This document shows positions 1 through 64,000 of a stretch of DNA of 64,000 bases, piece after piece. The notes below the pieces were generated by a model. That model saw only the letters and a program-made list of their open reading frames with translations, was not told the origin of the DNA and did not search any database. The position numbers and the translations under genes are program-made. Source of the stretch: an uncultured Acidimicrobiia bacterium (GTDB lineage: Bacteria > Actinomycetota > Acidimicrobiia > Spongiisociales > UBA11373); the NCBI GenBank assembly GCA_964633975.1, contig CAZWKX010000001.1, positions 63,969 through 127,968 on the forward strand, in the 5' to 3' direction. The first letter of the stretch is position 1. The number at the start of each line of letters is the position of its first letter.

Positions 1-65
1 GCGATGAACTGCGCCCGGTAGCGCCCCATGTCGCGCCAGACCTTGTGGGTCAGCGGCTTCACCAT
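1..65 (-). CDS. ABC transporter permease (FtsX/MacB-like), N-terminal fragment running off window
   Basis: Reverse-strand ATG at 65..63 gives [22 protein letters not shown]..., typical N-terminus of an FtsX-type permease. Its start overlaps the stop of the upstream ATPase (ATGGTGA). Confidence 0.4.
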   Translation of the reverse strand, partial: MVKPLTHKVWRDMGRYRAQFI

Positions 66-760
66 GTCAGCGCCTCCGCATCCACGGGCACTTCGATGTG
101 GCGGTCTTCAATGATCTCCCCCGAGCGGAGCCGCACTACACGGTCTGCGATCTCTCCGATGGCCGCGTTGTGAGTCACCAGCAGCATGGTCTGGCGGTTC
201 TCCCGATTGAGCCGGCGCAACAGCCCCAGGATGAGCCGGCCGGTCTCAAAGTCCAGCTCGCCGGTGGGCTCATCGCACAGCAGGATCGGAGGCTCCTTCG
301 CCAGCGCTCGGGCAATCGCCACCCGCTGCTGCTCGCCTCCTGAGAGCTGGGAGGGAAAGTGGTCGAAACGGCCAACCAGGCCCACCTGCTCCAGGGCGGT
401 GTGCGCCCGCTGCGCACCATCGCCCCGAGTTAGCTCGGCCACCAGCTCAACGTTCTCCGAGGCGGTGAGAGTCGGAATGAGATTGAAGAACTGGAAGACG
501 AAGCCGACCTGGGTTCTGCGGTACTCGACGCGCTCGTCGGCGTTCAACGAGCTCAGGTCGACATCACCGACACGAATGGACCCGGAGCTGACGTCGTCGA
601 TCGCCCCCACCAGGTTAAGCAGGGTCGTCTTGCCCGAGCCGCTGGGGCCGAGAATGACGATCATCTCGCCTGTGGGGACCTCCAAATCCACATCGCGAAG
701 GGCGTGAACCTCGGTCACGCCTTCTCCGTACGTCTTCCTTACCTTCTCTAGTGAGATCAT
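59..760 (-). CDS. ABC transporter ATP-binding protein (MacB/LolD/FtsE-type)
   Basis: 233 aa ORF with Walker [16 protein letters not shown] signature [15 protein letters not shown] and Walker [12 protein letters not shown]. Confidence 0.9.
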
Positions 761-769
761 CTCTCTTCC

Positions 770-1384
770 TCAGTTCCGTCGCACTTCCATTCCGTGAAAA
801 GCCGCTTCGACCTGGCGCGCCGTTGCCGTTCGAACGTCCTGCGGCTGCACCGCCCCAATCATCACGAACATGAGGAGCTGCATCATCAACACCGAATACA
901 GAAGCAGCGTCGCCTCCTCCAGCGGCACCTCGGCATCGACCAGGCCGCGCTTACGGAACCCGGTCAGCAGGCCGCCGAGCTCCGAAAGGAGCCTCACGTC
1001 CATCGCCATCAGCTCTCCTGAGATGCTTTGACCCGACATTCCCGCGATCAGAACATCGTGAAGCAGGCGGCGGTCGAACTCGAGCAGAAAATCGAGGTAC
1101 ACGTCGAACAAGGCCTGCACCGCCCGCACCGGGTCATCGCCCGGCTCGGCGAGCACGGCGGCGCTGCTTTCGGTCATCGCCGACATCCACTCGTTGAAGA
1201 GAGCAAGAAGCAAGGAGCTCTTCGACCCGAAGTAGTTGTATAGGGTCCCCACCGAGACCTCGGCGGCGGCGGCGATCTCTTCCATCGTGGTCTCGTCGAG
1301 CCCCCGGACCTCGAAGAGCCTCCTCGCCTCGGCCAGGATCTGCTCTCGGGTTCGCTGTTTCTTGCGATCGCGTAGGCTCAACAT
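770..1384 (-). CDS. TetR/AcrR family transcriptional regulator
   Basis: 204 aa. N-terminal HTH RTREQILAEARRLFEVRGLDETTMEEIAAAAEVSVGTLYNYFGSK is a classical TetR_N signature. Confidence 0.9.
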   Translation of the reverse strand: MLSLRDRKKQRTREQILAEARRLFEVRGLDETTMEEIAAAAEVSVGTLYNYFGSKSSLLLALFNEWMSAMTESSAAVLAEPGDDPVRAVQALFDVYLDFLLEFDRRLLHDVLIAGMSGQSISGELMAMDVRLLSELGGLLTGFRKRGLVDAEVPLEEATLLLYSVLMMQLLMFVMIGAVQPQDVRTATARQVEAAFHGMEVRRN

Positions 1385-1450
1385 ATCTATACTCGTTATA
1401 ATTTTGGATGCCTTACAAAGTTAGATGTTCTTCAGACGCGTGTCAAGCTG
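1385..1450. promoter_or_regulatory. AT-rich promoter/operator island immediately upstream of tetR start
   Basis: The stretch tatctatactcgttataattttggatgccttacaaagttagatg is strongly AT-rich in a ~70% GC context. TATAAT/TATAGA-like hexamers sit within 12 nt of the tetR ATG, suggesting a leaderless or near-leaderless transcript. Confidence 0.3.
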
Positions 1451-1597
1451 CACGTGGCTCCCCGGCTCAGAGCCCCATTGGGAGCAGACCGAGTACGCCG
1501 GACGGCAGCCAAGGCACGACGGTTGGCTGCCCCGGGGCTCCGCCTGGTGAAGGAGAGGAGGCCCCGCCGGCGAGGCCTGTGCCGGTCCACAGGGTCC

Positions 1598-1804
1598 TCA
1601 GGAGCCGGCGACCGTCCCGAAGCTGAGCCTGACGCTGGCACCCACCTCACCCGGCCTCTCGGCATCGCCGTTGGCGTAGCTCACCTCGACGGCGAAGTCG
1701 TCGAGGTCGAGGGCCAATCCGGCAGCTCGAAGCGCCTCCAGACCCCCCGCCGCCCCTTCCGTCGCGGCGCGAATGAGATCACGCAACTCCCCGATTCCCG
1801 CCAT
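1598..1804 (-). CDS. Small hypothetical protein, Trypco2-like (trypsin-co-occurring domain 2 / CU044_2847-like) C-terminal segment
   Basis: MAGIGELRDLIRAATEGAAGG...LALDLDDFAVEVSYANGDAERPGEVGASVRLSFG resembles the EIEFGVKL...AEAG...V.L.W core of Trypco2 proteins. Recalled from memory, not searched. Start taken as the second Met of ORF 1598..1891. Confidence 0.3.
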   Translation of the reverse strand: MAGIGELRDLIRAATEGAAGGLEALRAAGLALDLDDFAVEVSYANGDAERPGEVGASVRLSFGTVAGS

Positions 1805-1968
1805 CCCTCTCCCCCGACGAAACGCTCGTGGCGACAGGGTGGCGGCATGCTGTCTTTGGGCTGTCGCATCGCCACGGTGGTCTCCGGCCACCGTGGGCTC
1901 AAGACCGCCTTGCGGAGAGAGACGTGGCTACAACAGCCTGCATCGGCTCGGCCGATGCAGGCACGGCA

Positions 1969-2217
1969 TCAGCCGATGAGTGCGTCGACCGCGTCCGGCC
2001 AGGGCTCCCGAGCCCCGAGCCGATCCTCGAACGGCATGTCGATCGCAGCAGCCAGGAGCCGGCCCACCAGCACCGACAGCGACACGCCTTCGGCACGGGC
2101 CCGCTCACGAAGAGCTCGCGCCACCTCAAGAGGTACACGCGCCACGAGCCGCTCTCGCGCCGCCACCCATTCGGCGGCCGGGCGGGGCGATCCCCAATCG
2201 ATGGCCCGATCCGTCAA
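1969..2217 (-). CDS. Small ribbon-helix-helix-like DNA-binding protein (putative antitoxin/regulator)
   Basis: 82 aa. ARVPLEVARALRERARAEGVSLSVLVGRLLAAAI fits a beta-strand-helix-helix (RHH/CopG-like) pattern. Sits next to the Trypco2-like ORF and a perfect inverted repeat. Confidence 0.35.
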   Translation of the reverse strand: MTDRAIDWGSPRPAAEWVAARERLVARVPLEVARALRERARAEGVSLSVLVGRLLAAAIDMPFEDRLGAREPWPDAVDALIG

Positions 2218-2275
2218 CTTGCGCTCCTTGTGTGCGCACCACTAGCAAACCACGAGTCACGCGCCCTGGGTGGGA

Positions 2276-2300
2276 TTTCCCGCGCGATGCGCGCGGGAAA
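2276..2300. repeat. Perfect 11-bp inverted repeat TTTCCCGCGCG-ATG-CGCGCGGGAAA
   Basis: Read directly at 2276-2300, in the divergent intergenic region between the RHH-like ORF (start 2217) and DUF1918 (start 2402). Candidate operator or stable hairpin. Confidence 0.5.
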
Positions 2301-2401
2301 CTCCCAACTTCGCTCAACGACGGCGCCTCCGCAGAGACAGCGGAACATGCCACATGCGCCCTCGCGGCTGATCATCTAGCGTTGGAGCGACGGAGGGAGA
2401 C

Positions 2402-2584
2402 ATGAAGCTCCAGAAAGGGATGCGAGTCCGGGAGCTGACCAAAAAGGTCGGCCAGGTCCCGCGCCGAGGCAAGGTGCTCGACGTGCACGGGCACACAGTC
2501 GACGTGGCATGGGACGACGGCCAGGTCAGCTCCATCAGCCACGGGTTCCTGTTCCCCGCCGGCGCGGAGAAGCAGGGCTCCTAG
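2402..2584 (+). CDS. DUF1918 family small protein
   Basis: 60 aa. ...HGHTVDVAWDDGQVSSISHGFLFPAG matches the conserved ..V.WDDG..S....G...P core of actinobacterial DUF1918 proteins. Confidence 0.6.
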   Translation: MKLQKGMRVRELTKKVGQVPRRGKVLDVHGHTVDVAWDDGQVSSISHGFLFPAGAEKQGS

Positions 2585-2612
2585 ATCCCCGCTCATCAGA
2601 TCGCCCGGCGCG

Positions 2613-3461
2613 TCAGCGCATGTCGCCGGCGCTTCGCCAGGCCTGAACCCAGCGCACCTTCCCACCTTGCATGACGGCCCCGGCGTAGAGACGGCCGGCG
2701 AAGCGGGTGAGGCCGTAGATGGTGACGATAACGAGAGCTATGGAGGCCGCTATCTCCCAAGGAGCGGCGAATCCCCTCACCATACGCAGCGGCATGCTCA
2801 GGGGGGCGGTGAGGGGTACGAGCGAAAGCACGCGCAAGAGCACATTGTCTCCGGCTTGGACCGAGCTGACTGCCACGACGTAGGGGATCAACAGAACGAT
2901 ATTGATAGGGAGAGCGGCGTTGGTCACATTCTCATGAGGAGCCACCAGCGCGCCTGCGGCCCCGTAGACCATCGAGTACAACGAGAACCCGAGCAGGAAC
3001 CAGACGGCGACGGTCACGAGCCCCAGAGCGGTCCCCTTCGGAACCTCGAAGACATCGAAGATATCGGCGGTCACCAGCAGCGATCCCACCGCCAGCACGA
3101 TCTCGGCGAACCCCAGTAAACCGATGGCGGTCACCTTCCCGGCCAGGAGATGCCGCGGGTGCATGGTGCCGAGCACCACCTCGACGACGCGGCTCCGCTT
3201 CTCCTCGGCCACCCCCTCCATGATCACCTGGCCGGTGACGAGGATGGCCAGAAAGAGCAGGATGACGCTCAGCGCCCCCAGCAGCTGGTCGGCTTCGGAG
3301 CCGGATATCCGCGCCCTACCGTGCGAGGCGGTGGCGAAGTCGGCGATCACGATGCCGCCCACCGCAAGCGACACGAGCACAAACGACACGATGAGGAACC
3401 CCCTCTTTCGGGCCCGGAACTCCCGGCTCATCACCAGCAGCACGCTGTGCCACGGCTTCAA
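2613..3461 (-). CDS. ABC-2 family transporter permease
   Basis: 282 aa polytopic membrane protein of about 6 TM. Its start overlaps the stop of the downstream ATPase by 4 nt (3458..3461), an operon arrangement typical of DrrAB-like exporters. Confidence 0.8.
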   Translation of the reverse strand: MKPWHSVLLVMSREFRARKRGFLIVSFVLVSLAVGGIVIADFATASHGRARISGSEADQLLGALSVILLFLAILVTGQVIMEGVAEEKRSRVVEVVLGTMHPRHLLAGKVTAIGLLGFAEIVLAVGSLLVTADIFDVFEVPKGTALGLVTVAVWFLLGFSLYSMVYGAAGALVAPHENVTNAALPINIVLLIPYVVAVSSVQAGDNVLLRVLSLVPLTAPLSMPLRMVRGFAAPWEIAASIALVIVTIYGLTRFAGRLYAGAVMQGGKVRWVQAWRSAGDMR

Positions 3462-4354
3462 CGTGTCACCGCCTCGCGGAAGACCTCGGACAGTCGCGGC
3501 GGGAGGAAGGCGAACTCGACGATCTCACCGGCCTTTCGAGCCCTCGCCACCAGCTCCGCGGGATCGCTGTCTCGATCAACCATCAGACGCACTCGGTCGC
3601 CGCTGCGCATCACGATCTCGGCTCCCTCCACGGCTTCGGCCCAATCCGTTCCTCCTCCGTCGAGTAGCACATCGACGTATCGGTGCGGCGACGCGGCACG
3701 CAGTGCATCGACCCGGCCCGACAGGACGACACGACCTTCGTTGATGATGACCACGTCCTCACAGAGATGCTCCACCACATCGAGCTGGTGGCTGGAAAAG
3801 AGCACCGCCGCCCCGCCGGCGGCCTGATCACGGAGAATCGCCGCCATCATCTCGGCGGCCACCGGGTCGAGCCCAGAAAAAGGCTCGTCGAGCACGAGCA
3901 CCTTCGGCTCGTGCACCAGAGCGACGGCCAGCTGCACCCGCTGCTGGTTTCCATGAGAGAGATCCTGAAGCCGGATCTGTGCTCGATCGGCGAGACCGAA
4001 CGCCTCCAGCAGCCTGCCTGCCGCTGTACCCGCGTCGGAGCGGCTCATGCCGTGGAGGCGCCCAAAGTAGGTCACCTGCTCCAAGACCCTCATCCGGGGG
4101 TACAGGCCCCGCTCCTCCGGCATGTACCCGAAGCCGAGCCAGGCCCCACGATCCAGCGGCCTGCCATTCCAGGTGATGACGCCGGCGTCGAGGCCGACGA
4201 GCCCGAACACCGAACGCATCGCCGTGGTCTTGCCTGCGCCGTTTGGACCCAGGAACCCCACCATCTGCCCCGGCCCGACTCCAAAAGAGCAGGCATCGAG
4301 AGCAACCACGTCGCCGTAGCGCTTGTGGAGTCCTTCCAGTACGAGCACGGTCAC
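3458..4354 (-). CDS. ABC transporter ATP-binding protein (DrrA/ABC-2 type)
   Basis: 298 aa with Walker A GFLGPNGAGKTT, signature LSHGNQQRVQLAVAL and Walker B VLVLDEPFSGLDP. Confidence 0.9.
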   Translation of the reverse strand: MTVLVLEGLHKRYGDVVALDACSFGVGPGQMVGFLGPNGAGKTTAMRSVFGLVGLDAGVITWNGRPLDRGAWLGFGYMPEERGLYPRMRVLEQVTYFGRLHGMSRSDAGTAAGRLLEAFGLADRAQIRLQDLSHGNQQRVQLAVALVHEPKVLVLDEPFSGLDPVAAEMMAAILRDQAAGGAAVLFSSHQLDVVEHLCEDVVIINEGRVVLSGRVDALRAASPHRYVDVLLDGGGTDWAEAVEGAEIVMRSGDRVRLMVDRDSDPAELVARARKAGEIVEFAFLPPRLSEVFREAVTR

Positions 4355-4490
4355 CTATACAAGCGGAAACTCGGCACGGCAGCGAGGGCCAAACGGCCGT
4401 ACGCTTCGGCGGAGGGGGCCAGCGCCGAGGCCGAGCCGGGCCGGGCCGATTGAGGTCCGACCCCGCCTGCTCTTCGACGGCGCGACCCGG

Positions 4491-5039
4491 TTAGCTGCGG
4501 GCCACCGAGACGGTCCCTTCGGCCGTGGTGCCGTCGTTGAACTGAACCACGTAGTCGCCCTCGATACCTCCGTCGGCGCCTATGGACCCGGCAACCGTGA
4601 GAGCGGTGATGCGGCCAGACGGACCCGGGACTGCATCGGCAACAAGCTCGAACGTGTCATCCACGGCCACGTCGAGCGTAAGATCGCCGACAACCGCGCT
4701 CGTGCCTGTGAGCGGTGGCTCACCCCCGATCTCGAACGTCAACGTCTCAGCAGGCGGATCGCCCATCCCGAACACGAAGCGGCCGAGATCGACATCCACC
4801 GTCACCGTTGCGGTCGCGGCGTCGACGGAGACCTCGGCCTCGATCGATCCGCTGGAGCCGTACGTGGTGTTGGACCACTCCCCCGTGTAGTCGCCGACGA
4901 GGGCCTGCGCCATCATGACGGCAAGCTGGGCCTCCGACACGGCGGTCGTGGTCTCCTCCACAGTCGTGGCCTCGGTCGTGGTGGACTCGATGGTCGTCGA
5001 GGCCTCAACGGTCGTGGTTCGCGCTTCGGTCGTCGTCAC
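4491..5039 (-). CDS. Secreted/lipoprotein mature domain with Thr/Glu-rich linker. The signal peptide lies out of frame just upstream (see 4491..5104).
   Basis: 182 aa ORF with a GTG start. Begins with low-complexity TTTEARTTTVEASTTIESTTTEATTVEETTT, followed by a beta-rich domain. No signal peptide in this frame. Confidence 0.55.
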   Translation of the reverse strand: MTTTEARTTTVEASTTIESTTTEATTVEETTTAVSEAQLAVMMAQALVGDYTGEWSNTTYGSSGSIEAEVSVDAATATVTVDVDLGRFVFGMGDPPAETLTFEIGGEPPLTGTSAVVGDLTLDVAVDDTFELVADAVPGPSGRITALTVAGSIGADGGIEGDYVVQFNDGTTAEGTVSVARS

Positions 5040-5104
5040 ATCTCGTCGCCGCAGGCGGCGCCGAGCACCGCCACCACCACGAGCAGAATCAGAAGCCGGC
5101 GCAT
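4491..5104 (-). pseudogene. Lipoprotein gene with apparent single-nucleotide frameshift between signal peptide and mature domain (or sequencing error)
   Basis: Reverse-strand ATG at 5104 encodes MRRLLILLVVVAVLGAACGDEM* (Sec signal plus lipobox-like LGAAC). It ends at a TGA that overlaps the GTG start of the Thr-rich ORF (ATGTGA) in the adjacent frame. Confidence 0.4.
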
Positions 5105-5183
5105 TGCGCTCCCTCCCCTTGCGTGAGACCCGCAGCCTAACCAGCAGGGTGTCCCCAAACCCTGGCGCCTCGGCAGGCCGACC

Positions 5184-6788
5184 CTAGAAGCTCGCGACTT
5201 CCGGAACCTGCCACGCCGACGCCGTCCCCGCGATGATCCGCCCCAGCGTCTCCCACACCTCCGAGCTGGCGATGTCTCCCCCCTGCAGCCAGGTCGCGAT
5301 CATCTGCTGCACGTCGTGCCGGCCGCGCAGACCGCCGTGGAATCCGGGAACCACAACCACGTCGACGCTCCCGTACTCGAGATCGCTCGGGTTGGTGACC
5401 GCGTCGGCAAGAGGAAGGATCACCACCTCCTCCACGTCGGGCCAGTCGTACAGAGTGCGGGCCAGCTCCTCTGCGTCACGGCGCAACGAGTCGGTGAAGG
5501 GCCCATCCGCGGACAGCTCGATCGGTGCCAACGAATCGATGAGCGCTCCCAGGGCCCGCAGCTGATAGCCGGCGACGACGCCCCTCCCCTCCTCACCCCA
5601 ATCCGGGTACGTGGCCCGGCCCGGTTCGACTATCGGGCTCAACAGCACGAGCCGATCGATGTCGGCGTCGGGATACCGATTGAGGAAAGCGATCGTCACC
5701 AGCGTGCCCTCGCTCTCGGCCACTATCGCCACCGGCTTTCCATGGCGCCGGGCCAAAGCGGTCACCTGTTCGTTCATGAGAACCGCGAGATCGGCTATGT
5801 CGGCATCGGTGGCCACGCCGGGATGCGACAGGGGACGCGCCTCGGCGTCGAGACCCACATAGGAGAACTGCTCTACGGCCAAATCCGGCGCGATCGCCGC
5901 CAGATCGTCCGCCTCGTCGCAGCAGCCGCTGGCAAAACCGGCCACGAGCAGCACGGTGTGGCCTCCTTGAAGCGTCTCGACCTGGCCCGCTCCCCCGGGA
6001 TCCTCAGTGGCGAAGGCGACAAAACCCAGCCGCGTGCCTCCGACGACGACCACAAACAAGACCGCGATGGCCACCACCGTTGCCGGCACCACCCGCAGCC
6101 GCCGTCCGGGGAGCCCGAGCACGATGGCCCGCACACTGTGATGCCAAGCCCAGGCGTTGAACAGGCCGACGACGGCGACGACCGACAGATCCAGCACGGC
6201 GCCGCGGCCGGCCACGGCGAGCGCGGCCAGGCTGAGCACGAGGAAGGAGAGCGCCATCCAGCCGACGGACCGGGCCGGAGGCAGGCGCCGCCACCATTCG
6301 CAATCGATGCCGCCGTGGTGAATGAGGAGGATGGTTGCAATGGCGGGAGGCAGCGCGGCGAAGAACACCCAGGACAGCGGGACCACCGCAGCACCGAAGA
6401 GGAGGGTGACCCACGGCGACAGCAGAACCACGGCGGCAACGGTGACCACAGCCGAATGCATCCAGGCGATCCAGAAACCGGGACGCTCCTCCCCGGCAGG
6501 CCAGGCCGATCGCACGAGCATGGCGGTCAGCAGCGACCGCAGAGCCACGAGCGCGACTAGGCCGAAGGCGAAGCTGAGAATCGAGCCGTGGAACACGAAG
6601 AGCCAGCGGAGATCGTGGAACGCGCCGAACGGGCCGAGTGCCGACACCTGAGGTGCCAGGCTCAGTCCCGACGGCATGCCGAGAAGCAACAGGACGATAC
6701 CCTCGGCCACCGGGACGCCCACCGCGAGCGCGAGGAGCGGCCGACGGTGCCAGAAGTCAGGCTCCAGCCAACGCATAGTCCCCCACAC
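5184..6788 (-). CDS. Polytopic membrane protein with C-terminal alpha/beta-hydrolase-like domain
   Basis: 534 aa. N-terminal ~290 aa hydrophobic (about 8 TM). C-terminal domain has HTVLLVAGF (oxyanion-strand-like) and AESEG (GxSxG-variant nucleophile elbow). Confidence 0.65.
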   Translation of the reverse strand: MWGTMRWLEPDFWHRRPLLALAVGVPVAEGIVLLLLGMPSGLSLAPQVSALGPFGAFHDLRWLFVFHGSILSFAFGLVALVALRSLLTAMLVRSAWPAGEERPGFWIAWMHSAVVTVAAVVLLSPWVTLLFGAAVVPLSWVFFAALPPAIATILLIHHGGIDCEWWRRLPPARSVGWMALSFLVLSLAALAVAGRGAVLDLSVVAVVGLFNAWAWHHSVRAIVLGLPGRRLRVVPATVVAIAVLFVVVVGGTRLGFVAFATEDPGGAGQVETLQGGHTVLLVAGFASGCCDEADDLAAIAPDLAVEQFSYVGLDAEARPLSHPGVATDADIADLAVLMNEQVTALARRHGKPVAIVAESEGTLVTIAFLNRYPDADIDRLVLLSPIVEPGRATYPDWGEEGRGVVAGYQLRALGALIDSLAPIELSADGPFTDSLRRDAEELARTLYDWPDVEEVVILPLADAVTNPSDLEYGSVDVVVVPGFHGGLRGRHDVQQMIATWLQGGDIASSEVWETLGRIIAGTASAWQVPEVASF

Positions 6789-6902
6789 GTCGCTACCTCA
6801 ATTCAACCAGAGACGCGGGCGTTTCGTGACAGTAATCCGGGGCGCGTGCTCCAAGAGACCAGGAGCCGCAGAGCTCGGAGATAGTTCCACTGCAAAACCG
6901 GC

Positions 6903-8138
6903 TCAGGAGAAGTCGTCGCAGCCGTCCGAGCCGGCGCTCACGTAGTAGATGAGGTTCTCGCCCTCTTCGATGGCGGTGATGCCAAAGACGATGCCACCGC
7001 CCCAAGCCAGGCCCCTGGTGGCGTCGAAGAAGTTGGGCTGCCCATAGATGGCGACGAACTCGTCGCGGCTGCGACCGATGGTCACCCCTTCGGCGGTGGC
7101 GAGCGCCATGGCCCCGATGTCGACGGCACGCGGATCGTCCGACTCGTAGGTGTATTGGGCCAGAACCCGGGTCCCGTCGGCCACGTCGCTGAAATCGATG
7201 GTGAGCACCGCCGGGTTCTCCGAGCCCGACTCGGCGGCCTGGATCACCCAGGTGATGTGTCGGTTGGTGCCCCGGCAGGTTCGGCCGCCGGCGTTTCCGG
7301 TCTGCCAGTCGGTATCTGCGGAAGGCTCCCCGAGCAGATCAATCAGCAACTCGATGACTGCGTCGGCATCATCGTCGAACGCGGCGATCCCGATCCCGCC
7401 CGAACCCAGGTACATGTCGCCGAAGTCGATGTTGACGACGTGGGGACGGGCCGCCTCGACGTCTATCAGGTACGAGGTGGGCACCGACGCCGATACCCGA
7501 ATGCTGTAGGCGCTCTCCGAGGGAAGCTGGCCCGCCCAACTGCCGCCCGGCCCCAGATAGCGCACCTGAGTGCCGTCGTCCCTCTCAATCGTGACCTCGA
7601 CCTCACCTTCGGAGACGATGATGGAGAACACTCGGCCTTCGACGCCGCTGAGGGCGAAGACCTCGTCGTCCCCGTCGTCCACGTTCCCGGCGATCTGCTG
7701 AATCGTGTCCCTGTCGGTGAAGACCACGTCTCGGTCCTCGCTGCATTCCCGAGCGAGCATGGCAAAAGTGCCTTCATCGGGATTGCCGGACGGAACGCGC
7801 CGCACCGAGGCCTGGACGTAGGCGACGGCGCGGCCGGTGATGGGGCCGAACACGCCGTCGACACTCACCTCTCCCTCCCCGGGCACCGGCTCGCCGTAGC
7901 CGTCACATACGAGATAGTGCTGAAGTGCCTCCACGTAGCCGCCTCGCTGGCCCTGGATGACAAAAGCCGGCCCGTTCTGTTCGAGAGTGATGACGTCGCC
8001 GAGCGTCGTCGTCGTCGCGGAGGTCGTGGTCGTCACAACGGTCGTGGGCGCCGCTTCGCCCGAGCAGGCGGCAACGACCAGGGCCAAAGCCGCTCCGACG
8101 GCGGGGAAGATCCTCCTCAGCCTCCTTCCCATGGCCAC
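6903..8138 (-). CDS. Lipoprotein with peptidoglycan-binding (PG_binding_1-like) domain
   Basis: 411 aa. Signal plus lipobox LALVVAACSGE, Thr-rich linker, then GGYVEALQHYLVCDGYG...VDGVFGPITGRAVAYVQ resembling the PGBD motif. Confidence 0.7.
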   Translation of the reverse strand: MAMGRRLRRIFPAVGAALALVVAACSGEAAPTTVVTTTTSATTTTLGDVITLEQNGPAFVIQGQRGGYVEALQHYLVCDGYGEPVPGEGEVSVDGVFGPITGRAVAYVQASVRRVPSGNPDEGTFAMLARECSEDRDVVFTDRDTIQQIAGNVDDGDDEVFALSGVEGRVFSIIVSEGEVEVTIERDDGTQVRYLGPGGSWAGQLPSESAYSIRVSASVPTSYLIDVEAARPHVVNIDFGDMYLGSGGIGIAAFDDDADAVIELLIDLLGEPSADTDWQTGNAGGRTCRGTNRHITWVIQAAESGSENPAVLTIDFSDVADGTRVLAQYTYESDDPRAVDIGAMALATAEGVTIGRSRDEFVAIYGQPNFFDATRGLAWGGGIVFGITAIEEGENLIYYVSAGSDGCDDFS

Positions 8139-8296
8139 AGAGTACGCGAATCACGCCACACGGGTGTAGTCGAAACCCCCACCGGGCCCCGGAAGCCACA
8201 CCCCCGGCTCGGTCGGCACACACAAAAAGCCCTCTCGCACGGCCCACTCCGGCCCGGATCGACGCTGCCGACCCAAACGCGCGCCATCATGGGGCC

Positions 8297-9388
8297 GTGC
8301 CAAAGGATCTCGATGAGCTGCGCGAACGCATCCGCCGCATCGACGACCAGATACTCCGCCTGGTAGCCGAGCGCCTCGAGGCGGCGCGCGCCGCCGGCCG
8401 TCAGAAGCGAGAAGCCGGCGTGCCGCTGCGCGACTGGGACGTGGAGCGGGCAGTGCTGGACCGAGCCGCCCAGACCGCTGCCGAGCTTGGCCTCTCCCCA
8501 ACGACGGTCCGCTCGCTCATACAAGTGCTCATCGCCGCGGCCCGGGCAGAGCAGGAGCGCATCTCGTACTCCACCTACCAAGGCTCAGCCGAGAGCATCG
8601 CCGTCATCGGCGGCGAAGGCCGCATGGGGCGCTGGTTCGTCGATTTTTTTCGCAACCAAGGTCACCGAGTCTCGGTAAGCGATCCCGCCGATCCCGACAG
8701 CGCCTCCCTCGAGAATGCGACGGCCGGCACATCGCTCGCCGTCATCGCCACTCCCCCGGATGCCGTCCCCGGGGTGCTCGACCGCCTCGCTTCCTCCGGC
8801 TACCGGGGCACCGCCTTCGATATCGCCAGCCTCAAGGAGCACCTCCGTCCCGCGATCACCAGGGCCGCCGAGTCCGGGCTCTCGGTGACGAGCATCCACC
8901 CCATGTTCGGTCCCGACACGAAGACGCTGGCCGACCACGTCATCTGTGTGTGCGACTGTGGGGACACCCAGGCCGCCCACCGAGTCCGCGACCTCTTCAC
9001 CGACACCGCCGCCACGATCGTGGAGCTGTCCCTGGAAGAGCACGACCGCGTGATCCTCTACGTGCTCGGGCTCTCGCACCTGGTCAATCTCCTGTTCGCC
9101 AAGGTGCTGATGAACGGGAACGCCGAGTTCGCCAGCCTCGACCGGGTGGGCAGCACGACGTTCCGCGCCCAGGTGGAGACGGCCAGCACGGTCATCGGGG
9201 AGGATCCCGGGCTCTACTACATGATCCAGCGGCTGAACCCGTTCACCGCGGGCCTGTACGAAGCGCTCCGCCGCGAGTTCGACGAGCTGTCCGGATGGAT
9301 CCTCGACGACGATCGCGAGCACTTCACCGAGATGATGATGCGGGGCCGCGAATGGATGAGACGCCCCGAGGACCCCACCGGCGGATAG
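8297..9388 (+). CDS. tyrA: Bifunctional chorismate mutase / prephenate dehydrogenase (TyrA, T-protein-like)
   Basis: 363 aa with GTG start. N-terminal AroQ chorismate-mutase helix bundle (LDELRERIRRIDDQILRLVAERLEAARAAGRQK), then Rossmann IAVIGGEGRMGRWF and a prephenate-dehydrogenase core. Confidence 0.85.
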   Translation: MPKDLDELRERIRRIDDQILRLVAERLEAARAAGRQKREAGVPLRDWDVERAVLDRAAQTAAELGLSPTTVRSLIQVLIAAARAEQERISYSTYQGSAESIAVIGGEGRMGRWFVDFFRNQGHRVSVSDPADPDSASLENATAGTSLAVIATPPDAVPGVLDRLASSGYRGTAFDIASLKEHLRPAITRAAESGLSVTSIHPMFGPDTKTLADHVICVCDCGDTQAAHRVRDLFTDTAATIVELSLEEHDRVILYVLGLSHLVNLLFAKVLMNGNAEFASLDRVGSTTFRAQVETASTVIGEDPGLYYMIQRLNPFTAGLYEALRREFDELSGWILDDDREHFTEMMMRGREWMRRPEDPTGG

Positions 9389-9416
9389 CCGCCGGTCTCA
9401 CCCGGGAGCCCGGGGC
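9381..9416. terminator. Two adjacent GC hairpins between convergent tyrA and radical-SAM genes (putative bidirectional terminator)
   Basis: GGCGG-ATAG-CCGCC (9381-9394, includes the tyrA TAG stop) followed by CCCGGG-AG-CCCGGG (9401-9414). Confidence 0.3.
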
Positions 9417-9447
9417 AGGTCACACCCACCCGTGAGCGCGGAGCAGA

Positions 9448-10314
9448 TCACGCGGGACGCTGCCAACCGGCGGCGTGCCGCAGGTGCTTGGCGAAGTCGA
9501 ACGAGGCCCGCTCGAGCACGGCGTCGAGATCCTCGACATCGAGAAAGGGACCGTAGCTCACATACCTGTCGCCGACCGGGACCGTGAGGGTGCCGTCCGG
9601 GAACACCATGACGTAGAGCCTGTCGAGTGTCTCATGGCTCAGCCAGCTGATGCTGAAGAGGTGAGGAGTGGTCCCCACGCGCTCCTGCAGCTCGACGAAC
9701 TCGGCGGAGCTCACAACCAAGTCCTCCCAACTCACGTCCGCGCTCATCGAGCGAGGAAACGCCTGGAACACGTTGTAGAACAGGCGATTGGGCATGACTG
9801 CAGCCCGTCTGTCGAACAGCGCCACGATGTCGGGAACATGGTCGATGTTGTGCCGAGTCACCGGAGTCGCCACCTTGACGTCGACCGCCGGGTGCAGGGC
9901 CAGGATGTCGAGGGCCGCCATCACAGCGGTGAAGTGGCCGGCCTTCTTAGTCCGGGAGGACACCTCCTCGTTGGGCCCGTCCAGCGGGAGCGAGATGAGG
10001 TCGATGCAGGAGGCGTAGTTGTCGAGGAACCCGGCGGTCAGCTCGTCGCCGGTTGTGGAAAGGGCCACTTCCAGCCCGATATCGTCGGCCAGCCTCACGA
10101 GCGAGCCGATGTCGGCCCGCTTGAGTGGATCACCGCCGGTGAACACGACACGCCGGGCCCCGCTGGCGGCGATGCGGGCCACGATGGCCTCGGCCGTCTC
10201 GGTATCGACCTCTTCGACACCCTGAGGACCCCAGCAGTACACGCACTCCTCGTTGCACTCCGAGGTGACGTGGAAGTCGATGGTGGCCAGCCGAGGCATG
10301 TGACCCGATCCCAC
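9448..10314 (-). CDS. Radical SAM protein, single-cluster (no SPASM/twitch cysteines), MoaA/viperin-like motif
   Basis: 288 aa. CX3CX2C in IDFHVTSECNEECVYCWGP and GG[DE]P-type SAM motif VVFTGGDPL. Only one further Cys in the C-terminal 220 aa. Confidence 0.85.
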   Translation of the reverse strand: MGSGHMPRLATIDFHVTSECNEECVYCWGPQGVEEVDTETAEAIVARIAASGARRVVFTGGDPLKRADIGSLVRLADDIGLEVALSTTGDELTAGFLDNYASCIDLISLPLDGPNEEVSSRTKKAGHFTAVMAALDILALHPAVDVKVATPVTRHNIDHVPDIVALFDRRAAVMPNRLFYNVFQAFPRSMSADVSWEDLVVSSAEFVELQERVGTTPHLFSISWLSHETLDRLYVMVFPDGTLTVPVGDRYVSYGPFLDVEDLDAVLERASFDFAKHLRHAAGWQRPA

Positions 10315-10354
10315 CAGAGTGTACAGATCCCGCCCGCCGCCCCGGCATCAGGTC

Positions 10355-10966
10355 TCAGGCCCGCAGCAGGTAGATGCCGAAGGTCGAGCCGGCGGCGCCT
10401 GTTTGGCGCTCGACCACCAGCCCCGCATCCCGGGCCAGGCCGGGCACCCCGCCTGAGGCACGGAACGAGCGATACCCGGGCAGGTGGCCGCTGAGCGCCT
10501 CCAACCCAACACTCAGGACCCGGGCCGCCCCGGCTCTGAGCCCGCGCGCCGGCCCAGGATCGTGGTCGATCACGAGAACCCGCCCTCGGTGCCCTGCGAC
10601 CCGAGCCATCTCCCCAAGAGCGGCGCTGCGCCCATCCGCCGGGAGGGCGTGCAGCAGCGTCGCCGCCAGCACCAGATCGAAGGTGCCGGAGGCGAACGGG
10701 AGCCGAGCAGCATCTGCACATATGAGGGGGGCGTCACCCCCGAGTCGACGCCGGGCCTCCCCAAGCATGGCGCCGGACGTGTCGACTCCGAACACTCGGC
10801 AGCCCGCCTCGGCGTAGAGCGAGAGGTGGGCCCCGGTGCCACAGCCCACGTCGAGCACGGCCATGCCCGGCCGAGAAGGCGCCAGATCGAGCCCGGCACG
10901 GCGAAGGCCGCCGACAAAAGATCCGAGAAGTGGCTCGTAGAGCCGGGCGATCAGCGAGGCAGGCAC
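10355..10966 (-). CDS. Class I SAM-dependent methyltransferase
   Basis: 203 aa. Motif I VLDVGCGTGAHLSLYAEAGCRVFGVDTS, then an acidic-loop and motif II pattern. Ends 40 nt before the radical-SAM start (same strand). Confidence 0.85.
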   Translation of the reverse strand: MPASLIARLYEPLLGSFVGGLRRAGLDLAPSRPGMAVLDVGCGTGAHLSLYAEAGCRVFGVDTSGAMLGEARRRLGGDAPLICADAARLPFASGTFDLVLAATLLHALPADGRSAALGEMARVAGHRGRVLVIDHDPGPARGLRAGAARVLSVGLEALSGHLPGYRSFRASGGVPGLARDAGLVVERQTGAAGSTFGIYLLRA

Positions 10967-11054
10967 GAACCGAATTCAACCACCACCGGCCCGGCCCGGC
11001 AGGCAGGCCGCGTTGAGGGTCTGCCATCACGGAGACGCCAAGCGCCCGATCGCC

Positions 11055-11510
11055 CTACCAGATGTGAGGGCTCCAGTCGGCGGCCATGTCGGCACTGCAA
11101 TCCTGGAGCTCGGCCCGCCCGTAGAGGATCGCTTCGTCGGCAGCCCGATACACGGCATACCACTCCCCGCCGGCGGACTGTCCGAACAGACAGATCTCGT
11201 CGTTCTCCGGGCTCTCTCCGAGGCGCAGGGCAACCGTGCCCACCGGGTGTTCGGGCGAGTAGTAGACGACGACGGGCTCCAAGGGCTCTAGGAGACTGGT
11301 GTCATCGGTGTACTCGCCGTTCTCGAGGTAATACAGCTCGACGGCCAGCAAGCCCGAGCGAAGGTCGGCCTGTATCTCCTTCTCGCGTGCTCTATCGACG
11401 ATCCCGGCGAACACCGGGGTCGCCACCGCCACCAACACTCCGATGATGAGCACGACGATCATCATCTCGACGAGCGTGAAGCCCTGTTCCGCCTTCCTCA
11501 GCGCCCGCAT
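11055..11510 (-). CDS. Type IV pilin / pseudopilin-like protein (prepilin-type N-terminal cleavage/methylation domain)
   Basis: 151 aa. MRALRKAEQG|FTLVEMMIVVLIIGVLVAVATPVF is the canonical class III signal (G|F, Glu+5, hydrophobic helix). Confidence 0.75.
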   Translation of the reverse strand: MRALRKAEQGFTLVEMMIVVLIIGVLVAVATPVFAGIVDRAREKEIQADLRSGLLAVELYYLENGEYTDDTSLLEPLEPVVVYYSPEHPVGTVALRLGESPENDEICLFGQSAGGEWYAVYRAADEAILYGRAELQDCSADMAADWSPHIW

Positions 11511-11592
11511 GCCTCACCTTTCGGCGAATCGTGCCCGGTCTCTTGACGGCAAGACTCCTTACGGTCGCGTCAAAAGGAGATGCAGGAAGTGA

Positions 11593-12066
11593 CTAGTCAC
11601 CGGCGGCTCGCGTGATCGCCCGGTCGGCGACCGGCACCGACATCACCACACCGGTGACAGTGTCACCGTAGCGCCAGAGCGGGCGGAGCACCCGCTCCAG
11701 GTCAGTCACCGTAGCCACGACGACCCGCAGCAGATAGGTCTCCGCTCCGGTGACCCGGTAAACGTCCAGGATCTCGGGAATGGTGCGGGCAAAGGCAACG
11801 AACTCCTCGTCGATGTCGGGGGGGCCGGCAACGCTCATCCGGACGAACGCTTGCACGGTGAAGCCGAGACGTGCCGGGTCGACGACGGCGCGATACCCGG
11901 CGATGATCCCCAACTCCTCAAGCCGGCGGACCCGGGCCGTCACCGCCGGCGCGCTGAGCCCGACCCGCCGGCCCAGCTCGCGAAAGCCCACCCTGCCGTC
12001 AAGCTGCAACTCGCCCAGGATGCTCCAGTCGATGTCATCGAGCCGCATGCCTCCTCCTTTGAACAC
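11593..12066 (-). CDS. Lrp/AsnC family transcriptional regulator
   Basis: 157 aa. HTH LDDIDWSILGELQLDGRVGFRELGRRVGLSAPAVTARVRRLEELGII followed by a RAM domain. Confidence 0.9.
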   Translation of the reverse strand: MFKGGGMRLDDIDWSILGELQLDGRVGFRELGRRVGLSAPAVTARVRRLEELGIIAGYRAVVDPARLGFTVQAFVRMSVAGPPDIDEEFVAFARTIPEILDVYRVTGAETYLLRVVVATVTDLERVLRPLWRYGDTVTGVVMSVPVADRAITRAAGD

Positions 12067-12513
12067 GCGCTACTCACGGCCCGAGGCCCTGTGCACGTCG
12101 GCACAAGTCATTTTCGTCAGGCGATTCGGCTCATTTGCCTTACATAATGGCCGCAATTACCCAAGATTAGCACCGGAATCGCTGGTCGAGCCGACCTCAT
12201 CCAACGCGAAGCGCGCTTGAATTGAGCCTCGAGAGCGTGACTGCAGTCGCCCCTGAATTGGCGCCTTCGGAGTCCACACCAAAAGACGATCTTCATGCGG
12301 TGTGGACCTTGCTGCGCACGTGGCATCAATACCAGGTGCTCAAGGGACTCGGTGCTCCGATGCACGAAGTCGCCGAAGCCCACGGGGCGTTGCAGCAGGC
12401 GAGAACGGACCTCCACCGTTGTCGCCGTTCACTCTCGAGCTGACCCCTCCCCTCGTCAGCCAGGACCGGAGCCCGCCAGGGCTCCGGTCCTTTTGGCGCC
12501 GGGTCCGGCCCAC

Positions 12514-13437
12514 CTAGCTGCTCGTCGCCGGCTCGACGATGGAGAACATGCCCGTTGCGGCATCGAGGCGCGCTCTCACACCGAGCGGAACGGTCTGCTG
12601 GTGCCGCTCATGCCCCAGCGGCAGCCCGTAGAGCACGGGGATGCCCAGCCCCCCGAGCCGATCCTCCAGCACGGCCAACAGGTCATCTGTGGAGCCGTTC
12701 TCCAGCACCGTGTCGCCGAAGACCACGCCGGAGGCCTGGGCCAGCAGCCCGGCTCGCAGCAACTGGGTGAGCATGCGGTCGATGCGGTAGGCGGGCTCGC
12801 TCACGTCCTCGAGCAAGACGATCGCTCCATCCAGGTTGGGCTGGTCCGCCGTCCCCACCGAAGCGGCCAGTAGCGCCAGATTCCCGCCCAGCAACGGCCC
12901 CTCGGCCTCCCCTCCGACCAACGTGACCGGCCGCGCCGCGCCCGCCGGCACCAGCACTTCGCCGATGGCCCCCTCCTCCATGACGGCTCGCCGCAACGAC
13001 TCGGCCGAAGCCTCGCCCGTGCGCTCGCCACGCCACGACAGCCCGGGACCATGGAAAGTGACGAGGCGCATCCGACGCCACAGGGCTAGGTGCAGAGCGG
13101 TGATGTCACTGAATCCGACGACCACCTTGGGCAAGACGGAGCCCAGATCGAGATCATCGACTATACGCTGGACGCCGTAGCCCCCGCGGGCCGCAAAGAC
13201 TCCGGCCACCGATGCATCGAAGAGGGCGTCCCGGAGATCTGCAAGGCGAGAAGCATCGGATCCGGCCAGATACCCGGATCGCTCGTACAGGTGGGGCATC
13301 TCCACCGGCTCTAGTCCCCACGACCGGGCGAGATCGAGACCGACGGCGACCGGCTCCGCATCCGCCGGTCCCGACGGCGCCACCACCGCGACACGATCAC
13401 CGGGACGCAGACGCGGGGGTTTGACAGGCCGCTGCAC
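12514..13437 (-). CDS. LD-carboxypeptidase (peptidase S66, LdcA-like)
   Basis: Motifs LRPGDRVAVVAPSGP, GGYGVQRI, VVGFSDITALH and LGLPLGH. ORF runs to 13758, but the first ~107 codons have junk-like composition. In-frame GTG at about 13437 is taken as the start. Confidence 0.75.
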   Translation of the reverse strand: MQRPVKPPRLRPGDRVAVVAPSGPADAEPVAVGLDLARSWGLEPVEMPHLYERSGYLAGSDASRLADLRDALFDASVAGVFAARGGYGVQRIVDDLDLGSVLPKVVVGFSDITALHLALWRRMRLVTFHGPGLSWRGERTGEASAESLRRAVMEEGAIGEVLVPAGAARPVTLVGGEAEGPLLGGNLALLAASVGTADQPNLDGAIVLLEDVSEPAYRIDRMLTQLLRAGLLAQASGVVFGDTVLENGSTDDLLAVLEDRLGGLGIPVLYGLPLGHERHQQTVPLGVRARLDAATGMFSIVEPATSS

Positions 13438-13618
13438 ACATCGACGGTAACGCCTCGACGGTGGCCAGCCGCTACAGGCCGGTTCGCGGCTCGCCGGCGC
13501 CCATGGCCATGACTTCAGCACCCCGACACTTGGCCGATTTCGGCTGCGGGCCGCGGAGGCGCCACAGCGGTCGGGCGCGCCGCATCGAGCGGCTCCGAGC
13601 AACAGGTCGGCTCCGGCA

Positions 13619-14040
13619 TCACATGCGCCCCCGCCGCCGAGGCTCCACACGAGGCTGGCGGTCGCCAACAGGCCGGCGGTGGCGCCGAGCACCACCGCCG
13701 CAGGGCTTGAACCCGACGACCGGGCTGCGAGCTCCGGTGAGGACGGTCCAGGCACCAACCACGACCAGGAAGCCGGCCGACAGCCGGTAGACGAGATCGG
13801 CTGCGGCCTCGGCGACGGCCGACACGGTCACGGCTATCACCAGGACGGCCACGAACCACATAGCGAGCGCCTCGGCCACCCACTCCGTGACGAGGACCCA
13901 GCGGTTGTCCTTGAACAGGTCGCCAAAGCCGCTAACCACGGCCTTGGTCGGGATCACGTGTGCCGTGCCCCACAGGAGGACCAGCTCGGCGGCGGTGTAG
14001 GCAAGTATCCCCGCCGTGCCGGCATCCTTGACTGCCGAGA
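13619..14040 (-). CDS. Hypothetical small membrane protein (boundaries uncertain)
   Basis: About 95 aa hydrophobic core (...LVLLWGTAHVIPTKAVVSGFGDLFKDNRWVLVTEWVAEALAMWFVAVLVIAVTV...) with about 90% GC3. No clear ATG. May overlap the lhgO start. Confidence 0.3.
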
Positions 14041-15266
14041 TTCCGCCTATCGTGCAGCCCGTGGAAGACCGCTGCGACTTTGCAGTCGTCGGTGCCGGCA
14101 TCGTCGGCCTCGCCGCCGCCAGCGCTCTACACGGACGCCGCCCCGGAGCCCTCAACGTGGTGCTGGAGGCCGAGGACCATCTCGGCGCCCATCAGACGGG
14201 GCACAACAGCGGCGTCCTCCACTCCGGCCTCTCGTACCGACCCGGCTCGGACAAGGCGCTTCTCTGCGTCGAAGGGGCTCGCCGGCTCGCCCTGTTCTGT
14301 GAGCAGGAGGGTCTTCCACTGCGCCGCTGCGGCAAGATCGTCGTCGCCGTCGACCGGGAAGATGTGGCTCTGCTCGACGAGATGGAAGGCCGCGGCCGGG
14401 CCAACGGCCTCAGCGGCTTGCGGCGGGTCGGCATCGACGAGCTGAAGGAACGGGAGCCGCACGTCACCGGCATCGAAGGGCTCATCGTCCCCGAAGCCGG
14501 TGTGGTCGATTTTGTCGCGGTGGCCCGGCGCCTGGCCCGGAACCTGGAGGCCGAGGGGCACCGGGTGCTGCTGGGGCAGCGTGTGATTCGCCTGGTTGCG
14601 CTTCCGGACGGATGGGAGATCGTGTGCGCGTCCGGGCTGCGGCTTCACGCCAAAGCGGTGGCCAACTGCGCCGGCCTGCAGTCGGATCGTGTGGCACGCC
14701 TCGCCGGGGAGACGCCACCGGTGCAGATCGTGCCCTTCCGCGGCGAGTACTACCGGCTCACCCCCGACGCCGAGCATCTGGTGAGACACTTGATCTACCC
14801 GGTGCCCAGGCCCGGCCTGCCCTTCCTGGGGGTCCATTTCACCCGGCGCCTCGACGGCGACGTCGACGTGGGGCCGAGCGCACTTCTGGCCCTGGGACGC
14901 CACCACTACCGGGGCGAGCCGGTCGACTGGCGCGACCTCGGCCAGATGATCCGGTTCGGCGGCTTTTGGCGCCTCACTCTCCGCTACTGGCGCCTCGGAT
15001 CAGCCGAGCTGCTGCGCTCGCGCAGCAAGGCGCTGTACGCCCGCGCCGCCCGGCGCCTGGTCGCCGAGGTGCAAACCGACGATCTCGAAGTGGCCGGCTC
15101 GGGGATCCGAGCCCAGGCCGTCGACGGTAAAGGCCGCCTCGTCGACGACTTCGTGGTTGTCGCCGGGCCCGGCCTGGTCAACGTGCTCAACGCCCCTTCT
15201 CCTGCGGCGACGGCCGCGCTCGCCATAGGCGACCGTATCGCCGACCTGGTCGCGCCGCAGGACTGA
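14016..15266 (+). CDS. FAD-dependent oxidoreductase, L-2-hydroxyglutarate oxidase/dehydrogenase (LhgO)-like
   Basis: 416 aa. FAD Rossmann DFAVVGAGIVGLAAA and HQTGHNSGVLHSGLSY motif typical of the LhgO/DAO family. Start may be a GTG about 40 nt downstream. Confidence 0.8.
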   Translation: MPASLTAEIPPIVQPVEDRCDFAVVGAGIVGLAAASALHGRRPGALNVVLEAEDHLGAHQTGHNSGVLHSGLSYRPGSDKALLCVEGARRLALFCEQEGLPLRRCGKIVVAVDREDVALLDEMEGRGRANGLSGLRRVGIDELKEREPHVTGIEGLIVPEAGVVDFVAVARRLARNLEAEGHRVLLGQRVIRLVALPDGWEIVCASGLRLHAKAVANCAGLQSDRVARLAGETPPVQIVPFRGEYYRLTPDAEHLVRHLIYPVPRPGLPFLGVHFTRRLDGDVDVGPSALLALGRHHYRGEPVDWRDLGQMIRFGGFWRLTLRYWRLGSAELLRSRSKALYARAARRLVAEVQTDDLEVAGSGIRAQAVDGKGRLVDDFVVVAGPGLVNVLNAPSPAATAALAIGDRIADLVAPQD

Positions 15267-15560
15267 ACACGGTCGCTCCCCCACCCCCTCGGATCGACGC
15301 ACAGTAACGACGGTCATGGTTCCCCATCGCTGGGGGTCGAAGGCCCCTGGACCCGCCGCGCAACGAGACGCATCATCGATCCATGAGCGAATTGGAGCGC
15401 GTCCTTCAGCGGCTGGCGCGACTCCTGAGGGGCGAGGAGGACAGGCCGCCGGCGGCGGACTGCGGCGAGCAGCTGCAGATGCCGGCGCTGGACGAGTCGA
15501 CGGCCGATCGCCCTGGCAAGACAGCACCAGACCTCAGCGATCCCGGCGCTGCAAGCTCGG

Positions 15561-17789
15561 CTACACGATGATCTCGCAGCTGCTGTAGCTCGAGGCCTGC
15601 GTGCAGTAGTCCGTGGCGGTGCCGCCGATGTCGGTATCGGTGCCCGACCCACCGTACAGCTCGTCGGCGCCCCCATTACCGCGCAGGGTGTCGTTGCCGC
15701 TGCCGCCGTAGAGCAGGTCGTTTCCGGTGCCGCCGCTGATGGAGTCGTTGTGGTCGTTGCCGTAGAGCTTGTCGTCGTCGCCGCCGCCATCGATGACGTC
15801 GTCGCCCAAACCGCCGCGGATCTTGTCTCTGCCGCTGTTCCCGACGATGTCGTCGTCGCCGGCGCCACCCTTGATGCGATCCCGGCCCGCGCCTCCCCTG
15901 ATGACGTCGGTGCCCCTTCCCCCGTTGATCTTGTCCGTGCCCTGGTTGCCCATGATCACGTCAAAGCCATCGTCGGCGATGATGGTGTCATTGCCCTTTC
16001 CGCCGGAGATGGTGTCGTTGCCGTCGCCGCCACAGATGAGATCGTTGCCGTCCAGGCCGCTGATCTCATCGTCGCCGTCCAGGCCGCTGATCACATCCCG
16101 GCCGCCGGTGCCGACGAGCACGTCATCGCCCGCCGTGCCCACGATGGTGGCCGGTCGCCCGTTGCAGGTCTCCGAGGGCGGAGCGCCCAGGTCGAGGACG
16201 CCGATGCCGTACTCGTTGTCGGGGCCCGCCGGGCCGGCGTCATGAGTCCGGCTGGCCACCGCGGCGCGCAGCTCCGCCGGCGACATCCACGGATAGACCG
16301 AGAGCAGCAAGGCCGCCGCCCCGGCGGCGTGGGGCGACGAGGCCGAGGTGCCGCCGAACGACCCGTAGGTGAAGTTGGCTACGCCGTCCGGCCCCGAGAC
16401 ATCGGGTTTGGTCCGGCTGTCGATCGTGGGGCCCTCCGAGGAATACGGCTCGACGGCTCCACTTCCATACCAGACTGCCCCGACCGAGTAGATGTTGGGC
16501 ACCGTCGAGTTGTCGTTGAGGCTGCGCGACGTGACGAAGTACTCCAGGTCGTCGGGGCTGAGCACAAACACGTCCATGTCGGGCGTCGCCGACCCGGCGT
16601 CGCCGCGCCGAATCTCGATGGCATACGTGCGTGCTCCCCCCGTCGGGTTCGTGTAATCGATCACCTCCGTCGGGGGCTGAGTGCCGGTCTGGGGGCCGGT
16701 GGACCAATCGACCTCGGCGCCCCCTCCGGTGATGTCGAGGAGGTAGAGGTCGAAGTCGTTGCCGGATGTGGGCCATTCGTCCCACTTGAGGGCGACGTAC
16801 ACCCGGTCGCCTCCGTCGACAGTGAAGGTGTCGCGCTCGTCGGCGCCGGAGAACTCATGGATGCCGTTACCACCGGGCCCGGGCTCGCTGTCGCTGAAGT
16901 TGCCCGACCAATGGCGCAGCGCGTAGTTGCCAGCCGAGTTGAACCAGGCGATGCCGTAGCTCTCCGCCTTGTTCGACAGCGTGAGGAAGGGCCCGGTGCC
17001 GTCGCCCCGCTCGGTGTTGAACCAGCCCACCGAGTGGTTGATGACGTCGACGCCTTGGGCGTCCATGTAGTCGAGCGCTGTGTTGATGTCGGAGATCTCG
17101 TCGACGCAGATGAGATAGAGCTGGGCGTCCGGAGCCATCTCATGTACCACCTCGGCCACCGCGGTGCCGTGCGGGGTGCCCCCGCCGATGCCGGCGGAGC
17201 AGTAGTTCTGGGTGGTGAGCGAGGCGGGAAGGTCGCCGCTGGCCTGCGCCGCGGCGAGCTCCTTAAAGCCGAGGTCGAGGACGGCAACCTTGACGCCGGC
17301 GCCGGTGATGCCGGCGCCGTGCCAGTCGTCGGCGTCGGTGAAAGCCACTCCCTGGCCGGTCACAGCCTCGGCGATGGGCTGCACCGGGGACTGGACCCAT
17401 CGCACCGCAGCGTCCTCGGAGAGCGCCTGCAGCGACCCAAGCGGCACCACCGCCGCAATGAAACCCAGCCCGCCGCCCGAATGGGTGACCTCACCCCCGA
17501 CGACCTGAACGGCGGCAACCGCAGCCGCCTCATCGCCGGCCGGATACACCTCGACGGCGACGTTGCCGGCATCCACGTCCAACCCCAGGCCCTCGGCAAA
17601 GGCCAGGCCCGCCGACGCCCCCTGCTCGGCCACAGCCTGCTGGGCGCGGTAGAGCCGGGAATCGAGTCCGGGTGGATTGGTCTTGGCGGAGGCACCCTCG
17701 TCTGCATAACCCGTCGCCGGGAGCACGGCGAGCAGAGCGATGGCGGTCGAGAGCAGAACGGTCTTGCGGAGGGTGGGGAAACGCCTCAT
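15561..17789 (-). CDS. Secreted subtilisin-like serine protease (S8) fused to C-terminal RTX/hemolysin-type Ca-binding repeats
   Basis: Start taken at MRRFPTLRKTVLLSTAIALLAVLPATGYA (signal). S8 triad contexts VAVLDLGF, HGTAVAEV and GTSASSPHAAGAAALL. C-terminal ~200 aa of GGxGxD nonapeptide repeats (GGDGNDTISGGKGNDTI...). Confidence 0.85.
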   Translation of the reverse strand: MRRFPTLRKTVLLSTAIALLAVLPATGYADEGASAKTNPPGLDSRLYRAQQAVAEQGASAGLAFAEGLGLDVDAGNVAVEVYPAGDEAAAVAAVQVVGGEVTHSGGGLGFIAAVVPLGSLQALSEDAAVRWVQSPVQPIAEAVTGQGVAFTDADDWHGAGITGAGVKVAVLDLGFKELAAAQASGDLPASLTTQNYCSAGIGGGTPHGTAVAEVVHEMAPDAQLYLICVDEISDINTALDYMDAQGVDVINHSVGWFNTERGDGTGPFLTLSNKAESYGIAWFNSAGNYALRHWSGNFSDSEPGPGGNGIHEFSGADERDTFTVDGGDRVYVALKWDEWPTSGNDFDLYLLDITGGGAEVDWSTGPQTGTQPPTEVIDYTNPTGGARTYAIEIRRGDAGSATPDMDVFVLSPDDLEYFVTSRSLNDNSTVPNIYSVGAVWYGSGAVEPYSSEGPTIDSRTKPDVSGPDGVANFTYGSFGGTSASSPHAAGAAALLLSVYPWMSPAELRAAVASRTHDAGPAGPDNEYGIGVLDLGAPPSETCNGRPATIVGTAGDDVLVGTGGRDVISGLDGDDEISGLDGNDLICGGDGNDTISGGKGNDTIIADDGFDVIMGNQGTDKINGGRGTDVIRGGAGRDRIKGGAGDDDIVGNSGRDKIRGGLGDDVIDGGGDDDKLYGNDHNDSISGGTGNDLLYGGSGNDTLRGNGGADELYGGSGTDTDIGGTATDYCTQASSYSSCEIIV

Positions 17790-17899
17790 CTCTCCTCTAT
17801 CGGATCGTGAGGGTTGAAGGATAGAGCACAACCACCCTACGTAGGCAACTCCCCACCGCTTGCGGCCGGGATTCCTGCGGTTAGCGTTGACGCTAGATC

Positions 17900-19387
17900 A
17901 TGCCCCGATTGCGCAGCTCGATAGCCCTGATTGCGGTCGCTGCCGTCCTGTCGGGCTCTCCAGCCGGCGCCGCAGAGAATCCCCGCTCCTTCACCATCGC
18001 GGCAGCCGGCGACATCCTTATCCACGGCCGGGTGGCCGAGTATGCCCACGGGTACGCGGACGGCGACGGCTACGACTTCAGCTCGATGTTCACCCCGATC
18101 GAGCCGTGGATCAGCGAGGCCGACCTCGCCATATGCCACCTGGAGAGCGCCCTGTCGGCAGACGACACCCACCTCTCCTTTGAACCCTACGTCTACGTCG
18201 CCCCCTACGAGATCGCCGATGCCATCGCCGGCGCCGGCTACGACGACTGCTCGCTGGCCAGCAACCACTCCACCGACGGTGGCGAGCGCGGAGTGCGTGA
18301 AGCTATCGAGGTACTCGACTCCCTGGGCATCCGTCACGCCGGAACAGGCTGCAGCGAGGCGGAGCGCCTGCCCAACATCTACGAGGTCAAAGGCGTCGCC
18401 GTGGCACACATCTCGTACACCTACGGAGTCAGCGGCCCCTCCCGACTCGGCGAGTGTGTGGTGAACGTCATCAACGCCGACGCCATCCTCGCCGACGCCC
18501 GCTGGGCCCGGCAGAACGGGGCCGAGTTCGTCATCGTCAGCCTGCACTGGGGCGTGGAGAACAACCCTCCCCCCACGCTGGAACAGCAGACGCTCGCCGA
18601 AACCCTGTTGAACTCCCCCGACGTCGATCTCATCCTGGGGCACCACGCTCACGTGATCCAGCCCATCGACTGGATCAACGGCAAGCTCGTCGTCTACGGG
18701 ATGGGCAACCACCTGTCCAACCAGAACTCCGTCTACGGACCCAAGTACTACGCCACCGAAGACGGCGTCGTTGTGCACGTCACCGTCACCGAACAACCCG
18801 ATGGACACTTCGCCACCACCGACGTGCAGTTCACCCCGACCTGGGTCAACTGGCACGGCTACGACATCCTCCCCGTTGCCTTCAACCTCGCCTACGGCCC
18901 CGAGGAGCTGCGCCCCGAGCTTGAGGCGTCCATGCAGCGCACCGTCGACCGCTTCACCATGCTCACGGACGCCGAGACCACCCCGGCCGAGTGGCCCGCC
19001 GTGATGTGCTGGGGCCGGGCTGCCACCATCATCGGCACCAACGGCCCCGATCTGCTGATCGGCACTGCCGGGGATGACGTGATCGTGGGACGCGGAGGAG
19101 GCGACACCATCTGGGGCCACGGGGGCGACGACTACATCTGCGGACGCGACGGCAGCGACTACATCGCCGGAGGCACAGGCGACGATGTCATCAGCGGAGA
19201 CGAGGGCCACGACTTCATCCACGGCGACACTGGCGCCGACTCCCTGTGGGGGGACGCCGGCGCCGACACTCTGGATGGCGGCGCCGGCGACGACTCCCTC
19301 CACGGCGGCTCCGGAGACCTGCTCATCGGCGGGGCCGGCGCCGACACTTGCCGTGACGGTCTTCAAGACGTGTCCTGCAATCCTTGA
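17900..19387 (+). CDS. Secreted CapA/PGA_cap (metallophosphatase-like) domain protein with C-terminal RTX repeats, paralog 1
   Basis: 495 aa. Signal MPRLRSSIALIAVAAVLSGSPAGA. PGA_cap-like core (YDFSSMFTPIEPWISEADLAICHLE...LASNHSTDGGERG...IVSLHWGVE...LGHHAHVIQPIDWINGKLVVYGMGN). C-terminal GGxGxD repeats. Confidence 0.8.
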   Translation: MPRLRSSIALIAVAAVLSGSPAGAAENPRSFTIAAAGDILIHGRVAEYAHGYADGDGYDFSSMFTPIEPWISEADLAICHLESALSADDTHLSFEPYVYVAPYEIADAIAGAGYDDCSLASNHSTDGGERGVREAIEVLDSLGIRHAGTGCSEAERLPNIYEVKGVAVAHISYTYGVSGPSRLGECVVNVINADAILADARWARQNGAEFVIVSLHWGVENNPPPTLEQQTLAETLLNSPDVDLILGHHAHVIQPIDWINGKLVVYGMGNHLSNQNSVYGPKYYATEDGVVVHVTVTEQPDGHFATTDVQFTPTWVNWHGYDILPVAFNLAYGPEELRPELEASMQRTVDRFTMLTDAETTPAEWPAVMCWGRAATIIGTNGPDLLIGTAGDDVIVGRGGGDTIWGHGGDDYICGRDGSDYIAGGTGDDVISGDEGHDFIHGDTGADSLWGDAGADTLDGGAGDDSLHGGSGDLLIGGAGADTCRDGLQDVSCNP

Positions 19388-19429
19388 GCCTTGCCTGGGC
19401 GCGGCGGGCGCTCCTAGCGTGAGAGGGCC

Positions 19430-20929
19430 ATGAGAAGGACTCTGGCCATCGTCGCAGCACTCGCCCTCGCCGCGAGCACAGCTCCGAATGCCGCGGCACG
19501 CACGGAGCCGCGTTCGTTCACCATCGCCGCCGCCGGAGACATCATCATCCACGAAGCGATAGCCGTCCAAGCCCACTACAACGCACGAGGCGCCGGATAC
19601 GACTTCACCCCTATGTTCGAGCAGATAGAGCCGTGGATCGGAGACGCCGACCTCGCCATCTGCCACCTCGACGGAACCCTATCGGTAAACGACGTCGGCC
19701 TCTCATACCAGCACGGCTACGACCACCCCGCCTACTTCTACGGCCCCGGGGAGATGGCCGAGGCGATCGCCGCCGCCGGATTCGACACCTGCTCAACCGC
19801 AGGCAATCACTCCTGGGACAACGGCCGGCGCGGCCTGGAGGACACGCTGGTGATGCTGGATCGCGCCGGGGTGGCCCACGCCGGAACGGCGCGCAACCTG
19901 GAGGAGACGCGACCAGGGCTCCACGATGTCGACGGCGTCACCGTCGCCCACATCGCCTACTCGATGTCGATGAACGCCGGGCTCAGGCAGGAGCCGTCGT
20001 GGGCGGTGAACGTGATAGACGCCCAGGCCATCCTCGCCGACGCCGCCTGGGCCCGGGAGCAGGGCGCGGACTTCGTCGTGGTGAGCCTGCACTGGGGCGA
20101 GCAGTACGAGACGGAGCCGAGCCCGGATCAACGAGCCATGGCCGAAACCCTGCTTGCCTCTCCCGACATCGACGTGCTGCTCGGCCACCACGCTCATACC
20201 GTGCAGCCCATCGACTGGATCAACGGCAAGCTCGTGGTCTACGGCATGGGTGACTTCCTCACCAACATCCGAGGACCCTCCGGCGGCGGGTCCGGCGTCA
20301 TCGTGCACATGACCATCACCGAGCAGCCCGACGGGCGGTTCGCCACCAGCGACGTCCAGTTCACCCCCACCGCAGTGGACCCCTGGACCAAGGCGGTGCT
20401 ACCAGTCTCCTACACCCTGGCCTACGGCCCGGAGCGGCTGCGACCGGAGCTGGAAACCTTGTGGGACCGAACCATCGAAGGCCTCACCATGCTCACCGAG
20501 GCCGACACCACGCCGCCGGACTGGTCCCCACTGCTGTGCCGCGGCCAGATGGCCACCATCGTCGGCACCCATGCGCCCGACCTCCTGGTGGGCACCCCCT
20601 ACGACGACGTGATCGTCGGGCTCGACGGGGGCGACACCATCTGGGGCCACAGCGGTAACGACCTCATCTGCGGGGGCAAGGGCGACGACCACGTTGCCGG
20701 AGGAACCGGCAACGACAACGTCTACGGGGATCGAGGAGACGATTCCCTCCACGGCGACACGGGCGACGACACCCTGTGGGGCGACGCCGGCAACGACATG
20801 CTCGAGGGAGGCGCCGGAGGCGACACGCTGTGGGCCTCCTTGCCGGACGACACGCTCTACCCGGGCAGTGGGTACGACTCGTGCTACGACGGCGCCGGCT
20901 CGGTGCCCTGCACCCCCTTCTTGCCGTGA
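19430..20929 (+). CDS. Secreted CapA/PGA_cap domain protein with RTX repeats, paralog 2
   Basis: 499 aa, same architecture as paralog 1. Long stretches of near-identical DNA with it (e.g. atcgactggatcaacggcaagctcgt, ggcgacaccatctggggccac). Confidence 0.8.
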   Translation: MRRTLAIVAALALAASTAPNAAARTEPRSFTIAAAGDIIIHEAIAVQAHYNARGAGYDFTPMFEQIEPWIGDADLAICHLDGTLSVNDVGLSYQHGYDHPAYFYGPGEMAEAIAAAGFDTCSTAGNHSWDNGRRGLEDTLVMLDRAGVAHAGTARNLEETRPGLHDVDGVTVAHIAYSMSMNAGLRQEPSWAVNVIDAQAILADAAWAREQGADFVVVSLHWGEQYETEPSPDQRAMAETLLASPDIDVLLGHHAHTVQPIDWINGKLVVYGMGDFLTNIRGPSGGGSGVIVHMTITEQPDGRFATSDVQFTPTAVDPWTKAVLPVSYTLAYGPERLRPELETLWDRTIEGLTMLTEADTTPPDWSPLLCRGQMATIVGTHAPDLLVGTPYDDVIVGLDGGDTIWGHSGNDLICGGKGDDHVAGGTGNDNVYGDRGDDSLHGDTGDDTLWGDAGNDMLEGGAGGDTLWASLPDDTLYPGSGYDSCYDGAGSVPCTPFLP

Positions 20930-21507
20930 CCTACGCGCCCGACGTAAACGGCTTGTGGCGCAATTGCACCTCGACCGAAAGCCGGAGTCGTGGCGTGGTC
21001 CGTGCACAACAATCTCGCCACTCGCATCGACGCACCCCCGCACAGGAGACTGCAAATGGCGGCCCGCCCACCAGAGAAACTAGGAGACGCGCCGACACAT
21101 TCGCCCGGCAAGGTCTCGCCAAACCCAAGAAGCGCGATCTCGATGCGGTCACGTCACTCGAGCCGTCCCACCCGCACGCCGATGATGTGACGCACCTGGC
21201 ACAGCTCGCCAACCTCACCGAGCTGCACATCGATAGGACGCACGCGAGTGATCTGGCTCCCCTGTCGGCACTCACCAGCCTCACCGAGCTGCACGCGATT
21301 GCCGCGCCGCTGAGTGGCCCGACTCCCTTGTCGGCACTCGTCAACCTCACTCACCTGAATGTGCGCGAGACCAACGTGAGAGACCTGACGCCCCTCGGGC
21401 AGCTCGCCAACCTCACCGGACTCGACCTGTTCGGAGCGAACGACATCCAATACATGGAAGTGAGCAGACTGGAAAGACAGCTGCCCCAGCTGCTGGTCCG
21501 GTACTGA
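20926..21507 (+). CDS. Leucine-rich repeat (internalin-like LRR) protein; start uncertain
   Basis: C-terminal ~110 aa of ~22-residue LRRs (LAQLANLTELHIDRTHASDLAPLSALTSLTELH...LVNLTHLNVRETNVRDLTPLGQLANLTGLDL). No in-frame ATG and no signal peptide. An in-frame GTG overlaps the paralog-2 stop (GTGA). Confidence 0.45.
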   Translation: MTYAPDVNGLWRNCTSTESRSRGVVRAQQSRHSHRRTPAQETANGGPPTRETRRRADTFARQGLAKPKKRDLDAVTSLEPSHPHADDVTHLAQLANLTELHIDRTHASDLAPLSALTSLTELHAIAAPLSGPTPLSALVNLTHLNVRETNVRDLTPLGQLANLTGLDLFGANDIQYMEVSRLERQLPQLLVRY

Positions 21508-21649
21508 TCCCGTCCGGCGGCCATCTCGCGGCCCGGCTCTCGGAACAAGAAGCCCGCGGCGGCCCGGAGACGCCGGCGCCCCCGTCGACGGCGGCCCGCT
21601 CGGTGCTCTCTCCTTGCCACAGCTCGGCGACCGCCTCTAGCGTGACCCC

Positions 21650-23206
21650 ATGACGAGGAAAGCCCTGGCCTTCACCGCCGCCTCGCTGGTTGTGGCCGCC
21701 ATCGCCGCACCCGGGGCTGCGGCCGAGACCGAGCCGCGCTCTTTCACCATCGCCGCCACCGGCGACATCCTCGTGATGAGGAGCATGGCCGACACCGCCG
21801 CCTGGAACGCAGGCGGCGTGGGCTACGACTTCACCCCGATGGTGGAGGCCATAGAGCCGTGGATCGGCGACGCCGACCTGGCCATCTGCCACATTGAGGG
21901 CCCTCTGTCGGCGGACGACACCGGCCTGGTCTACGAGGCCCCCGGCGTGGTCTTCCCCCTCTTCAATGGCCCAGGGGACATAGCCGATGCGATCGCCGCC
22001 GCCGGTTTCGACACGTGCTCGACCGCCAACAACCACTCCTGGGACGAGGGCTGGGAAGGCCTTCAGGAGACCCTAGAGGTGCTAGATCGTGCCGGGGTCG
22101 ACCACGCCGGCACGGCGCGCACGCTCGAGGAGCGCCTGCCCAACTTGTACGTGCTCAACGGCGTCACCGTGGCCCACATCGCTTACTCGATACAGGTGAA
22201 CCCGCCTCTGATGCAAGAGCCCGAGTGGACGGTCAACGTCATCGACCCCGACGCCATCCTTACAGACGCCCGCTGGGCCAGGGAGAACGGGGCCGAGTTC
22301 GTCATCGTCAGCCTCCATTGGGGTGAGGGCTACCAAGTGGAGCCGACCGACGACCAGTACGACCTGGCCGAGACACTGCTGGCCTCCCCCGACATCGACG
22401 TGCTGGTCGGTCATCACACCCATACCGTGCAGCCCGTCGACTGGATCAACGGCAAGCTCGTCGTCTACGGCATGGGCGATTTCCTAACCGACATACGCAA
22501 GCCCGCCGGCGGAGGAGACGGGGTGATCGTGCACCTGACCGTCACCGAGCAGCCGAATGGCCGCTTCGTGACCAGCAGCGTGGAGTTCACCCCGATCTGG
22601 GTCGAGCCGGTGCACAAGACGGTGCTGCCCGTCGACTACACGCTTACCCACGGCCCCGGCTGGCTCCAAGCCGAGCTGGGGATCTCGCGAGAACGGGTCT
22701 TGCGCAATCTGACCATGTTCGAGGATGCCGTCACCACGCCGGCGGACTGGCCCGCGCTGCTGTGCCACGGCCGGCTGGCGACCATCGTGGGCACTCACAA
22801 TGCCGACCTCCTCATCGGCTCCCCGGGCGACGACGTGATCGTCGGCCTTGGCGGCGGCGACACGATCTGGGGCCACGGCGGCGACGACCTCATCTGCGGC
22901 GGTGACGGCGACGACCACATCGCCGGAGGTACCGGAGCCGATACGCTCGAAGGTGATGACGGCGACGACGTCTTGCACGGCGACACCGGCTCCGACACCA
23001 TCTGGGGTGGCGGCGGCGGCGACGCTCTCGAAGGCGGCGGCGACGACGATCTTCTCTACGGTGGGACCGGCGACGACCTCCTATATGGCAGCGGCGGCAA
23101 CGACACTCTTGAGGGTGGTGAGGGCAGCAACATCCTCTGGGGACACGGCGGCGACGACACCCTGGTCAGCACGTCGAACAGCGACGTGCTCTTCGACGAC
23201 ACCTGA
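21650..23206 (+). CDS. Secreted CapA/PGA_cap domain protein with RTX repeats, paralog 3
   Basis: 518 aa. Signal MTRKALAFTAASLVVAAIAAPGAAA. Same PGA_cap core and a longer GGxGxD repeat tail. Confidence 0.8.
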   Translation: MTRKALAFTAASLVVAAIAAPGAAAETEPRSFTIAATGDILVMRSMADTAAWNAGGVGYDFTPMVEAIEPWIGDADLAICHIEGPLSADDTGLVYEAPGVVFPLFNGPGDIADAIAAAGFDTCSTANNHSWDEGWEGLQETLEVLDRAGVDHAGTARTLEERLPNLYVLNGVTVAHIAYSIQVNPPLMQEPEWTVNVIDPDAILTDARWARENGAEFVIVSLHWGEGYQVEPTDDQYDLAETLLASPDIDVLVGHHTHTVQPVDWINGKLVVYGMGDFLTDIRKPAGGGDGVIVHLTVTEQPNGRFVTSSVEFTPIWVEPVHKTVLPVDYTLTHGPGWLQAELGISRERVLRNLTMFEDAVTTPADWPALLCHGRLATIVGTHNADLLIGSPGDDVIVGLGGGDTIWGHGGDDLICGGDGDDHIAGGTGADTLEGDDGDDVLHGDTGSDTIWGGGGGDALEGGGDDDLLYGGTGDDLLYGSGGNDTLEGGEGSNILWGHGGDDTLVSTSNSDVLFDDT

Positions 23207-23212
23207 GGTCCT

Positions 23213-26200
23213 TCAGCTCCGGCGTCCCCAGTGTGCCCAGTCCCGGCTGTGGATTCCCTTCACCTCGTGTGGCCAGGAGCGGAAACGGCGGGCGACGAGA
23301 TTGGTGACCCCGTCGCGGTGCTCGAGCACCCCCTCGACCACAACCCCGACGGCGCGGCGGGCAACCTCGCGGTGCGCCTGCCACACATCGGGAAGCACGA
23401 TGACGTTGAGGATTCCGGTTTCGTCCTCGAGGTTGAGGAAGATCACCCCCTTGGCCGTCATCGGACGCTGGCGATGGGTGATCACGCCCCCCACCGTCAC
23501 CCGCCTGCCGTTGCCACCGCTCCCGATGGCGGAGGCGATGGCCAGACATCCCCGGCCCTCCAGCCACTCGCGGAGGAACTCGACGGGATGATGCACCGAG
23601 ATCCCCGTCGACCACAGATCGGCCCGGGTCGACTCGACCTCGGTCATCGGCTCCAGCGGCGGGGCGTCGACTCCCTCGGCTAGGGCAAGGCGCCCCGGGC
23701 TCATGCCGGCGAGCGCCCCGGCCGCCCACAGGCCCTGGCGACGCTCCACCCCCAGCGCGGAGAGGGCGCCGGAGGCGGCCAAGCCTTCGAGGCCCTTGAC
23801 CGCCAGGCCGGTGCGCTGCGCCAGATCGACCACATCGGTAAAAGGCCCGCCGAGGAAACGCGCGGCTTCGATACGGGCGATCTCGGCCTCACCCAGGTTG
23901 CGTACGTAGCGAAGCCCCATGCGCACCGCCGTCGCCAAGCGGATGGGGTCGTAGTACGCCCCCCTCCCCCGCCGCCAGGTCATCCCGTAGTAGGTGGCGG
24001 TGTCCTCGGGATCGGCCGGATGCGGCACCACCGTGCAGTCGCCCGACGACTCGTTCACGTCGGGAGGCAGCACGACGACCCCGTGCCGACGGGAGTCCTG
24101 AACCAGCGAGTTGGGGCTGTAGAAGCCCATCGGCTGAGCGTTGAGAAGCCCGGCGAGCAGCTCGGCCGGCCAGTGGTACTTGAGCCAGGCCGACATGTAG
24201 ACGATGTAGGCGAACGACACCGAATGGCTCTCGGGGAAACCAAACGAGGCGAAACCCTGGAGCTTGTCCCAGATCTCGTCGGCGGCGGCGCCGGTGATCC
24301 CGTTGCCGGCCATGCCGGCGTAGGTCTCGGCCCGAAGCTTGGCCATCTCCTCTTCGGAGCGTTTGTGGGTCATCGCCTGGCGCAGGCGGTCGGACTGCCC
24401 GGCCGAGTAGCCGGCGCACACCCGGGCCAGCTCCATGAGCTGCTCCTGGAAGACGGGAACGCCCAGCGTCCTGCGCAGGATCGGCTCGGCGGCGGGATGC
24501 GGGTAGCGCACCGGCTCCTCGCCGTTGCGCCGGCGCAGGAACGGGTGCACCGAGTGCCCCTGGATGGGGCCGGGGCGGATGAGGGCCACCTCGATGGCGA
24601 GGTCGTAGAAGGTCTTCGGCTTCATGCGGGGCAGCGTGGCCATCTGAGCCCGCGACTCCACCTGGAAGACGCCCACGGTGTCGGCCTTGGCCAGCATCTC
24701 GTAGACCATCGGCTCCTGCGGCAAAGCCGCCAGGTCGACGTCGACTCCGTGCACGTCGGCGATGAGGTCGACGGTGAGATGGAGGGCGTTGAGCATGCCC
24801 AGGCCCAGGAGATCGAACTTGACGATGCCCATGGAGGCGCAGTCGTCCTTGTCCCACTGCAGCACCGAACGGTCCTCCATGCGCCCCCACTCCAATGGCA
24901 CCACCTCCCAGAGGGGCCGGTCGGCGATGACCATGCCCCCCGAGTGGATGCCGAGGTGGCGGGGGAAACCGTCGAGGCGTCGGCAGGCGTCGAGGATCAG
25001 CTTGCCGCTGAGCCCCTCCGGCAGATCCACGAACTCGGGGATCGCTTCGGTCCTGCGGGTGTCGAGGAACTTGGTGAGGCCGTTCACCTGAGCCTGGGTG
25101 AGGCCGAATGCCTTGCCCACGTCCTGGAGTACGGAGCGAGCCCGGTACGTGATCACGTTGGCCACCATCGCCGCCCGCTCCCGCCCGTAGCGCTCGTAGC
25201 AGTACTGGATGACCTCCTCACGCCGCTCCGCCTCGAAGTCGACGTCGATGTCGGGAGGACGGCCCCGCTCGGCGGAGAGGAACCTCTCGAAGGGCAGGGC
25301 GAGGCGCAGCGGATCGACCCGGGTGAGCCCGAGGCAGCGGCACACCGCCGAATCGCCGCCCGAGCCCCGGATCTGGCAGTAGATGTCCCGGCGGCGGGCG
25401 AACTGCACGATGTCCCATACCACAAGGAAGTAGCCGGGGAAGCCAAGGTCTTCGATCACCCCCAGCTCATGATCGAGGCGGGCGATGGCCCGGGGATCGA
25501 CGCCGCCGGGCCCGTCGCCCGGATACACCTCGACGGCGCCCCGGAAGGTCAGGTGGCGCAGGTACTCCATCTCACCGAGGAAGGCGCCTGGCATGGGAAA
25601 GTCCGGAAGGCGTGGCGCCACCAGGGAGAGGTCGAAGGCGAGAGTGGCCCCCAGGTCGGCGGCACGCTCCACCGCCCCCGGATAGCGGAGGAAACGGCGG
25701 GTCATCTGGTCGGGCGACTTCAGGTAACGCTCGTCCGTCGCCGGCCAGAACCCGTGTCCGCCGTTGAGGGAGCGGCGGCCTCCGATAGCAGCGAGCACCT
25801 CGGCGAGATCGGCCTCGGAGCGGTCGTGGTAGTGCACGTTGTTGGTAGCCACCAGGGGAAGGCGCAGGCGGGCGGCCACCTCGGCGAGCACGTCGTTGCG
25901 GTTGTCGTCCTCGGGCATGGCGTGGTGCCACAGCTCCACGTAGAGCCGGCCGGGGAAGATTTCGCGGAGCCGGGCCGCTGCTCGCATCGCCGCATCGAGG
26001 TCGCCGTCCTGCGCGGCCCGAGGCACCGCCCCACGCCGGCACCCGGTGAGGGCGACGAGGCGGCCGGCGGACGAGGCCTCGGCGAGCTGGCCCTCGTCGT
26101 AGACGGGCCGTTCCTTCTCGCCGCGAAATTGGGCCCGGGTGACCAGCCGGGAGAGGGCGGCGTAGCCCGCCGGGTCGGGCGCCAGCAGCACGAGATGCTC

Positions 26201-26434
26201 GAGGGACTCCCGGTCGGGATTGCCCAGCGCCACCTCGGTTCCGTACACCGTGGCCAGCCCCACCTCCTGTGCCGCGGTGCGGAATTTGGGCGCTCCGTAG
26301 AAGCCGTTGTGGTCGGTGATGGCCAACGCCTCGTAGCCGAGATCGGCGGCACGCCGCACCAGGTCGTGCGGGTGTGAGGACCCGTCGCGAAACGAGAAGT
26401 TGGAGTGGCAGTGCAGCTCGGCGTAACGGGTCAT
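23213..26434 (-). CDS. dnaE2: Error-prone DNA polymerase III alpha subunit DnaE2 (ImuC)
   Basis: Start taken at MTRYAELHCHSNFSFRDGSSHPHDLVRRAADLGYEALAITDHNG (PHP domain). About 1073 aa, typical DnaE2 length. The six-frame ORF extends 19 codons further upstream across the LexA box, so it was trimmed. Confidence 0.9.
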   Translation of the reverse strand: MTRYAELHCHSNFSFRDGSSHPHDLVRRAADLGYEALAITDHNGFYGAPKFRTAAQEVGLATVYGTEVALGNPDRESLEHLVLLAPDPAGYAALSRLVTRAQFRGEKERPVYDEGQLAEASSAGRLVALTGCRRGAVPRAAQDGDLDAAMRAAARLREIFPGRLYVELWHHAMPEDDNRNDVLAEVAARLRLPLVATNNVHYHDRSEADLAEVLAAIGGRRSLNGGHGFWPATDERYLKSPDQMTRRFLRYPGAVERAADLGATLAFDLSLVAPRLPDFPMPGAFLGEMEYLRHLTFRGAVEVYPGDGPGGVDPRAIARLDHELGVIEDLGFPGYFLVVWDIVQFARRRDIYCQIRGSGGDSAVCRCLGLTRVDPLRLALPFERFLSAERGRPPDIDVDFEAERREEVIQYCYERYGRERAAMVANVITYRARSVLQDVGKAFGLTQAQVNGLTKFLDTRRTEAIPEFVDLPEGLSGKLILDACRRLDGFPRHLGIHSGGMVIADRPLWEVVPLEWGRMEDRSVLQWDKDDCASMGIVKFDLLGLGMLNALHLTVDLIADVHGVDVDLAALPQEPMVYEMLAKADTVGVFQVESRAQMATLPRMKPKTFYDLAIEVALIRPGPIQGHSVHPFLRRRNGEEPVRYPHPAAEPILRRTLGVPVFQEQLMELARVCAGYSAGQSDRLRQAMTHKRSEEEMAKLRAETYAGMAGNGITGAAADEIWDKLQGFASFGFPESHSVSFAYIVYMSAWLKYHWPAELLAGLLNAQPMGFYSPNSLVQDSRRHGVVVLPPDVNESSGDCTVVPHPADPEDTATYYGMTWRRGRGAYYDPIRLATAVRMGLRYVRNLGEAEIARIEAARFLGGPFTDVVDLAQRTGLAVKGLEGLAASGALSALGVERRQGLWAAGALAGMSPGRLALAEGVDAPPLEPMTEVESTRADLWSTGISVHHPVEFLREWLEGRGCLAIASAIGSGGNGRRVTVGGVITHRQRPMTAKGVIFLNLEDETGILNVIVLPDVWQAHREVARRAVGVVVEGVLEHRDGVTNLVARRFRSWPHEVKGIHSRDWAHWGRRS

Positions 26435-26451
26435 GGAACCCTCCAGTGTAA

Positions 26452-26467
26452 TCGAACATATGTTCGA
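26452..26467. promoter_or_regulatory. LexA/SOS box (actinobacterial Cheo-type) upstream of dnaE2
   Basis: Perfect palindrome TCGAACATATGTTCGA (TCGAAC-N4-GTTCGA) 18 nt upstream of the dnaE2 ATG. Followed on the coding strand by the SD-like GGAGGG. Confidence 0.7.
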
Positions 26468-26496
26468 CCACACTGGGATAGCCCCGGCCATACGCC

Positions 26497-26680
26497 GGAA
26501 ACGAGCACCACCTTGCCGGCGTGTCCGCCGCGCTCTAGCAGCTCGTGAGCACGAGCGGCCTCAACCAGGGGGATGCGTTCTGCGACCAACGGCTTGAGCC
26601 GGCCGGCTTGCCTGAATGGCCAAAACAGGGCCAACAAGTCGGAGCCACCGAGCGGTAGCCAATAGGTCATACCTACGGTA
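26497..26680 (-). pseudogene. C-terminal remnant of a zinc-type/quinone oxidoreductase (MDR family) gene
   Basis: The reverse frame encodes ...LPLGGSDLLALF...KPLVAERIPLVEAARAHELLERGGHAGKVVLV, the characteristic MDR C-terminus. No N-terminal ~270 aa anywhere nearby. The frame reads on through the LexA box without a proper stop. Confidence 0.4.
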
Positions 26681-26690
26681 GGATGCTGGT

Positions 26691-26915
26691 ATGAAGTTGA
26701 GTGTGAGCCTGCCTGAGGAAGCCGTCGAGTTCCTCGATCGATACGCCCAGGCCCGGGGGTACAAATCCCGATCGGCAGTGGTCCACAGAGCGGTCCGCTT
26801 GCTGCGCACCACGGAGCTGGGAGACGCCTACGTCGATGCATGGGACGAGTGGTCGGACTCCGACAACGCCGACGTATGGGATGCCACGGTGGGCGACGGA
26901 CTGGCGCACGGCTGA
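26691..26915 (+). CDS. Ribbon-helix-helix antitoxin (MazE/PemI-like)
   Basis: 74 aa. MKLSVSLPEEAVEFLDRYAQARGYKSRSAVVHRAVRLLR = beta-strand plus two helices. Its stop overlaps the ATG of the toxin gene (TGATG). Confidence 0.7.
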   Translation: MKLSVSLPEEAVEFLDRYAQARGYKSRSAVVHRAVRLLRTTELGDAYVDAWDEWSDSDNADVWDATVGDGLAHG

Positions 26916-27262
26916 TGCTGCGAGGCGAAATCCGGCTGGTGGATCTCGATCCTGCCCGAGCCGGCGAGTCGGACAAACGCCGCCCGGCCGTCATCGTGTC
27001 GAACGACGGCGCCAACGCCGCAGCCGCCAGACTGGGGCGGGGAGTCGTCACGATCGTGCCCGTGACCTCGAACGTCGACAAGGTATACCCCTTTCAGGTG
27101 CTCCTCCCGGCTCAGGACTCGGGCCTCAGCCGTGATTCAAAAGCCCAGACGGAACAGGTCCGGTCGGTCTCAGTCGACCGGGTCGGCGACAAGCTCGGGG
27201 CTCTGCCGCCTGATCTGATGCTCAATGTCGATCAGACGCTGCGGCTCCATCTGGCCCTGTAG
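26915..27262 (+). CDS. MazF/PemK family endoribonuclease toxin
   Basis: 115 aa from MLRGEIRLVDLDPARAGESDKRRPAVIVSNDGANA...VVTIVPVTSNVDKVYPFQVLLP...GLSRDSKAQTEQVRSVSVDRV, the canonical PemK/MazF pattern. Confidence 0.8.
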   Translation: MLRGEIRLVDLDPARAGESDKRRPAVIVSNDGANAAAARLGRGVVTIVPVTSNVDKVYPFQVLLPAQDSGLSRDSKAQTEQVRSVSVDRVGDKLGALPPDLMLNVDQTLRLHLAL

Positions 27263-27602
27263 CTCGGAGCGCCTTTCAGACATGCTCGGGACGGCGGGAC
27301 TGCAAAGTCGGCGGCACCGGGCGGGCTCAGTCCTGGATCACAGTCGGCGGGATGGCACCGCCGTCGAGAAGGGTGCGGTCGCCGAGCGGCGCAGCAAGCT
27401 CCGCTTCGGCGTCGAACATCAATCCGACGCCGGCACAGTATCCGGTGAAGGGCGCCTGTCCCGCCCGGCACACAACGAGGGAGGCTACGTTGGCTGCGGA
27501 TCCTCCTCTCGGCAGACCGGTGGCGTCGACCTTGGACGACGGCCACGATGTCACTCCGTTTGTGGGTGCATCGGGAACCAGATCGGCAGCTCCGGCCGTC
27601 AC

Positions 27603-28412
27603 ATGTCCATGAGCCATGGACGGCGCCACACGGCACTGCTCCTCCTCGTCGTGCTGGCGCTCGCCGCCTGCGGAACCGAAGAGCTGTACCCGTCCGGCGC
27701 GGCCGGCGATGAAACCGGCAGCAGCCCGCCCCTTGACGGCGCCTGGGTGCTGGTTGCCGCCAGCGTCGACGGGCAGACCCTGGCACTGAATGACCAATAC
27801 CGAGTCACCATGACGATCGATGGCTCCGCTATCGGCGGGCAGGCCGCATGCAACAGCTACGGCGGCTCCGTCTCAATCGACGACGGCGCCTTTGCCGTAG
27901 ACGAGATCTCCATGACCGAGATGGCTTGTGAGCCTTCCGTCATGGAGATCGAGTCGACGTTCCTGTCGGGTCTGGCCAGGGTCTCGGCCGCCACACGATC
28001 CGGTGACACTGCTTCTTTGACCGGTGAGGGGGTCGAATTCGTTTTCGATCTCCTCCCACCGGTGCCCACCGCCGAGCTGATCGGCACCACCTGGGTGCTC
28101 GACACCATCATCCAAGGCGACTCGGCCACCTCCACTGCCGCCGGCGCCGAACCCGCCAGGCTGCTTCTCAGAGCCGACGGGACGTTCGTGGGCGGCACTG
28201 GCTGCCGTGACCTCTCGGGCGAGTACATCGTGTCGGGCGACACGGTGCAGTTCACATCGTTCAGCACCCACGGCGAGTGTCCCAGCGAGATCGAATGGCA
28301 GGACGGCCAGGTGATCACCGTGCTCGAAGGTGGGTTCACCGTCGAGATCGACGGCGACCGGCTCACGGTGACCGCCTCGGGAGGCGAAGGGCTTTCCTAC
28401 AGATCGGGCTAG
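27603..28412 (+). CDS. Lipoprotein with tandem META/HslJ-like (DUF306) domains
   Basis: Start at MSMSHGRRHTALLLLVVLALAACG (lipobox). Two repeats with the GxxxCNxYxG-type motif (AIGGQAACNSYGGSVS; VGGTGCRDLSGEY). Confidence 0.7.
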   Translation: MSMSHGRRHTALLLLVVLALAACGTEELYPSGAAGDETGSSPPLDGAWVLVAASVDGQTLALNDQYRVTMTIDGSAIGGQAACNSYGGSVSIDDGAFAVDEISMTEMACEPSVMEIESTFLSGLARVSAATRSGDTASLTGEGVEFVFDLLPPVPTAELIGTTWVLDTIIQGDSATSTAAGAEPARLLLRADGTFVGGTGCRDLSGEYIVSGDTVQFTSFSTHGECPSEIEWQDGQVITVLEGGFTVEIDGDRLTVTASGGEGLSYRSG

Positions 28413-28484
28413 TAGCTCGCGCCGGTCCGGCAATCGTGACAACGATGGATCAAGCCGATACCGGTCCAGCGGCGGACGAACCCG

Positions 28485-28646
28485 TCAACTGATCCTGCCC
28501 TGCTTGCCCTCGGCAGCGCCTCTCTTCGCCCTCTTGTCGGAACGCTTCTGCTTGAGATCCTTCGCGGCCACCTTCTTGACGTTCTTGCCGCCTTTGTTCT
28601 TCGTGCCCATCAGTGCCTCCAGGCCGGCCACCGAGATGGCAGCCAT
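28485..28646 (-). CDS. Hypothetical small, highly basic, Lys-rich protein
   Basis: 53 aa MAAISVAGLEALMGTKNKGGKNVKKVAAKDLKQKRSDKRAKRGAAEGKQGRIS. Composition is protein-like but the family is unrecognised. Confidence 0.3.
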   Translation of the reverse strand: MAAISVAGLEALMGTKNKGGKNVKKVAAKDLKQKRSDKRAKRGAAEGKQGRIS

Positions 28647-28968
28647 ACCGCATTCTCTCACGCCGTGCCATCCGACAGGCCTCATTGGCCGCCCTGACCC
28701 TTCCACGACTCGAGCGTCCTTCGGGACCCCTAGCCTCACCGGCATGAGGCCTAACCCCTACGAGGAAGACGACTACCCCACCCCGCTCCTCCGTAGACGC
28801 GGCGTGCTCGGGACGGTTGCCATGCTCGCAGCCGGAGCGCTGCTCCTGCTCACGCTCATGTCGACGTGCACTGCTGGCAGGCGAGGACCGGCGCCCCCAA
28901 CAACCACGGCCCCCACCCTGGTGGCCCTGCCCGGGTAGCCCTCCAATCGGCTCCCGGCCGGCGAAGCG

Positions 28969-29925
28969 CTACCCGAACTGCCGGCTCCAGGCCCTTATCT
29001 CGTCGACCGAGGCATTCCCACCACAGAGGATGAGCACGACGTGCTCACCGAGGCGTCCGCGCAGCGCCTCTGCCGCCGCCAGCGTGCAAGACGCCGCCGG
29101 CTCGGTGAGCACCTTGGCCCGTTCGAGCAGGAACACGAGCGCGGCGAAAGCGGCAGAGTCGGGCACCACAACGACGTCCTCCAGCAGCTCCCGTGCCGCG
29201 GCCAGAGTCGCCTCGCACACCCACGGCGCGGCCAGAGTCTTGGCGATCGACGTGGGCTGCATCTCCACGATTTCGCCGGCGTCAAGAGCGCGCCTCATGG
29301 CATCGGCCCCTTCGGTCTCCACACCCCACATGCGCACCCCCGGCATGCAGGCCTTGAGAGCGGTGGCAACCCCTGCCATAAGACCGCCGCCACCGATGCT
29401 CACGAACACGTCGGTGGCGTCCGGGGCATCGGCGGCCACCTCGAAGCCGAGAGTGCCGTTGCCCGCCATCATGTACGGATCGTCGAAAGGGTGCATCAAG
29501 GCCAGGCCGGAGTCGGCGTAGGTCTCGGCGCGAGCGAAGGCATCAGCGATGGTGGGCACAATCTCGACCTCGGCACCGTAGGCCCGAGTGGCCTCTATGG
29601 AATGAGCCGGCGTGCCTTCGGGCATGAGGATCCTCGTCGTCACACCCATCTGGCCACCGGCAAAAGCGAGGCCCCGGGCGAAGTTGCCCCCGCTCACCCC
29701 GACCACGCCCCGCTCCCGCTGCTGCTCGGACAGATGAAGCAGCTCGTTGAAGGCCCCCCGAGGTTTGAACGATCCGGTCTTCTGGAACAGCTCCAGCTTC
29801 AGAGATGTGCGGGTCCCGAGGAACTCGCTCAGAGTCCGGCTGGAGACGAGCGGTGTCCGGTGCAGGCGGCCCGAGATCAGATCGAGCGCCTCCTCTATGT
29901 CGGCGAGGGTGATCGGTACGGTCAC
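28969..29925 (-). CDS. PLP-dependent threonine/serine dehydratase (threonine ammonia-lyase family)
   Basis: 318 aa. PLP-lysine motif LFQKTGSFKPRGAFN and glycine-rich GVSGGNFARG and SIGGGGL loops. Confidence 0.85.
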   Translation of the reverse strand: MTVPITLADIEEALDLISGRLHRTPLVSSRTLSEFLGTRTSLKLELFQKTGSFKPRGAFNELLHLSEQQRERGVVGVSGGNFARGLAFAGGQMGVTTRILMPEGTPAHSIEATRAYGAEVEIVPTIADAFARAETYADSGLALMHPFDDPYMMAGNGTLGFEVAADAPDATDVFVSIGGGGLMAGVATALKACMPGVRMWGVETEGADAMRRALDAGEIVEMQPTSIAKTLAAPWVCEATLAAARELLEDVVVVPDSAAFAALVFLLERAKVLTEPAASCTLAAAEALRGRLGEHVVLILCGGNASVDEIRAWSRQFG

Positions 29926-29967
29926 CGCGCCACCCTACCGCCCGGCTTCGGTGGCGCGCCTGCCATC

Positions 29968-30855
29968 ATGGACACCATGAAGCACGTCTTCGTCTGTGGG
30001 TACTCGCGCTCCGGGACGACGCTGCTCACCACGATCCTCGATTCTCACCCACGGATCTCAATGGGCTACGAGCTGATGCAGCCGCTCCCCGATCTCCCCG
30101 GCGCCTTCGATGCGTTGCGGAATGCCGTGCAGCTCAGAGAGATGGAACGACCCGAGCGGGCCCTCCGCCGCAGGCAGGCCACCTACGACGTGGGAACGTA
30201 CCTGATCCACGCCAGATGGGCCCGGCTCAACGGGCACGACCTCCTACGCATCCTCCGCCGCTTTATCGACGAGGGCACCACTGAGGTGCGGACCCTGCGC
30301 GACCAGGCCCGACTCGCCATGGCCGTGGTCGAGCGAAAGCGAGAAAAGGAAGGCACCGACCTCAGCGGATACAAGGTGCTCACTTCGCGGTTTGGCGTCT
30401 TCCGCCGCGATTTTCCCGGAAGTGCCTTCGTTCTCATCGTGCGGGACCCCCGCGACATCGTCACCTCCCAGCTAGCTCGCGGCTTCGAGCGCTCGGTCCT
30501 GCAGATCGCAGAGCACTGGAGGGACTACCTGAACCGGTTCTCGAGGTTCGCCCTGCTCCACCCCAGGCGCACGGTGGCCGTCCGCTACGAGGATCTCGTC
30601 GATGACCCCGAGCCGCAGTACGAGCGCATCTTCGGGATGCTCCGCCTCGACTTCGGAGATGAGGTGCGCCAATACTGGGACTCCAAGGCGAGCATCCTGC
30701 GCACCCGCCACAACAACGCTCGCCTCGTCAGCCAGCAGCTCTTCAGCACCTCGATCGGCCGCTGGCGGGATGAGCTCGCCCTCGAGCACGTGGCCGCGGT
30801 GGAACGGATCTGCGGTAGGCCCATGACGCGGTTCGGCTACCAACCGAGGGCCTAG
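29968..30855 (+). CDS. Sulfotransferase family protein
   Basis: Start MDTMKHVFVCGYSRSGTTLLTTIL gives the 5'-PSB PAPS-binding loop (GxxRSGTT). RDPRD later matches the 3'-PB motif. The upstream part of ORF 29041..30855 is antisense to the dehydratase and was discarded. Confidence 0.8.
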   Translation: MDTMKHVFVCGYSRSGTTLLTTILDSHPRISMGYELMQPLPDLPGAFDALRNAVQLREMERPERALRRRQATYDVGTYLIHARWARLNGHDLLRILRRFIDEGTTEVRTLRDQARLAMAVVERKREKEGTDLSGYKVLTSRFGVFRRDFPGSAFVLIVRDPRDIVTSQLARGFERSVLQIAEHWRDYLNRFSRFALLHPRRTVAVRYEDLVDDPEPQYERIFGMLRLDFGDEVRQYWDSKASILRTRHNNARLVSQQLFSTSIGRWRDELALEHVAAVERICGRPMTRFGYQPRA

Positions 30856-31853
30856 CTTCCCTCCGCCTCCCCCTCGTCCTCCTCACGATGTGAGTCGACG
30901 GCCGCCACGGCGAAGGCCGTCCCATCGGCCTCGGCAGCCAAGTGCAAGCCCCAGCCCACCGCCAGGTCCAAAGGCTCCCACAGCACCCAGCGCAGGCTCC
31001 CGGCCATCTCGCCGAGGTGGTCCGCAGCCACCGGCCACCCGAGGCCGGCCAGTGCCGCCGCCGCCCACCAGGCGGTGAAGCGGCCCGCCGGAGTGCCCCG
31101 ACGCCGCCCGTAGGCACCGCCGCTGGATCCCGCCCAGGCCATCCACGAGAAGGCGCCGGCGACGTCGATGTCGGTGGCAAGCACCTCCCTGTGACCGAGA
31201 GCAGCGACCGCCGCCTCGGCATCTCCCGCGACGGCGACGGCCTCCACGGCTCCGTTGGACTGCTCGGCCCACACCCTGCCCAGATCCACAAGAGCCTCCA
31301 CCGACCCCTCGTCGTCCATGATGCGGCCGGCCTGGGGAAGCCGAATGGGCTGCAGCCGCGGCCGATCGGGCGCGGGGAAATCGGCCTTGTCGGAGCGATA
31401 GGTGGCGACCACATAGCGACGCTCCCAGGGCTGCAACACCAGCGGCAACTCGAGCACGTTGCGGTCGATACTCGTGTCGTCCTCCAGGTCCTCCCCCCGC
31501 ACCACACGCTCATGAGCCGCCATGGTCCGGGCCGGGCCGGCAACGAGATGCGGCGCCAGATCCACCCACGGGTGTGTGCTCGCCGCCACCTCCCACAGGG
31601 GCCCCAGAGCAAACCGCCCCGCACCCTCGACGACGACCGAGCCGGCAAAGCCGGCCGGCGCTTCGAGGGCCATGCGGTACTCGGCGTACTCCGCCGCCGG
31701 CCACAGCTGCAGGCCCCGCTCCAGAGCGTGTCGGCAGCGGTCGCGCAGCTCCACGATGCCGTCCCAGTCACCTTCGCCGCACAGCACGTGCACGAGCCTG
31801 ACCAACTCGTCGAGATCCCCGCGATCCACCGCATCGGCGATGCGGCGACTCAT
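30852..31853 (-). CDS. Hypothetical protein (unknown family)
   Basis: About 333 aa from MSRRIADAVDRGDLDELVRLVHVLCGEGDWDGIVELRDRCRHALERGLQLW... Balanced, protein-like composition. Competing long antisense ORFs here were judged shadow frames. Confidence 0.5.
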   Translation of the reverse strand: MSRRIADAVDRGDLDELVRLVHVLCGEGDWDGIVELRDRCRHALERGLQLWPAAEYAEYRMALEAPAGFAGSVVVEGAGRFALGPLWEVAASTHPWVDLAPHLVAGPARTMAAHERVVRGEDLEDDTSIDRNVLELPLVLQPWERRYVVATYRSDKADFPAPDRPRLQPIRLPQAGRIMDDEGSVEALVDLGRVWAEQSNGAVEAVAVAGDAEAAVAALGHREVLATDIDVAGAFSWMAWAGSSGGAYGRRRGTPAGRFTAWWAAAALAGLGWPVAADHLGEMAGSLRWVLWEPLDLAVGWGLHLAAEADGTAFAVAAVDSHREEDEGEAEGS

Positions 31854-32017
31854 GCCGCGCCCGGCCCGACGGCGCAAGGCTCAGGCCGCGGCGACCGCGG
31901 CGAGCCCTTCTCCCGTCCGGCCTGCTCGAGCGTCTTGGATTCGCCGCCGGCCGGCCCAGAACACAGCCATCTCCACATCGAGCCACAACCTACCGCAACC
32001 CGGCAAGCAGCGCGACC

Positions 32018-32323
32018 ATGGATCCGACGAACGCCGAGACGACCAACGGCCGCAGAACACCGTGGTCCGGCGACCCGCGAGTGGCGGAGGCCTCGGGCGG
32101 CGGTAGGGTTGGGTTCGTGCTCGCCAGCCGACTCCCCGATTGGGTCTCACGTCCTGCCGGCGCCCTCGCCGTGGTCGCAGCCGTCGCCGGGTCCGGACTC
32201 ATCTTCTGGGCAACCGTGTCCGGCTCGTACCTCGCCGCCATCCTCGGCGGCGTCGCCTTTTTCGCCGCAGGCCTGTTCTGGTACGCCGCCGACCTGGCCG
32301 CCGGCCAGCACCCCCTTCGTTGA
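32018..32323 (+). CDS. Hypothetical small membrane protein (2 predicted TM)
   Basis: 101 aa with two hydrophobic helices (ALAVVAAVAGSGLIFWATV; LAAILGGVAFFAAGLFWYAA). Lies 38 nt upstream of the SGNH hydrolase gene. Confidence 0.4.
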   Translation: MDPTNAETTNGRRTPWSGDPRVAEASGGGRVGFVLASRLPDWVSRPAGALAVVAAVAGSGLIFWATVSGSYLAAILGGVAFFAAGLFWYAADLAAGQHPLR

Positions 32324-32361
32324 GGCGGGAGCCTGGAAGCGCCCTGATAGGCTGCCGACCG

Positions 32362-33135
32362 ATGGCTAAACCTCTGCTCGTCGCTGCCCCGTTCGTGCCG
32401 CTTGCCGCCGCCGGGTTCGCAGCCTCGCAGGTGCTGCGGGCCGCCCATCGCAAGGACCTACCCTCTCTCTCCAACGCAGACGCCTCCGGGCTGTTCGGTG
32501 ACCCCGAATCGCCGCCGCTGCGCTTCGTGGCCATCGGAGACAGCTCCCTGACTGGACCCGGACTGGTCAATCTTGACAACATCTGGGTGCGACGGCTCGC
32601 CTCCCACTTCGCCGTCGACCATCACGTCGAGCTCATATCGCTCGGCGTTGGCGGCTCGAGAGCCCTGGATGTCATAGACGGCCAGCTCGACGAGGCGGTG
32701 GCCCTGCATCCCGATATCGCTCTCGTCACCGTCGGTGCCAACGACGCGATCCGTGCCACACTCGCTCAGACCTACCGCGCCGCAATAGCTCACATGATCT
32801 CTCGGCTCGAGGAAGCCGCCGGCGCCATCGTCTTGATGGGCGTCGGCGACCTGGGGTCGATCCCCCGCCTTCCCCACGCCCTTCGACCTTTTCTGTCGTG
32901 GAGAGCCCGGGTTTTCGACGACATCTGCGCCTCCATCGCAGTGTCTCGTCCCACAACGGTCAAGGTGTACACCCGCGGCCGCATCTCGACGGCGTTCTGG
33001 GACGACCGCTCACTCTTCGCCGCCGACCTGTTCCACGCCGCCGATGAGGGCCACCGCATCTTTGCCGAGGAGGCACTCCCCGCCTTCCAGGCGGCCTACA
33101 GCATCGCTTTGGGAAGAAGAGGGGCAACCATCTAG
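32362..33135 (+). CDS. SGNH/GDSL family hydrolase (esterase/lipase)
   Basis: Start MAKPLLVAAPF. Block I FVAIGDSSLTG, then GG, GxND (TVGANDA) and DxxH (LFHAADEGH) blocks. Confidence 0.8.
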   Translation: MAKPLLVAAPFVPLAAAGFAASQVLRAAHRKDLPSLSNADASGLFGDPESPPLRFVAIGDSSLTGPGLVNLDNIWVRRLASHFAVDHHVELISLGVGGSRALDVIDGQLDEAVALHPDIALVTVGANDAIRATLAQTYRAAIAHMISRLEEAAGAIVLMGVGDLGSIPRLPHALRPFLSWRARVFDDICASIAVSRPTTVKVYTRGRISTAFWDDRSLFAADLFHAADEGHRIFAEEALPAFQAAYSIALGRRGATI

Positions 33136-33189
33136 GGTGAATCTCCGCCATGGCGGCCCGGTTTCACGGAACGCGCGGTACGATTGGTC

Positions 33190-33292
33190 TGCTCCGGGGA
33201 GCTCGGGATAGCCGAGCTGAGAGGATGGCCGGCCGCACAGGCAACGCCATCGACCCGTGGAACCTGATCTGGGTAATTCCAGCGGAGGGAGC
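33190..33292 (+). ncRNA. TPP (THI-box) riboswitch
   Basis: GGGGAGCUCGGGAUAGCCGAG-CUGAGA-GGAUGGCC...ACCCGUGGAACCUGAUCUGGGUAAUUCCAGCGGAGGGA matches the THI-element consensus (CUGAGA...ACCC..GAACCUGAUCUGGNUAAUNCCAGCGNAGGGA). The 3' GGAGGGA doubles as the SD, 3 nt before the ATG at 33294. Confidence 0.8.
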
Positions 33293-33293
33293 C

Positions 33294-33941
33294 ATGGACG
33301 CCACAGCCGTTGTCTTCACTGGGGGAGATCCGGTACCACACGACTTGCGGCTGATGCTCCCGGACGACGCATTCTTCATCGCCGCGGACTCCGGCCTCCG
33401 CACCGCGTTCGACCTCGAGATCGACGTCGATCTGGTCATCGGTGATCTGGATTCTGCCGATCCGACCGACGTCGCCACGGCGATCGAAGCCGGGGCCGAG
33501 GTCGAGCGGCACCCGGCCGACAAGGACGCCACCGACCTCGAGCTGGCCCTGGAGGCCGCCCTCACCCGCGGCCTGTCTCCCGTCATTGTGGTCGGCGGCG
33601 CCGGATGGGATCGTTTCGACCACCTGCTGGCCAATGCCCTCCTGCTGGCCTCCCCCCGGTTCGCTCCCCTGCGCCCGCGCTGGTGGGTGAAGGGAGCGCA
33701 CGTGACCATCGTGCACGACCGGTCCGTGCTCCAGGGTGTGCCCGGCGACAAGGTCACCCTCCTTGCCGCCGGCGGACCAGTCAAGGGGGTCAACACCAGG
33801 AATCTCCGCTGGCCTCTTGTCAACGAGACGCTCTCACCAGGTTCCACCCGGGGCGTCAGCAACGAGATGACGAGCCACGCGGCCACGATCACCGTGGATG
33901 AGGGGGTACTCATCGCCATCCGAGTAGGGAGGGAGCTTTGA
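33294..33941 (+). CDS. Thiamine pyrophosphokinase (thiamine diphosphokinase)
   Basis: 215 aa from MDATAVVFTGGD. Catalytic motifs VIGDLDS and KDATDLELAL, plus a C-terminal thiamine-binding region. ORF 33150..33941 trimmed because 33190-33292 is the riboswitch. Confidence 0.85.
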   Translation: MDATAVVFTGGDPVPHDLRLMLPDDAFFIAADSGLRTAFDLEIDVDLVIGDLDSADPTDVATAIEAGAEVERHPADKDATDLELALEAALTRGLSPVIVVGGAGWDRFDHLLANALLLASPRFAPLRPRWWVKGAHVTIVHDRSVLQGVPGDKVTLLAAGGPVKGVNTRNLRWPLVNETLSPGSTRGVSNEMTSHAATITVDEGVLIAIRVGREL

Positions 33942-35005
33942 GGACATACCTGGCGGCACTGCTGATCCTTGCCGTCGTCACGGCCGGCTGCGGAGACGAC
34001 GGCGTCGCGACGACGGGTGGGACACCGACGACGGCGGCCGGCGTCGTGCGACTCCTGACCCACGATTCGTTCCTCGTCTCCGACGAGGTGCTCGATCAGT
34101 TCACCGCCGAGACGGGCATCGAGGTCGAGATCCTCGCCGCCGGCGATGCCGGCCTTGTGCTCAACCAAGCGATCCTCACCGCAGGCAACCCCGTCGCCGA
34201 CGTGCTCTTCGGAGTGGACAACACCTTCCTGTCCCGCGCCCTCGACAACGAGATCTTCATACCCTACGAGAGTCCCGGCCTGGCCAGCGTGCCCGACGAC
34301 CTTCAGGTCGATCCCGAGTTCCGGGTGACCCCGATCGACTTCGGCGACGTCTGCCTCAACTACGACAAGGAGGCATTCGACGGGCTGGTTCCGCCCCAGA
34401 CGCTCCTGGATCTCACCGCCCCCGCCTACAAAAGCATGCTCGTGGTGGAGAACCCGGCGACGTCTTCCCCCGGCCTGGCCTTCCTGCTTGCCACCATCGC
34501 CACCTTCCCCGACGACGCCGAGTACACGTGGCACGACTACTGGGCCGACCTGAGAGCCAACGACGTGGACGTCACCGAGGGCTGGGAGACGGCCTACTAC
34601 GGAGAATTCTCTGGCGGCTCGGGCACGGGTGACCGTCCCATCGTGGTCTCCTATGCATCGTCTCCTCCGGCCGAGGTCATCTACGCCGAGGAACCGCTCG
34701 ACGAGGCGCCCACCGGTGTCGTCACCGACGGCTGCTACCGGCAGATCGAGTTCGCCGGCATACTGCGCGGCGCCTCCAACCCCGAGGCCGCAGCCCTGCT
34801 CATCGACTTCATGCTCTCCGAGGCGTTCCAGGAGGACATCCCGCTCAACATGTTCGTGTTTCCGGCCAACCGAGACGCCGAGCTGCCCGTTGAGTTCCTC
34901 GAGTACACCACGCTTCCCCAAAGCCCTCTGAGCATCGACCCGGCCACGATCGACGCCAACCGAGAAGCTTGGCTCGATGAGTGGACGACGATAGTGGTGC
35001 GGTGA
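33938..35005 (+). CDS. Thiamine/Fe(III)-type ABC transporter substrate-binding lipoprotein (TbpA/ThiB-like)
   Basis: 355 aa. Lipoprotein signal MRTYLAALLILAVVTAGCG and a periplasmic-binding-protein fold. Placed between a riboswitch-controlled TPK and the ABC permease/ATPase. Confidence 0.75.
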   Translation: MRTYLAALLILAVVTAGCGDDGVATTGGTPTTAAGVVRLLTHDSFLVSDEVLDQFTAETGIEVEILAAGDAGLVLNQAILTAGNPVADVLFGVDNTFLSRALDNEIFIPYESPGLASVPDDLQVDPEFRVTPIDFGDVCLNYDKEAFDGLVPPQTLLDLTAPAYKSMLVVENPATSSPGLAFLLATIATFPDDAEYTWHDYWADLRANDVDVTEGWETAYYGEFSGGSGTGDRPIVVSYASSPPAEVIYAEEPLDEAPTGVVTDGCYRQIEFAGILRGASNPEAAALLIDFMLSEAFQEDIPLNMFVFPANRDAELPVEFLEYTTLPQSPLSIDPATIDANREAWLDEWTTIVVR

Positions 35006-36633
35006 GACGATCCCCCTGGGCCACCGCGGCGCTGGCCGCGATCCCGCTGAGCTTCCTCGGCGCCTTCTTCATATGGCCGGTGGCATCGATCCTGGTCACC
35101 GGCCTCTTCCCGGGAGGAAGCTTCGATGCCGCACCGTTCCGAGAGGTGCTCACCGACTCCAACCTGCTCGGCGTAGCTTGGTTCACCCTGTGGCAGGCCG
35201 CCGTTTCCACCGTGCTCACACTCGTAGTCGCTCTCCCAGGCGCCTACGTCTTCGCCCGCTTCGAGTTCCCCGGCAAACGGCTCCTGCGGGCCGCCGCCAC
35301 CGTGCCGTTTGTGCTGCCCACGGTCGTGGTGGGCACCGCGTTCCTGGCACTCGTGGGGAACAACGGCCTGCTGGGAGTGCGGCTCGACGGGACCATCTGG
35401 GCCATCCTCGCCGCCCACGTGTTCTTCAACTACGCCGTCGTGCTGCGCACGGTCGGAGGCTTGTGGTCTCATCTGGATCCCGCCCTCGAAGACGCGGCCC
35501 GCTCGCTCGGAGCCAGCCGCTGGCGCGCCTTCACCCGGGTCACCCTGCCGCTGCTGCGCCCCGCCATCGCCGCCGCCGCCTCGATCGTGTTCCTCTTCAC
35601 CTTCACCTCGTTCGGCGTGATCCTGATACTCGGCGGGCCCGGATTGGCCACCCTGGAAGTCGAGATCTACCGCCAGGCCAAGCAGCTCCTGGATCTCCCC
35701 GTGGCCGCAGTGCTGGCGCTCATCCAGATGTTAGGTGTCACCGCCATCCTCACCACCTACTCCCGCCACCAGGAGCGCAGCGCGGTGGAACAGCACCTGC
35801 GTCCCGCCGCCGAGGTGGCGACGCGGCCCCGCACTCGAGGACAGCGCGTCCTGGTCACCGGCGTGCTCACCTCGATGGCGCTCCTCCTCGGCGGACCCAT
35901 CGCCGTTCTCGTGGAGCGCTCGCTCCACGGCGAAGCCGGCTACGGATTCGGCTTCTACCGGGCGCTCGGCCAGGGCAGCCGCACGGGCGCCCGGATAGTC
36001 GATCCGCTGAGGGCAGTCGGCAACTCCGCCTCGTTCGCCCTCGTCGCCACCGGTATCGCCCTGCTCGTCGGTCTCTGCGCCGCCGCCGTGATCGCCAGAA
36101 GAAGAGGGCAGCTCTCCCGCTGGTTCGACACCCTGCTCATGCTGCCCTTGGGCACGTCTGCCGTCACCATCGGCTTCGGCTTCCTCGTCGCCCTCGATGC
36201 CCCCATCGACCTGCGCGCCGCCTGGATCCTCATCCCGCTCGCCCACGCCCTCGTGGCCGTGCCCTTCGTCGTGCGCGCCGTGGTGCCGGTAATGCGCTCG
36301 GTGCGCCAGCGCCTGCGCGAGGCAGCGGCGGTGCTCGGCGCCGCGCCCCACCGGGTGTGGCGTGAAGTGGATCTGCCCCTGGTGGCCCGCGCCACCGCCG
36401 TGGGCGCCGGCTTCGCCTTCGCCGTGTCCCTCGGCGAGTTCGGTGCCACCTCGCTGATAGCCCGGCCTGCCTCGTCTCAGACGGTTCCCCTCGCCATCTA
36501 CCGCTTCTTGGGGCAGCCGGGAACGCTCAACTTCGGCAGAGCCATGGCCATGAGCGTCATCCTCATGGCCGTGACCGCAACCTCGGTCTTCCTCATCGAA
36601 CGATTCCGCACACCGGGGCCGGGCGCGTTCTGA
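34981..36633 (+). CDS. ABC transporter permease with duplicated transmembrane domain (ThiP/FbpB-like)
   Basis: 550 aa, about 12 TM. Two EAA-like loops (EDAARSLGASRWRAFTRVTLPLLRP and REAAAVLGAAPHRVWREVDLPLV). Confidence 0.85.
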   Translation: MDDDSGAVRRSPWATAALAAIPLSFLGAFFIWPVASILVTGLFPGGSFDAAPFREVLTDSNLLGVAWFTLWQAAVSTVLTLVVALPGAYVFARFEFPGKRLLRAAATVPFVLPTVVVGTAFLALVGNNGLLGVRLDGTIWAILAAHVFFNYAVVLRTVGGLWSHLDPALEDAARSLGASRWRAFTRVTLPLLRPAIAAAASIVFLFTFTSFGVILILGGPGLATLEVEIYRQAKQLLDLPVAAVLALIQMLGVTAILTTYSRHQERSAVEQHLRPAAEVATRPRTRGQRVLVTGVLTSMALLLGGPIAVLVERSLHGEAGYGFGFYRALGQGSRTGARIVDPLRAVGNSASFALVATGIALLVGLCAAAVIARRRGQLSRWFDTLLMLPLGTSAVTIGFGFLVALDAPIDLRAAWILIPLAHALVAVPFVVRAVVPVMRSVRQRLREAAAVLGAAPHRVWREVDLPLVARATAVGAGFAFAVSLGEFGATSLIARPASSQTVPLAIYRFLGQPGTLNFGRAMAMSVILMAVTATSVFLIERFRTPGPGAF

Positions 36634-37706
36634 TGCTCGCCGTTCTCGACGTCACCGTGCGCTTCTCGGAGACCTCGGCCCTCGATGCCGTGTCGTTCTC
36701 CGTAGCCGACGGCGAGGTGTTGGCCGTGCTCGGGCCCAGCGGCTCCGGCAAGACCACCTTGTTGCGCGCCGTGGCCGGACTGCAGCCCTTGGACTCAGGC
36801 AGGATCACCTGGGACGGCGGGGACCTCTCCGGAGTGCCCACCCACCGGCGCAACTTCGGCCTCATGTTCCAGGACTTCGCCCTCTTCCCTCACCTCGACG
36901 TCGCCGGCAACGTAGCCTTCGGGCTTCGCATGCAGGGCGTGCCTCCCAAGGAGCGCCGCCGCACCACCACCGAAGCCCTGGAGCGGGTCGAGCTACCCGG
37001 ATTCGAGAATCGCACCATTGCCACCCTGTCCGGTGGTGAGGCGCAGCGGGTCGCTTTGGCCCGGGCCTTGGCTCCGGGACCCCGCATGCTGCTCCTGGAT
37101 GAGCCACTCGGCTCACTCGACCGGGCGCTGCGGGAGCGTCTGAGCGTCGAGCTGCGAACCCTCCTGGAACGGCTCCAGATCACCGCCCTCTACGTCACCC
37201 ACGACCAAACTGAGGCTTTCACCCTCGCCGACCGTGTTGCCGTACTCAACCGGGGCTCGATACTCCAGATCGGGACGGCGGAAGGAGTCTGGTCCCAGCC
37301 AGCCAGCGAGACCGTCGCCAGGTTCCTCGGGCTGCGCAATCTGCTGCCAGGGTCCATCGAGGGCTCCTGGGCCGCCACCGCGATCGGCGCCGTACCGGCC
37401 CCCCGAGGCGCCAACGACGGACCGGCTCGGCTGATCGTCCGTCCCGAGGCCTTCTCCATCGACGACCGGGGCACCATCGAAGGCGTCGTTCGGTCGCGCC
37501 TTTTCAGAGGCACCGACTACCTGGTCGAGATCGAGGCGGGAGGCACCGTCATAGAGGCCCTGCTGCGTCGCGCTCCCGAGCCCGGCTCCAAGGTGCGACT
37601 CGCCGTGGAACCGGGGGGCGTGTCGGCGCTGGCCGCGCCCGCCGTGGCCGGCGGCGCAAACGTCAGCTCCGGACCCGCTCCGCCACCAGAGCCACGAGCA
37701 GGATGA
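36633..37706 (+). CDS. ABC transporter ATP-binding protein with C-terminal TOBE-like domain (ThiQ/FbpC-like)
   Basis: 357 aa with Walker [13 protein letters not shown], signature LSGGEAQRVALARAL and Walker B LLLDEPLGSLD. C-terminal beta domain. Confidence 0.9.
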   Translation: MLAVLDVTVRFSETSALDAVSFSVADGEVLAVLGPSGSGKTTLLRAVAGLQPLDSGRITWDGGDLSGVPTHRRNFGLMFQDFALFPHLDVAGNVAFGLRMQGVPPKERRRTTTEALERVELPGFENRTIATLSGGEAQRVALARALAPGPRMLLLDEPLGSLDRALRERLSVELRTLLERLQITALYVTHDQTEAFTLADRVAVLNRGSILQIGTAEGVWSQPASETVARFLGLRNLLPGSIEGSWAATAIGAVPAPRGANDGPARLIVRPEAFSIDDRGTIEGVVRSRLFRGTDYLVEIEAGGTVIEALLRRAPEPGSKVRLAVEPGGVSALAAPAVAGGANVSSGPAPPPEPRAG

Positions 37707-39225
37707 GCACGGCGGCCCCGCCGACGACGACGTGAGCACCGCCGGTGAACCGGTCCATTCCAAGAGGATCGACCCAGGTCCGTTCGAGCACCTCGAGCAG
37801 CCCCGACAGCACGAACAGGCCCGCCCCGACGATCGCCACCAACAACGCCCTTCTGCGCCGCAACGAGAGCACCACAACGGCCCCGACAACCAAGTGAAAG
37901 GCATTCTGCAGCGGGTTCAGATCGAACATCAGCAAAGCCTCACCCTGGGCGGGCGCCAGGGGGAAAAACCCGGTCTGCCCGAAGCCGAGCAAGCCTATCG
38001 CTATGGCGAACACCCCGAAGCCGACTGCAGCCGCCCGGCCGGGCGAGAGCCTCCCGGGCTGGCCCTTCGGGTGCTTCTCCAGGCGGCCGAAGACCAGGAG
38101 CAGGGCCAGTAGCGGAATCGCGGCCATGAGCAGCCACAACGGACGCAGCTGCCACCACCGGACGGAGCCGATCTCCGGCTCGGGCAGACCCGCGGCGCGC
38201 CACACCCCTCCAGCCAGGGAAATGGCGGTCACGTGCCAGAGGAACATGGTCAGCACGACAGCATGCAGCCGCTTCACCGACCGGCCAAAACGGGGACGCG
38301 CCGAGAGCCGCTGGATGCACGGACGCAGCAGCATGGCCAGCCCCACGAGCCACAGGGTGAGAGCGAGCATGGCCAGGCTGGGGGGCTGTGCGTTCGATCG
38401 AGCCTGCCCGGGCACCCCGACGAGGCTCACCGGGTAGCCGCCGACGGTGGTGAGGAGAACCAGCCCCACCAGTCCGGCGCCGGCGAGCAGCGCCGCCCCC
38501 CGCATGCCCCATCGTTCCAGCGTCCCGTCGGCATAGAAAAAGCCGATCTGATGAGCCAGAAGCCACAGGAGGGCGTAGTTGAGGCCGCCGAGATCGGTGA
38601 GGCCACCCCCGATGGAGACGGCGTCGACGGCGGCCACAGCAAGGGCCAGGACCGCCACGACGGTGAAGCGCGCCCTACGGTGAACCTCCCACGCCGCCGG
38701 GGCCAGTGCCACCGCCACCACGTATATGCCGAGGAACCACAAGGGCAGCGCCGCCACCTCGGCCGCCTCCGCCTTCCCCGGCGCCGTCGGGTCGGCGATT
38801 TCGATGACTGGGGCGGCGGCCAGCCACACCGCCAGGAAGACGTACGTGGGCCGCAGCAGCCGGCCCAGGCGAGCCTCCAGATAGGGCAGGTATGCACCGC
38901 CGTGGCGGGACAGGCAGACCGCGTTGGCAAACCCGCCGATGAAGAAGACGAGCGGCATCACCTGCACCAGCCAGGTGACCAGCCGACCGGCGGCGATCAC
39001 CTCGAGCGCGTTCACCGCATCGACGCCGCCTTCGCTCCACACCACGGTCGTCGTCAGCCAGTGGCTGAGCACCACGACACAGATGCACGCCACCCGGGTG
39101 AAATCGATGAACGGATCCCGCTCCGTCAGATGTCGGGCCTCGAGCGGCGAAAAGGGCCGGCTCCGGGAACCGTCGGGAGTCCCGGTCATCGCGCCATCAC
39201 CGGCGGCGCGGCGCCGCCTCACCAC
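37663..39225 (-). CDS. Acyltransferase family 3 membrane protein (OatA/OafA-like)
   Basis: 520 aa polytopic. N-terminal DFTRVACICVVVLSHWL typical of the acyl_transf_3 family. Confidence 0.8.
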   Translation of the reverse strand: MVRRRRAAGDGAMTGTPDGSRSRPFSPLEARHLTERDPFIDFTRVACICVVVLSHWLTTTVVWSEGGVDAVNALEVIAAGRLVTWLVQVMPLVFFIGGFANAVCLSRHGGAYLPYLEARLGRLLRPTYVFLAVWLAAAPVIEIADPTAPGKAEAAEVAALPLWFLGIYVVAVALAPAAWEVHRRARFTVVAVLALAVAAVDAVSIGGGLTDLGGLNYALLWLLAHQIGFFYADGTLERWGMRGAALLAGAGLVGLVLLTTVGGYPVSLVGVPGQARSNAQPPSLAMLALTLWLVGLAMLLRPCIQRLSARPRFGRSVKRLHAVVLTMFLWHVTAISLAGGVWRAAGLPEPEIGSVRWWQLRPLWLLMAAIPLLALLLVFGRLEKHPKGQPGRLSPGRAAAVGFGVFAIAIGLLGFGQTGFFPLAPAQGEALLMFDLNPLQNAFHLVVGAVVVLSLRRRRALLVAIVGAGLFVLSGLLEVLERTWVDPLGMDRFTGGAHVVVGGAAVLILLVALVAERVRS

Positions 39226-40770
39226 TCATCTCCGATGCGCCACGAGTACGTCTTCCTCATCGAGCACGACCTCCCAGCCTTCCCCCGACACGATCTCGCT
39301 GATCAGGGCGCGATCCCCTTCTCCCAACGACCGCAGCTCGACAACGAGCCACTCCACCGACTCGGCGGAGCGCGGGTTCTCGTCATGCACACCCCAGTTG
39401 TACGGGATCCAAGGGTTGGGGAACTCGAAGATCTCGTGACGATGAGTGAGGTGGGCCACAAACCTGTACGAGGCCGAGACGACGTCGTCCGGCCCGGGCA
39501 GCGCCACCGCTCGCTCCATGACTTCCTGCCTCGAGTTGTCGGCAAGCGGCCAGTAGCCGTCCCTGTAATGGATGCTGACCGGGGAGAGGCCCAGCACGAC
39601 CATGGAGCACAGGCCCAAAGCGCCGACGAGGCCGAGGCCGAAGCGGCGCATCGACATCCGCCTGAGCTTGCCCAGGCCCTCGATCATGGCGATGGTGAAG
39701 GCGAGCACGGGGAGGGCGGCGTAGTGCAGTCTGAAGTTCCAGGTGAACGACTGGATGGAGAGCAGGTTGATGAGGATCTGGGGCAGGCCGATGAGCAGCG
39801 CCCCCGGAGAGAGGAACGGCAGGAGGCCGAAGGGCACGGCCAGATACCAGAGGTACCAGAGGATGTCGGCCTGCCACAAGCGCTCCAGGATCCGAGCCGG
39901 GTCGGTGATCGCCGACTTGATCACCTCGATCGGCGTGTCGCCGAGATCGCCGAAGAACTGCCCGTAGAACGCCCCCTCGGGGTTGAAGATGGGGATGAGC
40001 ATCTGGTTGACGAACACAAACCAGACGGCCGCACCGAGCATCGTGTACAAGCCCACCTTGCGGTGCCCCCTCCACAGGAGCAGAACCCCCAGCATGAGCG
40101 CGGCTAGGGCGACATCCTCCTTCCAGCAGACCGCCAGCGCCAGGAACAGGGCGTAGGGGAGCCACCTTTCGCGCTGAGCCGCCACGTAGGCGCACAGGAA
40201 CGGCGTGATCGCCACGACCTCGGGATGGAAGGTCTCATGCAGCATCCATTGCAGGCCCGCGTTGACGACGAAGGCGAGCGCCGGGATCAACGCATGCCAC
40301 TCGTTGCCCAACACACGCTTCGCCGCCATGAACACCGGCACGCCTCCGAGCACGACGACGGCCACCTGGAATATGTTGAGGAAATGCGGACCGGCGCCCA
40401 GCCAGTAGAACGGAACCAGCAGGAAGTAGCCGAAAGAGCCGTGATGGCCGAGTGTCTGCATGCCTCGCACCGTGTTGAAGCCGGCTCCCCGACTGTGCAG
40501 CCAGATCGATTGATCGAAGATGCCCAGGTCGAATCCGAAGCTGCTGAAGCGGTCGTGCCGCATGAAGACGAGCAATGCGAAGACGATGAACCACGTGAGC
40601 ATCACCGCGGCGAGGATCAGCCGCGGAGCCCCGGCGCGCTTGGCCAGTCGCTTCACGGCCGCCGCCGGGTCGGCACCATCCAGCCTTTCCCGCCACCCTC
40701 CGCCGAGACGGGCCCAGAGGGAACGGGCGGCCATCGCCCCTTGGCTCGTGGCCGACGCCGGTGAGATCAC
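39226..40770 (-). CDS. DUF2079 family membrane protein (predicted GT-C-like glycosyltransferase)
   Basis: 514 aa. RHDRFSSFGFDLGIFDQSIW near the N-terminus matches the DUF2079 signature (recalled). Abuts the acyltransferase with no gap. Confidence 0.7.
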   Translation of the reverse strand: MISPASATSQGAMAARSLWARLGGGWRERLDGADPAAAVKRLAKRAGAPRLILAAVMLTWFIVFALLVFMRHDRFSSFGFDLGIFDQSIWLHSRGAGFNTVRGMQTLGHHGSFGYFLLVPFYWLGAGPHFLNIFQVAVVVLGGVPVFMAAKRVLGNEWHALIPALAFVVNAGLQWMLHETFHPEVVAITPFLCAYVAAQRERWLPYALFLALAVCWKEDVALAALMLGVLLLWRGHRKVGLYTMLGAAVWFVFVNQMLIPIFNPEGAFYGQFFGDLGDTPIEVIKSAITDPARILERLWQADILWYLWYLAVPFGLLPFLSPGALLIGLPQILINLLSIQSFTWNFRLHYAALPVLAFTIAMIEGLGKLRRMSMRRFGLGLVGALGLCSMVVLGLSPVSIHYRDGYWPLADNSRQEVMERAVALPGPDDVVSASYRFVAHLTHRHEIFEFPNPWIPYNWGVHDENPRSAESVEWLVVELRSLGEGDRALISEIVSGEGWEVVLDEEDVLVAHRR

Positions 40771-40834
40771 GGCCGCCCTCCAAGCCGCCGTGAAGCCGGC
40801 GGGGCGGCTCCTCCTAAAAGCGCCGAAAGGCCCC

Positions 40835-41635
40835 TCATCGCGGGAAACCCTCAGGCCGCCGACGCAACAGCCTTCCGATTCCCCACACGGTCACCAACCA
40901 CATCGCCTCTCGGATGATCCGGCCGTCGAGTTTGGACTGTCCCCGGCGGCGCTCGCGGAACGTGATCGGGACCTCCGCGATCCGACAGTCGAGCAGGTGC
41001 GCCCGCCACGCCATCTCCACCTGGAAGGCATAACCCGCAGACCGGCAGGTGTCGGCCCGCAGCCGGCTCAGCGCCTCTGCCCGGAAGGCACGAAAGCCGC
41101 TCGTGAGATCGTGCACCGGAACGCCGAGCATCACACGGGCGTAGCGGTTGCCCCAGCGGGAGAGGAAACGACGGCGCCGCGGCCAGCCTTCGATGGCCCC
41201 ATCCGGGACGAACCGGCTCCCGATGGCGAGTTCGGCGCCGTCTTGTACCGCGGCGACGAGCGCCGGGAGCTGGCCCGGGTCGTGGGAGAGATCGGCATCC
41301 ATCTCGCAGAGGATCTCGGCGCCCGCGGCCAGGGCGGCCGAAAACCCCTCGGCGTATGCGGAGCCGAGGCCCTGCTTGCCCGGCCGATGAAGCACGGAGA
41401 GGCGCGGCTCGTCGGCGGCGAGCTGGTCGGCGAGCCGGCCGGTGCCGTCCGGTGACCCGTCATCGACGACGATCAGGGAATAGGGGTGTTCGAGGATGCG
41501 CGCCACCACCTCGGCCAGGTTCTCCACCTCGTTGTACGTGGGCAGAATCGCACACACCGACCCGGCGGCGGAACCGGGACCCGGCCCTCCTCCCGCCGGC
41601 CTCGGCCGCCTGCCGCCAAGAGGTTTCTGCGTCAC
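40835..41635 (-). CDS. ppm1: Polyprenol-phosphate mannosyltransferase (Ppm1/DPM1-like GT2)
   Basis: 266 aa. VCAILPTYNEVENL...LIVVDDGSPDGTGRLADQLAA...LSVLHRPGKQGLGSAYAEGF is the classical DPM1-type GT2 pattern. Confidence 0.85.
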   Translation of the reverse strand: MTQKPLGGRRPRPAGGGPGPGSAAGSVCAILPTYNEVENLAEVVARILEHPYSLIVVDDGSPDGTGRLADQLAADEPRLSVLHRPGKQGLGSAYAEGFSAALAAGAEILCEMDADLSHDPGQLPALVAAVQDGAELAIGSRFVPDGAIEGWPRRRRFLSRWGNRYARVMLGVPVHDLTSGFRAFRAEALSRLRADTCRSAGYAFQVEMAWRAHLLDCRIAEVPITFRERRRGQSKLDGRIIREAMWLVTVWGIGRLLRRRPEGFPR

Positions 41636-41819
41636 CCGGACCTTCCCAAGGAGAGAGAATCAGGCTAGCCCTGATCACCACCGACGACGTCGCTGCCGTG
41701 GAGCCGCCTCCTCGGCTCCCCGACGTCACCGGCGGCTCGCTGGTGCCTTCTTCCTCGAGCGCTCCGCCGACACGCCAACGCCCGCCCCGGGCAACCAGAG
41801 GGCAGCGCCAGGCCGTTGG

Positions 41820-44102
41820 CTACTGGAGCCCGAGAAATTCCGCGACATCCGAGGCGACCCGATCCGCCTGCTCACGGGCGGCCGCCTCGGCGCCGCTCAG
41901 CTCCTCGCCCGGACCGAGCTGCCGCCGCAAATCGACGTAGATCTTCAGCTTGGGCTCGGTGCCGCTGGGCCGTACCAGGGCGCGGCCAGCCGCCTTGAAA
42001 TCGAAGATGACGAGTGGAGTCGCCGGGAGCCAGCGGGGGCGCCGGTCGGCGCCGGTGCGGAAGTCGGTGACCGAGCCGACTTCAAAGCCGCCGAGCACGG
42101 AAGGCGTGCGCTCCCCCAGCATCTCCATTGCGGCCGCGATCTCGTCGGCCCCCTTCTCGCCGGGCCGCACGACACCGAGCTGTGTGCTGACCCAAAGCCC
42201 ATGCTGCCGGTACAGCCGCTCCAGACGGTCGAGCACGGTCATCCCGAGTGCCCGATCGCCGGCCACCAGATCGGCGAAGACGACCGCGGCGGAGATGCCA
42301 TCCTTGTCCCTGACGAGCCGGCCCACCGTGTAGCCGAGAGCCTCCTCATACCCGAAGACGAACTCCAAGCCTTCGTCGGCCTCGAGATCGAGGGCGGCGT
42401 TGGCGATCCACTTGAACCCGGTGAGCGTGGCCTCACAGCGGGCCCCGTGGGCGGCGGCCACGGCGGCCAGCATCGGCGACGACACGATGCTGCTCGCCAC
42501 CAGCGGGGAGGCCGTGCCCGCGTAGTTTTCGAGCAGGAAATCGGCGAGGGCGATGCCGACCTGGTTCCCGGTGAGCTGCAGCCACCCCGAGGGGCCGGGG
42601 AGGCAGGCGGCGAGCCGGTCGCCGTCGGGATCGTTGGCCAGCACCAGATCGGCGCCGACATCGGCGGCGAGCGCGAGTGCCAGGTCGAGGGCCCCCGGCT
42701 CCTCCGGATTTGGGAAAGGCAACGTGGGGAAACGGCCGTCGGGCTCGGCTTGTTCCGGAACCGTGTGCACATCGGTGTAGCCGGCGGCGCCCAGAGCCTG
42801 CTCGGTCAGGCGTCCGGCCACACCGTGCAGAGGCGTGTAGACGATACGGAGATCACGGTCGGCCTCGACCTGCGGGCGCAGCTCGAGAACATCGCCGATG
42901 TACCGCTCGTACCACTGCGGCGGTATGGGCGCGGCTCGCTGACTCTCCCCATCGAGCACCCCGTCCCGCCGAGACACGTCGGCTGCGGCCCCCACCCGCT
43001 CGATCGCATCGGCTATCCCGGTATCCACCGGCGGAACGATCTGGGCCGCGTTGGCGTCGTACACCTTGTACCCGTTGTCCCTCGGAGGATTGTGACTGGC
43101 CGTTACCACGACGGCGGCCCGGGCCCCGAACACGCGGGCGGCGTAGGCCACCAGCGGCGTAGGCGCCGGCTCCTCGAAGTACCGCACGGGGAGACCGGCC
43201 GCGACCAGCACGCCAACCGTATCGGCGGCAAACGTCCGGCTACTGAGGCGGGCGTCGTAGCCGACGACAACGGGCCCGCCCTCGGGTCGATTCTCGAGGA
43301 GGTAGTCGGCCAGCCCTTTTGTGGTGCGGATCACCGTGGCCCGATTCATACGATTCGAGCCGGCCTCGACTGCCCCGCGGATACCGGCCGTTCCGAACTC
43401 CAGGATGCCGGCCATACGATCCGACAACTCATCGACCGCACCGAGCGCGATGAGACGCTCCAGCTGCGCCCGGGTCTCCGGGTCCGGGTCGCCGTTGATC
43501 CAGGCCCGCGTCTCGGCCAGCAGCGGATCCGGGAGCGCCGCCCGGAGCGCGCCGCCCACGGCTGCCACGCCCTCCTCGGTGGCCAAGTGAGTCATGGTGA
43601 CGTCGTGTGCCTCCAGGGGCAGGCGATCCACGACGAGCTCCGCCGGGACCACACCGATGCGGAGCGCGTCGGGGCGGAGGCGGGCCAAGAGCCGGTCGAA
43701 GTGCCCCGATCCCCGCCCCAGCCTCACACCCTGGGCGTCGAAGAGGACCCCAGGCACGAGCGCGACGTCGATCTCGGTCGGGTCTACCTTCCGCGCCGAT
43801 TCCCTCGGCTGCAGGAAACCTAGGTGGTGCCGCTCCATCGGATCCTCGAAAGGGTGCACGGTGAGCTCGCCACGCCTGGGGGTACGCGTCAAAAACGACT
43901 CCACCTCGAAGCGGAGTGCGGTGACATCAGGCTCATCGGGCAGAGGCTGGTAGAGAAGCACCCGTGCTCCAGGCAGGCCTCCCCAGCGACGCAGTCCGCC
44001 GACGATCTGGAGCGAGATGGCGTGAAGGTCGAGCTTGGACCGTGCGGCGCGCCCCCACTCTCGCCACTCGGCCTTGCTTGCTGCTGGTGGTGGCTGCGAC
44101 AC
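41820..44102 (-). CDS. Fusion protein: N-terminal 5-formyltetrahydrofolate cyclo-ligase (MTHFS) domain + C-terminal phosphomannomutase/phosphoglucomutase (alpha-D-phosphohexomutase)
   Basis: 760 aa single ORF. Residues ~1-210 carry the MTHFS motifs (LLYQPLPDEPD, ALVPGVLFDAQGVRLGRGSGHFDR). Residues ~215-760 carry the PMM/PGM motifs (GDPDPETRAQL...FGTAGIRG; active site TASHNPPRDNGYKVY; GFKWI; GYEEALGY). Confidence 0.8.
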   Translation of the reverse strand: MSQPPPAASKAEWREWGRAARSKLDLHAISLQIVGGLRRWGGLPGARVLLYQPLPDEPDVTALRFEVESFLTRTPRRGELTVHPFEDPMERHHLGFLQPRESARKVDPTEIDVALVPGVLFDAQGVRLGRGSGHFDRLLARLRPDALRIGVVPAELVVDRLPLEAHDVTMTHLATEEGVAAVGGALRAALPDPLLAETRAWINGDPDPETRAQLERLIALGAVDELSDRMAGILEFGTAGIRGAVEAGSNRMNRATVIRTTKGLADYLLENRPEGGPVVVGYDARLSSRTFAADTVGVLVAAGLPVRYFEEPAPTPLVAYAARVFGARAAVVVTASHNPPRDNGYKVYDANAAQIVPPVDTGIADAIERVGAAADVSRRDGVLDGESQRAAPIPPQWYERYIGDVLELRPQVEADRDLRIVYTPLHGVAGRLTEQALGAAGYTDVHTVPEQAEPDGRFPTLPFPNPEEPGALDLALALAADVGADLVLANDPDGDRLAACLPGPSGWLQLTGNQVGIALADFLLENYAGTASPLVASSIVSSPMLAAVAAAHGARCEATLTGFKWIANAALDLEADEGLEFVFGYEEALGYTVGRLVRDKDGISAAVVFADLVAGDRALGMTVLDRLERLYRQHGLWVSTQLGVVRPGEKGADEIAAAMEMLGERTPSVLGGFEVGSVTDFRTGADRRPRWLPATPLVIFDFKAAGRALVRPSGTEPKLKIYVDLRRQLGPGEELSGAEAAAREQADRVASDVAEFLGLQ

Positions 44103-44105
44103 CGG

Positions 44106-45008
44106 CTAGCCGAAAAGTCGGGGGGCCAGGGCCTGAAGCTCCTCGGTCGTGGAGCCGAGCACCGCGTAGCCGGTCTCGTCGCGAATCTGTTCCACGTTGG
44201 CGGCGACGTCCTCAACGCTGAGAGGGCCATCTCCGGGAGCCTTGAAGTAGCCGGCGGTCCGCGCCATGAAGAAGCGGCTCACGTTGCCTCCGGCCACCGA
44301 CCAGACTTCCCCGCTGAACGGGCACTCCTCCGAGCAGAAGTAAGCCACCACCGGCGAGACCAGCTCGGGATCGAGCTTCTCCGCCACCGGGCCCAGTATC
44401 TGCTCGGTCATCCTGGTGCGGGCCACCGGAGCCAGCACGTTCACCTTGATGTCGTACTTGGCGCCTTCGAGTTTGAGGACGTTGGCGAGCCCGACGACTC
44501 CCATCTTGGCCGCACCGTAGTTCGACTGGCCGAAGTTGCCCAGGATGCCGGCGTTGGAGGTGGTCATGACGATGCGACCGTACGACTGAGCGCGCATGAC
44601 CTTCACCGCAGCCTGGGTCACGTAGAAGGCGCCTTTCAGGTGCACATCGAGCACAGCCTCCAGATCGGGCCAGGCCAAGTTGTGAAAGGCCTTGTCGCGT
44701 AGTATGCCGGCGTTGTTCACGAGGATGTCCACCCGTCCGTACTCCTCGACGGCCTTGGCCACGATACCCTCGCCCCCGGCCGGTTCGCCCACCGACGAGT
44801 AGTCGGCAACGGCGCGGCCTCCCGCTTCGACGATCTCGGCAACCACGTCGTCGGCAGGGCGAGCCTCCATGCCGCTTCCATCGGTAGCGACCCCTGGATC
44901 GTTGACCACGACGGCCGCTCCCCTCGATGCCAGCAGCTTGGCGTGGCTGGCCCCAAGCCCTCGCCCGGCACCGGTGACGATGGCGACGCGACCCTGGAAC
45001 CCGATCAT
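44106..45008 (-). CDS. SDR family oxidoreductase (MFE-2/HSD17B4 N-terminal-like)
   Basis: Start MIGFQGRVAIVTGAGRGLGASHAKLLASRGAAVVVND (TGxxxGxG). NAG and YxxxK region (SNYGAAK). Confidence 0.8.
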   Translation of the reverse strand: MIGFQGRVAIVTGAGRGLGASHAKLLASRGAAVVVNDPGVATDGSGMEARPADDVVAEIVEAGGRAVADYSSVGEPAGGEGIVAKAVEEYGRVDILVNNAGILRDKAFHNLAWPDLEAVLDVHLKGAFYVTQAAVKVMRAQSYGRIVMTTSNAGILGNFGQSNYGAAKMGVVGLANVLKLEGAKYDIKVNVLAPVARTRMTEQILGPVAEKLDPELVSPVVAYFCSEECPFSGEVWSVAGGNVSRFFMARTAGYFKAPGDGPLSVEDVAANVEQIRDETGYAVLGSTTEELQALAPRLFG

Positions 45009-45048
45009 CCCCAACCTCCTCGACTCTCCAAGCACTCCGCGGCCGAGG

Positions 45049-46254
45049 CTAGTCCGGTGGTGGCCGACGGTTCGAGAACGCTGCACGCAGAGCCGGCGCC
45101 AGGTCCCCGATGTCACCGACCACGACCGCCTCGAGACTCAGCCAGGAGGCCAGGTGCCCCAGCTCCGACACCAGCGGCGGCACGACTCGGGCCGCCTCCT
45201 CGCCCGGCTCGATGAAGGCCCCCGGCACGAGCAGCAGTCCGCGTTTGCGATCGGCCTTGACATCGACGCGGCCCACCAGGCGGTCTCCAAGGAGAAACGG
45301 CAGAACGTAGTAGCCCCAGCGCCGCATGGAGCGGGGCACGTAGATCTCGATGCGGTAGTGGAAACCGAAGACCCGCTCCACCCGATCCCGATTCCACATG
45401 ACCGGGTCGAAGGGGCAGAGCAGAGCCGCTGCCTCCAGCCGCCGCGGCACCGCCACCTCCGGATGCAGGTATGCGGGATGCCGCCAGCCCTCCACGTCAA
45501 CCAGCTCCAGGGCACCCTCGCCCGCCAGATCGTCGAGCGTGCGGCGGGCGGCCGGGAGAGGGAGCCGGTAGTAGTCGGCGAGGTCCGGCGCCGTTGCCAC
45601 GCCGCACGCCCGGGCCGCCATCAGCAGCAGGCGCCGATGCGCCTCCCGGCGCGGGACCGCCGGCGCCTCGAGGAACTCGGTCGGGATGACCCGCTCCGGC
45701 AAGTCGTAGCGACGGGCGAAGTTGCGCCGACCGGCGACGGCGAGCCTGCCGGTGGCAAACAGCCACTCCAGCGCGATCTTCCCCCGGTTCCAGCCCCACC
45801 ACGAGCCCCTGCGCTCACCGGGATCGGAGAGGTCGGCGGCGCTCACCGGGCCCAGCTCCCGCACCTCATCCAGCACCCGCTCCACATAGCCCGGGTGCTC
45901 CCGGTTGAGGCAGTCGACCCGGATCCACGGGCGCGTCTCGGCCATGCGGTGCCGGAACAGCGGGTAGTCCTCGATGGGCAGGAAGCACGCCTCGTGGCCC
46001 CAGTACTCGAACAGCAGACGACGCTCCTCGAAGGCACGCCACAACAGGCCGCGTTCGTGGTGGCCCAGCCGGGAGAACAGGGTCAGGTGGTGGGCGCGCT
46101 CGAGAACGTTCACCGAGTCGATCTGGAGAGCCCCGATGCGCCGCAACAGACGGCGCACGTGCCGCACGTCGACCCGGCCCGAGGAGCGGGTCTCGGCCAA
46201 GCCTTGTGCACCGAGGGCGATGCGCCGGGCGCGGTGCTGATCGACCCGTCTCAT
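45049..46254 (-). CDS. Winged-helix DNA glycosylase, AlkZ/YcaQ (HTH_42, former DUF1006) family
   Basis: 401 aa. QIDSVNVLERAHHLTLFSRLG, FEYWGHEACFLP and YVLPFLLGDRLVGRVD match the YcaQ/AlkZ family (recalled). Confidence 0.75.
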   Translation of the reverse strand: MRRVDQHRARRIALGAQGLAETRSSGRVDVRHVRRLLRRIGALQIDSVNVLERAHHLTLFSRLGHHERGLLWRAFEERRLLFEYWGHEACFLPIEDYPLFRHRMAETRPWIRVDCLNREHPGYVERVLDEVRELGPVSAADLSDPGERRGSWWGWNRGKIALEWLFATGRLAVAGRRNFARRYDLPERVIPTEFLEAPAVPRREAHRRLLLMAARACGVATAPDLADYYRLPLPAARRTLDDLAGEGALELVDVEGWRHPAYLHPEVAVPRRLEAAALLCPFDPVMWNRDRVERVFGFHYRIEIYVPRSMRRWGYYVLPFLLGDRLVGRVDVKADRKRGLLLVPGAFIEPGEEAARVVPPLVSELGHLASWLSLEAVVVGDIGDLAPALRAAFSNRRPPPD

Positions 46255-46369
46255 GACCTGGGGAGCTCTGGCGGCTCGGCGCTCACGACGAGCACCAGCC
46301 TCGTCCTGCTCCTATCGCGGCCCATGCCCGGCGCGGCCTTCCCTCGTACGGCCGGAGTAGCCTACCGGC

Positions 46370-47140
46370 ATGCTCAAAGCTCTGGGCACGATCGGCGCGG
46401 CCATCCGCACCGGGGTGGGGCTCACCATCGCGGTGCTCTACACGGCCATGGTCGCCAGCTACCTGATCGTGCTCACCAAGTTCCGCCCCACCTCACAACA
46501 CGTGGAGACCGTGGCACGCAGCTGGGGTCGGGTCTTCTGCGCCGCCTGCGGGGTTCGTGCCACCTTCGAAGGTCTCGAACACGTAGACGACGCCGGCTCC
46601 TACGTCTTCGTCTCCAACCACATCTCGGACCTGGACGCCCCGTTCCACCTCGCCTTCGTGCCCGTTGGGATCCGCTTCTTGGCGAAGAAGGAGCTGTTCA
46701 AGATCCCCGTGTTCGGCCGCGCCATGCGAGCCATCGGCATGGTGGAAACCGATCGCCAGGCCCGCGCCGCCGCTCACCGCAAGATCAATGAGCAGGTGGC
46801 CCGGGTGGTGAAGATGGGACGATCGCTCATCATCTACCCGGAGGGAACCCGCTCCCGCGATGGCGAGCTGCACGATTTCAAGAAAGGGGCCTTCCGCATC
46901 GCCATCGAAAACAACATGCCGGTGCTTCCCATCGCCATATCCGGCCTATACGAGATCTGGCCGCCTGGGTCGAAGATCATTCGGGGAGGCCGAGCCAAGA
47001 TGGTGTTCCACGAACCCATTCCCACGTCCGGCCTTGGGACCGACGATATCGACGCACTACGAACCCAGGTGCATGAGATCATCGGCACGGCCTTCGAGCG
47101 CATTCGCCACCAGGTGTCGGCGCCGGCACGTCGCCGCTAG
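46370..47140 (+). CDS. plsC: 1-acyl-sn-glycerol-3-phosphate acyltransferase (PlsC family)
   Basis: 256 aa with the HX4D motif VSNHISDLD, FLAKKEL and YPEGTRSRDG blocks. Confidence 0.85.
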   Translation: MLKALGTIGAAIRTGVGLTIAVLYTAMVASYLIVLTKFRPTSQHVETVARSWGRVFCAACGVRATFEGLEHVDDAGSYVFVSNHISDLDAPFHLAFVPVGIRFLAKKELFKIPVFGRAMRAIGMVETDRQARAAAHRKINEQVARVVKMGRSLIIYPEGTRSRDGELHDFKKGAFRIAIENNMPVLPIAISGLYEIWPPGSKIIRGGRAKMVFHEPIPTSGLGTDDIDALRTQVHEIIGTAFERIRHQVSAPARRR

Positions 47141-47736
47141 ACCTGAGACCTCTTCGCCACCACGATGTTGTCGATGGCATCCTTGGTCTCGCCCTCCACG
47201 GGACGCAGCACCTCCTCGGCGCGGATCACCTCGAGCTCCCCGCCGATCGCCCCCACGACGTCGCCGGCGGTATACAGGTGCTCCGGGTTGTGGGGCCCTC
47301 CGATGCCATCCCTGAGATTGCGCAGATCATGGCCGACGACGACGAGGTGCCCCCCGGCGGCCACCGCTCCCGCCGCCATCCGCCACAAGGCGATCCGCTC
47401 CCGTGCCGACGGGTGCAGGTAGGCGACGACCACAAGATCGAACACCAGCGGGGGCGGCGTCCACTCCCGCAGATCGGCCACGATCCATTCGACGGAGACC
47501 CCCCGCAGCTCCGCCAGCCTCCGCCCCCGGTCGATGGCGACACCGGACCACTCGACGGCCGTTACCTCCCAACCCTGCTCCGCCAGCCATACCGCGTTGC
47601 GGCCCTGGCCGGCGGCCAGGTCGAGGGCTCTCCCGGGCTCGAATGCGGCAACCGCCTCGGCTAGGAACCGATTAGGCGGCACCGCGTTGGCGAACTCCTG
47701 CTCGTGATAGCGCCGATCCCAGTGCTCCCGATCCAC
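47137..47736 (-). CDS. Class I SAM-dependent methyltransferase (TehB-like)
   Basis: About 200 aa from GTG: VDREHWDRRYHEQE...ALDLAAGQGRNAVWLAEQGWEVTAVEWS (motif I). Lies 28 nt downstream of the imuB stop on the same strand. The longer six-frame ORF overlapping imuB was discarded. Confidence 0.65.
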   Translation of the reverse strand: MDREHWDRRYHEQEFANAVPPNRFLAEAVAAFEPGRALDLAAGQGRNAVWLAEQGWEVTAVEWSGVAIDRGRRLAELRGVSVEWIVADLREWTPPPLVFDLVVVAYLHPSARERIALWRMAAGAVAAGGHLVVVGHDLRNLRDGIGGPHNPEHLYTAGDVVGAIGGELEVIRAEEVLRPVEGETKDAIDNIVVAKRSQV

Positions 47737-47764
47737 GAGAGTAAGGCTACCGGCACGGCCGTCT

Positions 47765-49207
47765 TCAGTCGTAGATGCCCACCAGGTAGCAGTCTCCTTC
47801 GCGGACCTCACAGAGGAATGCGCCGGCCGAGGTAACGATCTGGTAGCGGTCGGCGTGCTGCTCGCCATCCCACCAGCGCCCGGTGCGCCGCCAGGGCCCG
47901 GCCCAGTTGCGAACCTCTTCCCAGCGGCTCCCCAGCCGTATACGAACGGGGAACCCGTCATCCCACTCCACCTCCACCCGGCAGGGCGGGGGCACGAGCG
48001 CGGGTGCGGGATCGGGCAGGCGGCCCGGCCAAGGCGCTTTCGGGTCGTGCACCGGTTGCGGTGCAGGCTCACCCCAACGATGCCAGCGGACCCGCTCGCC
48101 CGGCTCCCTGCCTCCCTGCGGCACCGCTTGGAGCACGGCGTCGGGCCCCACGAGGACCTGGGCGCGAGCCAGGGCGCGGCGGGCCCCCACCTCCGAGGCG
48201 GCATCCTCGCCGAAACACATCTGACGCCCCGAATCGGAGCGGTCACCGGGAACGAGTCGCAACCGGGCCATGCCCCCGGGAATACCGCCCCCCTCCACCC
48301 AGGCCCGCAGCTGCCACCGGACCCGCTCTGCTATCTCACCCTCGGTGAAAGGATCGGCGCTGCGCCAGGTGCGGGACCGAACCTCACCTGCCGCCGACAT
48401 GGCCTCCACCACCACGAGGTGCGGAATCCCCGGGCCGACGGCTTCGAGGAGCCGGTGTGCCAGCGACTTAGCGGCGAACGCCGCCTGCTCCAGGTCCCGC
48501 AGCGGCGGGTCGAAACGCTCCTCGACCGCCACATCCTGCGGCAACGATCGGGGAGACACCTCCCGGTCCTCGCCGCTGGCCAGCCGATACGCTTCCAGGC
48601 CGATTCTGCCGAAGCGGGACGCCACGGCCTCACGAGGCAGCGCCGCCAGATCCCCCAGCGTGCTGATCCCCAGCCAACGGAAGGTATCGACGATCTCGGA
48701 CACCCCGAGTGTGGCGATGTCGAGGCCGGCGATGAAACCCTCGGTGTCGGCGACCATGGTCTCGCCTTCGGCCGCAGCGCGAGCGGCAAAAGGGCCGTCG
48801 GCGAGGCCGAGCCGGGCGCCGGCTGCCACCTCCCTTACCGCTCGAGCCACGCAGGCAACGAGTGGCTCCTCGCCCCCGTAATAGCGAACGGCTCCCGACA
48901 CGTCGAGGAAGAGCAGCCCCGGTTCGGCCACCTCGACACCGGGAGCCACCGTCTCCACGGCTCGCGCCACCGCCTCAAAAGCAGCCGCCTCGGCGCCGGG
49001 GTCGGCGGGCAGGGTGGCAACCGCCGGACATAGGGTCTCGGCGCGGCGACGCGGCATGCCCACCCGGACGCCGGCGGCGACGGCCAACGCGTTGGCTGCA
49101 GTCACCATCCCGTCGGGGCCAACCACCTGGCAGGGCTCATCCGACGGCGCGTCCGGCCTCCGTAGCGGCCAGCTGGGAAACCACACGCACAACGTCCGTG
49201 CCCTCAT
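47765..49207 (-). CDS. imuB: ImuB (Y-family polymerase-like mutasome subunit)
   Basis: 480 aa. N-terminal MRARTLCVWFPSWPLRR...AANALAVAAGVRVGMPRRRAETLCP is the hallmark ImuB start. UmuC-like fold. Directly downstream of imuA'. Confidence 0.85.
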   Translation of the reverse strand: MRARTLCVWFPSWPLRRPDAPSDEPCQVVGPDGMVTAANALAVAAGVRVGMPRRRAETLCPAVATLPADPGAEAAAFEAVARAVETVAPGVEVAEPGLLFLDVSGAVRYYGGEEPLVACVARAVREVAAGARLGLADGPFAARAAAEGETMVADTEGFIAGLDIATLGVSEIVDTFRWLGISTLGDLAALPREAVASRFGRIGLEAYRLASGEDREVSPRSLPQDVAVEERFDPPLRDLEQAAFAAKSLAHRLLEAVGPGIPHLVVVEAMSAAGEVRSRTWRSADPFTEGEIAERVRWQLRAWVEGGGIPGGMARLRLVPGDRSDSGRQMCFGEDAASEVGARRALARAQVLVGPDAVLQAVPQGGREPGERVRWHRWGEPAPQPVHDPKAPWPGRLPDPAPALVPPPCRVEVEWDDGFPVRIRLGSRWEEVRNWAGPWRRTGRWWDGEQHADRYQIVTSAGAFLCEVREGDCYLVGIYD

Positions 49208-49760
49208 CCTCCACCTCGTAGAGCCTTTCGATGCCTCCCACCTCTTTGCCGGCGGCGCGCAGCGTAAGCAGACGCCGCACGATGCGGCCGTGGCCGGAAT
49301 CGGCGCCTTCCCAGCGCACTCCTTCAGCGACGAGCTTGAGCTGGGCCAAGCCGGAGGGGAGGCTGCCGCTCAGTGGGCGCAGGATGAGCATGGCGCGACG
49401 GGCCCGCGCCAGGGCTCCCAGACGCCGGAGCACGCCGCCGCCGACACCGGCCGGCACCTCTGCATAGACCGCGGCCAGTCCTTCGAGAAGGGCGGCGGTC
49501 ACCCGCCCCCAAGAATCCCTCTCGGAACAACGCACCACGACGAGGTGCTCTGGAGGTATGCCCGCTTCCCATGCGGCAAGCGGCGACAGCCAGCCCCGCA
49601 CGTCGACAAACGCCACCGCGGCACCATGGGCGGGATCGGCCAACAGAGTCAGTCCGAGGCGGGTGAGCCCAAGTCCGGGAGAGCCGACCAGGCCGAGCAC
49701 CCGCCCCGGAGCCACAAGCGGCGCAGCTGCGCAACCCGCCGTCCACGCCCGCTCCAGCAT
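49137..49760 (-). CDS. imuA: ImuA' (RecA/SulA-fold mutasome subunit)
   Basis: 207 aa from MLERAWTAG...PGRVLGLVGSPGLGLTRLGLTLLA (degenerate P-loop)...EHLVVVRCS...AMLILRP. Overlaps the imuB start by about 70 nt. A LexA box lies 34 nt upstream. Confidence 0.7.
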   Translation of the reverse strand: MLERAWTAGCAAAPLVAPGRVLGLVGSPGLGLTRLGLTLLADPAHGAAVAFVDVRGWLSPLAAWEAGIPPEHLVVVRCSERDSWGRVTAALLEGLAAVYAEVPAGVGGGVLRRLGALARARRAMLILRPLSGSLPSGLAQLKLVAEGVRWEGADSGHGRIVRRLLTLRAAGKEVGGIERLYEVEDEGTDVVRVVSQLAATEAGRAVG

Positions 49761-49793
49761 GCCCAACGCTCCAGTGATGGGCCTCACATTGTA

Positions 49794-49809
49794 TCGAACA
49801 TATGTTCGA
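49794..49809. promoter_or_regulatory. LexA/SOS box upstream of imuA'-imuB (shared divergent region with DUF1028 gene)
   Basis: TCGAACATATGTTCGA, identical 16-mer to the dnaE2 box. The downstream context (..ACA.TG..CACTGGAG..ATG) is also similar to the dnaE2 leader. Confidence 0.7.
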
Positions 49810-49892
49810 TGCTGCAACCTCGGGCCGCCGTACCCCACTCCCAACGAACCCGGCACCAGCCGATAGCCTGGCCCACAAAACGAAAGGGACAC

Positions 49893-50777
49893 ATGCGCCT
49901 CATACACACGTACTCGGCGGTGTTGCGCCACCCGACGACAGGGGCACTCGGCGTGGCCGTGCAGTCGCACTGGTTCAACGTGGGACGAATCGTGCCCTGG
50001 GTCCGGCCCGGCGCGGGGGCGGTGGCCACCCAAGCCATGGCCGACCCAGGCTACGGTCCCCGCGGCCTCAGCCTCATGGGCGCCGGGCTCACCGCCGCCG
50101 CCGCCCTCGAGCAGCTCCTCGCCGCCGACCACGAGCGTGAGCTCCGGCAAGTCGCCTTCATCGATGCGGCCGGAGGCGTGGCCGCCCACACTGGCAGCCG
50201 GTGCATTCGCTATGCCTCCCACACCACGGGAGACGGCTGGGCGGTGCAGGCCAACATCATGCGCAACGACGCCGCCGTGCCCGCCATGGCACAAACCATC
50301 GCGTCGGCGTCAGGTGACGTGGCCGCCCGCCTGCTCGCCACGCTCGAAGCCGCCGAGCGCACCGGCGGCGATCTGCGCGGCAGCCAGTCGGCCGCTCTCC
50401 TCGTCTCCTCGGACGGTTCCGCGGCCGAAGTGAATCTCCACGTCGAAGACCACCCGGACCCGATCGGCGAGCTGCGGCGGCTCCTGGCCGTGCACCGCGC
50501 CTACGAGCACATGGAGCAGGGGGACCACGCTCTCGGCTCGGGAGACATCGAGAAGGCGGCCCTGGAGTATGCCGCCGCCGCAGAGGGATCGGCCAACCCG
50601 GAGGTTCTCTTCTGGCAGGCCTTCGGTCTGGCGGAGATGGGCCGCGAGACACAAGCCGTGTCCGTGCTCCGGCAAGCCTCCGAGGCCAACCCCGACCTGG
50701 TCGAGCTGCTACAACGCCTGCCCGAAGCCGGGCTCATCGGCGCTGGGCTGGTAGAGCGTCTCCTCGGAGCTCTCTAG
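49893..50777 (+). CDS. DUF1028 family protein (Ntn-hydrolase-like)
   Basis: 294 aa from MRLIHTYSAVLRHPTTGALGVAVQSHWFNVGRIVPWVRPGAGAVATQA, matching the DUF1028 N-terminal signature (TFSIVARD..G.LGVAV.S....VG..VPW...G.GAVATQ). Confidence 0.7.
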   Translation: MRLIHTYSAVLRHPTTGALGVAVQSHWFNVGRIVPWVRPGAGAVATQAMADPGYGPRGLSLMGAGLTAAAALEQLLAADHERELRQVAFIDAAGGVAAHTGSRCIRYASHTTGDGWAVQANIMRNDAAVPAMAQTIASASGDVAARLLATLEAAERTGGDLRGSQSAALLVSSDGSAAEVNLHVEDHPDPIGELRRLLAVHRAYEHMEQGDHALGSGDIEKAALEYAAAAEGSANPEVLFWQAFGLAEMGRETQAVSVLRQASEANPDLVELLQRLPEAGLIGAGLVERLLGAL

Positions 50778-50789
50778 CGGCTGAAACGG

Positions 50790-53198
50790 CTAGATGCCCT
50801 TCTCGTAGTCATCCTCGAAGGAGACGACCGTTCGGCCCGGCTTGTCGCCCTGAGGCCGAGGCTTACGATCGCGCCCGCCGCGGCCTCCACGATCGCGGCC
50901 ACCGCGGTCGCCTCCACCGCGGTCGCCTCCACCGCGGTCGCCTCCGCCGCGCTCGCCGCGGCCTCCACGGTCACCGCGCTCGCCGCGGCCTCCACGTTCC
51001 GCTCGCTCGCCGCCACCGGCAGGGCGATGCCGGCCGGCTTCTTCATCGTCGGCAGCGGCAGCGCCGGGAAGATCGAGGCTCACCTTGCCGTTGCGGTCGA
51101 TCTCCCGCACCACCACCTCGACCTTGTCGCCGAGGCTGTAGATGTCCTCAACCCGGTCGACTCGCTTCCCGCCGCCCATCTTCGAGATGTGCAGCAGCCC
51201 GTCGCGGCCGGGCAGAATGTTGATGAAGGCGCCGAAGGGGGTGATGTTCACGACCTCGCCCTCGTAGGTCTGGCCGACCTCGGCTTCGGGTGGGAAGGCA
51301 ATGCTCATCACCCGCTCCTTGGCCGCGGCGAGGCTCGGGCCGTCGGTGGCGCCGATGCGCACCGTCCCGTCGTCCTCTATCTCGAGCGTGGCCCCGGTCT
51401 CCTCTTCTATCTCCCGGATGATCTTGCCCTTTGGGCCGATGACCTCGCCGATCTTGTCCCGAGGGATCTGCACGGCCTCGATACGGGGGGCGTACGGCTT
51501 GAGCTCCGGCCTGGGCTCGCTGATGACCTCGTTCATCTTGGCGAGGATGTGGAGTCGAGCCACGCGCGCCTCTTCGAGGGCGCCTGCAAGCACGTCGGCG
51601 GGCAGGCCCTCGATCTTGGTGTCGAGCTGCAGCGCGGTGATGACGTTCTCGGTGCCGGCCACCTTGAAGTCCATGTCGCCGAGAGCATCCTCGACACCAA
51701 GGATGTCTGTGAGCGTCACGAAGCCCTCGTCGTGAGCGATGAGGCCCATGGCCACACCGGCAACCGGCCCCGATACCGGCACCCCGGCGTCCATGAGCGA
51801 GAGGCTCGACCCACAGACCGAAGCCATCGACGACGACCCATTCGACGAGAGCACCTCGGAAACCAGGCGAAACGCATACGGGAACACGTCGGAAGTGGGC
51901 ACCACGGGAAGCACCGCCTTCTCGGCGAGTGCACCGTGTCCGATCTCGCGCCGGCGCGGTCCGCGCATGAAGCCGGTCTCACCCGTCGAGAACGGCGGGA
52001 AGTTGTAGTGGTGCATGTAGCGCTTGGTCTCCTCGGCAGAGATGGTGTCGAGCATCTGCTCCATACGAAGCATGCCCAGCGTGGTCACATTGAGCACCTG
52101 GGTCTCGCCACGCTGAAACAGCCCAGAGCCGTGGGCCCGGGCCACCGCACCGACCTCGGCGCTGATCGGCCGAACCTCGCCTATGGCGCGGCCGTCGAGC
52201 CGGATTCCTTCGGAGATGATGCGCTCGCGCATCATCTTCTTGGTCACGTCGCGGAAGCAGCGGCCGGCGGCGGTGAAGTCCTCGTGGTCCGCGTCAATGC
52301 TCAGCTCGCTGAGAACCGCCTCGCGGGCTTCCTCTTCGGCATCGTGGCGCTCCCGCTTGCCGGCGATCGTGATGACCTGGGCGAGGCGCGGCCTTGCCGC
52401 CCCTTCTACCTTGGCCAGCAGCTCCTCGCCGTACTCGATCACCTCCGGCCAGTCCACCTGCCGGATCTCCCCCACCTCGTCGCGCAGGCTGAGCTGCAGA
52501 TCGATGAGGGTGGCAATGTACTGCTTGGCCTCCTCCAGGCCCCTGGCCACCGCAGCCTCGTCGGTGGGAGCCTGGCCGCCGTCGATCAGGCGCAAGGCGT
52601 CGGCGGTGGCACCACCCTCGACCATGGCGATGTCGATCTCGCCTCGCTCGTTGCGCTTGCCGGCAACGACCATGAGGAAGACAGCCTCGTCGAGCTGGGA
52701 GAACGTCGGCAGTGGTATCCACGATCCGTCGGCGTACGCCATGCTCACTGCGCCGACGGGGCCGCCGAAGGGTATGGGGCTGATGCTCAACGCAGCAGAG
52801 GCTCCGTTGAGCGCAACCACGTCGTAAGGATGGACGTCGTCCACCGACAGCACGGTGGCGACGATGTGCGTCTCACATCGATAGCTGTCGGGGAACAGCG
52901 GTCGCAGCGGCCGGTCGATCAGGCGAGCCGTGAGGATCGCCTTCTCCGTGGGCCGGCCTTCACGCCGGAAGAACGACCCCGGGATCTTCCCGGCGGCATA
53001 CATACGTTCCTCCAGATCGACCGTCAGTGGAAAGAAATCGGCGCCTTCTCGCGGCTGCCTGGCGGCAGTCGCCGTGGTGAGGACTTCCGTGCCGCCCATG
53101 GCGACGACGACGGCGCCGTCCGCCTGGGGAGCGAGTTTGCCGGCTTGGATGACGATCTCCGCGTCACCCACAGCGGCTCGCACGGTGTGTACTGGCAC
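50790..53198 (-). CDS. pnp: Polyribonucleotide nucleotidyltransferase (PNPase) with C-terminal Arg/Gly-rich low-complexity tail
   Basis: 802 aa. Two RNase-PH domains plus KH and S1 (…GHGALAEKAV…, …IGKVIGPKGK…). Ends in GGRGERGDRGGRGERGGGDRGGGDRGGGDRGGRDRGGRGGRDRKPR. Confidence 0.95.
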   Translation of the reverse strand: MPVHTVRAAVGDAEIVIQAGKLAPQADGAVVVAMGGTEVLTTATAARQPREGADFFPLTVDLEERMYAAGKIPGSFFRREGRPTEKAILTARLIDRPLRPLFPDSYRCETHIVATVLSVDDVHPYDVVALNGASAALSISPIPFGGPVGAVSMAYADGSWIPLPTFSQLDEAVFLMVVAGKRNERGEIDIAMVEGGATADALRLIDGGQAPTDEAAVARGLEEAKQYIATLIDLQLSLRDEVGEIRQVDWPEVIEYGEELLAKVEGAARPRLAQVITIAGKRERHDAEEEAREAVLSELSIDADHEDFTAAGRCFRDVTKKMMRERIISEGIRLDGRAIGEVRPISAEVGAVARAHGSGLFQRGETQVLNVTTLGMLRMEQMLDTISAEETKRYMHHYNFPPFSTGETGFMRGPRRREIGHGALAEKAVLPVVPTSDVFPYAFRLVSEVLSSNGSSSMASVCGSSLSLMDAGVPVSGPVAGVAMGLIAHDEGFVTLTDILGVEDALGDMDFKVAGTENVITALQLDTKIEGLPADVLAGALEEARVARLHILAKMNEVISEPRPELKPYAPRIEAVQIPRDKIGEVIGPKGKIIREIEEETGATLEIEDDGTVRIGATDGPSLAAAKERVMSIAFPPEAEVGQTYEGEVVNITPFGAFINILPGRDGLLHISKMGGGKRVDRVEDIYSLGDKVEVVVREIDRNGKVSLDLPGAAAADDEEAGRHRPAGGGERAERGGRGERGDRGGRGERGGGDRGGGDRGGGDRGGRDRGGRGGRDRKPRPQGDKPGRTVVSFEDDYEKGI
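50868..50998. repeat. Imperfect tandem 15-nt DNA repeats (ccaccgcggtcgcct x3 plus degenerate units) encoding the PNPase RGG/GDRGG tail
   Basis: Read directly: cgcggtcgcctccaccgcggtcgcctccaccgcggtcgcctccgccgcgctcgccgcggcctccacggtcaccgcgctcgccgcggcctccacg. Confidence 0.5.
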
Positions 53199-53348
53199 GC
53201 TCTCAACTCCTTCTTCGGGAGGAGAGAACGAGCCAATTACCAGTGGTCACGCCTCGATTGCTCAAGAGGTGGCAACTAGCAACTGGTTCGGACTCTCCCC
53301 CGGTTTCGTGTTCTGCCGCGGCGCCCCGGGCTCCCGCAACGACCAAGA

Positions 53349-53362
53349 GGCAGCCAGCTGCC
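53349..53362. terminator. GC hairpin GGCAG-CCAG-CTGCC immediately 3' of the rpsO stop / in the pnp leader
   Basis: Inverted repeat read at 53349-53362. The rpsO-pnp intergenic region classically carries the rpsO terminator and an RNase III-processed pnp leader hairpin. No U-tract. Confidence 0.3.
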
Positions 53363-53363
53363 C

Positions 53364-53618
53364 TCAGCGTCGCAAGCCGAGACGTGCGATGACGTTTCGG
53401 TATCGCTCGACGTCCTGGGCTTTCAGGTAATCGAGCAGGCGGCGCCGCTTGCCGACCATCATGAGCAACCCGCGCCGACTGTGATGGTCCTTCTTGTGGA
53501 CCTTCAGATGCTCGGTGAGTTGGTTGATACGCTCGGTGAGCAGAGCGACCTGAACCTCCGGCGAACCGGTGTCGGTGCCATGCGTACCGTATTCGTTGAT
53601 GATCGTCTGGGTGTCCAT
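53364..53618 (-). CDS. rpsO: 30S ribosomal protein S15
   Basis: 84 aa ...[58 protein letters not shown]. The true start may lie a few codons upstream at a non-ATG codon. Confidence 0.9.
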
Positions 53619-53687
53619 ACGGAAGCCGGGGATCGGCCCGGCGGGATAGGAGTGTAGCAGGTCGCACCCCCAGACCCCCTTGCCGGC

Positions 53688-54614
53688 TCACGCCTCCAGT
53701 AGGCGTCGCGCCGCCGCGACGTCCAAACGAATCTGCGCCGCGAGCTCCTGCATTCCGGAGAAAGTGACCTCGGGCCGCAGTCGGTCGATGAAGTCCACAC
53801 GCACCTCGCGGCCGGGAAGGTCGGCCTCCCGGTCGAGCAGATGCACCTCGAGTACCTCCTCGCCACCTCCAAACGTGGGCCTCACCCCGATGTTGGCCAC
53901 GCCCGGGCCCATGTCCTCCCCGAGCGGCGCCAGGCGCACCGCGTACACCCCGCGCCCCGGCACGGCGATTCCCTGGGGGAGCTCCACGTTGGCGGTGGGA
54001 AAGCCGATCTCCCGGCCACGACCCTCGCCGGCAACCACCAATCCGCGGACCTCGTGTGGGCGCCCCAAGGCGGCCGCGGCGGCAGCGACGTCTCCCCGGG
54101 CCACGGCGCTGCGAATACTCGTCGACGACGGCGGGGGGTCACCGCCGGCCAATGGCGCCACCTCGACGGAAAAGCCGCATACGTCCCCGAGTGCGACCAG
54201 CGCGGCGACATCGCCGGCACGCCTGTGCCCGAAGCGGAAGTTCTCGCCGACCACGACGACGTCCGCTCTCATCGCGCCTGAGAGCACTTCGCCGGCGAAC
54301 TCCGCCGGCGACAGCTGGCGTACCTGCTCGTCGAAGGGAAGAACGGCAACCACGTCCACCCCCAGCTCGGAGAACAACTCGATCCTCCGGTCCAGAGTCG
54401 TGAGGAGCTCCGGGACGTGCCCGGGCGCCAGCACACTCGACGGATGCCGATCGAAGGTGACGATGACCGCGTCCCGCTTCTTGCCGGCGCGCCGGCGCAG
54501 GAGATCAATGACCAGCTGGTGACCGAGGTGCACACCGTCGAACACGCCCACGCTGACGGCTCGTCGACGCGTCCCCTCCTCCCAGGATTCGTACGGGCCG
54601 CGGACGACCTTCAT
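53688..54614 (-). CDS. ribF: Bifunctional riboflavin kinase / FMN adenylyltransferase
   Basis: 308 aa. N-terminal FAD-synthetase motifs (VSVGVFDGVHLGHQ). C-terminal riboflavin-kinase domain (GFPTANVELP...GVYAVRL...PTFGGG). Its stop overlaps the truB start region. Confidence 0.9.
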   Translation of the reverse strand: MKVVRGPYESWEEGTRRRAVSVGVFDGVHLGHQLVIDLLRRRAGKKRDAVIVTFDRHPSSVLAPGHVPELLTTLDRRIELFSELGVDVVAVLPFDEQVRQLSPAEFAGEVLSGAMRADVVVVGENFRFGHRRAGDVAALVALGDVCGFSVEVAPLAGGDPPPSSTSIRSAVARGDVAAAAAALGRPHEVRGLVVAGEGRGREIGFPTANVELPQGIAVPGRGVYAVRLAPLGEDMGPGVANIGVRPTFGGGEEVLEVHLLDREADLPGREVRVDFIDRLRPEVTFSGMQELAAQIRLDVAAARRLLEA

Positions 54615-55510
54615 CCCAGAACCACTTCGGGACGGGCCCGCCGCCCTTCGAGGCCGTACACGGCCAGCAGCTCACCCGATTCGTTGAGCACTCGATGCGG
54701 GCCGGAGACGGGGCTGTGAACCCCAAGGACGACCGACGGGAACACGGCTCCGTGGCTCACCGCCCGCGCCGTCTCACCGCTCACCCGCACGGCGGGAAGA
54801 TCACGCAGGCCCGCGGCGGCATCGATGATCAACGATTCCGCCCTCCTCTCACCATCAGCTTCCTCGATCTCGGGGATGCCGTGTGCCTCGTCAACGGCGA
54901 GCGAACCGATACGGTGCCGCCGCAGGGAGCTCAGGTGCGCTCTGCCGCCGAGGGCGCGGGCGATGTCGTCGGCCAGGCTACGCACGTAGGTACCGGAGCT
55001 GCATCGCACCCGCAAGGTGACCTCCGGATAGTCGCACGGCGAGAAATCGACTATGTCGAGATCGAAGACCCGCACCGTGCGCGCCGCCCGCTCGATCTCC
55101 CGGCCCTCGCGGGCCAGCTCGTAGAGCCGCCGCCCTCCCATACGAACGGCCGACACCATCGGTGGTATCTGCTGAATGGTGCCCACAAACCGGCGTGAGG
55201 CAATGCACACCTCCTCCTCGCTGACCGGCATCGGCTCGCGCAGCAGAACGGCGCCGTCGGCATCGAGGGTATCCGTGGCGACGCCCATGACCATGCGGGC
55301 CACGTAGGTCTTGGGAAGCTGCTGAACGTACCGAAGCAGCCTCGTTGCCCTCCCCATCGCAAGCACCAGCAGCCCGGTCGCCATCGGGTCGAGAGTCCCG
55401 GCGTGGCCGATCCTGCTCTCCTCGAGCAGCCCGCGGATGCGGGCGACGACGTCGTGTGAAGTCCATCCTCCCGCTTTGTCGACGAGGAGGAAACCCTCAG
55501 CCACGGATAC
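54611..55510 (-). CDS. truB: tRNA pseudouridine(55) synthase TruB
   Basis: FLLVDKAGGWTSHDVVARIR...GHAGTLDPMATGLLVLAMG (catalytic Asp motif). The ORF extends to 55615, but a GTG at about 55510 is taken as the start. The exact start is uncertain. Confidence 0.85.
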   Translation of the reverse strand, partial: VSVAEGFLLVDKAGGWTSHDVVARIRGLLEESRIGHAGTLDPMATGLLVLAMGRATRLLRYVQQLPKTYVARMVMGVATDTLDADGAVLLREPMPVSEEEVCIASRRFVGTIQQIPPMVSAVRMGGRRLYELAREGREIERAARTVRVFDLDIVDFSPCDYPEVTLRVRCSSGTYVRSLADDIARALGGRAHLSSLRRHRIGSLAVDEAHGIPEIEEADGERRAESLIIDAAAGLRDLPAVRVSGETARAVSHGAVFPSVVLGVHSPVSGPHRVLNESGELLAVYGLEGRRARPEVVLG

Positions 55511-56465
55511 GGGCCCTGATGCCGGCGATGATGTCCTCGAGTGCACCATCGGTGTTGAAGCCGGCGGCATTGTGATGACCGCCTCCACCCTCGGCCGCGG
55601 CGATCGCACCGACATCGATCCTGCCTCGGGAGCGCAGGCTCACCTTCCACCCGGCCGCGAGCTCCTTGACGAGGGCGGCGACCTCCGCCTCCCGCGCGAT
55701 GCGCAAATGATCGATGAGGAGGTCGAGGTCTTCCGGTCCCACCTGGGCACCGCTCAGATCGTCCTGGTACAGCACCGACCAGACGAAGCCGGGATCCTGC
55801 TCGAGCCGGGCCCGGCCCATCACCGCCGCCGAGACCCGGAGGTAGCCAAAAGGAACCCATTCGTAGAGGTTCCGACCTACTTCCTCGGGCCGGGCTCCAG
55901 CTTCGACCAGAGCGGCGGCTACACGAAGCACCTCCGCGTCGGTGGAGGAGTACTGGAACCGACCCGTGTCGGAGACGATGCCGGTCATCAAAGCCGTGGC
56001 AACCTTCGCTGTTACCGGCCAGCCGAGCTCACCGATGAGATGAAAGACGAGCTGGGCTGCGGCGGCCGCCTCGGCATCGACGACGATGATGTCGCCGAAC
56101 CCCTTGTTGGTGATGTGGTGGTCCACCACAACGAGAGTGCCGGCTCGCTCCGCCGCCCCGGCAAGCTCACCGAGCCGATCGGCGGCGGCCACATCGAACA
56201 CGACCATGACCTCTGGCTCTTCGGGGAATGCACTGGGAGGCACCAGGACGCTCAGGTCGAGGAAGTCGTAGGCCTCGCTCACCACAAACGGCGATCCGAA
56301 GGATGCCACCACCCGCTTGCCGGCCGCAGAGGCGGCGTGTGCCACGGCAACCACAGAGCCGAGGGCGTCGCCGTCGGGTGATACGTGGCAAGCCAGCGCC
56401 AGTTCGTCGGCCGAGCCGATGAGCTCAGCGGCCCTCCTCAGAGCCCTATTCGTCGCCTGCTTCAC
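55497..56465 (-). CDS. nrnA: Bifunctional oligoribonuclease / pAp phosphatase NrnA (DHH family)
   Basis: 322 aa. DHH motifs CHVSPDGDALGS, VVDHH and the DHHA1 GGGH region (GGGGHHNAAGF). Conserved rbfA-nrnA-truB order. Confidence 0.85.
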   Translation of the reverse strand: MKQATNRALRRAAELIGSADELALACHVSPDGDALGSVVAVAHAASAAGKRVVASFGSPFVVSEAYDFLDLSVLVPPSAFPEEPEVMVVFDVAAADRLGELAGAAERAGTLVVVDHHITNKGFGDIIVVDAEAAAAAQLVFHLIGELGWPVTAKVATALMTGIVSDTGRFQYSSTDAEVLRVAAALVEAGARPEEVGRNLYEWVPFGYLRVSAAVMGRARLEQDPGFVWSVLYQDDLSGAQVGPEDLDLLIDHLRIAREAEVAALVKELAAGWKVSLRSRGRIDVGAIAAAEGGGGHHNAAGFNTDGALEDIIAGIRARIRG

Positions 56466-56811
56466 TTCGCTCTTCTCCTAGCTCTCGCAGAATGCGTTCG
56501 ATCCGCATTCCTCGCTCGATGGCAGCGTCGGGTTCGAAGTGCAGCTCCGGCAAGTACTTGAGCCGCACTTGGCGGCCCACAACAGCCCTGATCCGGGACG
56601 CCGCTCTCCGCAACGCGGCTCCGGTTTCCTCGGCCTGAGCTTCGTCGCCGAGCACGGAATAGTAAACCTTGGCCCGGCGCAGATCGGGTGTGGTGTCGAC
56701 CCCCGTGATGGTCACGAAGCCGAGGCCGGGATCCTTGAGCCGCTCCACCTCGTCGGCGATGACCTCACGGAGCACCCCGTTGACCCGCTGCATACGCGGT
56801 CCCCTCGTCAT
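56446..56811 (-). CDS. rbfA: Ribosome-binding factor A
   Basis: MQRVNGVLREVIADEVERLKDPGLGFVTITGVDTTPDLRRAKVYYSVLG is the canonical RbfA core. The N-terminal 48 codons of the six-frame ORF were discarded (junk composition, overlaps DUF503). Confidence 0.85.
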   Translation of the reverse strand: MTRGPRMQRVNGVLREVIADEVERLKDPGLGFVTITGVDTTPDLRRAKVYYSVLGDEAQAEETGAALRRAASRIRAVVGRQVRLKYLPELHFEPDAAIERGMRIERILRELGEERSEAGDE

Positions 56812-57098
56812 TCTTCCTCCAGATAGGAGACGCCCATCTCGAGCAGCTCCACGTCGGGGTGGTCCGCAACGGCCCGCTGCACTGCGAGGATGACCCGCTC
56901 CAAGTGCCCGGCCTGCGCACCGACGAGAGCCGCGCCCAACGTCGCCCGACGCCATTGATCCTGGAATCCCACCTCGGCCACGGCAAGGGGAAAGGCCGAG
57001 CTGAGCTGGCTCATGAGCGCCTTGAGGACCCTCCGCTTCTCTTTGAGAGAGCGGACCGAGGGGATACGCAGCTCGAGTCTGAGCGCAGCGGCGTACAT
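56808..57098 (-). CDS. DUF503 (YlxP-like) protein
   Basis: 96 aa MYAAALRLELRIPSVRSLKEKRRVLKALMSQLSSAFPLAVAEVGFQDQWRRATLGAALVG..., matching the DUF503 pattern. Sits between infB and rbfA as in many bacteria. Confidence 0.8.
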   Translation of the reverse strand: MYAAALRLELRIPSVRSLKEKRRVLKALMSQLSSAFPLAVAEVGFQDQWRRATLGAALVGAQAGHLERVILAVQRAVADHPDVELLEMGVSYLEEE

Positions 57099-57105
57099 GG
57101 CACCG

Positions 57106-59109
57106 TTAGCTGCGGACGATCTCCCGGACCTCGTACGCTTCCAGGATGTCGCCCTCCTTGATGTCGCGGAAGTTCTCCAACCCGATGCCGCACTCGAAAC
57201 CGGCCGCAACGGAACGCACATCGTCCTTGAAGCGGCGCAGCGACCCGACGGAGCCGTCGTAGGTGACGACGCCGTCGCGAACGAGGCGGATACGGGAGTT
57301 CCTCGTGATCTCCCCCTCGGTGACATAGCAGCCGGCCACCATTCCGAAACGCGGAGCCCTGAAGGTGGCCCGGACCTCGGCCACACCCAGGATCTGCTCG
57401 ATCTCCTCGGGAGCCAGGCGGCCGACGAGCATGGCTTCGATGTCGTCGAGCAGCTCGTAGATAACCCGGTAGGTGCGCACCTCGATGCCGGACTCCTCGG
57501 CGGCGCGGCGAGCCTGGGTGTCGGGACGCACCCCAAACCCGAAGATGATGGAATTGGTCGCCTCGGCGAGCAGCACATCGTTCTCGGTCACGCCTCCAAC
57601 CGCCGAGTGCACCACGGTGATACGACCACCCGTGCGAACCACCTTGGCCACCGCCTCCTTGATGGCCTCCAGCGAACCATAGGTGTCGGCCTTGACGATG
57701 ATGCGGAGCTCGGCCTCGTCGGCCGTGCGGATGTCCTCCAGGAGTGATTGCAGCCTCTCGGCTGCAGTCGGGACTACGAGGTCCCGGCTGCGGATCTCGG
57801 CCTCACGCTCCCCAGCGATGGCCCGGGCGTGGCGATCGTCCTCGGCGACGGCAAACCAGTCCCCCGCCTGCGGCACTTCGTCCCAGCCCATGGTGAGCAC
57901 CGGGGTGCTCGGGGTAGCCTCCTTCAACTCGTTCCCGTTCTCGTCGAACATGGCCCGCACCCGGCCCGAGACGGCACCGGCCACGAGGGCATCCCCGCGG
58001 CGAAGTGTGCCGCGCTGAACGATCAAGGTGGCCACCGGCCCCCGGCCCTTGTCCAGCCGGGCTTCGATGACCGTTCCGGAAGCCGGAACGGTCGGGTTGG
58101 CCGAGAACTCCTCAAGCTCGGCTATCAGGTCCAGGTATTCCAGAAGCTGCTCGACACCGTCGCCCTTGAGCGCTGAGATCTCGGCACTCACGACGTCGCC
58201 ACCGAGCTGCTCGACGACGAGCCCGTGCTCGGTGAGCTGAGCCCGCACCGAGTTGGCGTTGGCAGTGGGCAAATCCATCTTGTTGATGGCCACCACGATC
58301 GGCACGCCGGCGGCCTTGGCATGGCTGATGGCTTCGACCGTCTGTGGCATCACACCGTCGTCGGCGGCCACGACGAGCACCACGATGTCGGTGACCTCGG
58401 CGCCTCGTATGCGCAGCGTGGTGAAGGCCTCGTGGCCCGGCGTATCGATGAATGTGATCTTCCGGCCGTCACGGCTCACCTGGTATGCGCCTATGTGCTG
58501 GGTGATGCCACCGGCCTCATCGCCGACAACGTTGCTGCGCCGGATGGTGTCAAGCAGCTTGGTCTTGCCGTGATCAACATGGCCCATGACGGTCACGACG
58601 GGCGGCCGCGGCTCGAGATCGGAGGGATCGTCCTCGTGAACCTGCTTGGGGCGCACCAGCGGTTTGCGCTCCACCTCCACCTCGGGCGCCTCCTCGATGA
58701 CCGCCTCGAAACCGAAGGCCTCCGCAACGGCCGCCAAATGATCGACCGGTATCGGCTGAGTGGCTCCCGCCATCTGCCCGCGTTCGATGAGCGTCTTGAC
58801 GACGAGCCCGACGGGCCGGCGCGCCTCCTCGGCGAACTCGGCAACGGTGATCCCCTTGACGAGCCTGATCTTGCGCCGGGCCGGCTCGACAGGCGCCGCC
58901 GGCTCCACCGGCGCCTCGACCGCTTCCTCCGGTTCGGGCTCGGGCGGCGCCAGCTTGCCTTCCTCTTCGTAGGAAAGGTGGATAAGAGCTGCGGCGTCGT
59001 CGTCCAGCCCTGAAGAAGCGGTTTTCACGTCTATGCCGAGCTCGGCGGCCCGCGCCAGAACGTCTTTCGACTCCAGGCCCAGCTGCTTCGCCAGCTCGTA
59101 CACGCGCAT
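57106..59109 (-). CDS. infB: Translation initiation factor IF-2 (short, 667 aa form)
   Basis: GTPase G-motifs [24 protein letters not shown] and NKMD, followed by the domain II-IV beta-barrels. The N-terminal region is short compared with most actinobacterial IF-2. Confidence 0.95.
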
Positions 59110-59148
59110 TACTCAAGCTCCTCGACGGCTCATTGTGCCACGCCTCTC

Positions 59149-60369
59149 TCAGTCCTCAGGCGAGCCGTCGCCCTTCTTCTCGTTTGTCTCCTCGGGCTCG
59201 CCTGCAGGCTCCGGCTCGCCCGCAAGCTCGGCGGCGGCCTCCGCCTGATCCGCCGGCTCGTCTGAAGGAGCGATACCGGCCTCGGGCTCCTCCGCAGGCT
59301 CGTCGGGCTCCTCCGCAGGCTCCTCCGGCTCCTTCACAGAGATCTCCGCTGCGTCGGCCGACTCGGCGCCGGTCTCGGGTTCTGCTCCGCCCTCTTCGGA
59401 CGCGCCTCCGGCATGCTCGGTCTCAGACTGAATGTCGATGCGGTAGCCACTCAGGCGAGCAGCCAGCCGTGCATTCTGGCCTTCCTTGCCGATGGCCAGG
59501 GACAGCTGGTGATCGGGAACCACGACGACGGCCTCCATCTCCTCTTCGTTGAGGATGACCTGGCGCACCTTCGCCGGGCCCAGCGCCTCTGCGATGAACT
59601 GCCGAACATCGTCGCGCCACTCCACGATGTCCACCTTCTCGCCGCGCAGCTCGTTGACCACCTGCCGCACCCGAGAGCCGCGTGCCCCAACGCACGCTCC
59701 GACGGGATCCACGTTCGGGTCGGTCGAAGACACTGCGATCTTGGTGCGGTGTCCGGCGTCGCGAGCAATGGCCCGAATCTCGATGACCCCCTCGACGAGC
59801 TCCGGGACCTCCAGCTCAAAGAGCCGGCGTATGAAATCGGGATGGCTGCGGCTTACCACGATCTGTGGGCCCTTGGTCTCGCCGCGCACCTCGAGGATCA
59901 GCGCCTTGACGCGCGCGCCGCGTTCCAGACGCTCGTAGGGAATCCTCTCACCGGAGGGCATGACCGCCTCGGCGTTGCCCAGGTCGAGAATGATGTAGCG
60001 ATGGTCGGACTGCTGGACGATGCCGGTGACCAGGTCCCCCTCCCGCCCTTCGTAGATGTCGAACACCTGTGCCCGCTTGGCGTCGCGTAGACGTTGCACG
60101 ATCACCTGCTTCGCCGTCTGCGCCGCAATACGGCCGAAATCCTCCGGCGTGTCCTCCCACTCGGCGACGACGTTGCCGTCCTCATCGAGCTCTTGGCCGT
60201 AGACCTTGATCTCACCGGTATCGGGGTCGATGGTCACGCGCGCCTCCTCGGCGGCGCCGGGGGTGCGCTTGTACGCCGACACCAGCGCATTGGCCAGAGC
60301 GTCGAGGATGGCGTCTGCGGGCACTCCCTTGTCGCGCTCCAGAGCCATCAGCTCTTCCATGAACTCCAT
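59149..60369 (-). CDS. nusA: Transcription termination/antitermination factor NusA with acidic C-terminal extension
   Basis: 406 aa. N-terminal domain, S1 and KH1/KH2 (…GQNARLAARLSGYRIDIQSE…). Then a Glu/Pro/Ala-rich tail. Confidence 0.95.
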   Translation of the reverse strand: MEFMEELMALERDKGVPADAILDALANALVSAYKRTPGAAEEARVTIDPDTGEIKVYGQELDEDGNVVAEWEDTPEDFGRIAAQTAKQVIVQRLRDAKRAQVFDIYEGREGDLVTGIVQQSDHRYIILDLGNAEAVMPSGERIPYERLERGARVKALILEVRGETKGPQIVVSRSHPDFIRRLFELEVPELVEGVIEIRAIARDAGHRTKIAVSSTDPNVDPVGACVGARGSRVRQVVNELRGEKVDIVEWRDDVRQFIAEALGPAKVRQVILNEEEMEAVVVVPDHQLSLAIGKEGQNARLAARLSGYRIDIQSETEHAGGASEEGGAEPETGAESADAAEISVKEPEEPAEEPDEPAEEPEAGIAPSDEPADQAEAAAELAGEPEPAGEPEETNEKKGDGSPED

Positions 60370-60372
60370 CGT

Positions 60373-60855
60373 CTACCTCACTTGCGGCCTCTTTGGGGCC
60401 TTCTCCCACCGGAACACAGTACGCGCCGATTTCACCGCGCTCAGCGGAACGAGCCTCTCCTCGTCGTCTACGCGGACCGTGATCGCCTTGCCGTCGAACG
60501 CCTCGAGCACACCCTTGTGGACTCGCTCCCCGGAGACGGGTTCCCCGGTCTTGACGACCACCTCCCGTCCAATCGACTTCTCGTAGTGGGCCGGCCGCCG
60601 CAGAGCGCGCTCCAGACCGGGCGAGCTCACCTCGAGACGATACGACCCCGCCACCGGATCCTCGACGTCGAACAGGCGCGAGAGGCCCCGCGACACCTCG
60701 GCGATTCGATCTACGTCGACCCCTCCCTCGGCGTCGACGGTGACCCGCACCAGGCCACCACCCACGACGAGATCATCGAGTACGACGCCCTCGGCCGCCA
60801 GGTACGACTCCACGAGCTCCCAGAGCCGCCCGTTCGTGTCGCTCATCTTCCTCAT
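60373..60855 (-). CDS. rimP: Ribosome maturation factor RimP
   Basis: 160 aa. Conserved position immediately upstream of nusA. Typical RimP length and composition (…YRLEVSSPGLERALRRP…). Confidence 0.9.
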   Translation of the reverse strand: MRKMSDTNGRLWELVESYLAAEGVVLDDLVVGGGLVRVTVDAEGGVDVDRIAEVSRGLSRLFDVEDPVAGSYRLEVSSPGLERALRRPAHYEKSIGREVVVKTGEPVSGERVHKGVLEAFDGKAITVRVDDEERLVPLSAVKSARTVFRWEKAPKRPQVR

Positions 60856-60972
60856 CCCTCATAGAAAAAGTGGGCACATGAGCGCCCACTTGATGCGTCC
60901 ACTCAGTTGCGCGGAGTATACCAGTGTGGCCCTTGGCGACCGCCCCGTGCTCGGAGGCCCGGTATTCGCGCT

Positions 60973-62685
60973 CTAGGCGCGTTCGGCCGCGACCATCTCG
61001 GCCACTCTGGCCACGGCATCGCCCAACGGGACCTTCTCGACGTGGGCGTCGCGGCGGCGCACCACCTCGACGGCACCGTCGGCAACACCCCTATGGCCCA
61101 CATCGACTCGGTAGGGAATGCCGATCAGCTCGGCGTCGGCGAACTTCACCCCGGCTCGCTCGGCCCGATCGTCGATGATCACATCGACGCCGGCCTCTCG
61201 AAGACCGTCATAGAGGCCCTCGGCTGCGGCGACGACCTCTTCGTCGTCGCCTGTGACCACGGTCACGGCCGCTTCGTACGGGGCCACGCTCACCGGCCAG
61301 ACGATGCCGGCTTCGTCGTGATGGGCTTCGACGATGGCGGCAACGGTGCGGCCCACACCGATGCCGTACGACCCCATGACGACGGGCCGCTCCCGGCCCT
61401 CGGCGTCCAGAACCGTGACACCGAGGGCGTCGCTGTACTTGGTGCCCAGCTTGAAGATGTGGCCCACCTCGATGACCTTGCGCAGCTCGAGCGGCGATCC
61501 GCACACCGGGCAGCCCTCGCCGGCCTCGACCCGCCGCACGTCGAGCCAAAGGTCGATGGAGATGTCGCGGCCCACGTCCACGCCGCGCAAGTGCCAGTCG
61601 TCCTCGTTTGCGCCCGTCACCATATTGACCCGGCCCTGCAGCGCCGGGTCGGCGATTATCCGGTAGCCGGAGACGCCCACCGCTCCGAGGCTGCCGGGAT
61701 CGGCGCCGAGCGCGTCCTTGATCTCTTCCGCCTCCCCGGACCGCACACCCTGGGTGCCGAGGCCGTCGATGAGCTTCTGCTCCATGACTTCGTGGTCGCC
61801 ACGCAACAGCACGAGCGTGAGCTCACCGTCGATCACATAGGCCATGGTCTTGATCTGGCTGGTGGCCGGGGCGAAGGCTTCAGCGGCGGCCAACCCGGCG
61901 ATGGTGCGGATGCCGGGGGTCGGAAACCGCTCGGGACCACCACTCCAGGCCTCGTCTTCGACGGGAGCCGAGGTCGATGATGCCCGCTCCAGGTTGGCCG
62001 CGTAGTCGCCGCGAACACACAGCGCCACCGTGTCCTCTCCGGCGTCACTCTCCACCATGAACTCGACCGACTCGGTTCCACCCATCACCCCCGACGAGGC
62101 CTGCACGGGCACGGTCGCCAGCCCGCAGCGGTTGAAGATGCGCGTGTAGGCGCCGTGGTGGTTGTCGAACTGGAGGTCGAGGCCGTCGGCGTCGAGATCG
62201 AATGAGTAGGAGTCCTTCATGATGAACTCCCGGACCCGCAGCAGCCCTCCCTTGGACCTGGGCTCATCGCGGAACTTCGTCTGCAGGTGGTACCAGAGCT
62301 GTGGCAGCTCCCGATACGAGGACATCTCGGCGGCGAGCAGAGCGAACACCTCCTCGTGGGTCATGGCCAGGAGCAGATCGGCCCCGCGGCGGTCCTGGAA
62401 CTTCACGAGGATTCCCTCGACGTCGTCCCAGCGGCCGGTGCGCTTCCAGACGTCGCCCGGGTGCACCACGGGCAGCAGGAACTCCTGACCCCCGATGCGA
62501 TTCATCTCGTCGCGGATGATCGCCGAGACCTTGGCCGAGACCTTCATGCCGAGGGGCAAAAGCGAGTATGACCCCGCCATGAGCTGCCGGATGAATCCGC
62601 CGCGAACGAGCAAACGGTGGCTCGCCGCCTCGGCGTCGGCAGGGTTCTGACGCAGGGTGGGAATAAAAGCCCGCGACCAGCGCAT
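60973..62685 (-). CDS. proS: Proline--tRNA ligase
   Basis: 570 aa. Class II aaRS motifs (…RVREFIMKDSYSF…, …GCPVCGSPLELRKVIEVGHIFKLGTKYS…), with INS editing domain and anticodon-binding domain. Confidence 0.95.
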   Translation of the reverse strand: MRWSRAFIPTLRQNPADAEAASHRLLVRGGFIRQLMAGSYSLLPLGMKVSAKVSAIIRDEMNRIGGQEFLLPVVHPGDVWKRTGRWDDVEGILVKFQDRRGADLLLAMTHEEVFALLAAEMSSYRELPQLWYHLQTKFRDEPRSKGGLLRVREFIMKDSYSFDLDADGLDLQFDNHHGAYTRIFNRCGLATVPVQASSGVMGGTESVEFMVESDAGEDTVALCVRGDYAANLERASSTSAPVEDEAWSGGPERFPTPGIRTIAGLAAAEAFAPATSQIKTMAYVIDGELTLVLLRGDHEVMEQKLIDGLGTQGVRSGEAEEIKDALGADPGSLGAVGVSGYRIIADPALQGRVNMVTGANEDDWHLRGVDVGRDISIDLWLDVRRVEAGEGCPVCGSPLELRKVIEVGHIFKLGTKYSDALGVTVLDAEGRERPVVMGSYGIGVGRTVAAIVEAHHDEAGIVWPVSVAPYEAAVTVVTGDDEEVVAAAEGLYDGLREAGVDVIIDDRAERAGVKFADAELIGIPYRVDVGHRGVADGAVEVVRRRDAHVEKVPLGDAVARVAEMVAAERA

Positions 62686-62723
62686 GATGACTCCTCGGTC
62701 GGCGGGAGGATAGCCTCCCGCAG

Positions 62724-63932
62724 TCAGTCGCCGGTTGCTGCTTGGGCGACCGCGGCCCGACGTTCGGCGACGCGATTGGCGTCACCCTGCTCGGCGAGGA
62801 GCCGGGCCGCCTCCGCAGCCGCCTGCTTCTCAGCGCCGGCATCGGCAGCGGCGAGTCGCTGCTCCTTCCCTTCCTCGACCAGGCGGCGCGCCTCTTCGAG
62901 CAGCGCCTCGATCATCTCACCCTCCGGCACGACCCGAACCACGCGGCCCTTGATGAACAGATGACCCTTGCCCTTCCCCGCGGCAATCCCGATATCGGCC
63001 TCACGCGCCTCACCCGGGCCGTTGACCACACACCCCATGATGGCCACTCGGATGGGCAGGCTCTCCTGCTCCAGGAGCTGCTTGGCCTTCTCCACCAGGC
63101 CGATCACGTCGACCTCGGCTCGGCCGCAGGAGGGACAGGCGATGAGGTCGAGGCCGCTGAGCTCGCGCAACCCGAGCTGCTCGAGGAGGCGTCGCCCCGC
63201 TTCGGCTTCCTCAACGGGATCGGCGGTCAGCGAGAAGCGGATGGTGTCTCCGATGCCCTCGAGCAGCAGCGCTGCAATGCCGGCGACCGATTTCATGAGC
63301 CCCGCCGGCGGCGGACCGGCTTCGGTAACGCCCAGGTGGAACGGGTAGTCGACCCGCTCGGCGAGGAGGCGATAAGACTCGACCATGGCCGGAACGTCGG
63401 AGTGCTTCACCGACACTTTGATGTCGCCGAAGCCAAAATCCTCGAGCAGGTGGATCTCCCGGAGAGCCGATGCCACGAGCGCTTCGGGTACCGGACCGCC
63501 GAAGCGCTCGAGAAGGTCCCGGTCCAACGATCCGGCGTTCACCCCCACCCTGATCGGGATCCCCCGCTCGGCAGCAGCGCGCGCAACCGCCTCGACGTGC
63601 TCGGGCTTCCGCAGGTTGCCCGGGTTCAGACGCAGGCCGGCCACCCCCGCCTCCAGAGCCGCCAAGGCGAGGCGATGCTGGAAGTGGATGTCGGCAACGA
63701 TCGGCACGGGCGACCGGGGCACGATCTCCGCCAGCCCCTGTGCCGCATCGACATCGTTGCAGGTGATGCGCACGATGTCGGCGCCTGCGGCGCTGAGAGC
63801 GTATACCTGGGCCAAAGTGGCGTCCACGTCGGCAGTCCTGGTCGTCGTCATCGACTGCACCGTGACGGGGCTGCCGCCGCCCACGGGCACGTTCCCGACC
63901 ATGACGCGACGAGAGGGGCGCCGCCTGGTCAT
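62724..63932 (-). CDS. ispG: 4-hydroxy-3-methylbut-2-en-1-yl diphosphate synthase (flavodoxin), IspG/GcpE
   Basis: 402 aa. VGNVPVGGGSPVTVQSMTTT near the N-terminus. TIM barrel plus C-terminal [4Fe-4S] domain (CPSCGR, GCVVNGPGE). Confidence 0.95.
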   Translation of the reverse strand: MTRRRPSRRVMVGNVPVGGGSPVTVQSMTTTRTADVDATLAQVYALSAAGADIVRITCNDVDAAQGLAEIVPRSPVPIVADIHFQHRLALAALEAGVAGLRLNPGNLRKPEHVEAVARAAAERGIPIRVGVNAGSLDRDLLERFGGPVPEALVASALREIHLLEDFGFGDIKVSVKHSDVPAMVESYRLLAERVDYPFHLGVTEAGPPPAGLMKSVAGIAALLLEGIGDTIRFSLTADPVEEAEAGRRLLEQLGLRELSGLDLIACPSCGRAEVDVIGLVEKAKQLLEQESLPIRVAIMGCVVNGPGEAREADIGIAAGKGKGHLFIKGRVVRVVPEGEMIEALLEEARRLVEEGKEQRLAAADAGAEKQAAAEAARLLAEQGDANRVAERRAAVAQAATGD

Positions 63933-64000
63933 CGCAAGGTGAAGGGATCGGCGATATCGAGGTAGATGGCGAGCACGCCCAAGAGGATGAGCAGGATGAC
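63929..64000 (-). CDS. C-terminal fragment of an upstream membrane protein (position suggests RIP metalloprotease RseP), running off window
   Basis: The reverse frame gives ...VILLILLGVLAIYLDIADPFTLR*. Its TGA overlaps the ispG ATG (ATGA). Family assignment rests only on the usual dxr-rseP-ispG gene order. Confidence 0.3.
   Translation of the reverse strand, partial: VILLILLGVLAIYLDIADPFTLR

Follow-up and report, generated by a model that had tools for sequence, protein, structure and literature searches.

Viperin is among the few immune enzymes common to humans and bacteria, and the roles of its non-immune relatives are little known. A radical SAM gene in an uncultured Acidimicrobiia bacterium raises the question of whether such a relative, an antiviral enzyme, or some other member of this large group is encoded there, and whether the methyltransferase and pilin-like genes read in the same direction share in its function. 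Radical SAM enzymes cleave S-adenosylmethionine (SAM) reductively to generate a 5′-deoxyadenosyl radical. The stretch analyzed (hereafter the window) comprises 64,000 nucleotides of contig CAZWKX010000001.1 and is core chromosome, in which rimP-nusA-infB, pnp, proS, and ispG are present.

Four co-oriented minus-strand open reading frames (ORFs) were confirmed (Table 1), as were the 40-nt and 88-nt gaps reported in an initial sequence-only reading of the locus. Homologues of the radical SAM protein all begin at an internal ATG (MP.VAT...), which argues that the true start is probably the ATG at 10299, giving a protein of 283 aa and a gap of 55 nt to the methyltransferase gene. GC3 is 0.85–0.86 in the radical SAM, pilin-like, and Lrp genes, similar to that of neighboring genes; the methyltransferase gene failed the GC3 filter, and its reality rests on a Pfam match and a 71% identical orthologue in a related locus, L001. 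The convergent gene downstream, which scores below the cut-off of NF008400 (156 bits vs. 273), marks the end of the radical SAM transcription unit, and the 59-nt gap between the two genes holds a short GC-rich hairpin.

Table 1 Genes and motifs at the radical SAM locus, in window positions.
Feature	Position	Strand	Basis
Bifunctional chorismate mutase/prephenate dehydrogenase, convergent downstream neighbor	8297-9388	+	CM_2, PDH_N, PDH_C (Pfam)
Radical SAM gene, family F1	9448-10314	-	288-aa ORF from GTG at 10314; Pfam Radical_SAM E 5.9e-18
GGDP codons, G60-G61-D62-P63, SAM-binding motif	10126-10137	-	Aligned with viperin G125-G126-E127-P128
CxxxCxxC codons, C20-N-E-E-C24-V-Y-C27	10234-10257	-	Read from translation; [4Fe-4S] ligands, SAM-binding cluster
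Class I SAM-dependent methyltransferase, 203 aa	10355-10966	-	Pfam Methyltransf_25 E 2.3e-21
Type IV pilin-like/pseudopilin-like gene, 151 aa	11055-11510	-	N_methyl; G|FTLVE prepilin motif
Lrp/AsnC-family transcription regulator, 157 aa	11593-12066	-	HTH_AsnC-type and AsnC_trans_reg (Pfam)

The motif quoted in the sequence-only reading, IDFHVTSECNEECVYCWGP (C20, C24, C27), is present, with GGDP at residues 60–63, and that reading was also right that a second SPASM or twitch cluster is lacking: the protein has just four cysteines (C20, C24, C27, and C103) and no Pfam SPASM match. The CxxxCxxC motif is invariant across family members and all aligned relatives, while GGDP is invariant within the family and has GGEP as its viperin counterpart. 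Searches returned >1000 homologues, mostly named only “radical SAM protein” at NCBI. Only ~18 representatives (clustered at 50% identity) match with an E-value better than 1e-30, and the next tier lies at ~30% identity. The family to which the gene belongs, which we label F1 (a name coined in this analysis), is tight, with 43–80% identity among members and 60–80% across genera, and has representatives in metagenome-assembled genomes of Acidimicrobiia, Gemmatimonadota, and Anaerolineales. Some of the ~30%-identity relatives are fused to TIR, cytidylyltransferase, or PRTase-CE domains, whereas F1 has no such fusions.

One proposal for the locus was that the radical SAM, methyltransferase, and pilin-like genes form one functional module, which would modify a pilin or make a methylated small molecule. 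The three genes are co-oriented with short gaps (40–55 nt and 88 nt), no terminator-like site was found between them, and the arrangement recurs in L001. Neighborhoods were compared by all-against-all clustering of ORFs from 56 loci and the window; the loci had been found via exact peptide patterns, which biases this synteny sample to close family members. Across the 56 loci the radical SAM gene has no genuine conserved neighbor, and the large “conserved” clusters overlapping it arose from reading the same high-GC DNA in alternative frames. Only in L001, the closest relative (79% identity), is the radical SAM gene flanked by the methyltransferase, pilin-like, and Lrp genes together; because the whole region is syntenic there, with neighbors 71–91% identical, the shared order carries no functional information. 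Elsewhere the methyltransferase lies ~2 kb off, beyond other genes (L006 and L049), or, in L060, which has no pilin, has genes for DUF4328 and an acyl-CoA dehydrogenase between it and the radical SAM gene, and both the methyltransferase and the pilin-like gene are absent from ~50 other loci. The trio is thus not syntenic beyond L001, an outcome that the sequence-only reading had itself named as refuting it.

The two neighbors, taken individually, give the module no further standing. The methyltransferase is a generic class I enzyme, UbiE/COQ5-like, which falls below every NCBIfam cut-off (best DVU_1556, 75.8 vs. 155) and is a neighbor rather than a conserved partner. The pilin-like protein passes the cut-offs of PF07963 (N_methyl; 34.7 bits vs. 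21.2) and TIGR02532 (30.3 vs. 16.3) and is GspG-like at its N-terminus only. A Pfam scan of 41 of the 43 genes predicted in the window revealed no pilus or type II secretion machinery (PilB/C/D-like), and the pilin-like gene is an orphan within the window; such machinery may lie elsewhere in the genome. We consider a joint function of the three genes very unlikely. The methyltransferase and pilin-like genes are unrelated neighbors whose proximity is a local accident and not a conserved three-gene module, and a false lead is thereby removed.

Other recurrent neighbors were also considered. In L001, L010, and L020, an orthologue of the Lrp protein (72–91% identity) is found close to the radical SAM gene, with differing gene order, and the protein is a weak candidate regulator at best. 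Six loci carry another, unrelated methyltransferase of 300 aa ~1 kb off in varying orientation, and large AAA/TPR regulators recur near the F1 gene solely within Anaerolineales; both were judged to be lineage synteny. The five annotated F1 contexts are all different and are metabolic or transport-related. The F1 gene is solitary and chromosomal, without a conserved operon partner.

The fold of the radical SAM protein gives a clearer indication of its affinities. In Foldseek searches of the PDB with an AlphaFold model (pLDDT 90.9), the top 23 matches are all viperins, the best being mouse viperin 6q2p over the full length (E 3.6e-18, TM 0.82/0.81, rmsd 2.9 Å, 294 aligned columns), while the best non-viperin structures, MoaA included, reach a TM of 0.58–0.71 normalized to the query. 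Alignment of F1 with six genuine viperins by hhalign gave a probability of 99.7% (E 1.4e-26, 263 columns), and pVip profiles are the sole full-length family matches of the protein. The features shared with viperin are one CxxxCxxC cluster, a GGE/DP SAM-binding motif, a length of ~280 aa and, in the predicted structure, the same partial barrel with a C-terminal extension closing the substrate pocket; the F1 protein differs in being ~21% identical. Across profiles, Foldseek, and hhalign, the nearest structural and profile relatives are therefore viperins, not MoaA, QueE, or PflA-type enzymes, and none of the profile searches tied the protein confidently to a housekeeping cofactor enzyme, the other outcome that the sequence-only reading had named as refuting.

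A MoaA-type cofactor enzyme (GTP 3′,8-cyclase) is one of these other assignments. MoaA belongs to the same broad radical SAM megacluster, carries an N-terminal CxxxCxxC, and has a nucleotide as its substrate; MoaA profiles match the F1 protein weakly, and one homologue (P0034) is named “cyclic pyranopterin monophosphate synthase 1” by NCBI. MoaA differs, however, in having a C-terminal second [4Fe-4S] cluster (three cysteines) and another C-terminal half, and a protein with four cysteines only is missing that cluster. With TIGR02666 the protein reaches 51.1 bits (cut-off 284.05), over residues 15–170 only, and MoaA structures align with a TM of ~0.6 at ~9 Å rmsd. The missing auxiliary cluster and the low scores refute this assignment, to which we give practically no credence.

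The best NCBIfam E-values point in another direction, to AhbD, StsB, MftC, and similar maturases, and thus to macromolecule modification (of RNA, protein, or peptide) by an enzyme whose viperin scaffold would be incidental. RNA- and protein-modifying housekeeping enzymes are typically encoded by solitary, conserved genes, and one distant archaeal relative sits amid ribosomal and RNA-polymerase genes. These matches nevertheless span only the common N-terminal core (~12–207) and lie far under their cut-offs (78 vs. 500 for AhbD, the top NCBIfam E-value). The protein lacks a SPASM/twitch domain and a RiPP recognition element and no precursor gene lies nearby, while its C-terminal third aligns with the substrate-closing extension of viperin. 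We regard a macromolecular substrate as improbable. An Ahb/siroheme pathway, suggested by the AsnC-like AhbA/B proteins, was also rejected: the Lrp protein scores 20 bits against the AhbB cut-off of 125, and the AhbD match is to the common core, with the SPASM domain missing.

A viperin fold leaves the question of whether F1 proteins are viperins in function, that is, solo prokaryotic viperins that convert NTPs to chain-terminating 3′-deoxy-3′,4′-didehydro-NTPs and act against phage without a kinase. Beyond the fold itself, two PADLOC pVip models match the protein over its full length (E 1.4e-26 and 6.5e-24), and an automated defense annotator would probably call it pVip; one PADLOC model, PDLC02903, is described as “Viperins not associated with kinases”. 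With the curated NCBIfam model NF038283 (viperin_w_prok), by contrast, the protein reaches 72.6 bits, short of the cut-off at 180. In a neighbor-joining tree of modest sampling (273 columns), the F1 sequences form a single clade in 193 of 200 bootstraps, the viperins do so in 200 of 200, and F1 groups with the viperins in two of 200. The viperin set here consisted of the mouse enzyme and six prokaryotic proteins, five named as viperins by PGAP and one unnamed Sphaerospermopsis protein that clusters with them. In this tree F1 is a separate clade outside the recognized viperins.

Comparison of the substrate pockets points the same way. Residues were mapped through sequence and profile alignments rather than superposed coordinates and, C314 and K319 aside, the roles we assign to viperin residues (triphosphate, ribose, and base contacts) are in part those of mouse viperin–CTP structures. 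F1 keeps 15 of 36 viperin-invariant columns and has changed the other 21. Kept or conservatively replaced are H79 (H15 in F1), K120 (R55), D182 (D112), H201 (H127), K220 (K147), R245 (R177 by hhalign, although MAFFT places F179 here), Q250 (Q184), and Y302 (Y234). Replaced are N77 (D13), N122 (V57), N158 (T88), N222 (A149), and W246-K247 (Y180-N181), along with the further invariant positions S180, S183, R194, E293, and N295. R347, conserved in six of the seven viperins, becomes H280, and the C314 position, which in prokaryotic viperins is a base-contacting Asn, is P246 in F1; the beta-8-loop roles of viperin C314 and K319 have been described (bioRxiv 10.1101/2023.09.13.557418). The replacement residues are themselves conserved within F1, and the pocket thus appears to be lined differently from that of viperin. 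The more distant relatives, on the other hand, keep W246-K247 and N158, where F1 has Y-N and T. Retention of H15, R55, K147, R177, Q184, and Y234 speaks for a functional viperin, and K147, R55, R177, Y234, and H15 would also suit genuine NTP binding, which makes ddhNTP synthesis conceivable; the 21 changed positions, among them N77, N158, N222, W246-K247, and R194, together with the His and Pro substitutions, speak against it.

Genomic context was compared next to that of viperins. Among five PGAP-named viperin loci, two encode a deoxynucleoside kinase and most adjoin a transposase, integrase, or restriction enzyme (of type I); a thymidylate kinase gene adjoins that of the unnamed Sphaerospermopsis homologue. 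Two of the five loci have no annotated kinase neighbor, a point in favor of a kinase-free viperin. F1 differs in having neither a kinase partner nor a defense-island or mobile-element context: no nucleoside kinase or Nudix gene was found in 63 F1 loci (798 kb in total) or in the window, and restriction-modification and transposase genes are likewise lacking from the context of F1 loci. No F1 member was found among 2.9 million viral contigs, and plasmid and phage collections returned distant matches only, all at <60% identity and at no more than ~31% among the plasmid matches listed. The gene occupies a syntenic chromosomal position, is conserved at 60–80% identity across genera, and is under purifying selection, with a dN/dS of 0.18 against its closest, syntenic orthologue, a pattern that also argues against an antiviral role.

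A genuine solo viperin is therefore unlikely. The sequence-only suggestion of a viperin-like enzyme holds at the level of fold (TM 0.82; 99.7%) and fails at the level of pVip family membership (72.6 vs. 180 bits); its more specific form, a pVip lacking its kinase, is not supported, in view of the score below the curated cut-off, the position outside the viperin clade, the loss of most viperin-specific pocket residues, and the ordinary chromosomal contexts. The radical SAM protein shares the viperin fold but falls outside the viperin (pVip) family. Since PADLOC-type profiles match at full length with E 1e-26, F1-like families can be miscalled as pVip, with a risk to pVip counts in defense-system censuses of Actinomycetota metagenome-assembled genomes.

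Two other viperin-related systems bear comparison. The Ophion system (radical SAM, PHP, and PRTase) includes OpnA, a viperin-related protein outside the pVip clade (bioRxiv 10.1101/2025.09.30.679545); F1 has no PHP or PRTase partners, and the relation is drawn by description only. The best-scoring plasmid match (27% identity, E 6e-21) is the radical SAM protein of an E. coli IncF plasmid operon (L065), where it is encoded with a deoxynucleoside kinase and NudI. It resembles F1 in having Asp at the viperin N77 position, while F1 lacks such partners.

On balance, the gene is probably a member of a distinct, uncharacterized, solitary viperin-fold radical SAM clade with a re-lined pocket, which acts on an anionic, probably nucleotide-like small molecule rather than a canonical NTP. 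Such an enzyme would cleave SAM to the 5′-deoxyadenosyl radical, which would abstract hydrogen from a substrate bound inside the barrel. That substrate would most likely be an anionic, phosphate-bearing, nucleotide-like small molecule bound unlike the NTP of viperin; a non-NTP anionic substrate appears likely because the basic and catalytic positions are kept while other viperin-invariant positions are systematically replaced. The chemistry may remain viperin-like, with hydrogen abstraction followed by elimination or reduction. As a tight, well-delimited, and easily recognized family, F1 offers a clean target in the search for a new radical SAM reaction and in work on the origin of the antiviral activity.

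A broader proposal, which we advance tentatively and consider rather doubtful as a whole, is that F1 represents a housekeeping lineage built on the viperin scaffold, with no part in immunity, in marine and sediment Acidimicrobiia, Gemmatimonadota, and Anaerolineales, which would apply viperin-like radical chemistry to a different nucleotide-like metabolite or cofactor precursor, with a fused PNPOx-type flavin domain supplying the electrons in some lineages. If true, F1 would show what kind of metabolism the antiviral ddhNTP synthases were recruited from, and would probably add a new radical SAM reaction. No free-standing homologue of the PNPOx domain turned up in a search of the remaining F1 loci. 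The domain, PNPOx-like and flavin-binding, is fused N-terminally to one F1 member (P0121) in three sequence variants, two of which were located on JGI and ENA contigs, and the fusion is compatible with a built-in electron donor.

The radical SAM gene in the window looks ordinary but encodes an enzyme that is genuinely uncharacterised: a divergent radical SAM protein with the viperin fold, here assigned to a protein family termed F1. Viperin is the sole kind of curated model matching the protein over its whole length: NCBIfam viperin_w_prok aligns residues 11-277 with profile positions 3-276 of 281 (72.6 bits against a cut-off of 180), and the PADLOC pVip models give full-length matches at E values of 1.4e-26 and 6.5e-24. 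For every other model hit (AhbD, StsB, MftC, MoaA, PqqE, NirJ, and others), the match is restricted to the shared N-terminal core and scores far under the respective cut-off. Viperins are also the best hits in a sequence search of solved structures (E about 5e-8), and they fill ranks 1-23 of a Foldseek search against the PDB with an AlphaFold2 model built from 26 family members (pLDDT 90.9, pTM 0.90). This model aligns with CTP-bound mouse viperin (6q2p) at an E value of 3.6e-18, TM scores of 0.82/0.81, and an rmsd of 2.9 Å over 294 columns, while the best non-viperin structures (GDGT-MAS, DesII, SkfB, and MoaA) reach query-normalised TM scores of 0.58-0.71. Profile-profile comparison of F1 with six genuine viperins gave 99.7% probability (E 1.4e-26) over 263 columns, including the C-terminal third. 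Together, these full-length profile, structure, and profile-profile matches show that the sequence-only reading was right to propose a viperin-like architecture, as far as fold and remote homology go.

The viperin family proper does not include this protein. The prokaryotic reference set comprised six plasmid-borne viperins, five of them named “viperin family antiviral radical SAM protein” by PGAP (from Nostoc, Methanomethylovorans hollandica, Pseudoalteromonas, Anabaena, and Thiodictyon) and the sixth a kinase-adjacent Sphaerospermopsis homologue that is annotated only as moaA/nifB/pqqE family and clusters with the other five; mouse viperin was added from an alignment. In a neighbour-joining tree of these seven viperins, 15 F1 members, 37 next-nearest relatives, and an MftC outgroup, the viperin clade was recovered in 200/200 bootstraps and the F1 clade in 193/200, and the two grouped together in only 2/200. 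Mean identity between F1 and viperins is 21%, and the window protein is identical at 15 of the 36 columns invariant across the seven viperins, for the most part generic radical SAM positions. Searches of 63 F1 loci (798 kb) and of the window turned up no homologue of NudI or of the deoxynucleoside and thymidylate kinases that accompany viperins. Among the five PGAP-named viperin loci, by contrast, two encode a deoxynucleoside kinase, and most have a gene for a transposase, integrase, or type I restriction enzyme close by; the Sphaerospermopsis locus encodes a thymidylate kinase. The window is core chromosome (rimP-nusA-infB, pnp, ribF, proS, and ispG). No F1 member was found in a set of 2.9 million viral contigs, and plasmid and phage collections yielded distant matches only, all below 60% identity (the listed plasmid hits reach about 31% at most). 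A role of the window protein as a defence viperin is unlikely.

Pocket residues of mouse viperin were mapped onto the window protein. H79 (H15), D182 (D112), H201 (H127), K220 (K147), Q250 (Q184), and Y302 (Y234) are retained, as is R245 (R177) according to hhalign, with MAFFT placing F179 at this position; K120 is conservatively replaced by R55. Changed positions are N77 (D13), N122 (V57), N158 (T88), N222 (A149), W246-K247 (Y180-N181), R347 (H280), and C314 (P246), the last being Asn in most prokaryotic viperins. The residue at the C314 position stabilises the base (Shomar et al., bioRxiv 10.1101/2023.09.13.557418). The substituted residues are conserved among F1 members; the F1 pocket is re-lined rather than decayed. 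Across 16 F1 members, with identity to the query down to 43%, 40 positions are invariant, and the gene shows a dN/dS of 0.18 (dS 0.66) relative to its orthologue in L001, a syntenic locus from another genome.

What is established is that the gene is solitary, chromosomal, and under purifying selection, and that its product has the cluster ligands, a SAM-binding motif, and the viperin scaffold. The enzyme would cleave SAM to a 5'-deoxyadenosyl radical, which would take a hydrogen atom from a barrel-bound substrate. Retention of the basic and aromatic positions R55, K147, R177, H15, and Y234 suggests an anionic, phosphate-bearing, nucleotide-like ligand and, possibly, an elimination or reduction akin to viperin's. 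With N77, N158, N222, K247, R347, and the base-contacting Asn lost, either the substrate or the way it is bound probably differs from viperin's NTP; the lost residues are taken to be triphosphate and ribose contacts, as reportedly seen in the viperin structures of Fenwick 2020 and Lachowicz 2021. In one F1 sub-lineage, the proteins are 439 aa long and consist of a PNPOx-like flavin-binding domain (about 150 aa) at the N-terminus fused to a typical F1 enzyme. Three sequence variants of the fusion were found (P0121, P0294, and P0295), with P0294 placed on two contigs, from one JGI and one ENA sample, and no stand-alone homologue of the domain lies near other F1 genes. The fused domain may act as a built-in electron donor; the fusion is compatible with a dedicated donor and does not discriminate among substrates.

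Table. Features of the window and of homologous loci (L numbers) from other genomes.
Feature	Location	Strand	Basis or arrangement
Radical SAM protein, 288 aa, GTG start	window 9448-10314	minus	ORF, Pfam + NCBIfam domain
Methyltransferase, 203 aa	window 10355-10966	minus	ORF, Pfam + NCBIfam domain
Pilin-like protein, 151 aa	window 11055-11510	minus	ORF, Pfam + NCBIfam domain
Lrp/AsnC regulator, 157 aa	window 11593-12066	minus	ORF, Pfam + NCBIfam domain
Bifunctional chorismate mutase/prephenate dehydrogenase	window 8297-9388	plus	Pfam + NCBIfam; convergent on radical SAM gene
Inverted repeat CCCGG-GCT-CCGGG	window 9400-9420		short, GC-rich
S8 subtilase, nine RTX calcium-binding repeats	window 15561-17831	minus	
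Three tandem paralogues, about 500 aa	window 17900-19387, 19430-20929, 21650-23206	plus	after S8 subtilase
DnaE-type polymerase III alpha subunit, 1092 aa	window 23213-26491	minus	
5-Formyltetrahydrofolate cyclo-ligase domain fused to complete phosphoglucomutase/phosphomannomutase, 760 aa	window 41820-44102	minus	
ImuB-like (IMS family) protein	window 47765-49207	minus	
PNPOx-F1 fusions	L070:3315-4634, L071:2727-4046		
Heliorhodopsin	L059:7087-7854		directly upstream of F1 gene, divergent
Radical SAM-deoxynucleoside kinase-NudI operon	L065:3980-5977		E. coli IncF plasmid NZ_CP045714.1
Lrp/AsnC-type genes	L010 ~9215-9748, L020 ~5551-6009, L073:3409-3897		

The co-oriented four-gene arrangement and the motifs described from sequence alone are present, with domains backed by Pfam and NCBIfam. 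Every radical SAM homologue begins at the window protein's internal Met6, so translation probably starts at the ATG at 10299, giving 283 aa. With only four cysteines (C20, C24, C27, and C103), the protein has no auxiliary cluster. GC3 is 0.85-0.86 in the radical SAM, pilin-like, and Lrp genes and matches neighbouring genes; the methyltransferase gene failed the filter of this analysis. The 59-nt gap between the two convergent genes holds the inverted repeat, which lacks a T-tract but may terminate transcription in both directions; a consensus terminator scan made no call there.

The radical SAM, methyltransferase, and pilin-like genes had been proposed to form one module, and this did not survive a tblastn comparison of the window neighbours with 56 F1 loci. 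The methyltransferase, pilin-like, and Lrp genes adjoin the radical SAM gene only in L001, where the entire region is syntenic and neighbours are 71-91% identical. In L006 and L049, the radical SAM gene and a methyltransferase orthologue are about 2 kb apart, and DUF4328 and acyl-CoA dehydrogenase genes intervene in L060 (same contig as L006); the methyltransferase and pilin-like genes are absent from all remaining loci. De-novo clustering of all flanking ORFs revealed no conserved neighbour. Large apparent neighbour clusters in that analysis came from the radical SAM gene itself, read in alternative frames. Because synteny is confined to L001 and other loci share no conserved neighbour, the trio is a local accident and not a three-gene module, a lack of synteny in relatives being what the sequence-only reading had itself named as refuting it. 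No pilus-assembly gene occurs among the 41 of 43 predicted window genes scanned, so the pilin-like gene is an orphan.

Five annotated F1 contexts each differ from the others: RND, MacB, and AI-2E transporters; PemK toxin, F420H2 quinone reductase, MscS channel, and SLH protein; heliorhodopsin, PlsC-like acyltransferase, and MFS transporters; acyl-CoA dehydrogenase and DUF4328; and sigma-70 factor, Ada, and Lrp. In the heliorhodopsin locus (L059), the PlsC-type acyltransferase gene overlaps the F1 stop codon by 4 nt. The sole recurrent neighbour is an Lrp orthologue (72-91% identity), found in two gene orders: it lies upstream of the radical SAM gene in two loci (the window and L001) and about 0.4 kb downstream in two others (L010 and L020). 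As only these four loci of 57 show it, and they are related, the lead is weak. Beside viperin-like radical SAM genes more generally, regulators or ligand-binding domains of the Lrp/AsnC type recur (L073 and protein P0191), and one protein fuses TIR and radical SAM domains with a weak AsnC ligand-binding match. This recurrence could be due to chance.

F1 is tight, with only about 18 clusters at E < 1e-30 in a 50%-identity representative library, after which scores fall to about 30% identity. A 90% library contains >1000 radical SAM homologues, the best 120 of which are 63-100% identical to the query. The 56 F1 loci, from a scan of one genome per species, are 49-79% identical to the query and derive mostly from Acidimicrobiia MAGs; the remaining labels are Gemmatimonadota, Anaerolineales or Chloroflexota, and, in a few cases, proteobacterial, and binning errors may lie behind some of the phylum labels. 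Most proteins related at about 30% identity have a length near 280 aa, and NCBI names these relatives only “radical SAM protein”. The viperin model matches 40/40 aligned proteins, 37 of them such relatives, at E ≤ 1e-5 (best 7e-50). Their contexts are heterogeneous, including ribosomal and RNA-polymerase genes on an archaeal contig, a divergent AsnC regulator on a Nanoarchaeota contig, and a PfkB kinase with a type III restriction-modification system, and fusions to TIR, cytidylyltransferase, and REC-PRTase-CE domains occur. Within this viperin-like cloud, F1 is one tight clade set apart by T88, Y180-N181, and H280. The family offers enzyme discovery a clean target and is likely to give rise to false pVip calls, with nothing mechanistically surprising so far.

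The top-scoring plasmid match, a 288-aa radical SAM protein, belongs to the L065 operon, which is flanked by toxin-antitoxin genes and looks like a viperin-like defence cassette; unlike the named viperins, this protein is not so called by PGAP and lacks viperin's H79, R245, and Y302. Elsewhere in the window, each tandem paralogue beyond the subtilase combines a PGA_cap (poly-gamma-glutamate capsule synthesis, CapA-like) domain with RTX repeats, and the cyclo-ligase fusion neighbours a family 2 glycosyltransferase, a DUF2079 membrane protein, and an acyltransferase. The DnaE-type and ImuB-like genes, about 21 kb apart, may both belong to a DnaE2/ImuB mutagenesis system.

Follow-up and report, generated by a model that had tools for sequence, protein, structure and literature searches.

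The imuA', imuB and dnaE2 genes

The window, meaning the whole 64 kb stretch of DNA from an uncultured Acidimicrobiia bacterium analysed here, carries three genes of a predicted SOS mutasome: imuA' and imuB, which overlap, and dnaE2, whose start lies 21.3 kb from the imuB stop codon. The two transcription units are on the same strand. The dnaE2 (imuC) gene (23213-26434, minus strand) encodes an error-prone C-family DNA polymerase of 1073 aa, which scores 1267.2 bits with the NCBIfam profile NF004225, 'error-prone DNA polymerase' (cut-off 939), whereas the DnaE1 equivalogs all remain below their cut-offs (NF004226, 725.8 vs 1002; NF005298, 674 vs 1260). Its Pfam domains are PHP, DNA_pol3_alpha, DNA_pol3_finger, HHH_6 and tRNA_anti-codon (OB), and the protein ends about 20 residues past the OB domain, without the tau-binding C-terminal extension. 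The closest database relatives carry the name error-prone DNA polymerase, and no DnaE1 was found in the 64 kb window. As the product passes NF004225 and fails every DnaE1 equivalog cut-off, the original prediction was right to call this open reading frame DnaE2 and not DnaE1.

A longer dnaE2 reading frame, starting at ATG 26491 and running through the palindrome described below, was rejected, since the profile aligns from residue 2 of the version starting at 26434; it also disagrees with the starts of the orthologs, located about 11-18 nt after the palindrome (orthologs on long contigs were used for the DnaE2 comparison). An exact look-up in the contig index found neither the 1073-aa nor the 1092-aa version on record. 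Immediately upstream of dnaE2 are a mazEF toxin-antitoxin pair and a truncated Zn-ADH gene.

The imuA' gene (49137-49760, minus strand) encodes a predicted RecA-fold accessory factor of 207 aa, identified by NF058630, PF27531 and an alignment of homologs. The match to NF058630 ('repair_Rv3395c / ImuA'') has an E-value of 2.2e-15, but its 56.7 bits do not reach the cut-off of 65. A Pfam profile search of the ImuA' product gave no match; the precomputed Pfam assignment is PF27531 (MT3502_N), for the window's ImuA' and for all 120 listed homologs. The protein lacks the Walker A lysine: its P-loop-like segment reads GSPGLGLT, with a leucine where RecA has the lysine, and GxGLTRLG is conserved in an alignment of 25 ImuA' homologs. 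This ImuA' is probably of the Rv3395c type, with a predicted RecA-like fold devoid of a functional Walker A motif.

The imuB gene (47765-49207, minus strand; alternative start at 49192) overlaps the 3' end of imuA' by 56-71 nt and codes for a 480-aa homolog of Y-family polymerases, predicted to be catalytically inactive. The Pfam IMS domain is detected (E-value 1.7e-14) from profile position 23 only, and all the DinB equivalog models fall far below their cut-offs. The N-terminus reads (L)CVWFPSWPL where active enzymes have DMDAF, as in an active metagenomic DinB (VDMDAFYASVE). An alignment of 16 orthologs shows conservation of a GRQ(L/M)x(L/F) motif and of the C-terminal 110 aa or so (WAGPWR..GRWW..YQIVT..GVYD). 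The protein is predicted to be an inactive Y-family protein of the actinobacterial ImuB2 type; the family searches bear out the calling of both genes, imuB as an inactive Y-family homolog and imuA' as a probable member of the Rv3395c family. The two genes overlap not only in the window but also in 77 of the 80 related loci; in the remaining three, the sequence stops too soon after imuA'.

Two identical palindromes

A perfect 16-bp palindrome, TCGAACATATGTTCGA, occupies positions 26452-26467, 17 nt 5' of the dnaE2 ATG, and the identical 16-mer recurs 23.3 kb away at 49794-49809, 33 nt 5' of the imuA' ATG. The second copy sits in a divergent intergenic region common to imuA' and a DUF1028 gene (49893-50777, plus strand). 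The two copies, located where they had been predicted, are the sole matches in the 64 kb window, even with up to 3 mismatches. Shuffled sequences give 0.07 expected matches, and at least two were obtained in 0/100 shuffles; chance is excluded because two perfect copies stand against this expectation. A free-spacer scan of the window with TCGAAC-N4-GTTCGA, allowing up to 2 mismatches, returned 7 further weak matches (2.7 expected), all with GC-rich spacers and none perfect.

The proximity of each palindrome to its gene was correctly recognized, although the distances first given, 18 and 34 nt, are each 1 nt too long. The claim of similar leader contexts does not hold, as no identity past the box and one T is seen when the two upstream regions are aligned, i.e. 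similarity ends at 17 nt. The short sequence CACTGGAG is common to both leaders, but its distance after the box differs (+3 and +17); it overlaps a -10-like hexamer at dnaE2 and the Shine-Dalgarno GGAG at imuA', and it is not conserved in the relatives checked. The lack of similarity past the box therefore points to a conserved operator and not to a recent segmental duplication.

Of 80 Acidimicrobiia species, 78 have the box before imuA', 57 of the boxes in those loci being the identical 16-mer. Every separated dnaE2 examined has its own box (13/13), in contrast to the contiguous ones (0/2). Moreover, all perfect boxes in 1.21 Mb of sequence from 80 Acidimicrobiia species precede either imuA' or dnaE2. 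This phylogenetic footprint supports a function for the box.

Promoter geometry

A scan for E. coli-type promoter and terminator consensus sequences detected no promoter at either box and is uninformative at 68% GC; it was replaced by phylogenetic footprinting, so that the promoter elements given here are putative and derive from comparative conservation. At dnaE2, a putative -10 hexamer TACACT (TAnnnT; 26445-26450, minus strand) begins 1 nt after the box. At imuA'-imuB, the putative -10 hexamer TACAAT (49788-49793, minus strand) directly abuts the box, and a putative -35 hexamer TTGCAG (49812-49817, minus strand) is located 18 nt from it, the box filling the spacer. A TAnnnT hexamer stands at +0 or +1 after the box at 78/78 imuA' boxes and 13/14 dnaE2 boxes, for a background rate of about 0.0005-0.001 per position, and TTG is found at a spacer of 16-19 nt from the imuA' -10 in 67 of 78 relatives.

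The dnaE2 ATG follows the putative -10 by 10 nt, which would give a leaderless or almost leaderless transcript; the distance from box to start codon is likewise about 11-18 nt in 13/13 separated dnaE2 genes of relatives. The exact transcription start is uncertain, because the GGAGG that precedes the ATG would be untranscribed under a leaderless model. The putative geometry of both promoters fits repression by occlusion.

The palindromes as LexA sites

The consensus TCGAAC-N4-GTTCGA was defined experimentally for LexA of Mycobacterium tuberculosis (PMC3381160), and both boxes of this Acidimicrobiia bacterium match it perfectly. In the M. tuberculosis LexA ChIP-seq, Rv3395c (imuA') is peak 1 and Rv3370c (dnaE2) peak 5; both genes show RecA-dependent induction, and mutation of the box derepresses Rv3395c (PMC3381160). 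A metagenome-wide scan for the exact 16-mer, in a taxonomically mixed sample (GC 0.27-0.77), placed it before a bona fide LexA gene and before genes for a UmuD-like S24 protein, an active DinB, dnaE2 and imuA'. The contig with the lexA gene belongs to another organism, and these matches support only a general SOS-box identity, not LexA autoregulation in Acidimicrobiia. With the agreement with the M. tuberculosis consensus and the retention of the box before imuA' and separated dnaE2 genes of relatives, the LexA reading of the original prediction stands: both palindromes are almost certainly LexA repressor sites, as predicted from their sequence and conservation, one for dnaE2 and one for imuA'-imuB.

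It is quite improbable that the palindrome is the site of another regulator, or a mere part of a conserved promoter. Pfam searches found neither lexA nor recA in the window or in any fetched locus, nor did tblastn of the window and the 87 loci L001-L087 with approximate E. coli LexA and RecA queries. In favour of such a reading are this lack of a LexA gene in the genome fragment, the fusion of the box to the -10 element, by which promoter function could explain part of the conservation, and the LexA-independent control of many mycobacterial damage-inducible genes (PMC3381160). However, the box agrees perfectly with an experimentally defined actinobacterial LexA consensus, is found at exactly the two loci whose M. 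tuberculosis counterparts are the top LexA ChIP targets, and precedes lexA and other SOS genes in metagenomic contigs. Moreover, in about 90 independent sites all 12 specified positions keep their dyad symmetry, a constraint beyond the needs of promoter function alone.

The split arrangement across Acidimicrobiia

With 21.3 kb measured between the two units and a box before each, the basic layout is as originally proposed. What does not stand is the view of a contiguous cassette as the normal form and of this genome as the exception. The synteny comparison with relatives suggested in the original prediction shows that the split is the class norm: dnaE2 is separated from imuB in 46 of 48 informative Acidimicrobiia loci, all from distinct species, and synteny of the intervening genes (PlsC, AlkZ, SDR, PGM, ABC transporter, TPK) extends throughout the class. 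Four long contigs carry dnaE2 18.6-27.1 kb downstream of imuA'-imuB on the same strand, and independent assemblies, among them a contig of 4.16 Mb, repeat the split order and orientation. A contiguous imuA'-imuB-dnaE2 with a single upstream box is found in two species (L066 and L075). A split has also been published for M. tuberculosis and M. smegmatis. The split layout is hence the normal, ordinary form in Acidimicrobiia, already known from M. tuberculosis.

In 36 of 57 loci, a gene for an AlkZ-like crosslink glycosylase follows imuB at a distance of 0.8-5.4 kb. Co-transcription of alkZ with imuB was considered and rejected, since the two genes are separated by a PlsC gene of opposite orientation and no box precedes alkZ.

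The two species with a contiguous cassette, as well as the mazEF pair and truncated Zn-ADH gene next to dnaE2, which show some local rearrangement, could suggest a fairly recent event specific to this genome, in which an insertion of about 21 kb broke up a contiguous operon and the operator was duplicated to rescue dnaE2 regulation. This history is very improbable and already largely refuted by the split in 46 of the 48 loci, the same-strand repetition of the layout on the four long contigs, the class-wide synteny of the intervening genes, the end of sequence similarity between the two box regions after 17 nt, and the identical layout in M. tuberculosis. Even less credible is an artefactual separation, through a chimeric contig or a misidentified replicative DnaE1: although the window derives from a metagenome and its exact DnaE2 protein is absent from the contig index, independent assemblies (the 4.16 Mb contig among them) share order and orientation, GC content is uniform across the region (0.66-0.71), and DnaE1 equivalogs reach at most 726 bits for cut-offs of at least 1002 while the DnaE2 model passes.

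Discussion

In M. tuberculosis, imuA'-imuB correspond to Rv3395c-Rv3394c and dnaE2 to Rv3370c (Warner et al. 2010, as cited in PMC6511836), the LexA regulon has been defined by Smollett et al. 2012 (PMC3381160), and the split of imuA'-imuB from dnaE2, with a LexA site at each half, is published for both M. tuberculosis and M. smegmatis (PMC6511836, PMC3919608, PMC3381160). The window contains the same three genes, with an ImuA' probably of the Rv3395c type and an ImuB predicted to be of the actinobacterial type, all on one strand, imuA'-imuB being upstream of dnaE2. Each half has its own TCGAAC-N4-GTTCGA box near or overlapping the transcription start (putative in the window), and the separation is comparable, the M. 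tuberculosis ChIP peaks being 26.8 kb apart and the window boxes 23.3 kb. The two boxes of the window are both perfect and identical, whereas the Rv3395c box of M. tuberculosis has one mismatch. The flanking and intervening genes also differ, those of the window being pnp-rpsO, PlsC, AlkZ, PGM, a thiamine ABC transporter and TPK. The DnaE2 of M. tuberculosis has a long N-terminal extension, which that of the window appears to lack. Finally, the hosts differ, an uncultured Acidimicrobiia bacterium with a system known from its sequence, as opposed to members of the Mycobacteriales.

The contiguous LexA-regulated imuA-imuB-dnaE2 cassette is that of Proteobacteria such as Caulobacter crescentus and Pseudomonas (Abella 2004, Galhardo 2005 and Erill 2006, as cited in PMC3919608 and PMC6511836). 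It shares with the window a RecA-like factor, an inactive Y-family protein and DnaE2 under LexA control (predicted in the window), but forms a single operon with one operator, belongs to the ImuA1/ImuB1 subfamilies and responds to a different LexA motif. E. coli umuDC (Pol V) is likewise a LexA-repressed, damage-induced translesion mutasome needing a RecA-type cofactor; in contrast, its catalytic subunit is the active Y-family UmuC and not the C-family DnaE2, and it is a single operon without ImuA' or ImuB.

Thus the region very probably encodes an actinobacterial SOS mutasome of the standard kind (ImuA'-ImuB-DnaE2), split as is typical of the phylum, with a LexA operator for each unit. The analysis establishes sequences, gene identities and, across about 80 species, a conserved box, -10 element and gene arrangement; LexA binding, damage induction, the transcription start sites and mutasome function in this organism are inferred. 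In the proposed mechanism, two units on one strand, imuA'-imuB and dnaE2 some 21 kb further downstream, would each be controlled by their own LexA operator. At imuA', the box would occupy the 17-18 nt spacer between the TTG -35 and the TAnnnT -10, so that a LexA dimer bound within the core promoter would sterically exclude RNA polymerase; at dnaE2, the box would abut the TAnnnT -10, with the start codon 10 nt further on and a leaderless or near-leaderless mRNA. Upon DNA damage, RecA-stimulated self-cleavage of LexA would derepress both units together, and DnaE2 would be made simultaneously with its accessory factors ImuA' and ImuB, so that it could perform error-prone lesion bypass.

The loose but persistent linkage of imuA'-imuB and dnaE2 (same strand, 5-27 kb, own boxes) is kept across Acidimicrobiia lineages whose ImuA' is only 53-65% identical to that of the window, and is mirrored in M. 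tuberculosis. That the linkage is itself under selection is a speculative and rather unlikely proposal; possible reasons would be that the mutasome is expressed and assembled in one place, or that both units reside in a single chromosomal domain. Alternatively, the linkage is a neutral leftover of synteny. As a lesser possibility, the recurrent AlkZ-like crosslink glycosylase could be functionally coupled to mutasome-dependent bypass.

These results are of little importance beyond annotation and will not surprise specialists: an uncultured Acidimicrobiia bacterium carries a split, predicted LexA-controlled ImuA'-ImuB-DnaE2 system, as does M. tuberculosis, where this system drives damage-induced mutation and drug resistance. 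The comparative gains are modest, namely that the split is a rule of the class, that operators stand at all the separated dnaE2 genes examined and not at contiguous ones, and that the operator appears to be part of the core promoter, in a highly regular geometry. Such findings may be of use for regulon prediction in uncultured actinobacteria.

Results

Mutasome genes

The ORF at 23213-26434 (minus strand, 1073 aa) reaches 1267 bits against the NCBIfam model NF004225 'error-prone DNA polymerase', whose cut-off is 939, while every DnaE1 equivalog model stays under its own cut-off. The original prediction of dnaE2 is therefore upheld and the alternative of a DnaE1 fails; the product carries PHP, polymerase core, fingers, HhH and OB domains. 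The imuA' gene (49137-49760, minus strand, 207 aa) had been given its correct start, in the frame of the ORF 49137-50294. Its product matches NF058630 'ImuA' / Rv3395c' with an E-value of 2e-15 and 56.7 bits, under the curated 65 bits, is assigned to the precomputed Pfam family PF27531 MT3502_N, and contains a P-loop-like segment, GSPGLGLT, devoid of the Walker lysine. An identical protein is encoded on JGI and Logan metagenome contigs, and the close homologs all come from Acidimicrobiia MAGs, which assigns the window to an uncultured representative of the class Acidimicrobiia (Actinomycetota). The imuB gene (47765-49207, minus strand) encodes an IMS domain whose alignment begins only at profile position 23, with CVWFPSWPL at the N-terminus, where the catalytic DMDAF motif would stand; the GRQ(L/M)x(L/F) motif and the C-terminal domain are both conserved. 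The imuA' and imuB genes share 56-71 nt (49137-49207 in the window), each being read there in a frame of its own, which suggests translational coupling. According to tblastn coordinates, most relatives have a comparable overlap of about 55-65 nt. Neither lexA nor recA was found in the window by Pfam searches and tblastn.

The two predicted LexA boxes

A motif scan of the window places the 16-mer TCGAACATATGTTCGA at 26452-26467 (box 1, at dnaE2) and 49794-49809 (box 2, at imuA'), exactly where it had been reported, with no third match when up to three mismatches are allowed. The expected number of matches is 0.07, and two or more occurred in none of 100 dinucleotide-preserving shuffles; with the 4-nt spacer left free and up to two mismatches, the extra matches in the window are all weak and have GC-rich spacers. 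After box 1 the minus strand continues T-TACACT-GGAGGGTTCC-ATG, and after box 2 it continues TACAAT-GTGAGGCCCATCACTGGAGCGTTGGGC-ATG, so that the measured distances from box to ATG are 17 nt (dnaE2) and 33 nt (imuA'), each differing by one from the initial values. The leaders, initially described as similar, align with no similarity beyond the box and one T; the conserved feature at these promoters is an operator and not a duplicated segment. The split pair of boxed units is real, and its functional annotation is sound.

Exact matches sampled across metagenomes place the 16-mer ahead of a bona fide LexA (LexA_DNA_bind and Peptidase_S24 domains), a UmuD-like S24 protein, an active DinB, a DnaQ-GIY-YIG protein, and additional dnaE2 and imuA' genes. 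These metagenome contigs lend indirect support to the 16-mer being a genuine SOS box. On many of the metagenome contigs (L088-L207), an ORF starting MFD or MFE begins at an ATG within the box (CATATG), as for LexA (L155), DnaE2 (L101, L106, L143 and L147) and DinB (L165), which suggests that leaderless SOS genes with the start codon inside the operator are common in actinobacteria-like organisms.

Gene arrangement in relatives

For the survey, 25 ImuA' homologs were aligned and one genome per GTDB species was scanned, yielding 80 loci from distinct Acidimicrobiia species, with flanks of at most 10 kb each, that were analysed by tblastn and motif scans. TCGAAC-N4-GTTCGA, with up to two mismatches, lies upstream of imuA' in 78 of the 80 loci, mostly as the identical 16-mer; the upstream DNA is absent from the other two. 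Across 1.21 Mb, all perfect boxes precede imuA' or dnaE2, and the remaining 16 matches each have one mismatch and GC-rich spacers.

Only two loci (L066 and L075) have dnaE2 directly after imuB (gap of 2-8 nt), without a separate box before dnaE2 and with a degenerate imuA' box, GCGAACATATGTTCGG. They belong to Candidatus Spongiisocius variivorans and a related MAG, and lack the pnp/alkZ neighbours of other loci. In nine loci dnaE2 lies on the same strand 5.5-6.4 kb downstream, each time behind its own box, with 11-16 nt between box and start codon at eight loci and 18 nt between box and ATG at the ninth (L009). No dnaE2 was found within at least 8 kb downstream in 37 loci. Distant dnaE2 genes were located through a DnaE2 homolog search, and four share a long contig with an imuA' locus, 27.1, 25.6, 26.8 and 18.6 kb from imuB, all on the same strand and all with a perfect box at the start. 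The 21.3 kb measured in the window is typical. The PlsC, AlkZ, SDR, PGM, ABC transporter and TPK genes keep their order in relatives; the intervening block therefore represents synteny of long standing rather than a recent insertion.

In Mycobacterium tuberculosis, where the LexA consensus is TCGAAC(N4)GTTCGA, Rv3395c and Rv3370c are peaks 1 and 5 of the LexA ChIP-seq, their coordinates being 26.8 kb apart, and both are induced in a RecA-dependent manner; regulation of Rv3395c, whose transcription start lies inside the box, is lost when the box is mutated (PMC3381160). These findings do not support the premise that actinobacteria normally carry one cassette, since the split prevails in our Acidimicrobiia survey and M. 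tuberculosis has split units, each a LexA ChIP-seq peak.

Promoter geometry

About 90 upstream regions were anchored on the box for comparison. TAnnnT occurs at +0 or +1 after the box in all 78 imuA' and 13 of 14 dnaE2 regions, where the background frequency is about 0.001 per position, and TTG stands 16-19 nt upstream of this hexamer in 67 of the 78 imuA' promoters. The putative imuA' promoter of the window reads TTGCAG, 18 nt, TACAAT; a scan for E. coli-type promoters, which uses the E. coli consensus, found nothing at either box. This spacing suggests that at imuA' the LexA box would occupy the spacer between putative -35 and -10 elements, whereas at dnaE2 it would abut a putative -10 element. 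The latter position, with a start codon 12-18 nt past the box, implies that dnaE2 mRNAs may be leaderless or near-leaderless. LexA bound at either box would then occlude RNA polymerase, and RecA-stimulated LexA cleavage would release both units together. LexA binding, damage induction and the transcription starts at both units are what we infer from the sequences.

Genomic neighbourhood

A truncated Zn-ADH/quinone oxidoreductase ORF (26431-27081, minus strand; PF13602, profile positions 70-134, the C-terminal half only) reads through box 1, and its end overlaps the start of dnaE2 in the sequence ATGA. A mazE (RHH) and mazF (PemK) pair lies over it (26691-27262, plus strand), and the region 26431-27262 resembles the remains of a gene next to an inserted toxin-antitoxin pair, immediately upstream of the dnaE2 promoter. 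On the other side, the 3' end of dnaE2 adjoins three tandem plus-strand paralogs in which PGA_cap domains are fused to RTX calcium-binding repeats (17900-19387, 19430-20929 and 21650-23206) and a subtilase with 9 RTX repeats (15561-17831, minus strand). PGA_cap is a capsule synthesis/metallophosphatase-like domain. In the relative L084, a PGA_cap/RTX gene (5035-6327 of that locus) is convergent with dnaE2.

Between the two units, 26.5-47.7 kb holds genes for a META-domain protein, a sulfotransferase, a GDSL hydrolase, thiamin pyrophosphokinase with an ABC importer, an acyltransferase, DUF2079, a GT2 glycosyltransferase, an SDR and PlsC acyltransferase. A single 760-aa ORF (41820-44102, minus strand) fuses a 5-formyltetrahydrofolate (5-FTHF) cyclo-ligase domain to a complete phosphoglucomutase/phosphomannomutase (PGM/PMM), with homologous matches in 45 related loci. 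An AlkZ-like DNA glycosylase gene (45049-46254, minus strand; PF06224, a family of enzymes unhooking interstrand crosslinks) lies 1.5 kb downstream of imuB, and a homolog follows imuB on its strand by 0.76-5.4 kb in 36 of 57 Acidimicrobiia loci (among L004-L083). An operon with imuB is ruled out because PlsC intervenes on the opposite strand and no LexA box was found at the AlkZ-like gene, leaving conserved synteny.

A distance of 83 nt separates box 2 from the ATG of a DUF1028 gene (49893-50777, plus strand) that is divergent from imuA'. Only contigs of the window's own organism show this neighbour next to imuA', and none of the 80 related species does; the gene probably lies outside the regulon, but could be co-repressed in this organism. 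Beyond it, on the far side of imuA', lie pnp, rpsO, ribF, truB, rbfA, infB, nusA, rimP and proS.

Discussion

The split arrangement is ordinary for Acidimicrobiia and already documented for mycobacteria. What is mildly novel, and nothing else, is that same-strand linkage at 5-27 kb persists across deep divergence, together with a regular operator-in-promoter geometry.

Follow-up and report, generated by a model that had tools for sequence, protein, structure and literature searches.

A real fusion of two enzymes, common to a group of Acidimicrobiia, is encoded at positions 41820–44102 of the minus strand of the window, which is the whole 64,000-nucleotide stretch of DNA analysed here; in its 760 amino acids a 5-formyl-THF cyclo-ligase (MTHFS) domain is followed by a complete sugar-phosphate mutase of the PGM/PMM superfamily. 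The reading that we consider likely is that of a bifunctional protein with two catalytic modules, which arose through the fusion of neighbouring genes and needs no coupling between its two activities, while the two glycosyltransferase-type genes beside it represent a separate insertion. The fusion gene is one of four consecutive genes, all on the minus strand, the others encoding an AT3 acyltransferase fused to DUF4383, a DUF2079 polytopic membrane protein and a Ppm1/DPM1-like GT2 protein, and the coordinates and Pfam matches of all four, each above the curated cut-offs, agree with the families named in the original prediction. Third-position GC is 0.83–0.88 in all four ORFs in a window of 68% GC, a pattern typical of real genes. 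An SDR gene (FabG-like; 44106–45116, minus strand; PF00106 and PRK07791-type SDR models) ends 3 nt before the start of the fusion. Translation of the GT2, DUF2079 and SDR genes probably begins 12–36 codons downstream of the longest-ORF start, for the GT2 gene probably near 41557, because its homologues are typically about 240 amino acids long. In-frame N-terminal conservation in relatives supports the GTG at 44102 as start codon of the fusion.

Reality of the fusion

The translation of the window runs from a complete MTHFS domain (Pfam 5-FTHF_cyc-lig, residues 46–176) into a complete mutase (PGM_PMM_I–IV, residues 235–723), as had been proposed, with no stop and no frameshift between the two halves. 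The junction had been expected at 43440–43470, but these positions fall inside an N-terminal helical extension that is also present in the unfused mutases of the family, and the actual linker lies at about residues 183–198 (43509–43556, minus strand). Nowhere else in the alignment of the fusions do length and sequence both vary; the dN/dS of the linker is 0.57 versus 0.15–0.19 in the domains, and the AF2 model of the whole protein (pLDDT 92.7, pTM 0.83) dips in confidence here, to a mean pLDDT of 76 in the block of residues 181–190.

The original prediction allowed for either a real bifunctional protein or a lost stop codon, and proposed a search for the same fusion in relatives. Of the 120 best-matching protein clusters, 51 have the same fused architecture, at 53–83% identity, with sources that include independent NCBI, JGI, ENA and Logan assemblies; one fused member recurs in 48 blocks of the collection, the closed 2.2-Mb genome CP129495.1 among them, and GTDB genomes supplied 17 further fused species-level loci. 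Comparison with an 82%-identical relative indicates purifying selection on both halves (dN/dS 0.19 for the MTHFS and 0.15 for the mutase part). Just one observation could be taken to favour an assembly artefact (loss of a stop codon, a frameshift or the chimeric joining of adjacent genes): for the identical protein NCBI places the start 47 codons further in, which gives 713 amino acids. Such an error is effectively refuted by recurrence of the uninterrupted architecture in dozens of assemblies made independently and in a closed genome, by a linker and flanks that are conserved in frame, and by unfused relatives that have no adjacent MTHFS gene whose stop might have vanished, and we give it virtually no credence. 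The two modules appear to be autonomous and joined by a short flexible linker, and their intact motifs, together with the selection acting on both, point to bifunctionality.

These 740–760-amino-acid proteins are named after one half only, as ‘5-formyltetrahydrofolate cyclo-ligase’ by NCBI and as ‘phosphomannomutase’ by JGI, so that a PGM-type mutase or an MTHFS can be overlooked, or a phosphomannomutase (PMM) wrongly inferred, when the metabolism of Acidimicrobiia is reconstructed.

The MTHFS module

The N-terminal module comprises residues 1–182 (43557–44102, minus strand), and the expectation that this part of the protein, about 180 amino acids, would match MTHFS was borne out by two family models. 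PF01812 scores 79.4 bits versus a cut-off of 27, and TIGR02727, the NCBIfam equivalog for bacterial MTHFS, scores 87.6 bits versus 84.9 and aligns end to end (model positions 1–182, protein residues 10–176). The best solved relative is the Thermus thermophilus MTHFS-family protein 1WKC (E 2e-26, residues 9–182), and E-values to solved bacterial members range from 2e-26 to 1e-8. Compared with the solved enzymes (1WKC, Aquifex 1SOU, Bacillus subtilis YqgN 1YDM and human 3HXT), the module has the same length, aligns throughout and shares both the N-terminal K..R helix and the PG..FD..G.RLG.G.G[YFH][YF]D motif. Residues K10, R14, E57, D112 and D167 and the motif P117-G118..F121..G125-x-R127-L-G-x-G131-x-G133-[HYF]-[YF]-D136 are invariant across 17 fused, 19 same-locus and 45 outgroup sequences, and they align with their counterparts in the solved enzymes. 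Two differences stand out: known MTHFS proteins are standalone and roughly 190 amino acids long, whereas here the enzyme is the N-terminal domain of a 760-residue protein, and in the fused clade His mostly takes the place of the first aromatic residue of GYYD. As a 5-formyl-THF cyclo-ligase (5-FCL), the module would convert 5-formyl-THF and ATP to 5,10-methenyl-THF.

A 5-FCL paralogue that lacks this activity and is associated with thiamin genes is on record (PMC3223725, PMC4120688), and were the module such a thiamin-linked ‘COG0212’ protein, the first activity of the fusion would not be that of 5-FCL. A thiamin operon, with TPP riboswitch, TPK and ThiB-type ABC genes, does lie a few genes from the MTHFS gene or fusion in every Acidimicrobiia locus read, and TIGR02727 is passed by 2.7 bits only. 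The operon is, however, on the opposite strand with variable genes in between, the equivalog cut-off is reached over an end-to-end alignment, and every residue invariant in the orthologous group is present, those of the N-terminal K/R helix and of the G-x-G-[YFH]-[YF]-D of solved MTHFS among them. Moreover, the nearest relatives outside Acidimicrobiia include Deinococcaceae, and Deinococcus radiodurans is reported to have only the bacterial (‘Gram-positive’) version of MTHFS, the extra archaeal-type copy being specific to Thermus (PMC1274311). We regard the paralogue reading as unlikely and continue to treat the module as a putative 5-formyl-THF cyclo-ligase.

The mutase module

Residues 199–760 and the stop codon (41820–43508, minus strand) hold the complete four-domain mutase layout (PF02878, PF02879, PF02880 and PF00408), in which the phosphoserine loop T334-A-S336-H-N-P, the metal loop D491-P-D493-G-D495-R, the sugar loop G584-Y-E586-E587-A and the phosphate loop R711-P-S-G-T-E-P are all intact and invariant across 120 homologues. 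The module is 69–70% identical to unfused 573-amino-acid ‘phospho-sugar mutases’ of Acidimicrobiia from the same locus. The features that distinguish PGM2/2L1 enzymes are a Pro between the first two Asp of the metal loop, an ‘EE’ sugar loop without Ser, and SGTEP (PMC5570346), and by these criteria the marks of the PGM2/PgcA subgroup are present in the translation as DPDGDR, YEEA and SGTEP. With PGM2/PgcA mutases such as human PGM2 and the Gram-positive PGMs it thus shares the four domains, TASHNP, D-P-D-x-D-R, the ‘EE’ loop without Ser and SGTEP, and differs from them in its additional N-terminal MTHFS domain. Its structural model resembles solved PGM/PMM enzymes (TM about 0.8, by target length), none of which is closer than 24% in identity.

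The original prediction had called the mutase a phosphomannomutase. Models of ManB/CpsG-type PMM score far below their cut-offs, at 61.1 versus 618 bits (NF007088), 37 versus 801 (NF011943) and 69 versus 600 (NF046027); judged by its sequence, the enzyme is of PGM2/PgcA type and not a ManB-type PMM, and ‘PMM’ is here only a generic label. In another Acidimicrobiia genome a separate gene for a 461-amino-acid four-domain PGM/PMM-family protein lies beside bact-PGI_C (PGI/PMI-type) and AdoHcyase genes, an arrangement which we take to resemble the actinobacterial manB/manA/sahH cluster. The fused mutase would employ phospho-Ser336 and Mg2+ to interconvert a sugar 1-phosphate and the 6-phosphate (or 5-phosphate). 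Its substrate is most likely a glucose phosphate, with a pentose possible and mannose not indicated; the pentose preference of human PGM2 has been tentatively tied to the ‘EE’ loop without a following Ser (PMC5570346).

Probable origin and loss of the fusion

The fusion lies in a conserved housekeeping locus of Acidimicrobiia, in which genes for an ImuB-like protein, a methyltransferase, PlsC, AlkZ, the SDR and MTHFS are followed further on by the thiamin ABC/TPK genes. At this same locus a standalone MTHFS follows the SDR in about 10 species, the fusion is found in at least 17, and four loci have the mutase only; adjacency of SDR and MTHFS is kept in both fused and standalone forms, and the SDR is followed by the mutase where the MTHFS part is missing. 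In a neighbour-joining (NJ) tree the fused MTHFS domains nest among standalone domains from the same locus, with strict monophyly of the fused domains in 8 of 100 bootstraps. The fused sequences are monophyletic in 0 of 200 bootstraps of the NJ tree of the mutase, where 138 of 200 place the group of the window within a clade whose other members are unfused and 91 of 200 pair it with an unfused sister clade; the unfused mutase genes inspected in this clade begin 46 nt downstream of that same SDR.

From this distribution we infer that the MTHFS gene would be an old resident of the locus, that in one clade the mutase gene came to lie directly downstream of it and the two reading frames merged, and that the fusion was then inherited through divergence to about 55% identity, the MTHFS part being deleted again in at least one subclade to leave SDR followed by mutase. 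How many fusions and losses there were, and in which order, is tentative, because it rests on NJ trees with modest node support; joining of neighbouring genes is the most likely origin. The locus presents a natural series that runs from the standalone gene through fusion to the mutase, or to different neighbours, to a form in which one half has been lost again.

Coupling of the two activities and the neighbouring genes

The fusion of a folate-salvage enzyme to a sugar mutase may need no metabolic rationale; the simplest view would be that of a tolerated fusion of neighbours through which two housekeeping activities are co-expressed, and the halves are probably functionally uncoupled. A ‘Rosetta stone’ reading, in which the modules act in one process or MTHFS regulates the mutase, is weighed against this. 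Points in its favour are that the fusion has been kept under purifying selection over deep divergence and that a short linker joins the modules in a confident single-chain model, and both the retention and the linker and pTM would also be expected of a packed, functionally meaningful two-domain enzyme. Actinobacterial MTHFS genes often lie beside galU, which encodes another sugar-1-phosphate enzyme and can be counted on the same side. The ‘EE’ sugar loop without Ser is that of human PGM2 (PMC5570346), and a phosphopentomutase feeding ribose-5-phosphate and PRPP could be imagined to act alongside MTHFS in purine synthesis, as could regulation by ATP or 5-formyl-THF. Against coupling, the MTHFS part was lost while the mutase stayed in the same position, in sister lineages MTHFS stands alone and no mutase lies within 8 kb, MTHFS–mutase adjacency was not seen in the Deinococcota relatives examined, and the neighbourhood holds no nucleoside phosphorylase or purine gene. 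Close relatives of the MTHFS module are, in addition, fused to at least five unrelated partners (YbaK-like, MerB, methyltransferase, metallo-beta-lactamase and GNAT domains), and a single fused representative occurs among the 150 best MTHFS-domain matches in a library of one representative per 50%-identity cluster. Coupling in general, and the purine and regulatory examples of it, therefore seem unlikely to us; the fuller proposal, that the MTHFS module packs on the mutase and regulates it through ATP or 5-formyl-THF, or links one-carbon folate salvage to the supply of pentose phosphate, is a long shot; if it held, the fusion would bring to light a tie between folate and sugar phosphates that goes unseen where the two genes stand apart. 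With uncoupled neighbours as the preferred reading, the locus advises caution in Rosetta-stone inference, since a deeply conserved fusion need not mean a pathway link.

The four genes had also been read as a coherent envelope-mannosylation cluster, in which the mutase supplies Man-1-P, Ppm1 makes polyprenyl-P-Man, and DUF2079 transfers the mannose; in the fuller form weighed here, AT3 would then acylate the product. Parts of this logic stand: the genes share a strand, with 0 nt between DUF2079 and AT3, the GT2 resembles DPM1 and the fold of DUF2079 is of the GT-C type. The PMM step and a conserved linkage to the mutase do not, for the mutase is of PGM2/PgcA type and fails the PMM models, 184 nt separate the fusion from the GT2 gene, and no gene for a GDP-mannose pyrophosphorylase was found within the 64-kb window. 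Synteny is likewise at odds with a single operon, which we consider improbable. The SDR, the mutase with or without MTHFS, and AT3–DUF4383 (37663–39225, minus strand; PF01757, PF14325) form a conserved backbone, and the mutase and AT3 genes are paired without GT2 and DUF2079 in most relatives; in unfused relatives AT3–DUF4383 comes straight after the mutase, and in a 60% relative it is nearby, so that it is a backbone gene and stands outside the insertion. Only the window and relatives about 80% identical to it have GT2 and DUF2079 between mutase and AT3, and homologues of these two genes in other Acidimicrobiia occupy unrelated contexts without a mutase: the pair is a separate, lineage-specific and later two-gene insertion.

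Within this insertion, the Ppm1 identity of the GT2 protein (40835–41635, minus strand) agrees with its homologues and with structure. It matches PF00535 (Glycos_transf_2; E 7e-33), its best PDB match is the Pyrococcus furiosus Dol-P-Man synthase 5MLZ (E 6e-35 over 219 residues, with DAD aligned to DAD), and homologues at 58–65% identity carry the name polyprenol monophosphomannose synthase (at NCBI) or Dol-P mannosyltransferase in the source databases. Among NCBIfam equivalogs none reached its cut-off, the best being AglJ, a Dol-P-hexose transferase and PpgS. The catalytic GT2 domain and the DAD motif are shared with the P. furiosus enzyme, but the four C-terminal TM helices of the latter are absent. 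The protein is probably a polyprenyl-phosphate hexose synthase, and the sugar probably mannose.

DUF2079 (39226–40770, minus strand; Pfam E 4e-60 over its full length) had been proposed as a GT-C mannosyltransferase, and structure-based comparison supports this as far as the fold is concerned: the polytopic membrane core of its model superposes on solved GT-C enzymes (PMT/Pmt4, ALG9/ALG12, ArnT, PglB/AglB/STT3, AftB and PimE), at an identity of only 7–16%. A profile search against PDB sequences gave no match, and no mention of the family was found in the literature searched. D81 and D86 of the stretch FDLGIFDQ are invariant in 48 homologues and directly follow the first long TM helix of the model (H48-73), which would place the acidic pair in the first extracytoplasmic loop if the predicted membrane side is right. 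Adjacency to the Ppm1-like GT2 in this lineage suggests a polyprenyl-phosphate sugar donor, an adjacency absent from most other DUF2079 loci; GT2 and DUF2079 together would most plausibly make a polyprenyl-P-hexose and, on the outside of the membrane, transfer the sugar from its lipid carrier. With a confident GT-C fold, this so far uncharacterised family acquires an activity that can be tested; neither this nor the other results on the locus overturn current understanding. DUF2079 is widespread in Acidimicrobiia, often in tandem copies.

The fused gene

Four consecutive minus-strand ORFs lie exactly at the coordinates at which they had been predicted, 37663-39225 (520 aa; Pfam Acyl_transf_3 and DUF4383, here AT3–DUF4383), 39226-40770 (514 aa; DUF2079 over its full length), 40835-41635 (266 aa; Glycos_transf_2, here GT2) and 41820-44102 (760 aa; 5-FTHF_cyc-lig at residues 46-176, then PGM_PMM_I-IV at residues 235-723). 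The window has a GC content of 68%, GC3 of the four ORFs is 0.83-0.88, and the top protein matches of the window are Acidimicrobiia MAGs throughout. The GTG start of the 760-aa ORF (44102) follows the end of an SDR gene by 3 nt, and its translation contains both halves without an intervening stop; together with the Pfam and TIGR02727 matches, this bears out the prediction of a complete 5-formyl-THF cyclo-ligase (5-FCL, or MTHFS) domain running into a complete phosphohexomutase. The join is in frame as proposed, but its position differs: the domains meet in a variable linker at residues ~183-198 (~43509-43556), slightly upstream of the earlier estimate, and the stretch originally taken for the junction is part of a helical N-terminal extension also present in unfused mutases of the family. 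Within the linker, a GGAGG-like string in TEEG codons lies 5' of an in-frame GTG, making this a candidate internal translation start. A scan of 37400-46500 returned no promoters, and terminators at background level.

The original prediction allowed for either a real bifunctional protein or a lost stop codon, and proposed a search for the same fusion in relatives. Among the 120 best clusters from a homologue search over 5.8 billion proteins, 51 contain full-length fused homologues (53-83% identity), drawn from NCBI, JGI, ENA and Logan assemblies; 48 blocks of the collection contain one of the fused proteins, P0047, and they include the closed genome CP129495.1 (2.2 Mb). A scan for the MTHFS domain in one genome per GTDB species added 17 further loci in which the match continues into the mutase. 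In comparison with a relative at 82% identity, the MTHFS part and the mutase have dN/dS values of 0.19 and 0.15 and the linker one of 0.57, and the 47 N-terminal residues omitted by the NCBI gene call are conserved in frame among relatives. The many independent fused homologues, the dN/dS values and the in-frame N-terminus therefore rule out an assembly artefact or recent loss of a stop codon. This is a genuine and old fusion, specific to one clade, that joins two ordinary enzymes, most likely without any special mechanism; the observation as a whole is confirmed. Literature searches for an MTHFS–phosphoglucomutase fusion and on 1WKC (a Thermus thermophilus MTHFS-family protein) returned nothing; the architecture sits in databases mislabelled and, as far as the searched literature shows, undescribed. 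The finding is of value chiefly for annotation, as an illustration of how gene fusions can be over-read, and for assigning DUF2079 to GT-C.

Identity of the two modules

The N-terminal module matches TIGR02727, the NCBIfam equivalog model for bacterial MTHFS, over residues 10-176 with 87.6 bits (cut-off 84.9), and aligns end to end with 1WKC (E 2e-26), which upholds its identification as MTHFS; it also matches the MTHFS of Aquifex, B. subtilis, B. anthracis, Mycoplasma and human. Residues K10, R14, E57 and D112, the motif PG..F..G.RLG.G.G-[HYF]-[YF]-D136 and D167 are invariant in the orthologous group, being the same in fused, standalone and outgroup sequences.

A paralogue of 5-FCL without this activity, associated with thiamin genes, has been described (cited in PMC3223725 and PMC4120688), and the neighbourhood recalls that reported link. 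A thiamin salvage operon (33185-37706, plus strand), headed by a TPP riboswitch (RF00059, 33185-33305, 58.2 bits) and encoding TPK, a ThiB-type binding protein (TIGR01254), a fused permease and an ATPase, is convergent to the fusion gene block, and in every related Acidimicrobiia locus it lies close to the MTHFS or fusion gene. If the module were such a thiamin-linked COG0212 paralogue it would not be expected to act as a 5-FCL, but it passes the equivalog model, and its nearest outgroups include Deinococcaceae, of which D. radiodurans is reported to have the bacterial version only, the extra archaeal-type copy being Thermus-specific (PMC1274311). We therefore regard the paralogue reading as quite unlikely. 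The riboswitch position also shows that the ATG at 33150, the start of the TPK ORF as drawn, is too early. At the other end of the operon, the longest ORFs of the thiamin ABC ATPase (plus) and AT3–DUF4383 (minus) overlap convergently by 44 nt at their 3' ends (37663-37706).

The C-terminal module carries the full set of four alpha-D-phosphohexomutase active-site loops (TASHNP, DPDGDR, GYEEA and RPSGTEP). Its solved relatives reach at most 24% identity. The module also agrees with the criteria for the PGM2/2L1 subgroup (PMC5570346): a Pro separates the first two Asp, the sugar loop is 'EE' and lacks Ser, and the phosphate loop contains Glu. The same paper notes that the PGM2-like enzymes of bacteria may be no more than efficient PGMs. 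Against curated PMM models it scores far under the cut-offs. A further Acidimicrobiia genome has, at L091 11835-13536 and ~6 kb from a DUF2079 gene, a separate four-domain gene of the PGM/PMM family (461 aa) next to a bact-PGI_C (PGI/PMI-type isomerase) domain gene and an AdoHcyase gene, an arrangement which we take to resemble the classical actinobacterial manB/manA/sahH cluster and which suggests, by analogy, that a dedicated PMM may exist apart from the PGM2-type mutase. The subgroup features, the failed PMM models and this separate gene thus make 'phosphomannomutase' a generic label for the module, and the proposal that the mutase half is a PMM is not borne out; judged from sequence, glucose or pentose would be a more likely substrate.

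Origin of the fusion and possible coupling

The fusion gene occupies one position, here position X, in a conserved backbone that runs ImuB-like IMS, methyltransferase, PlsC, (ECH), AlkZ-like, SDR, position X, a variable stretch, and the convergent thiamin ABC transporter and TPK. Position X holds the MTHFS–mutase fusion in the window and in at least 17 species, a standalone MTHFS with no mutase within 8 kb in ~10 species, an MTHFS joined to a tRNA_edit domain of YbaK-like type in L014, and the mutase alone in four loci (L007-L010), in three of which it starts 46 nt after the SDR gene. The idea that an MTHFS gene had been called separately next to these unfused 573-aa mutases was rejected, as they are only 46 nt away from the end of the SDR gene.

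In a neighbour-joining tree of MTHFS domains, with Deinococcota as outgroup, the fused sequences come out as essentially a single group, placed within the standalone genes of the same locus. In the mutase tree, fused proteins are monophyletic in none of 200 bootstraps, and in 138 of the 200 replicates the window's group falls inside a clade whose other members are unfused; with these members the window's mutase shares 69-70% identity, compared to 55-66% with most fused proteins. On the simplest reading, an MTHFS gene would have been resident at the locus, a mutase placed downstream of it would have become fused to it in one old event, and the MTHFS part would later have been deleted in a subclade.

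The idea that the two modules are functionally coupled is kept alive by the long retention of the fusion and by an AF2 model of the whole chain (pLDDT 92.7, pTM 0.83). Against coupling stand the secondary loss of the MTHFS part and the promiscuity of MTHFS as a fusion partner. Close relatives of the module are fused to YbaK-like tRNA_edit (three cases), MerB, methyltransferase, metallo-beta-lactamase or GNAT domains (seen in L014 7782-9050 and in proteins P0135, P0256, P0137, P0166, P0189 and P0229), several fused loci carry tRNA_edit nearby as a gene of its own, and a library of 50%-identity cluster representatives yielded only one fused representative among the 150 best matches to the MTHFS domain. 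Promiscuous partners and secondary loss argue for a tolerated fusion of neighbouring genes, and against reading it as a sign that folate and sugar pathways are linked.

The GT2 and DUF2079 genes

A coherent route from PMM through Ppm1 to a GT-C mannosyltransferase had been proposed for this block, and this operon logic is only partly right. GT2 is indeed DPM1/Ppm1-like: it aligns with the Dol-P-Man synthase of P. furiosus (E 6e-35, DAD motif conserved), and its homologues at 58-65% identity carry the name polyprenol monophosphomannose synthase. For DUF2079, a profile search against PDB sequences gave nothing meaningful and a literature search returned nothing; only fold comparison gave matches, and these support the predicted GT-C assignment. 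What does not hold is a single conserved four-gene unit. Only the window and its ~80%-identical relatives (L001, L002, L094) have GT2 and DUF2079 between mutase and AT3. The pair is absent from the locus in the unfused relatives, in which AT3–DUF4383 directly follows the mutase, and likewise in the closed genome and a 60% relative. The gap between the fusion gene and GT2 is 184 nt, and no GDP-mannose pyrophosphorylase gene was found within the window.

Homologues of DUF2079 (47-50% identity) and of the Ppm1-like protein (61-63%) occur in unrelated neighbourhoods. A generally conserved GT2–DUF2079 pair was rejected because, among 80 metagenomic DUF2079 loci, the orthologous GT2 is adjacent only in the window's relative. 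A different GT2 lies beside DUF2079 in ~10 of the 80, and the two examined (L146 7476-9140 and L172 4568-6043) are fusions of GT2 with a class-I methyltransferase; the Ppm1-like GT2 of the window stands outside that arrangement. GT2 and DUF2079 are best regarded as a small insertion, a module of a predicted lipid-linked hexose synthase and a GT-C transferase, plausibly functional as a pair and independent of the fusion protein. At other loci DUF2079 is often duplicated nearby, mostly in tandem; L107, L113, L127, L136, L140 and L150, together with L146 and L172, represent these duplicated or differently paired loci.

Other features of the locus and window

Proteins of 680-734 aa without a Pfam match (L003 12441-14486, L014 9500-11554, L175 6678-8882) are encoded in the variable stretch beside the fusion gene, or beside Ppm1-like genes, in relatives, and could be further uncharacterised envelope proteins. 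In the mutase-only relative L008 (3177-6136), the backbone is closely preceded by an NAD kinase gene and by the genes for the two glycine-cleavage P-protein subunits, which belong to a folate-dependent pathway; the window lacks these genes at that place.

The window's ImuB-like IMS-family gene (47765-49207, minus), which belongs to the backbone of the fusion locus and is preceded in relatives by an MT3502_N-domain gene, lies ~21 kb from a gene for a 1092-aa DnaE-type polymerase (23213-26491, minus). Elsewhere in the window, three tandem paralogues (17900-19387, 19430-20929 and 21650-23206) combine a CapA-like PGA_cap domain with RTX calcium-binding repeats, and are adjoined by an S8 subtilase gene (15561-17831, minus) with nine RTX repeats.
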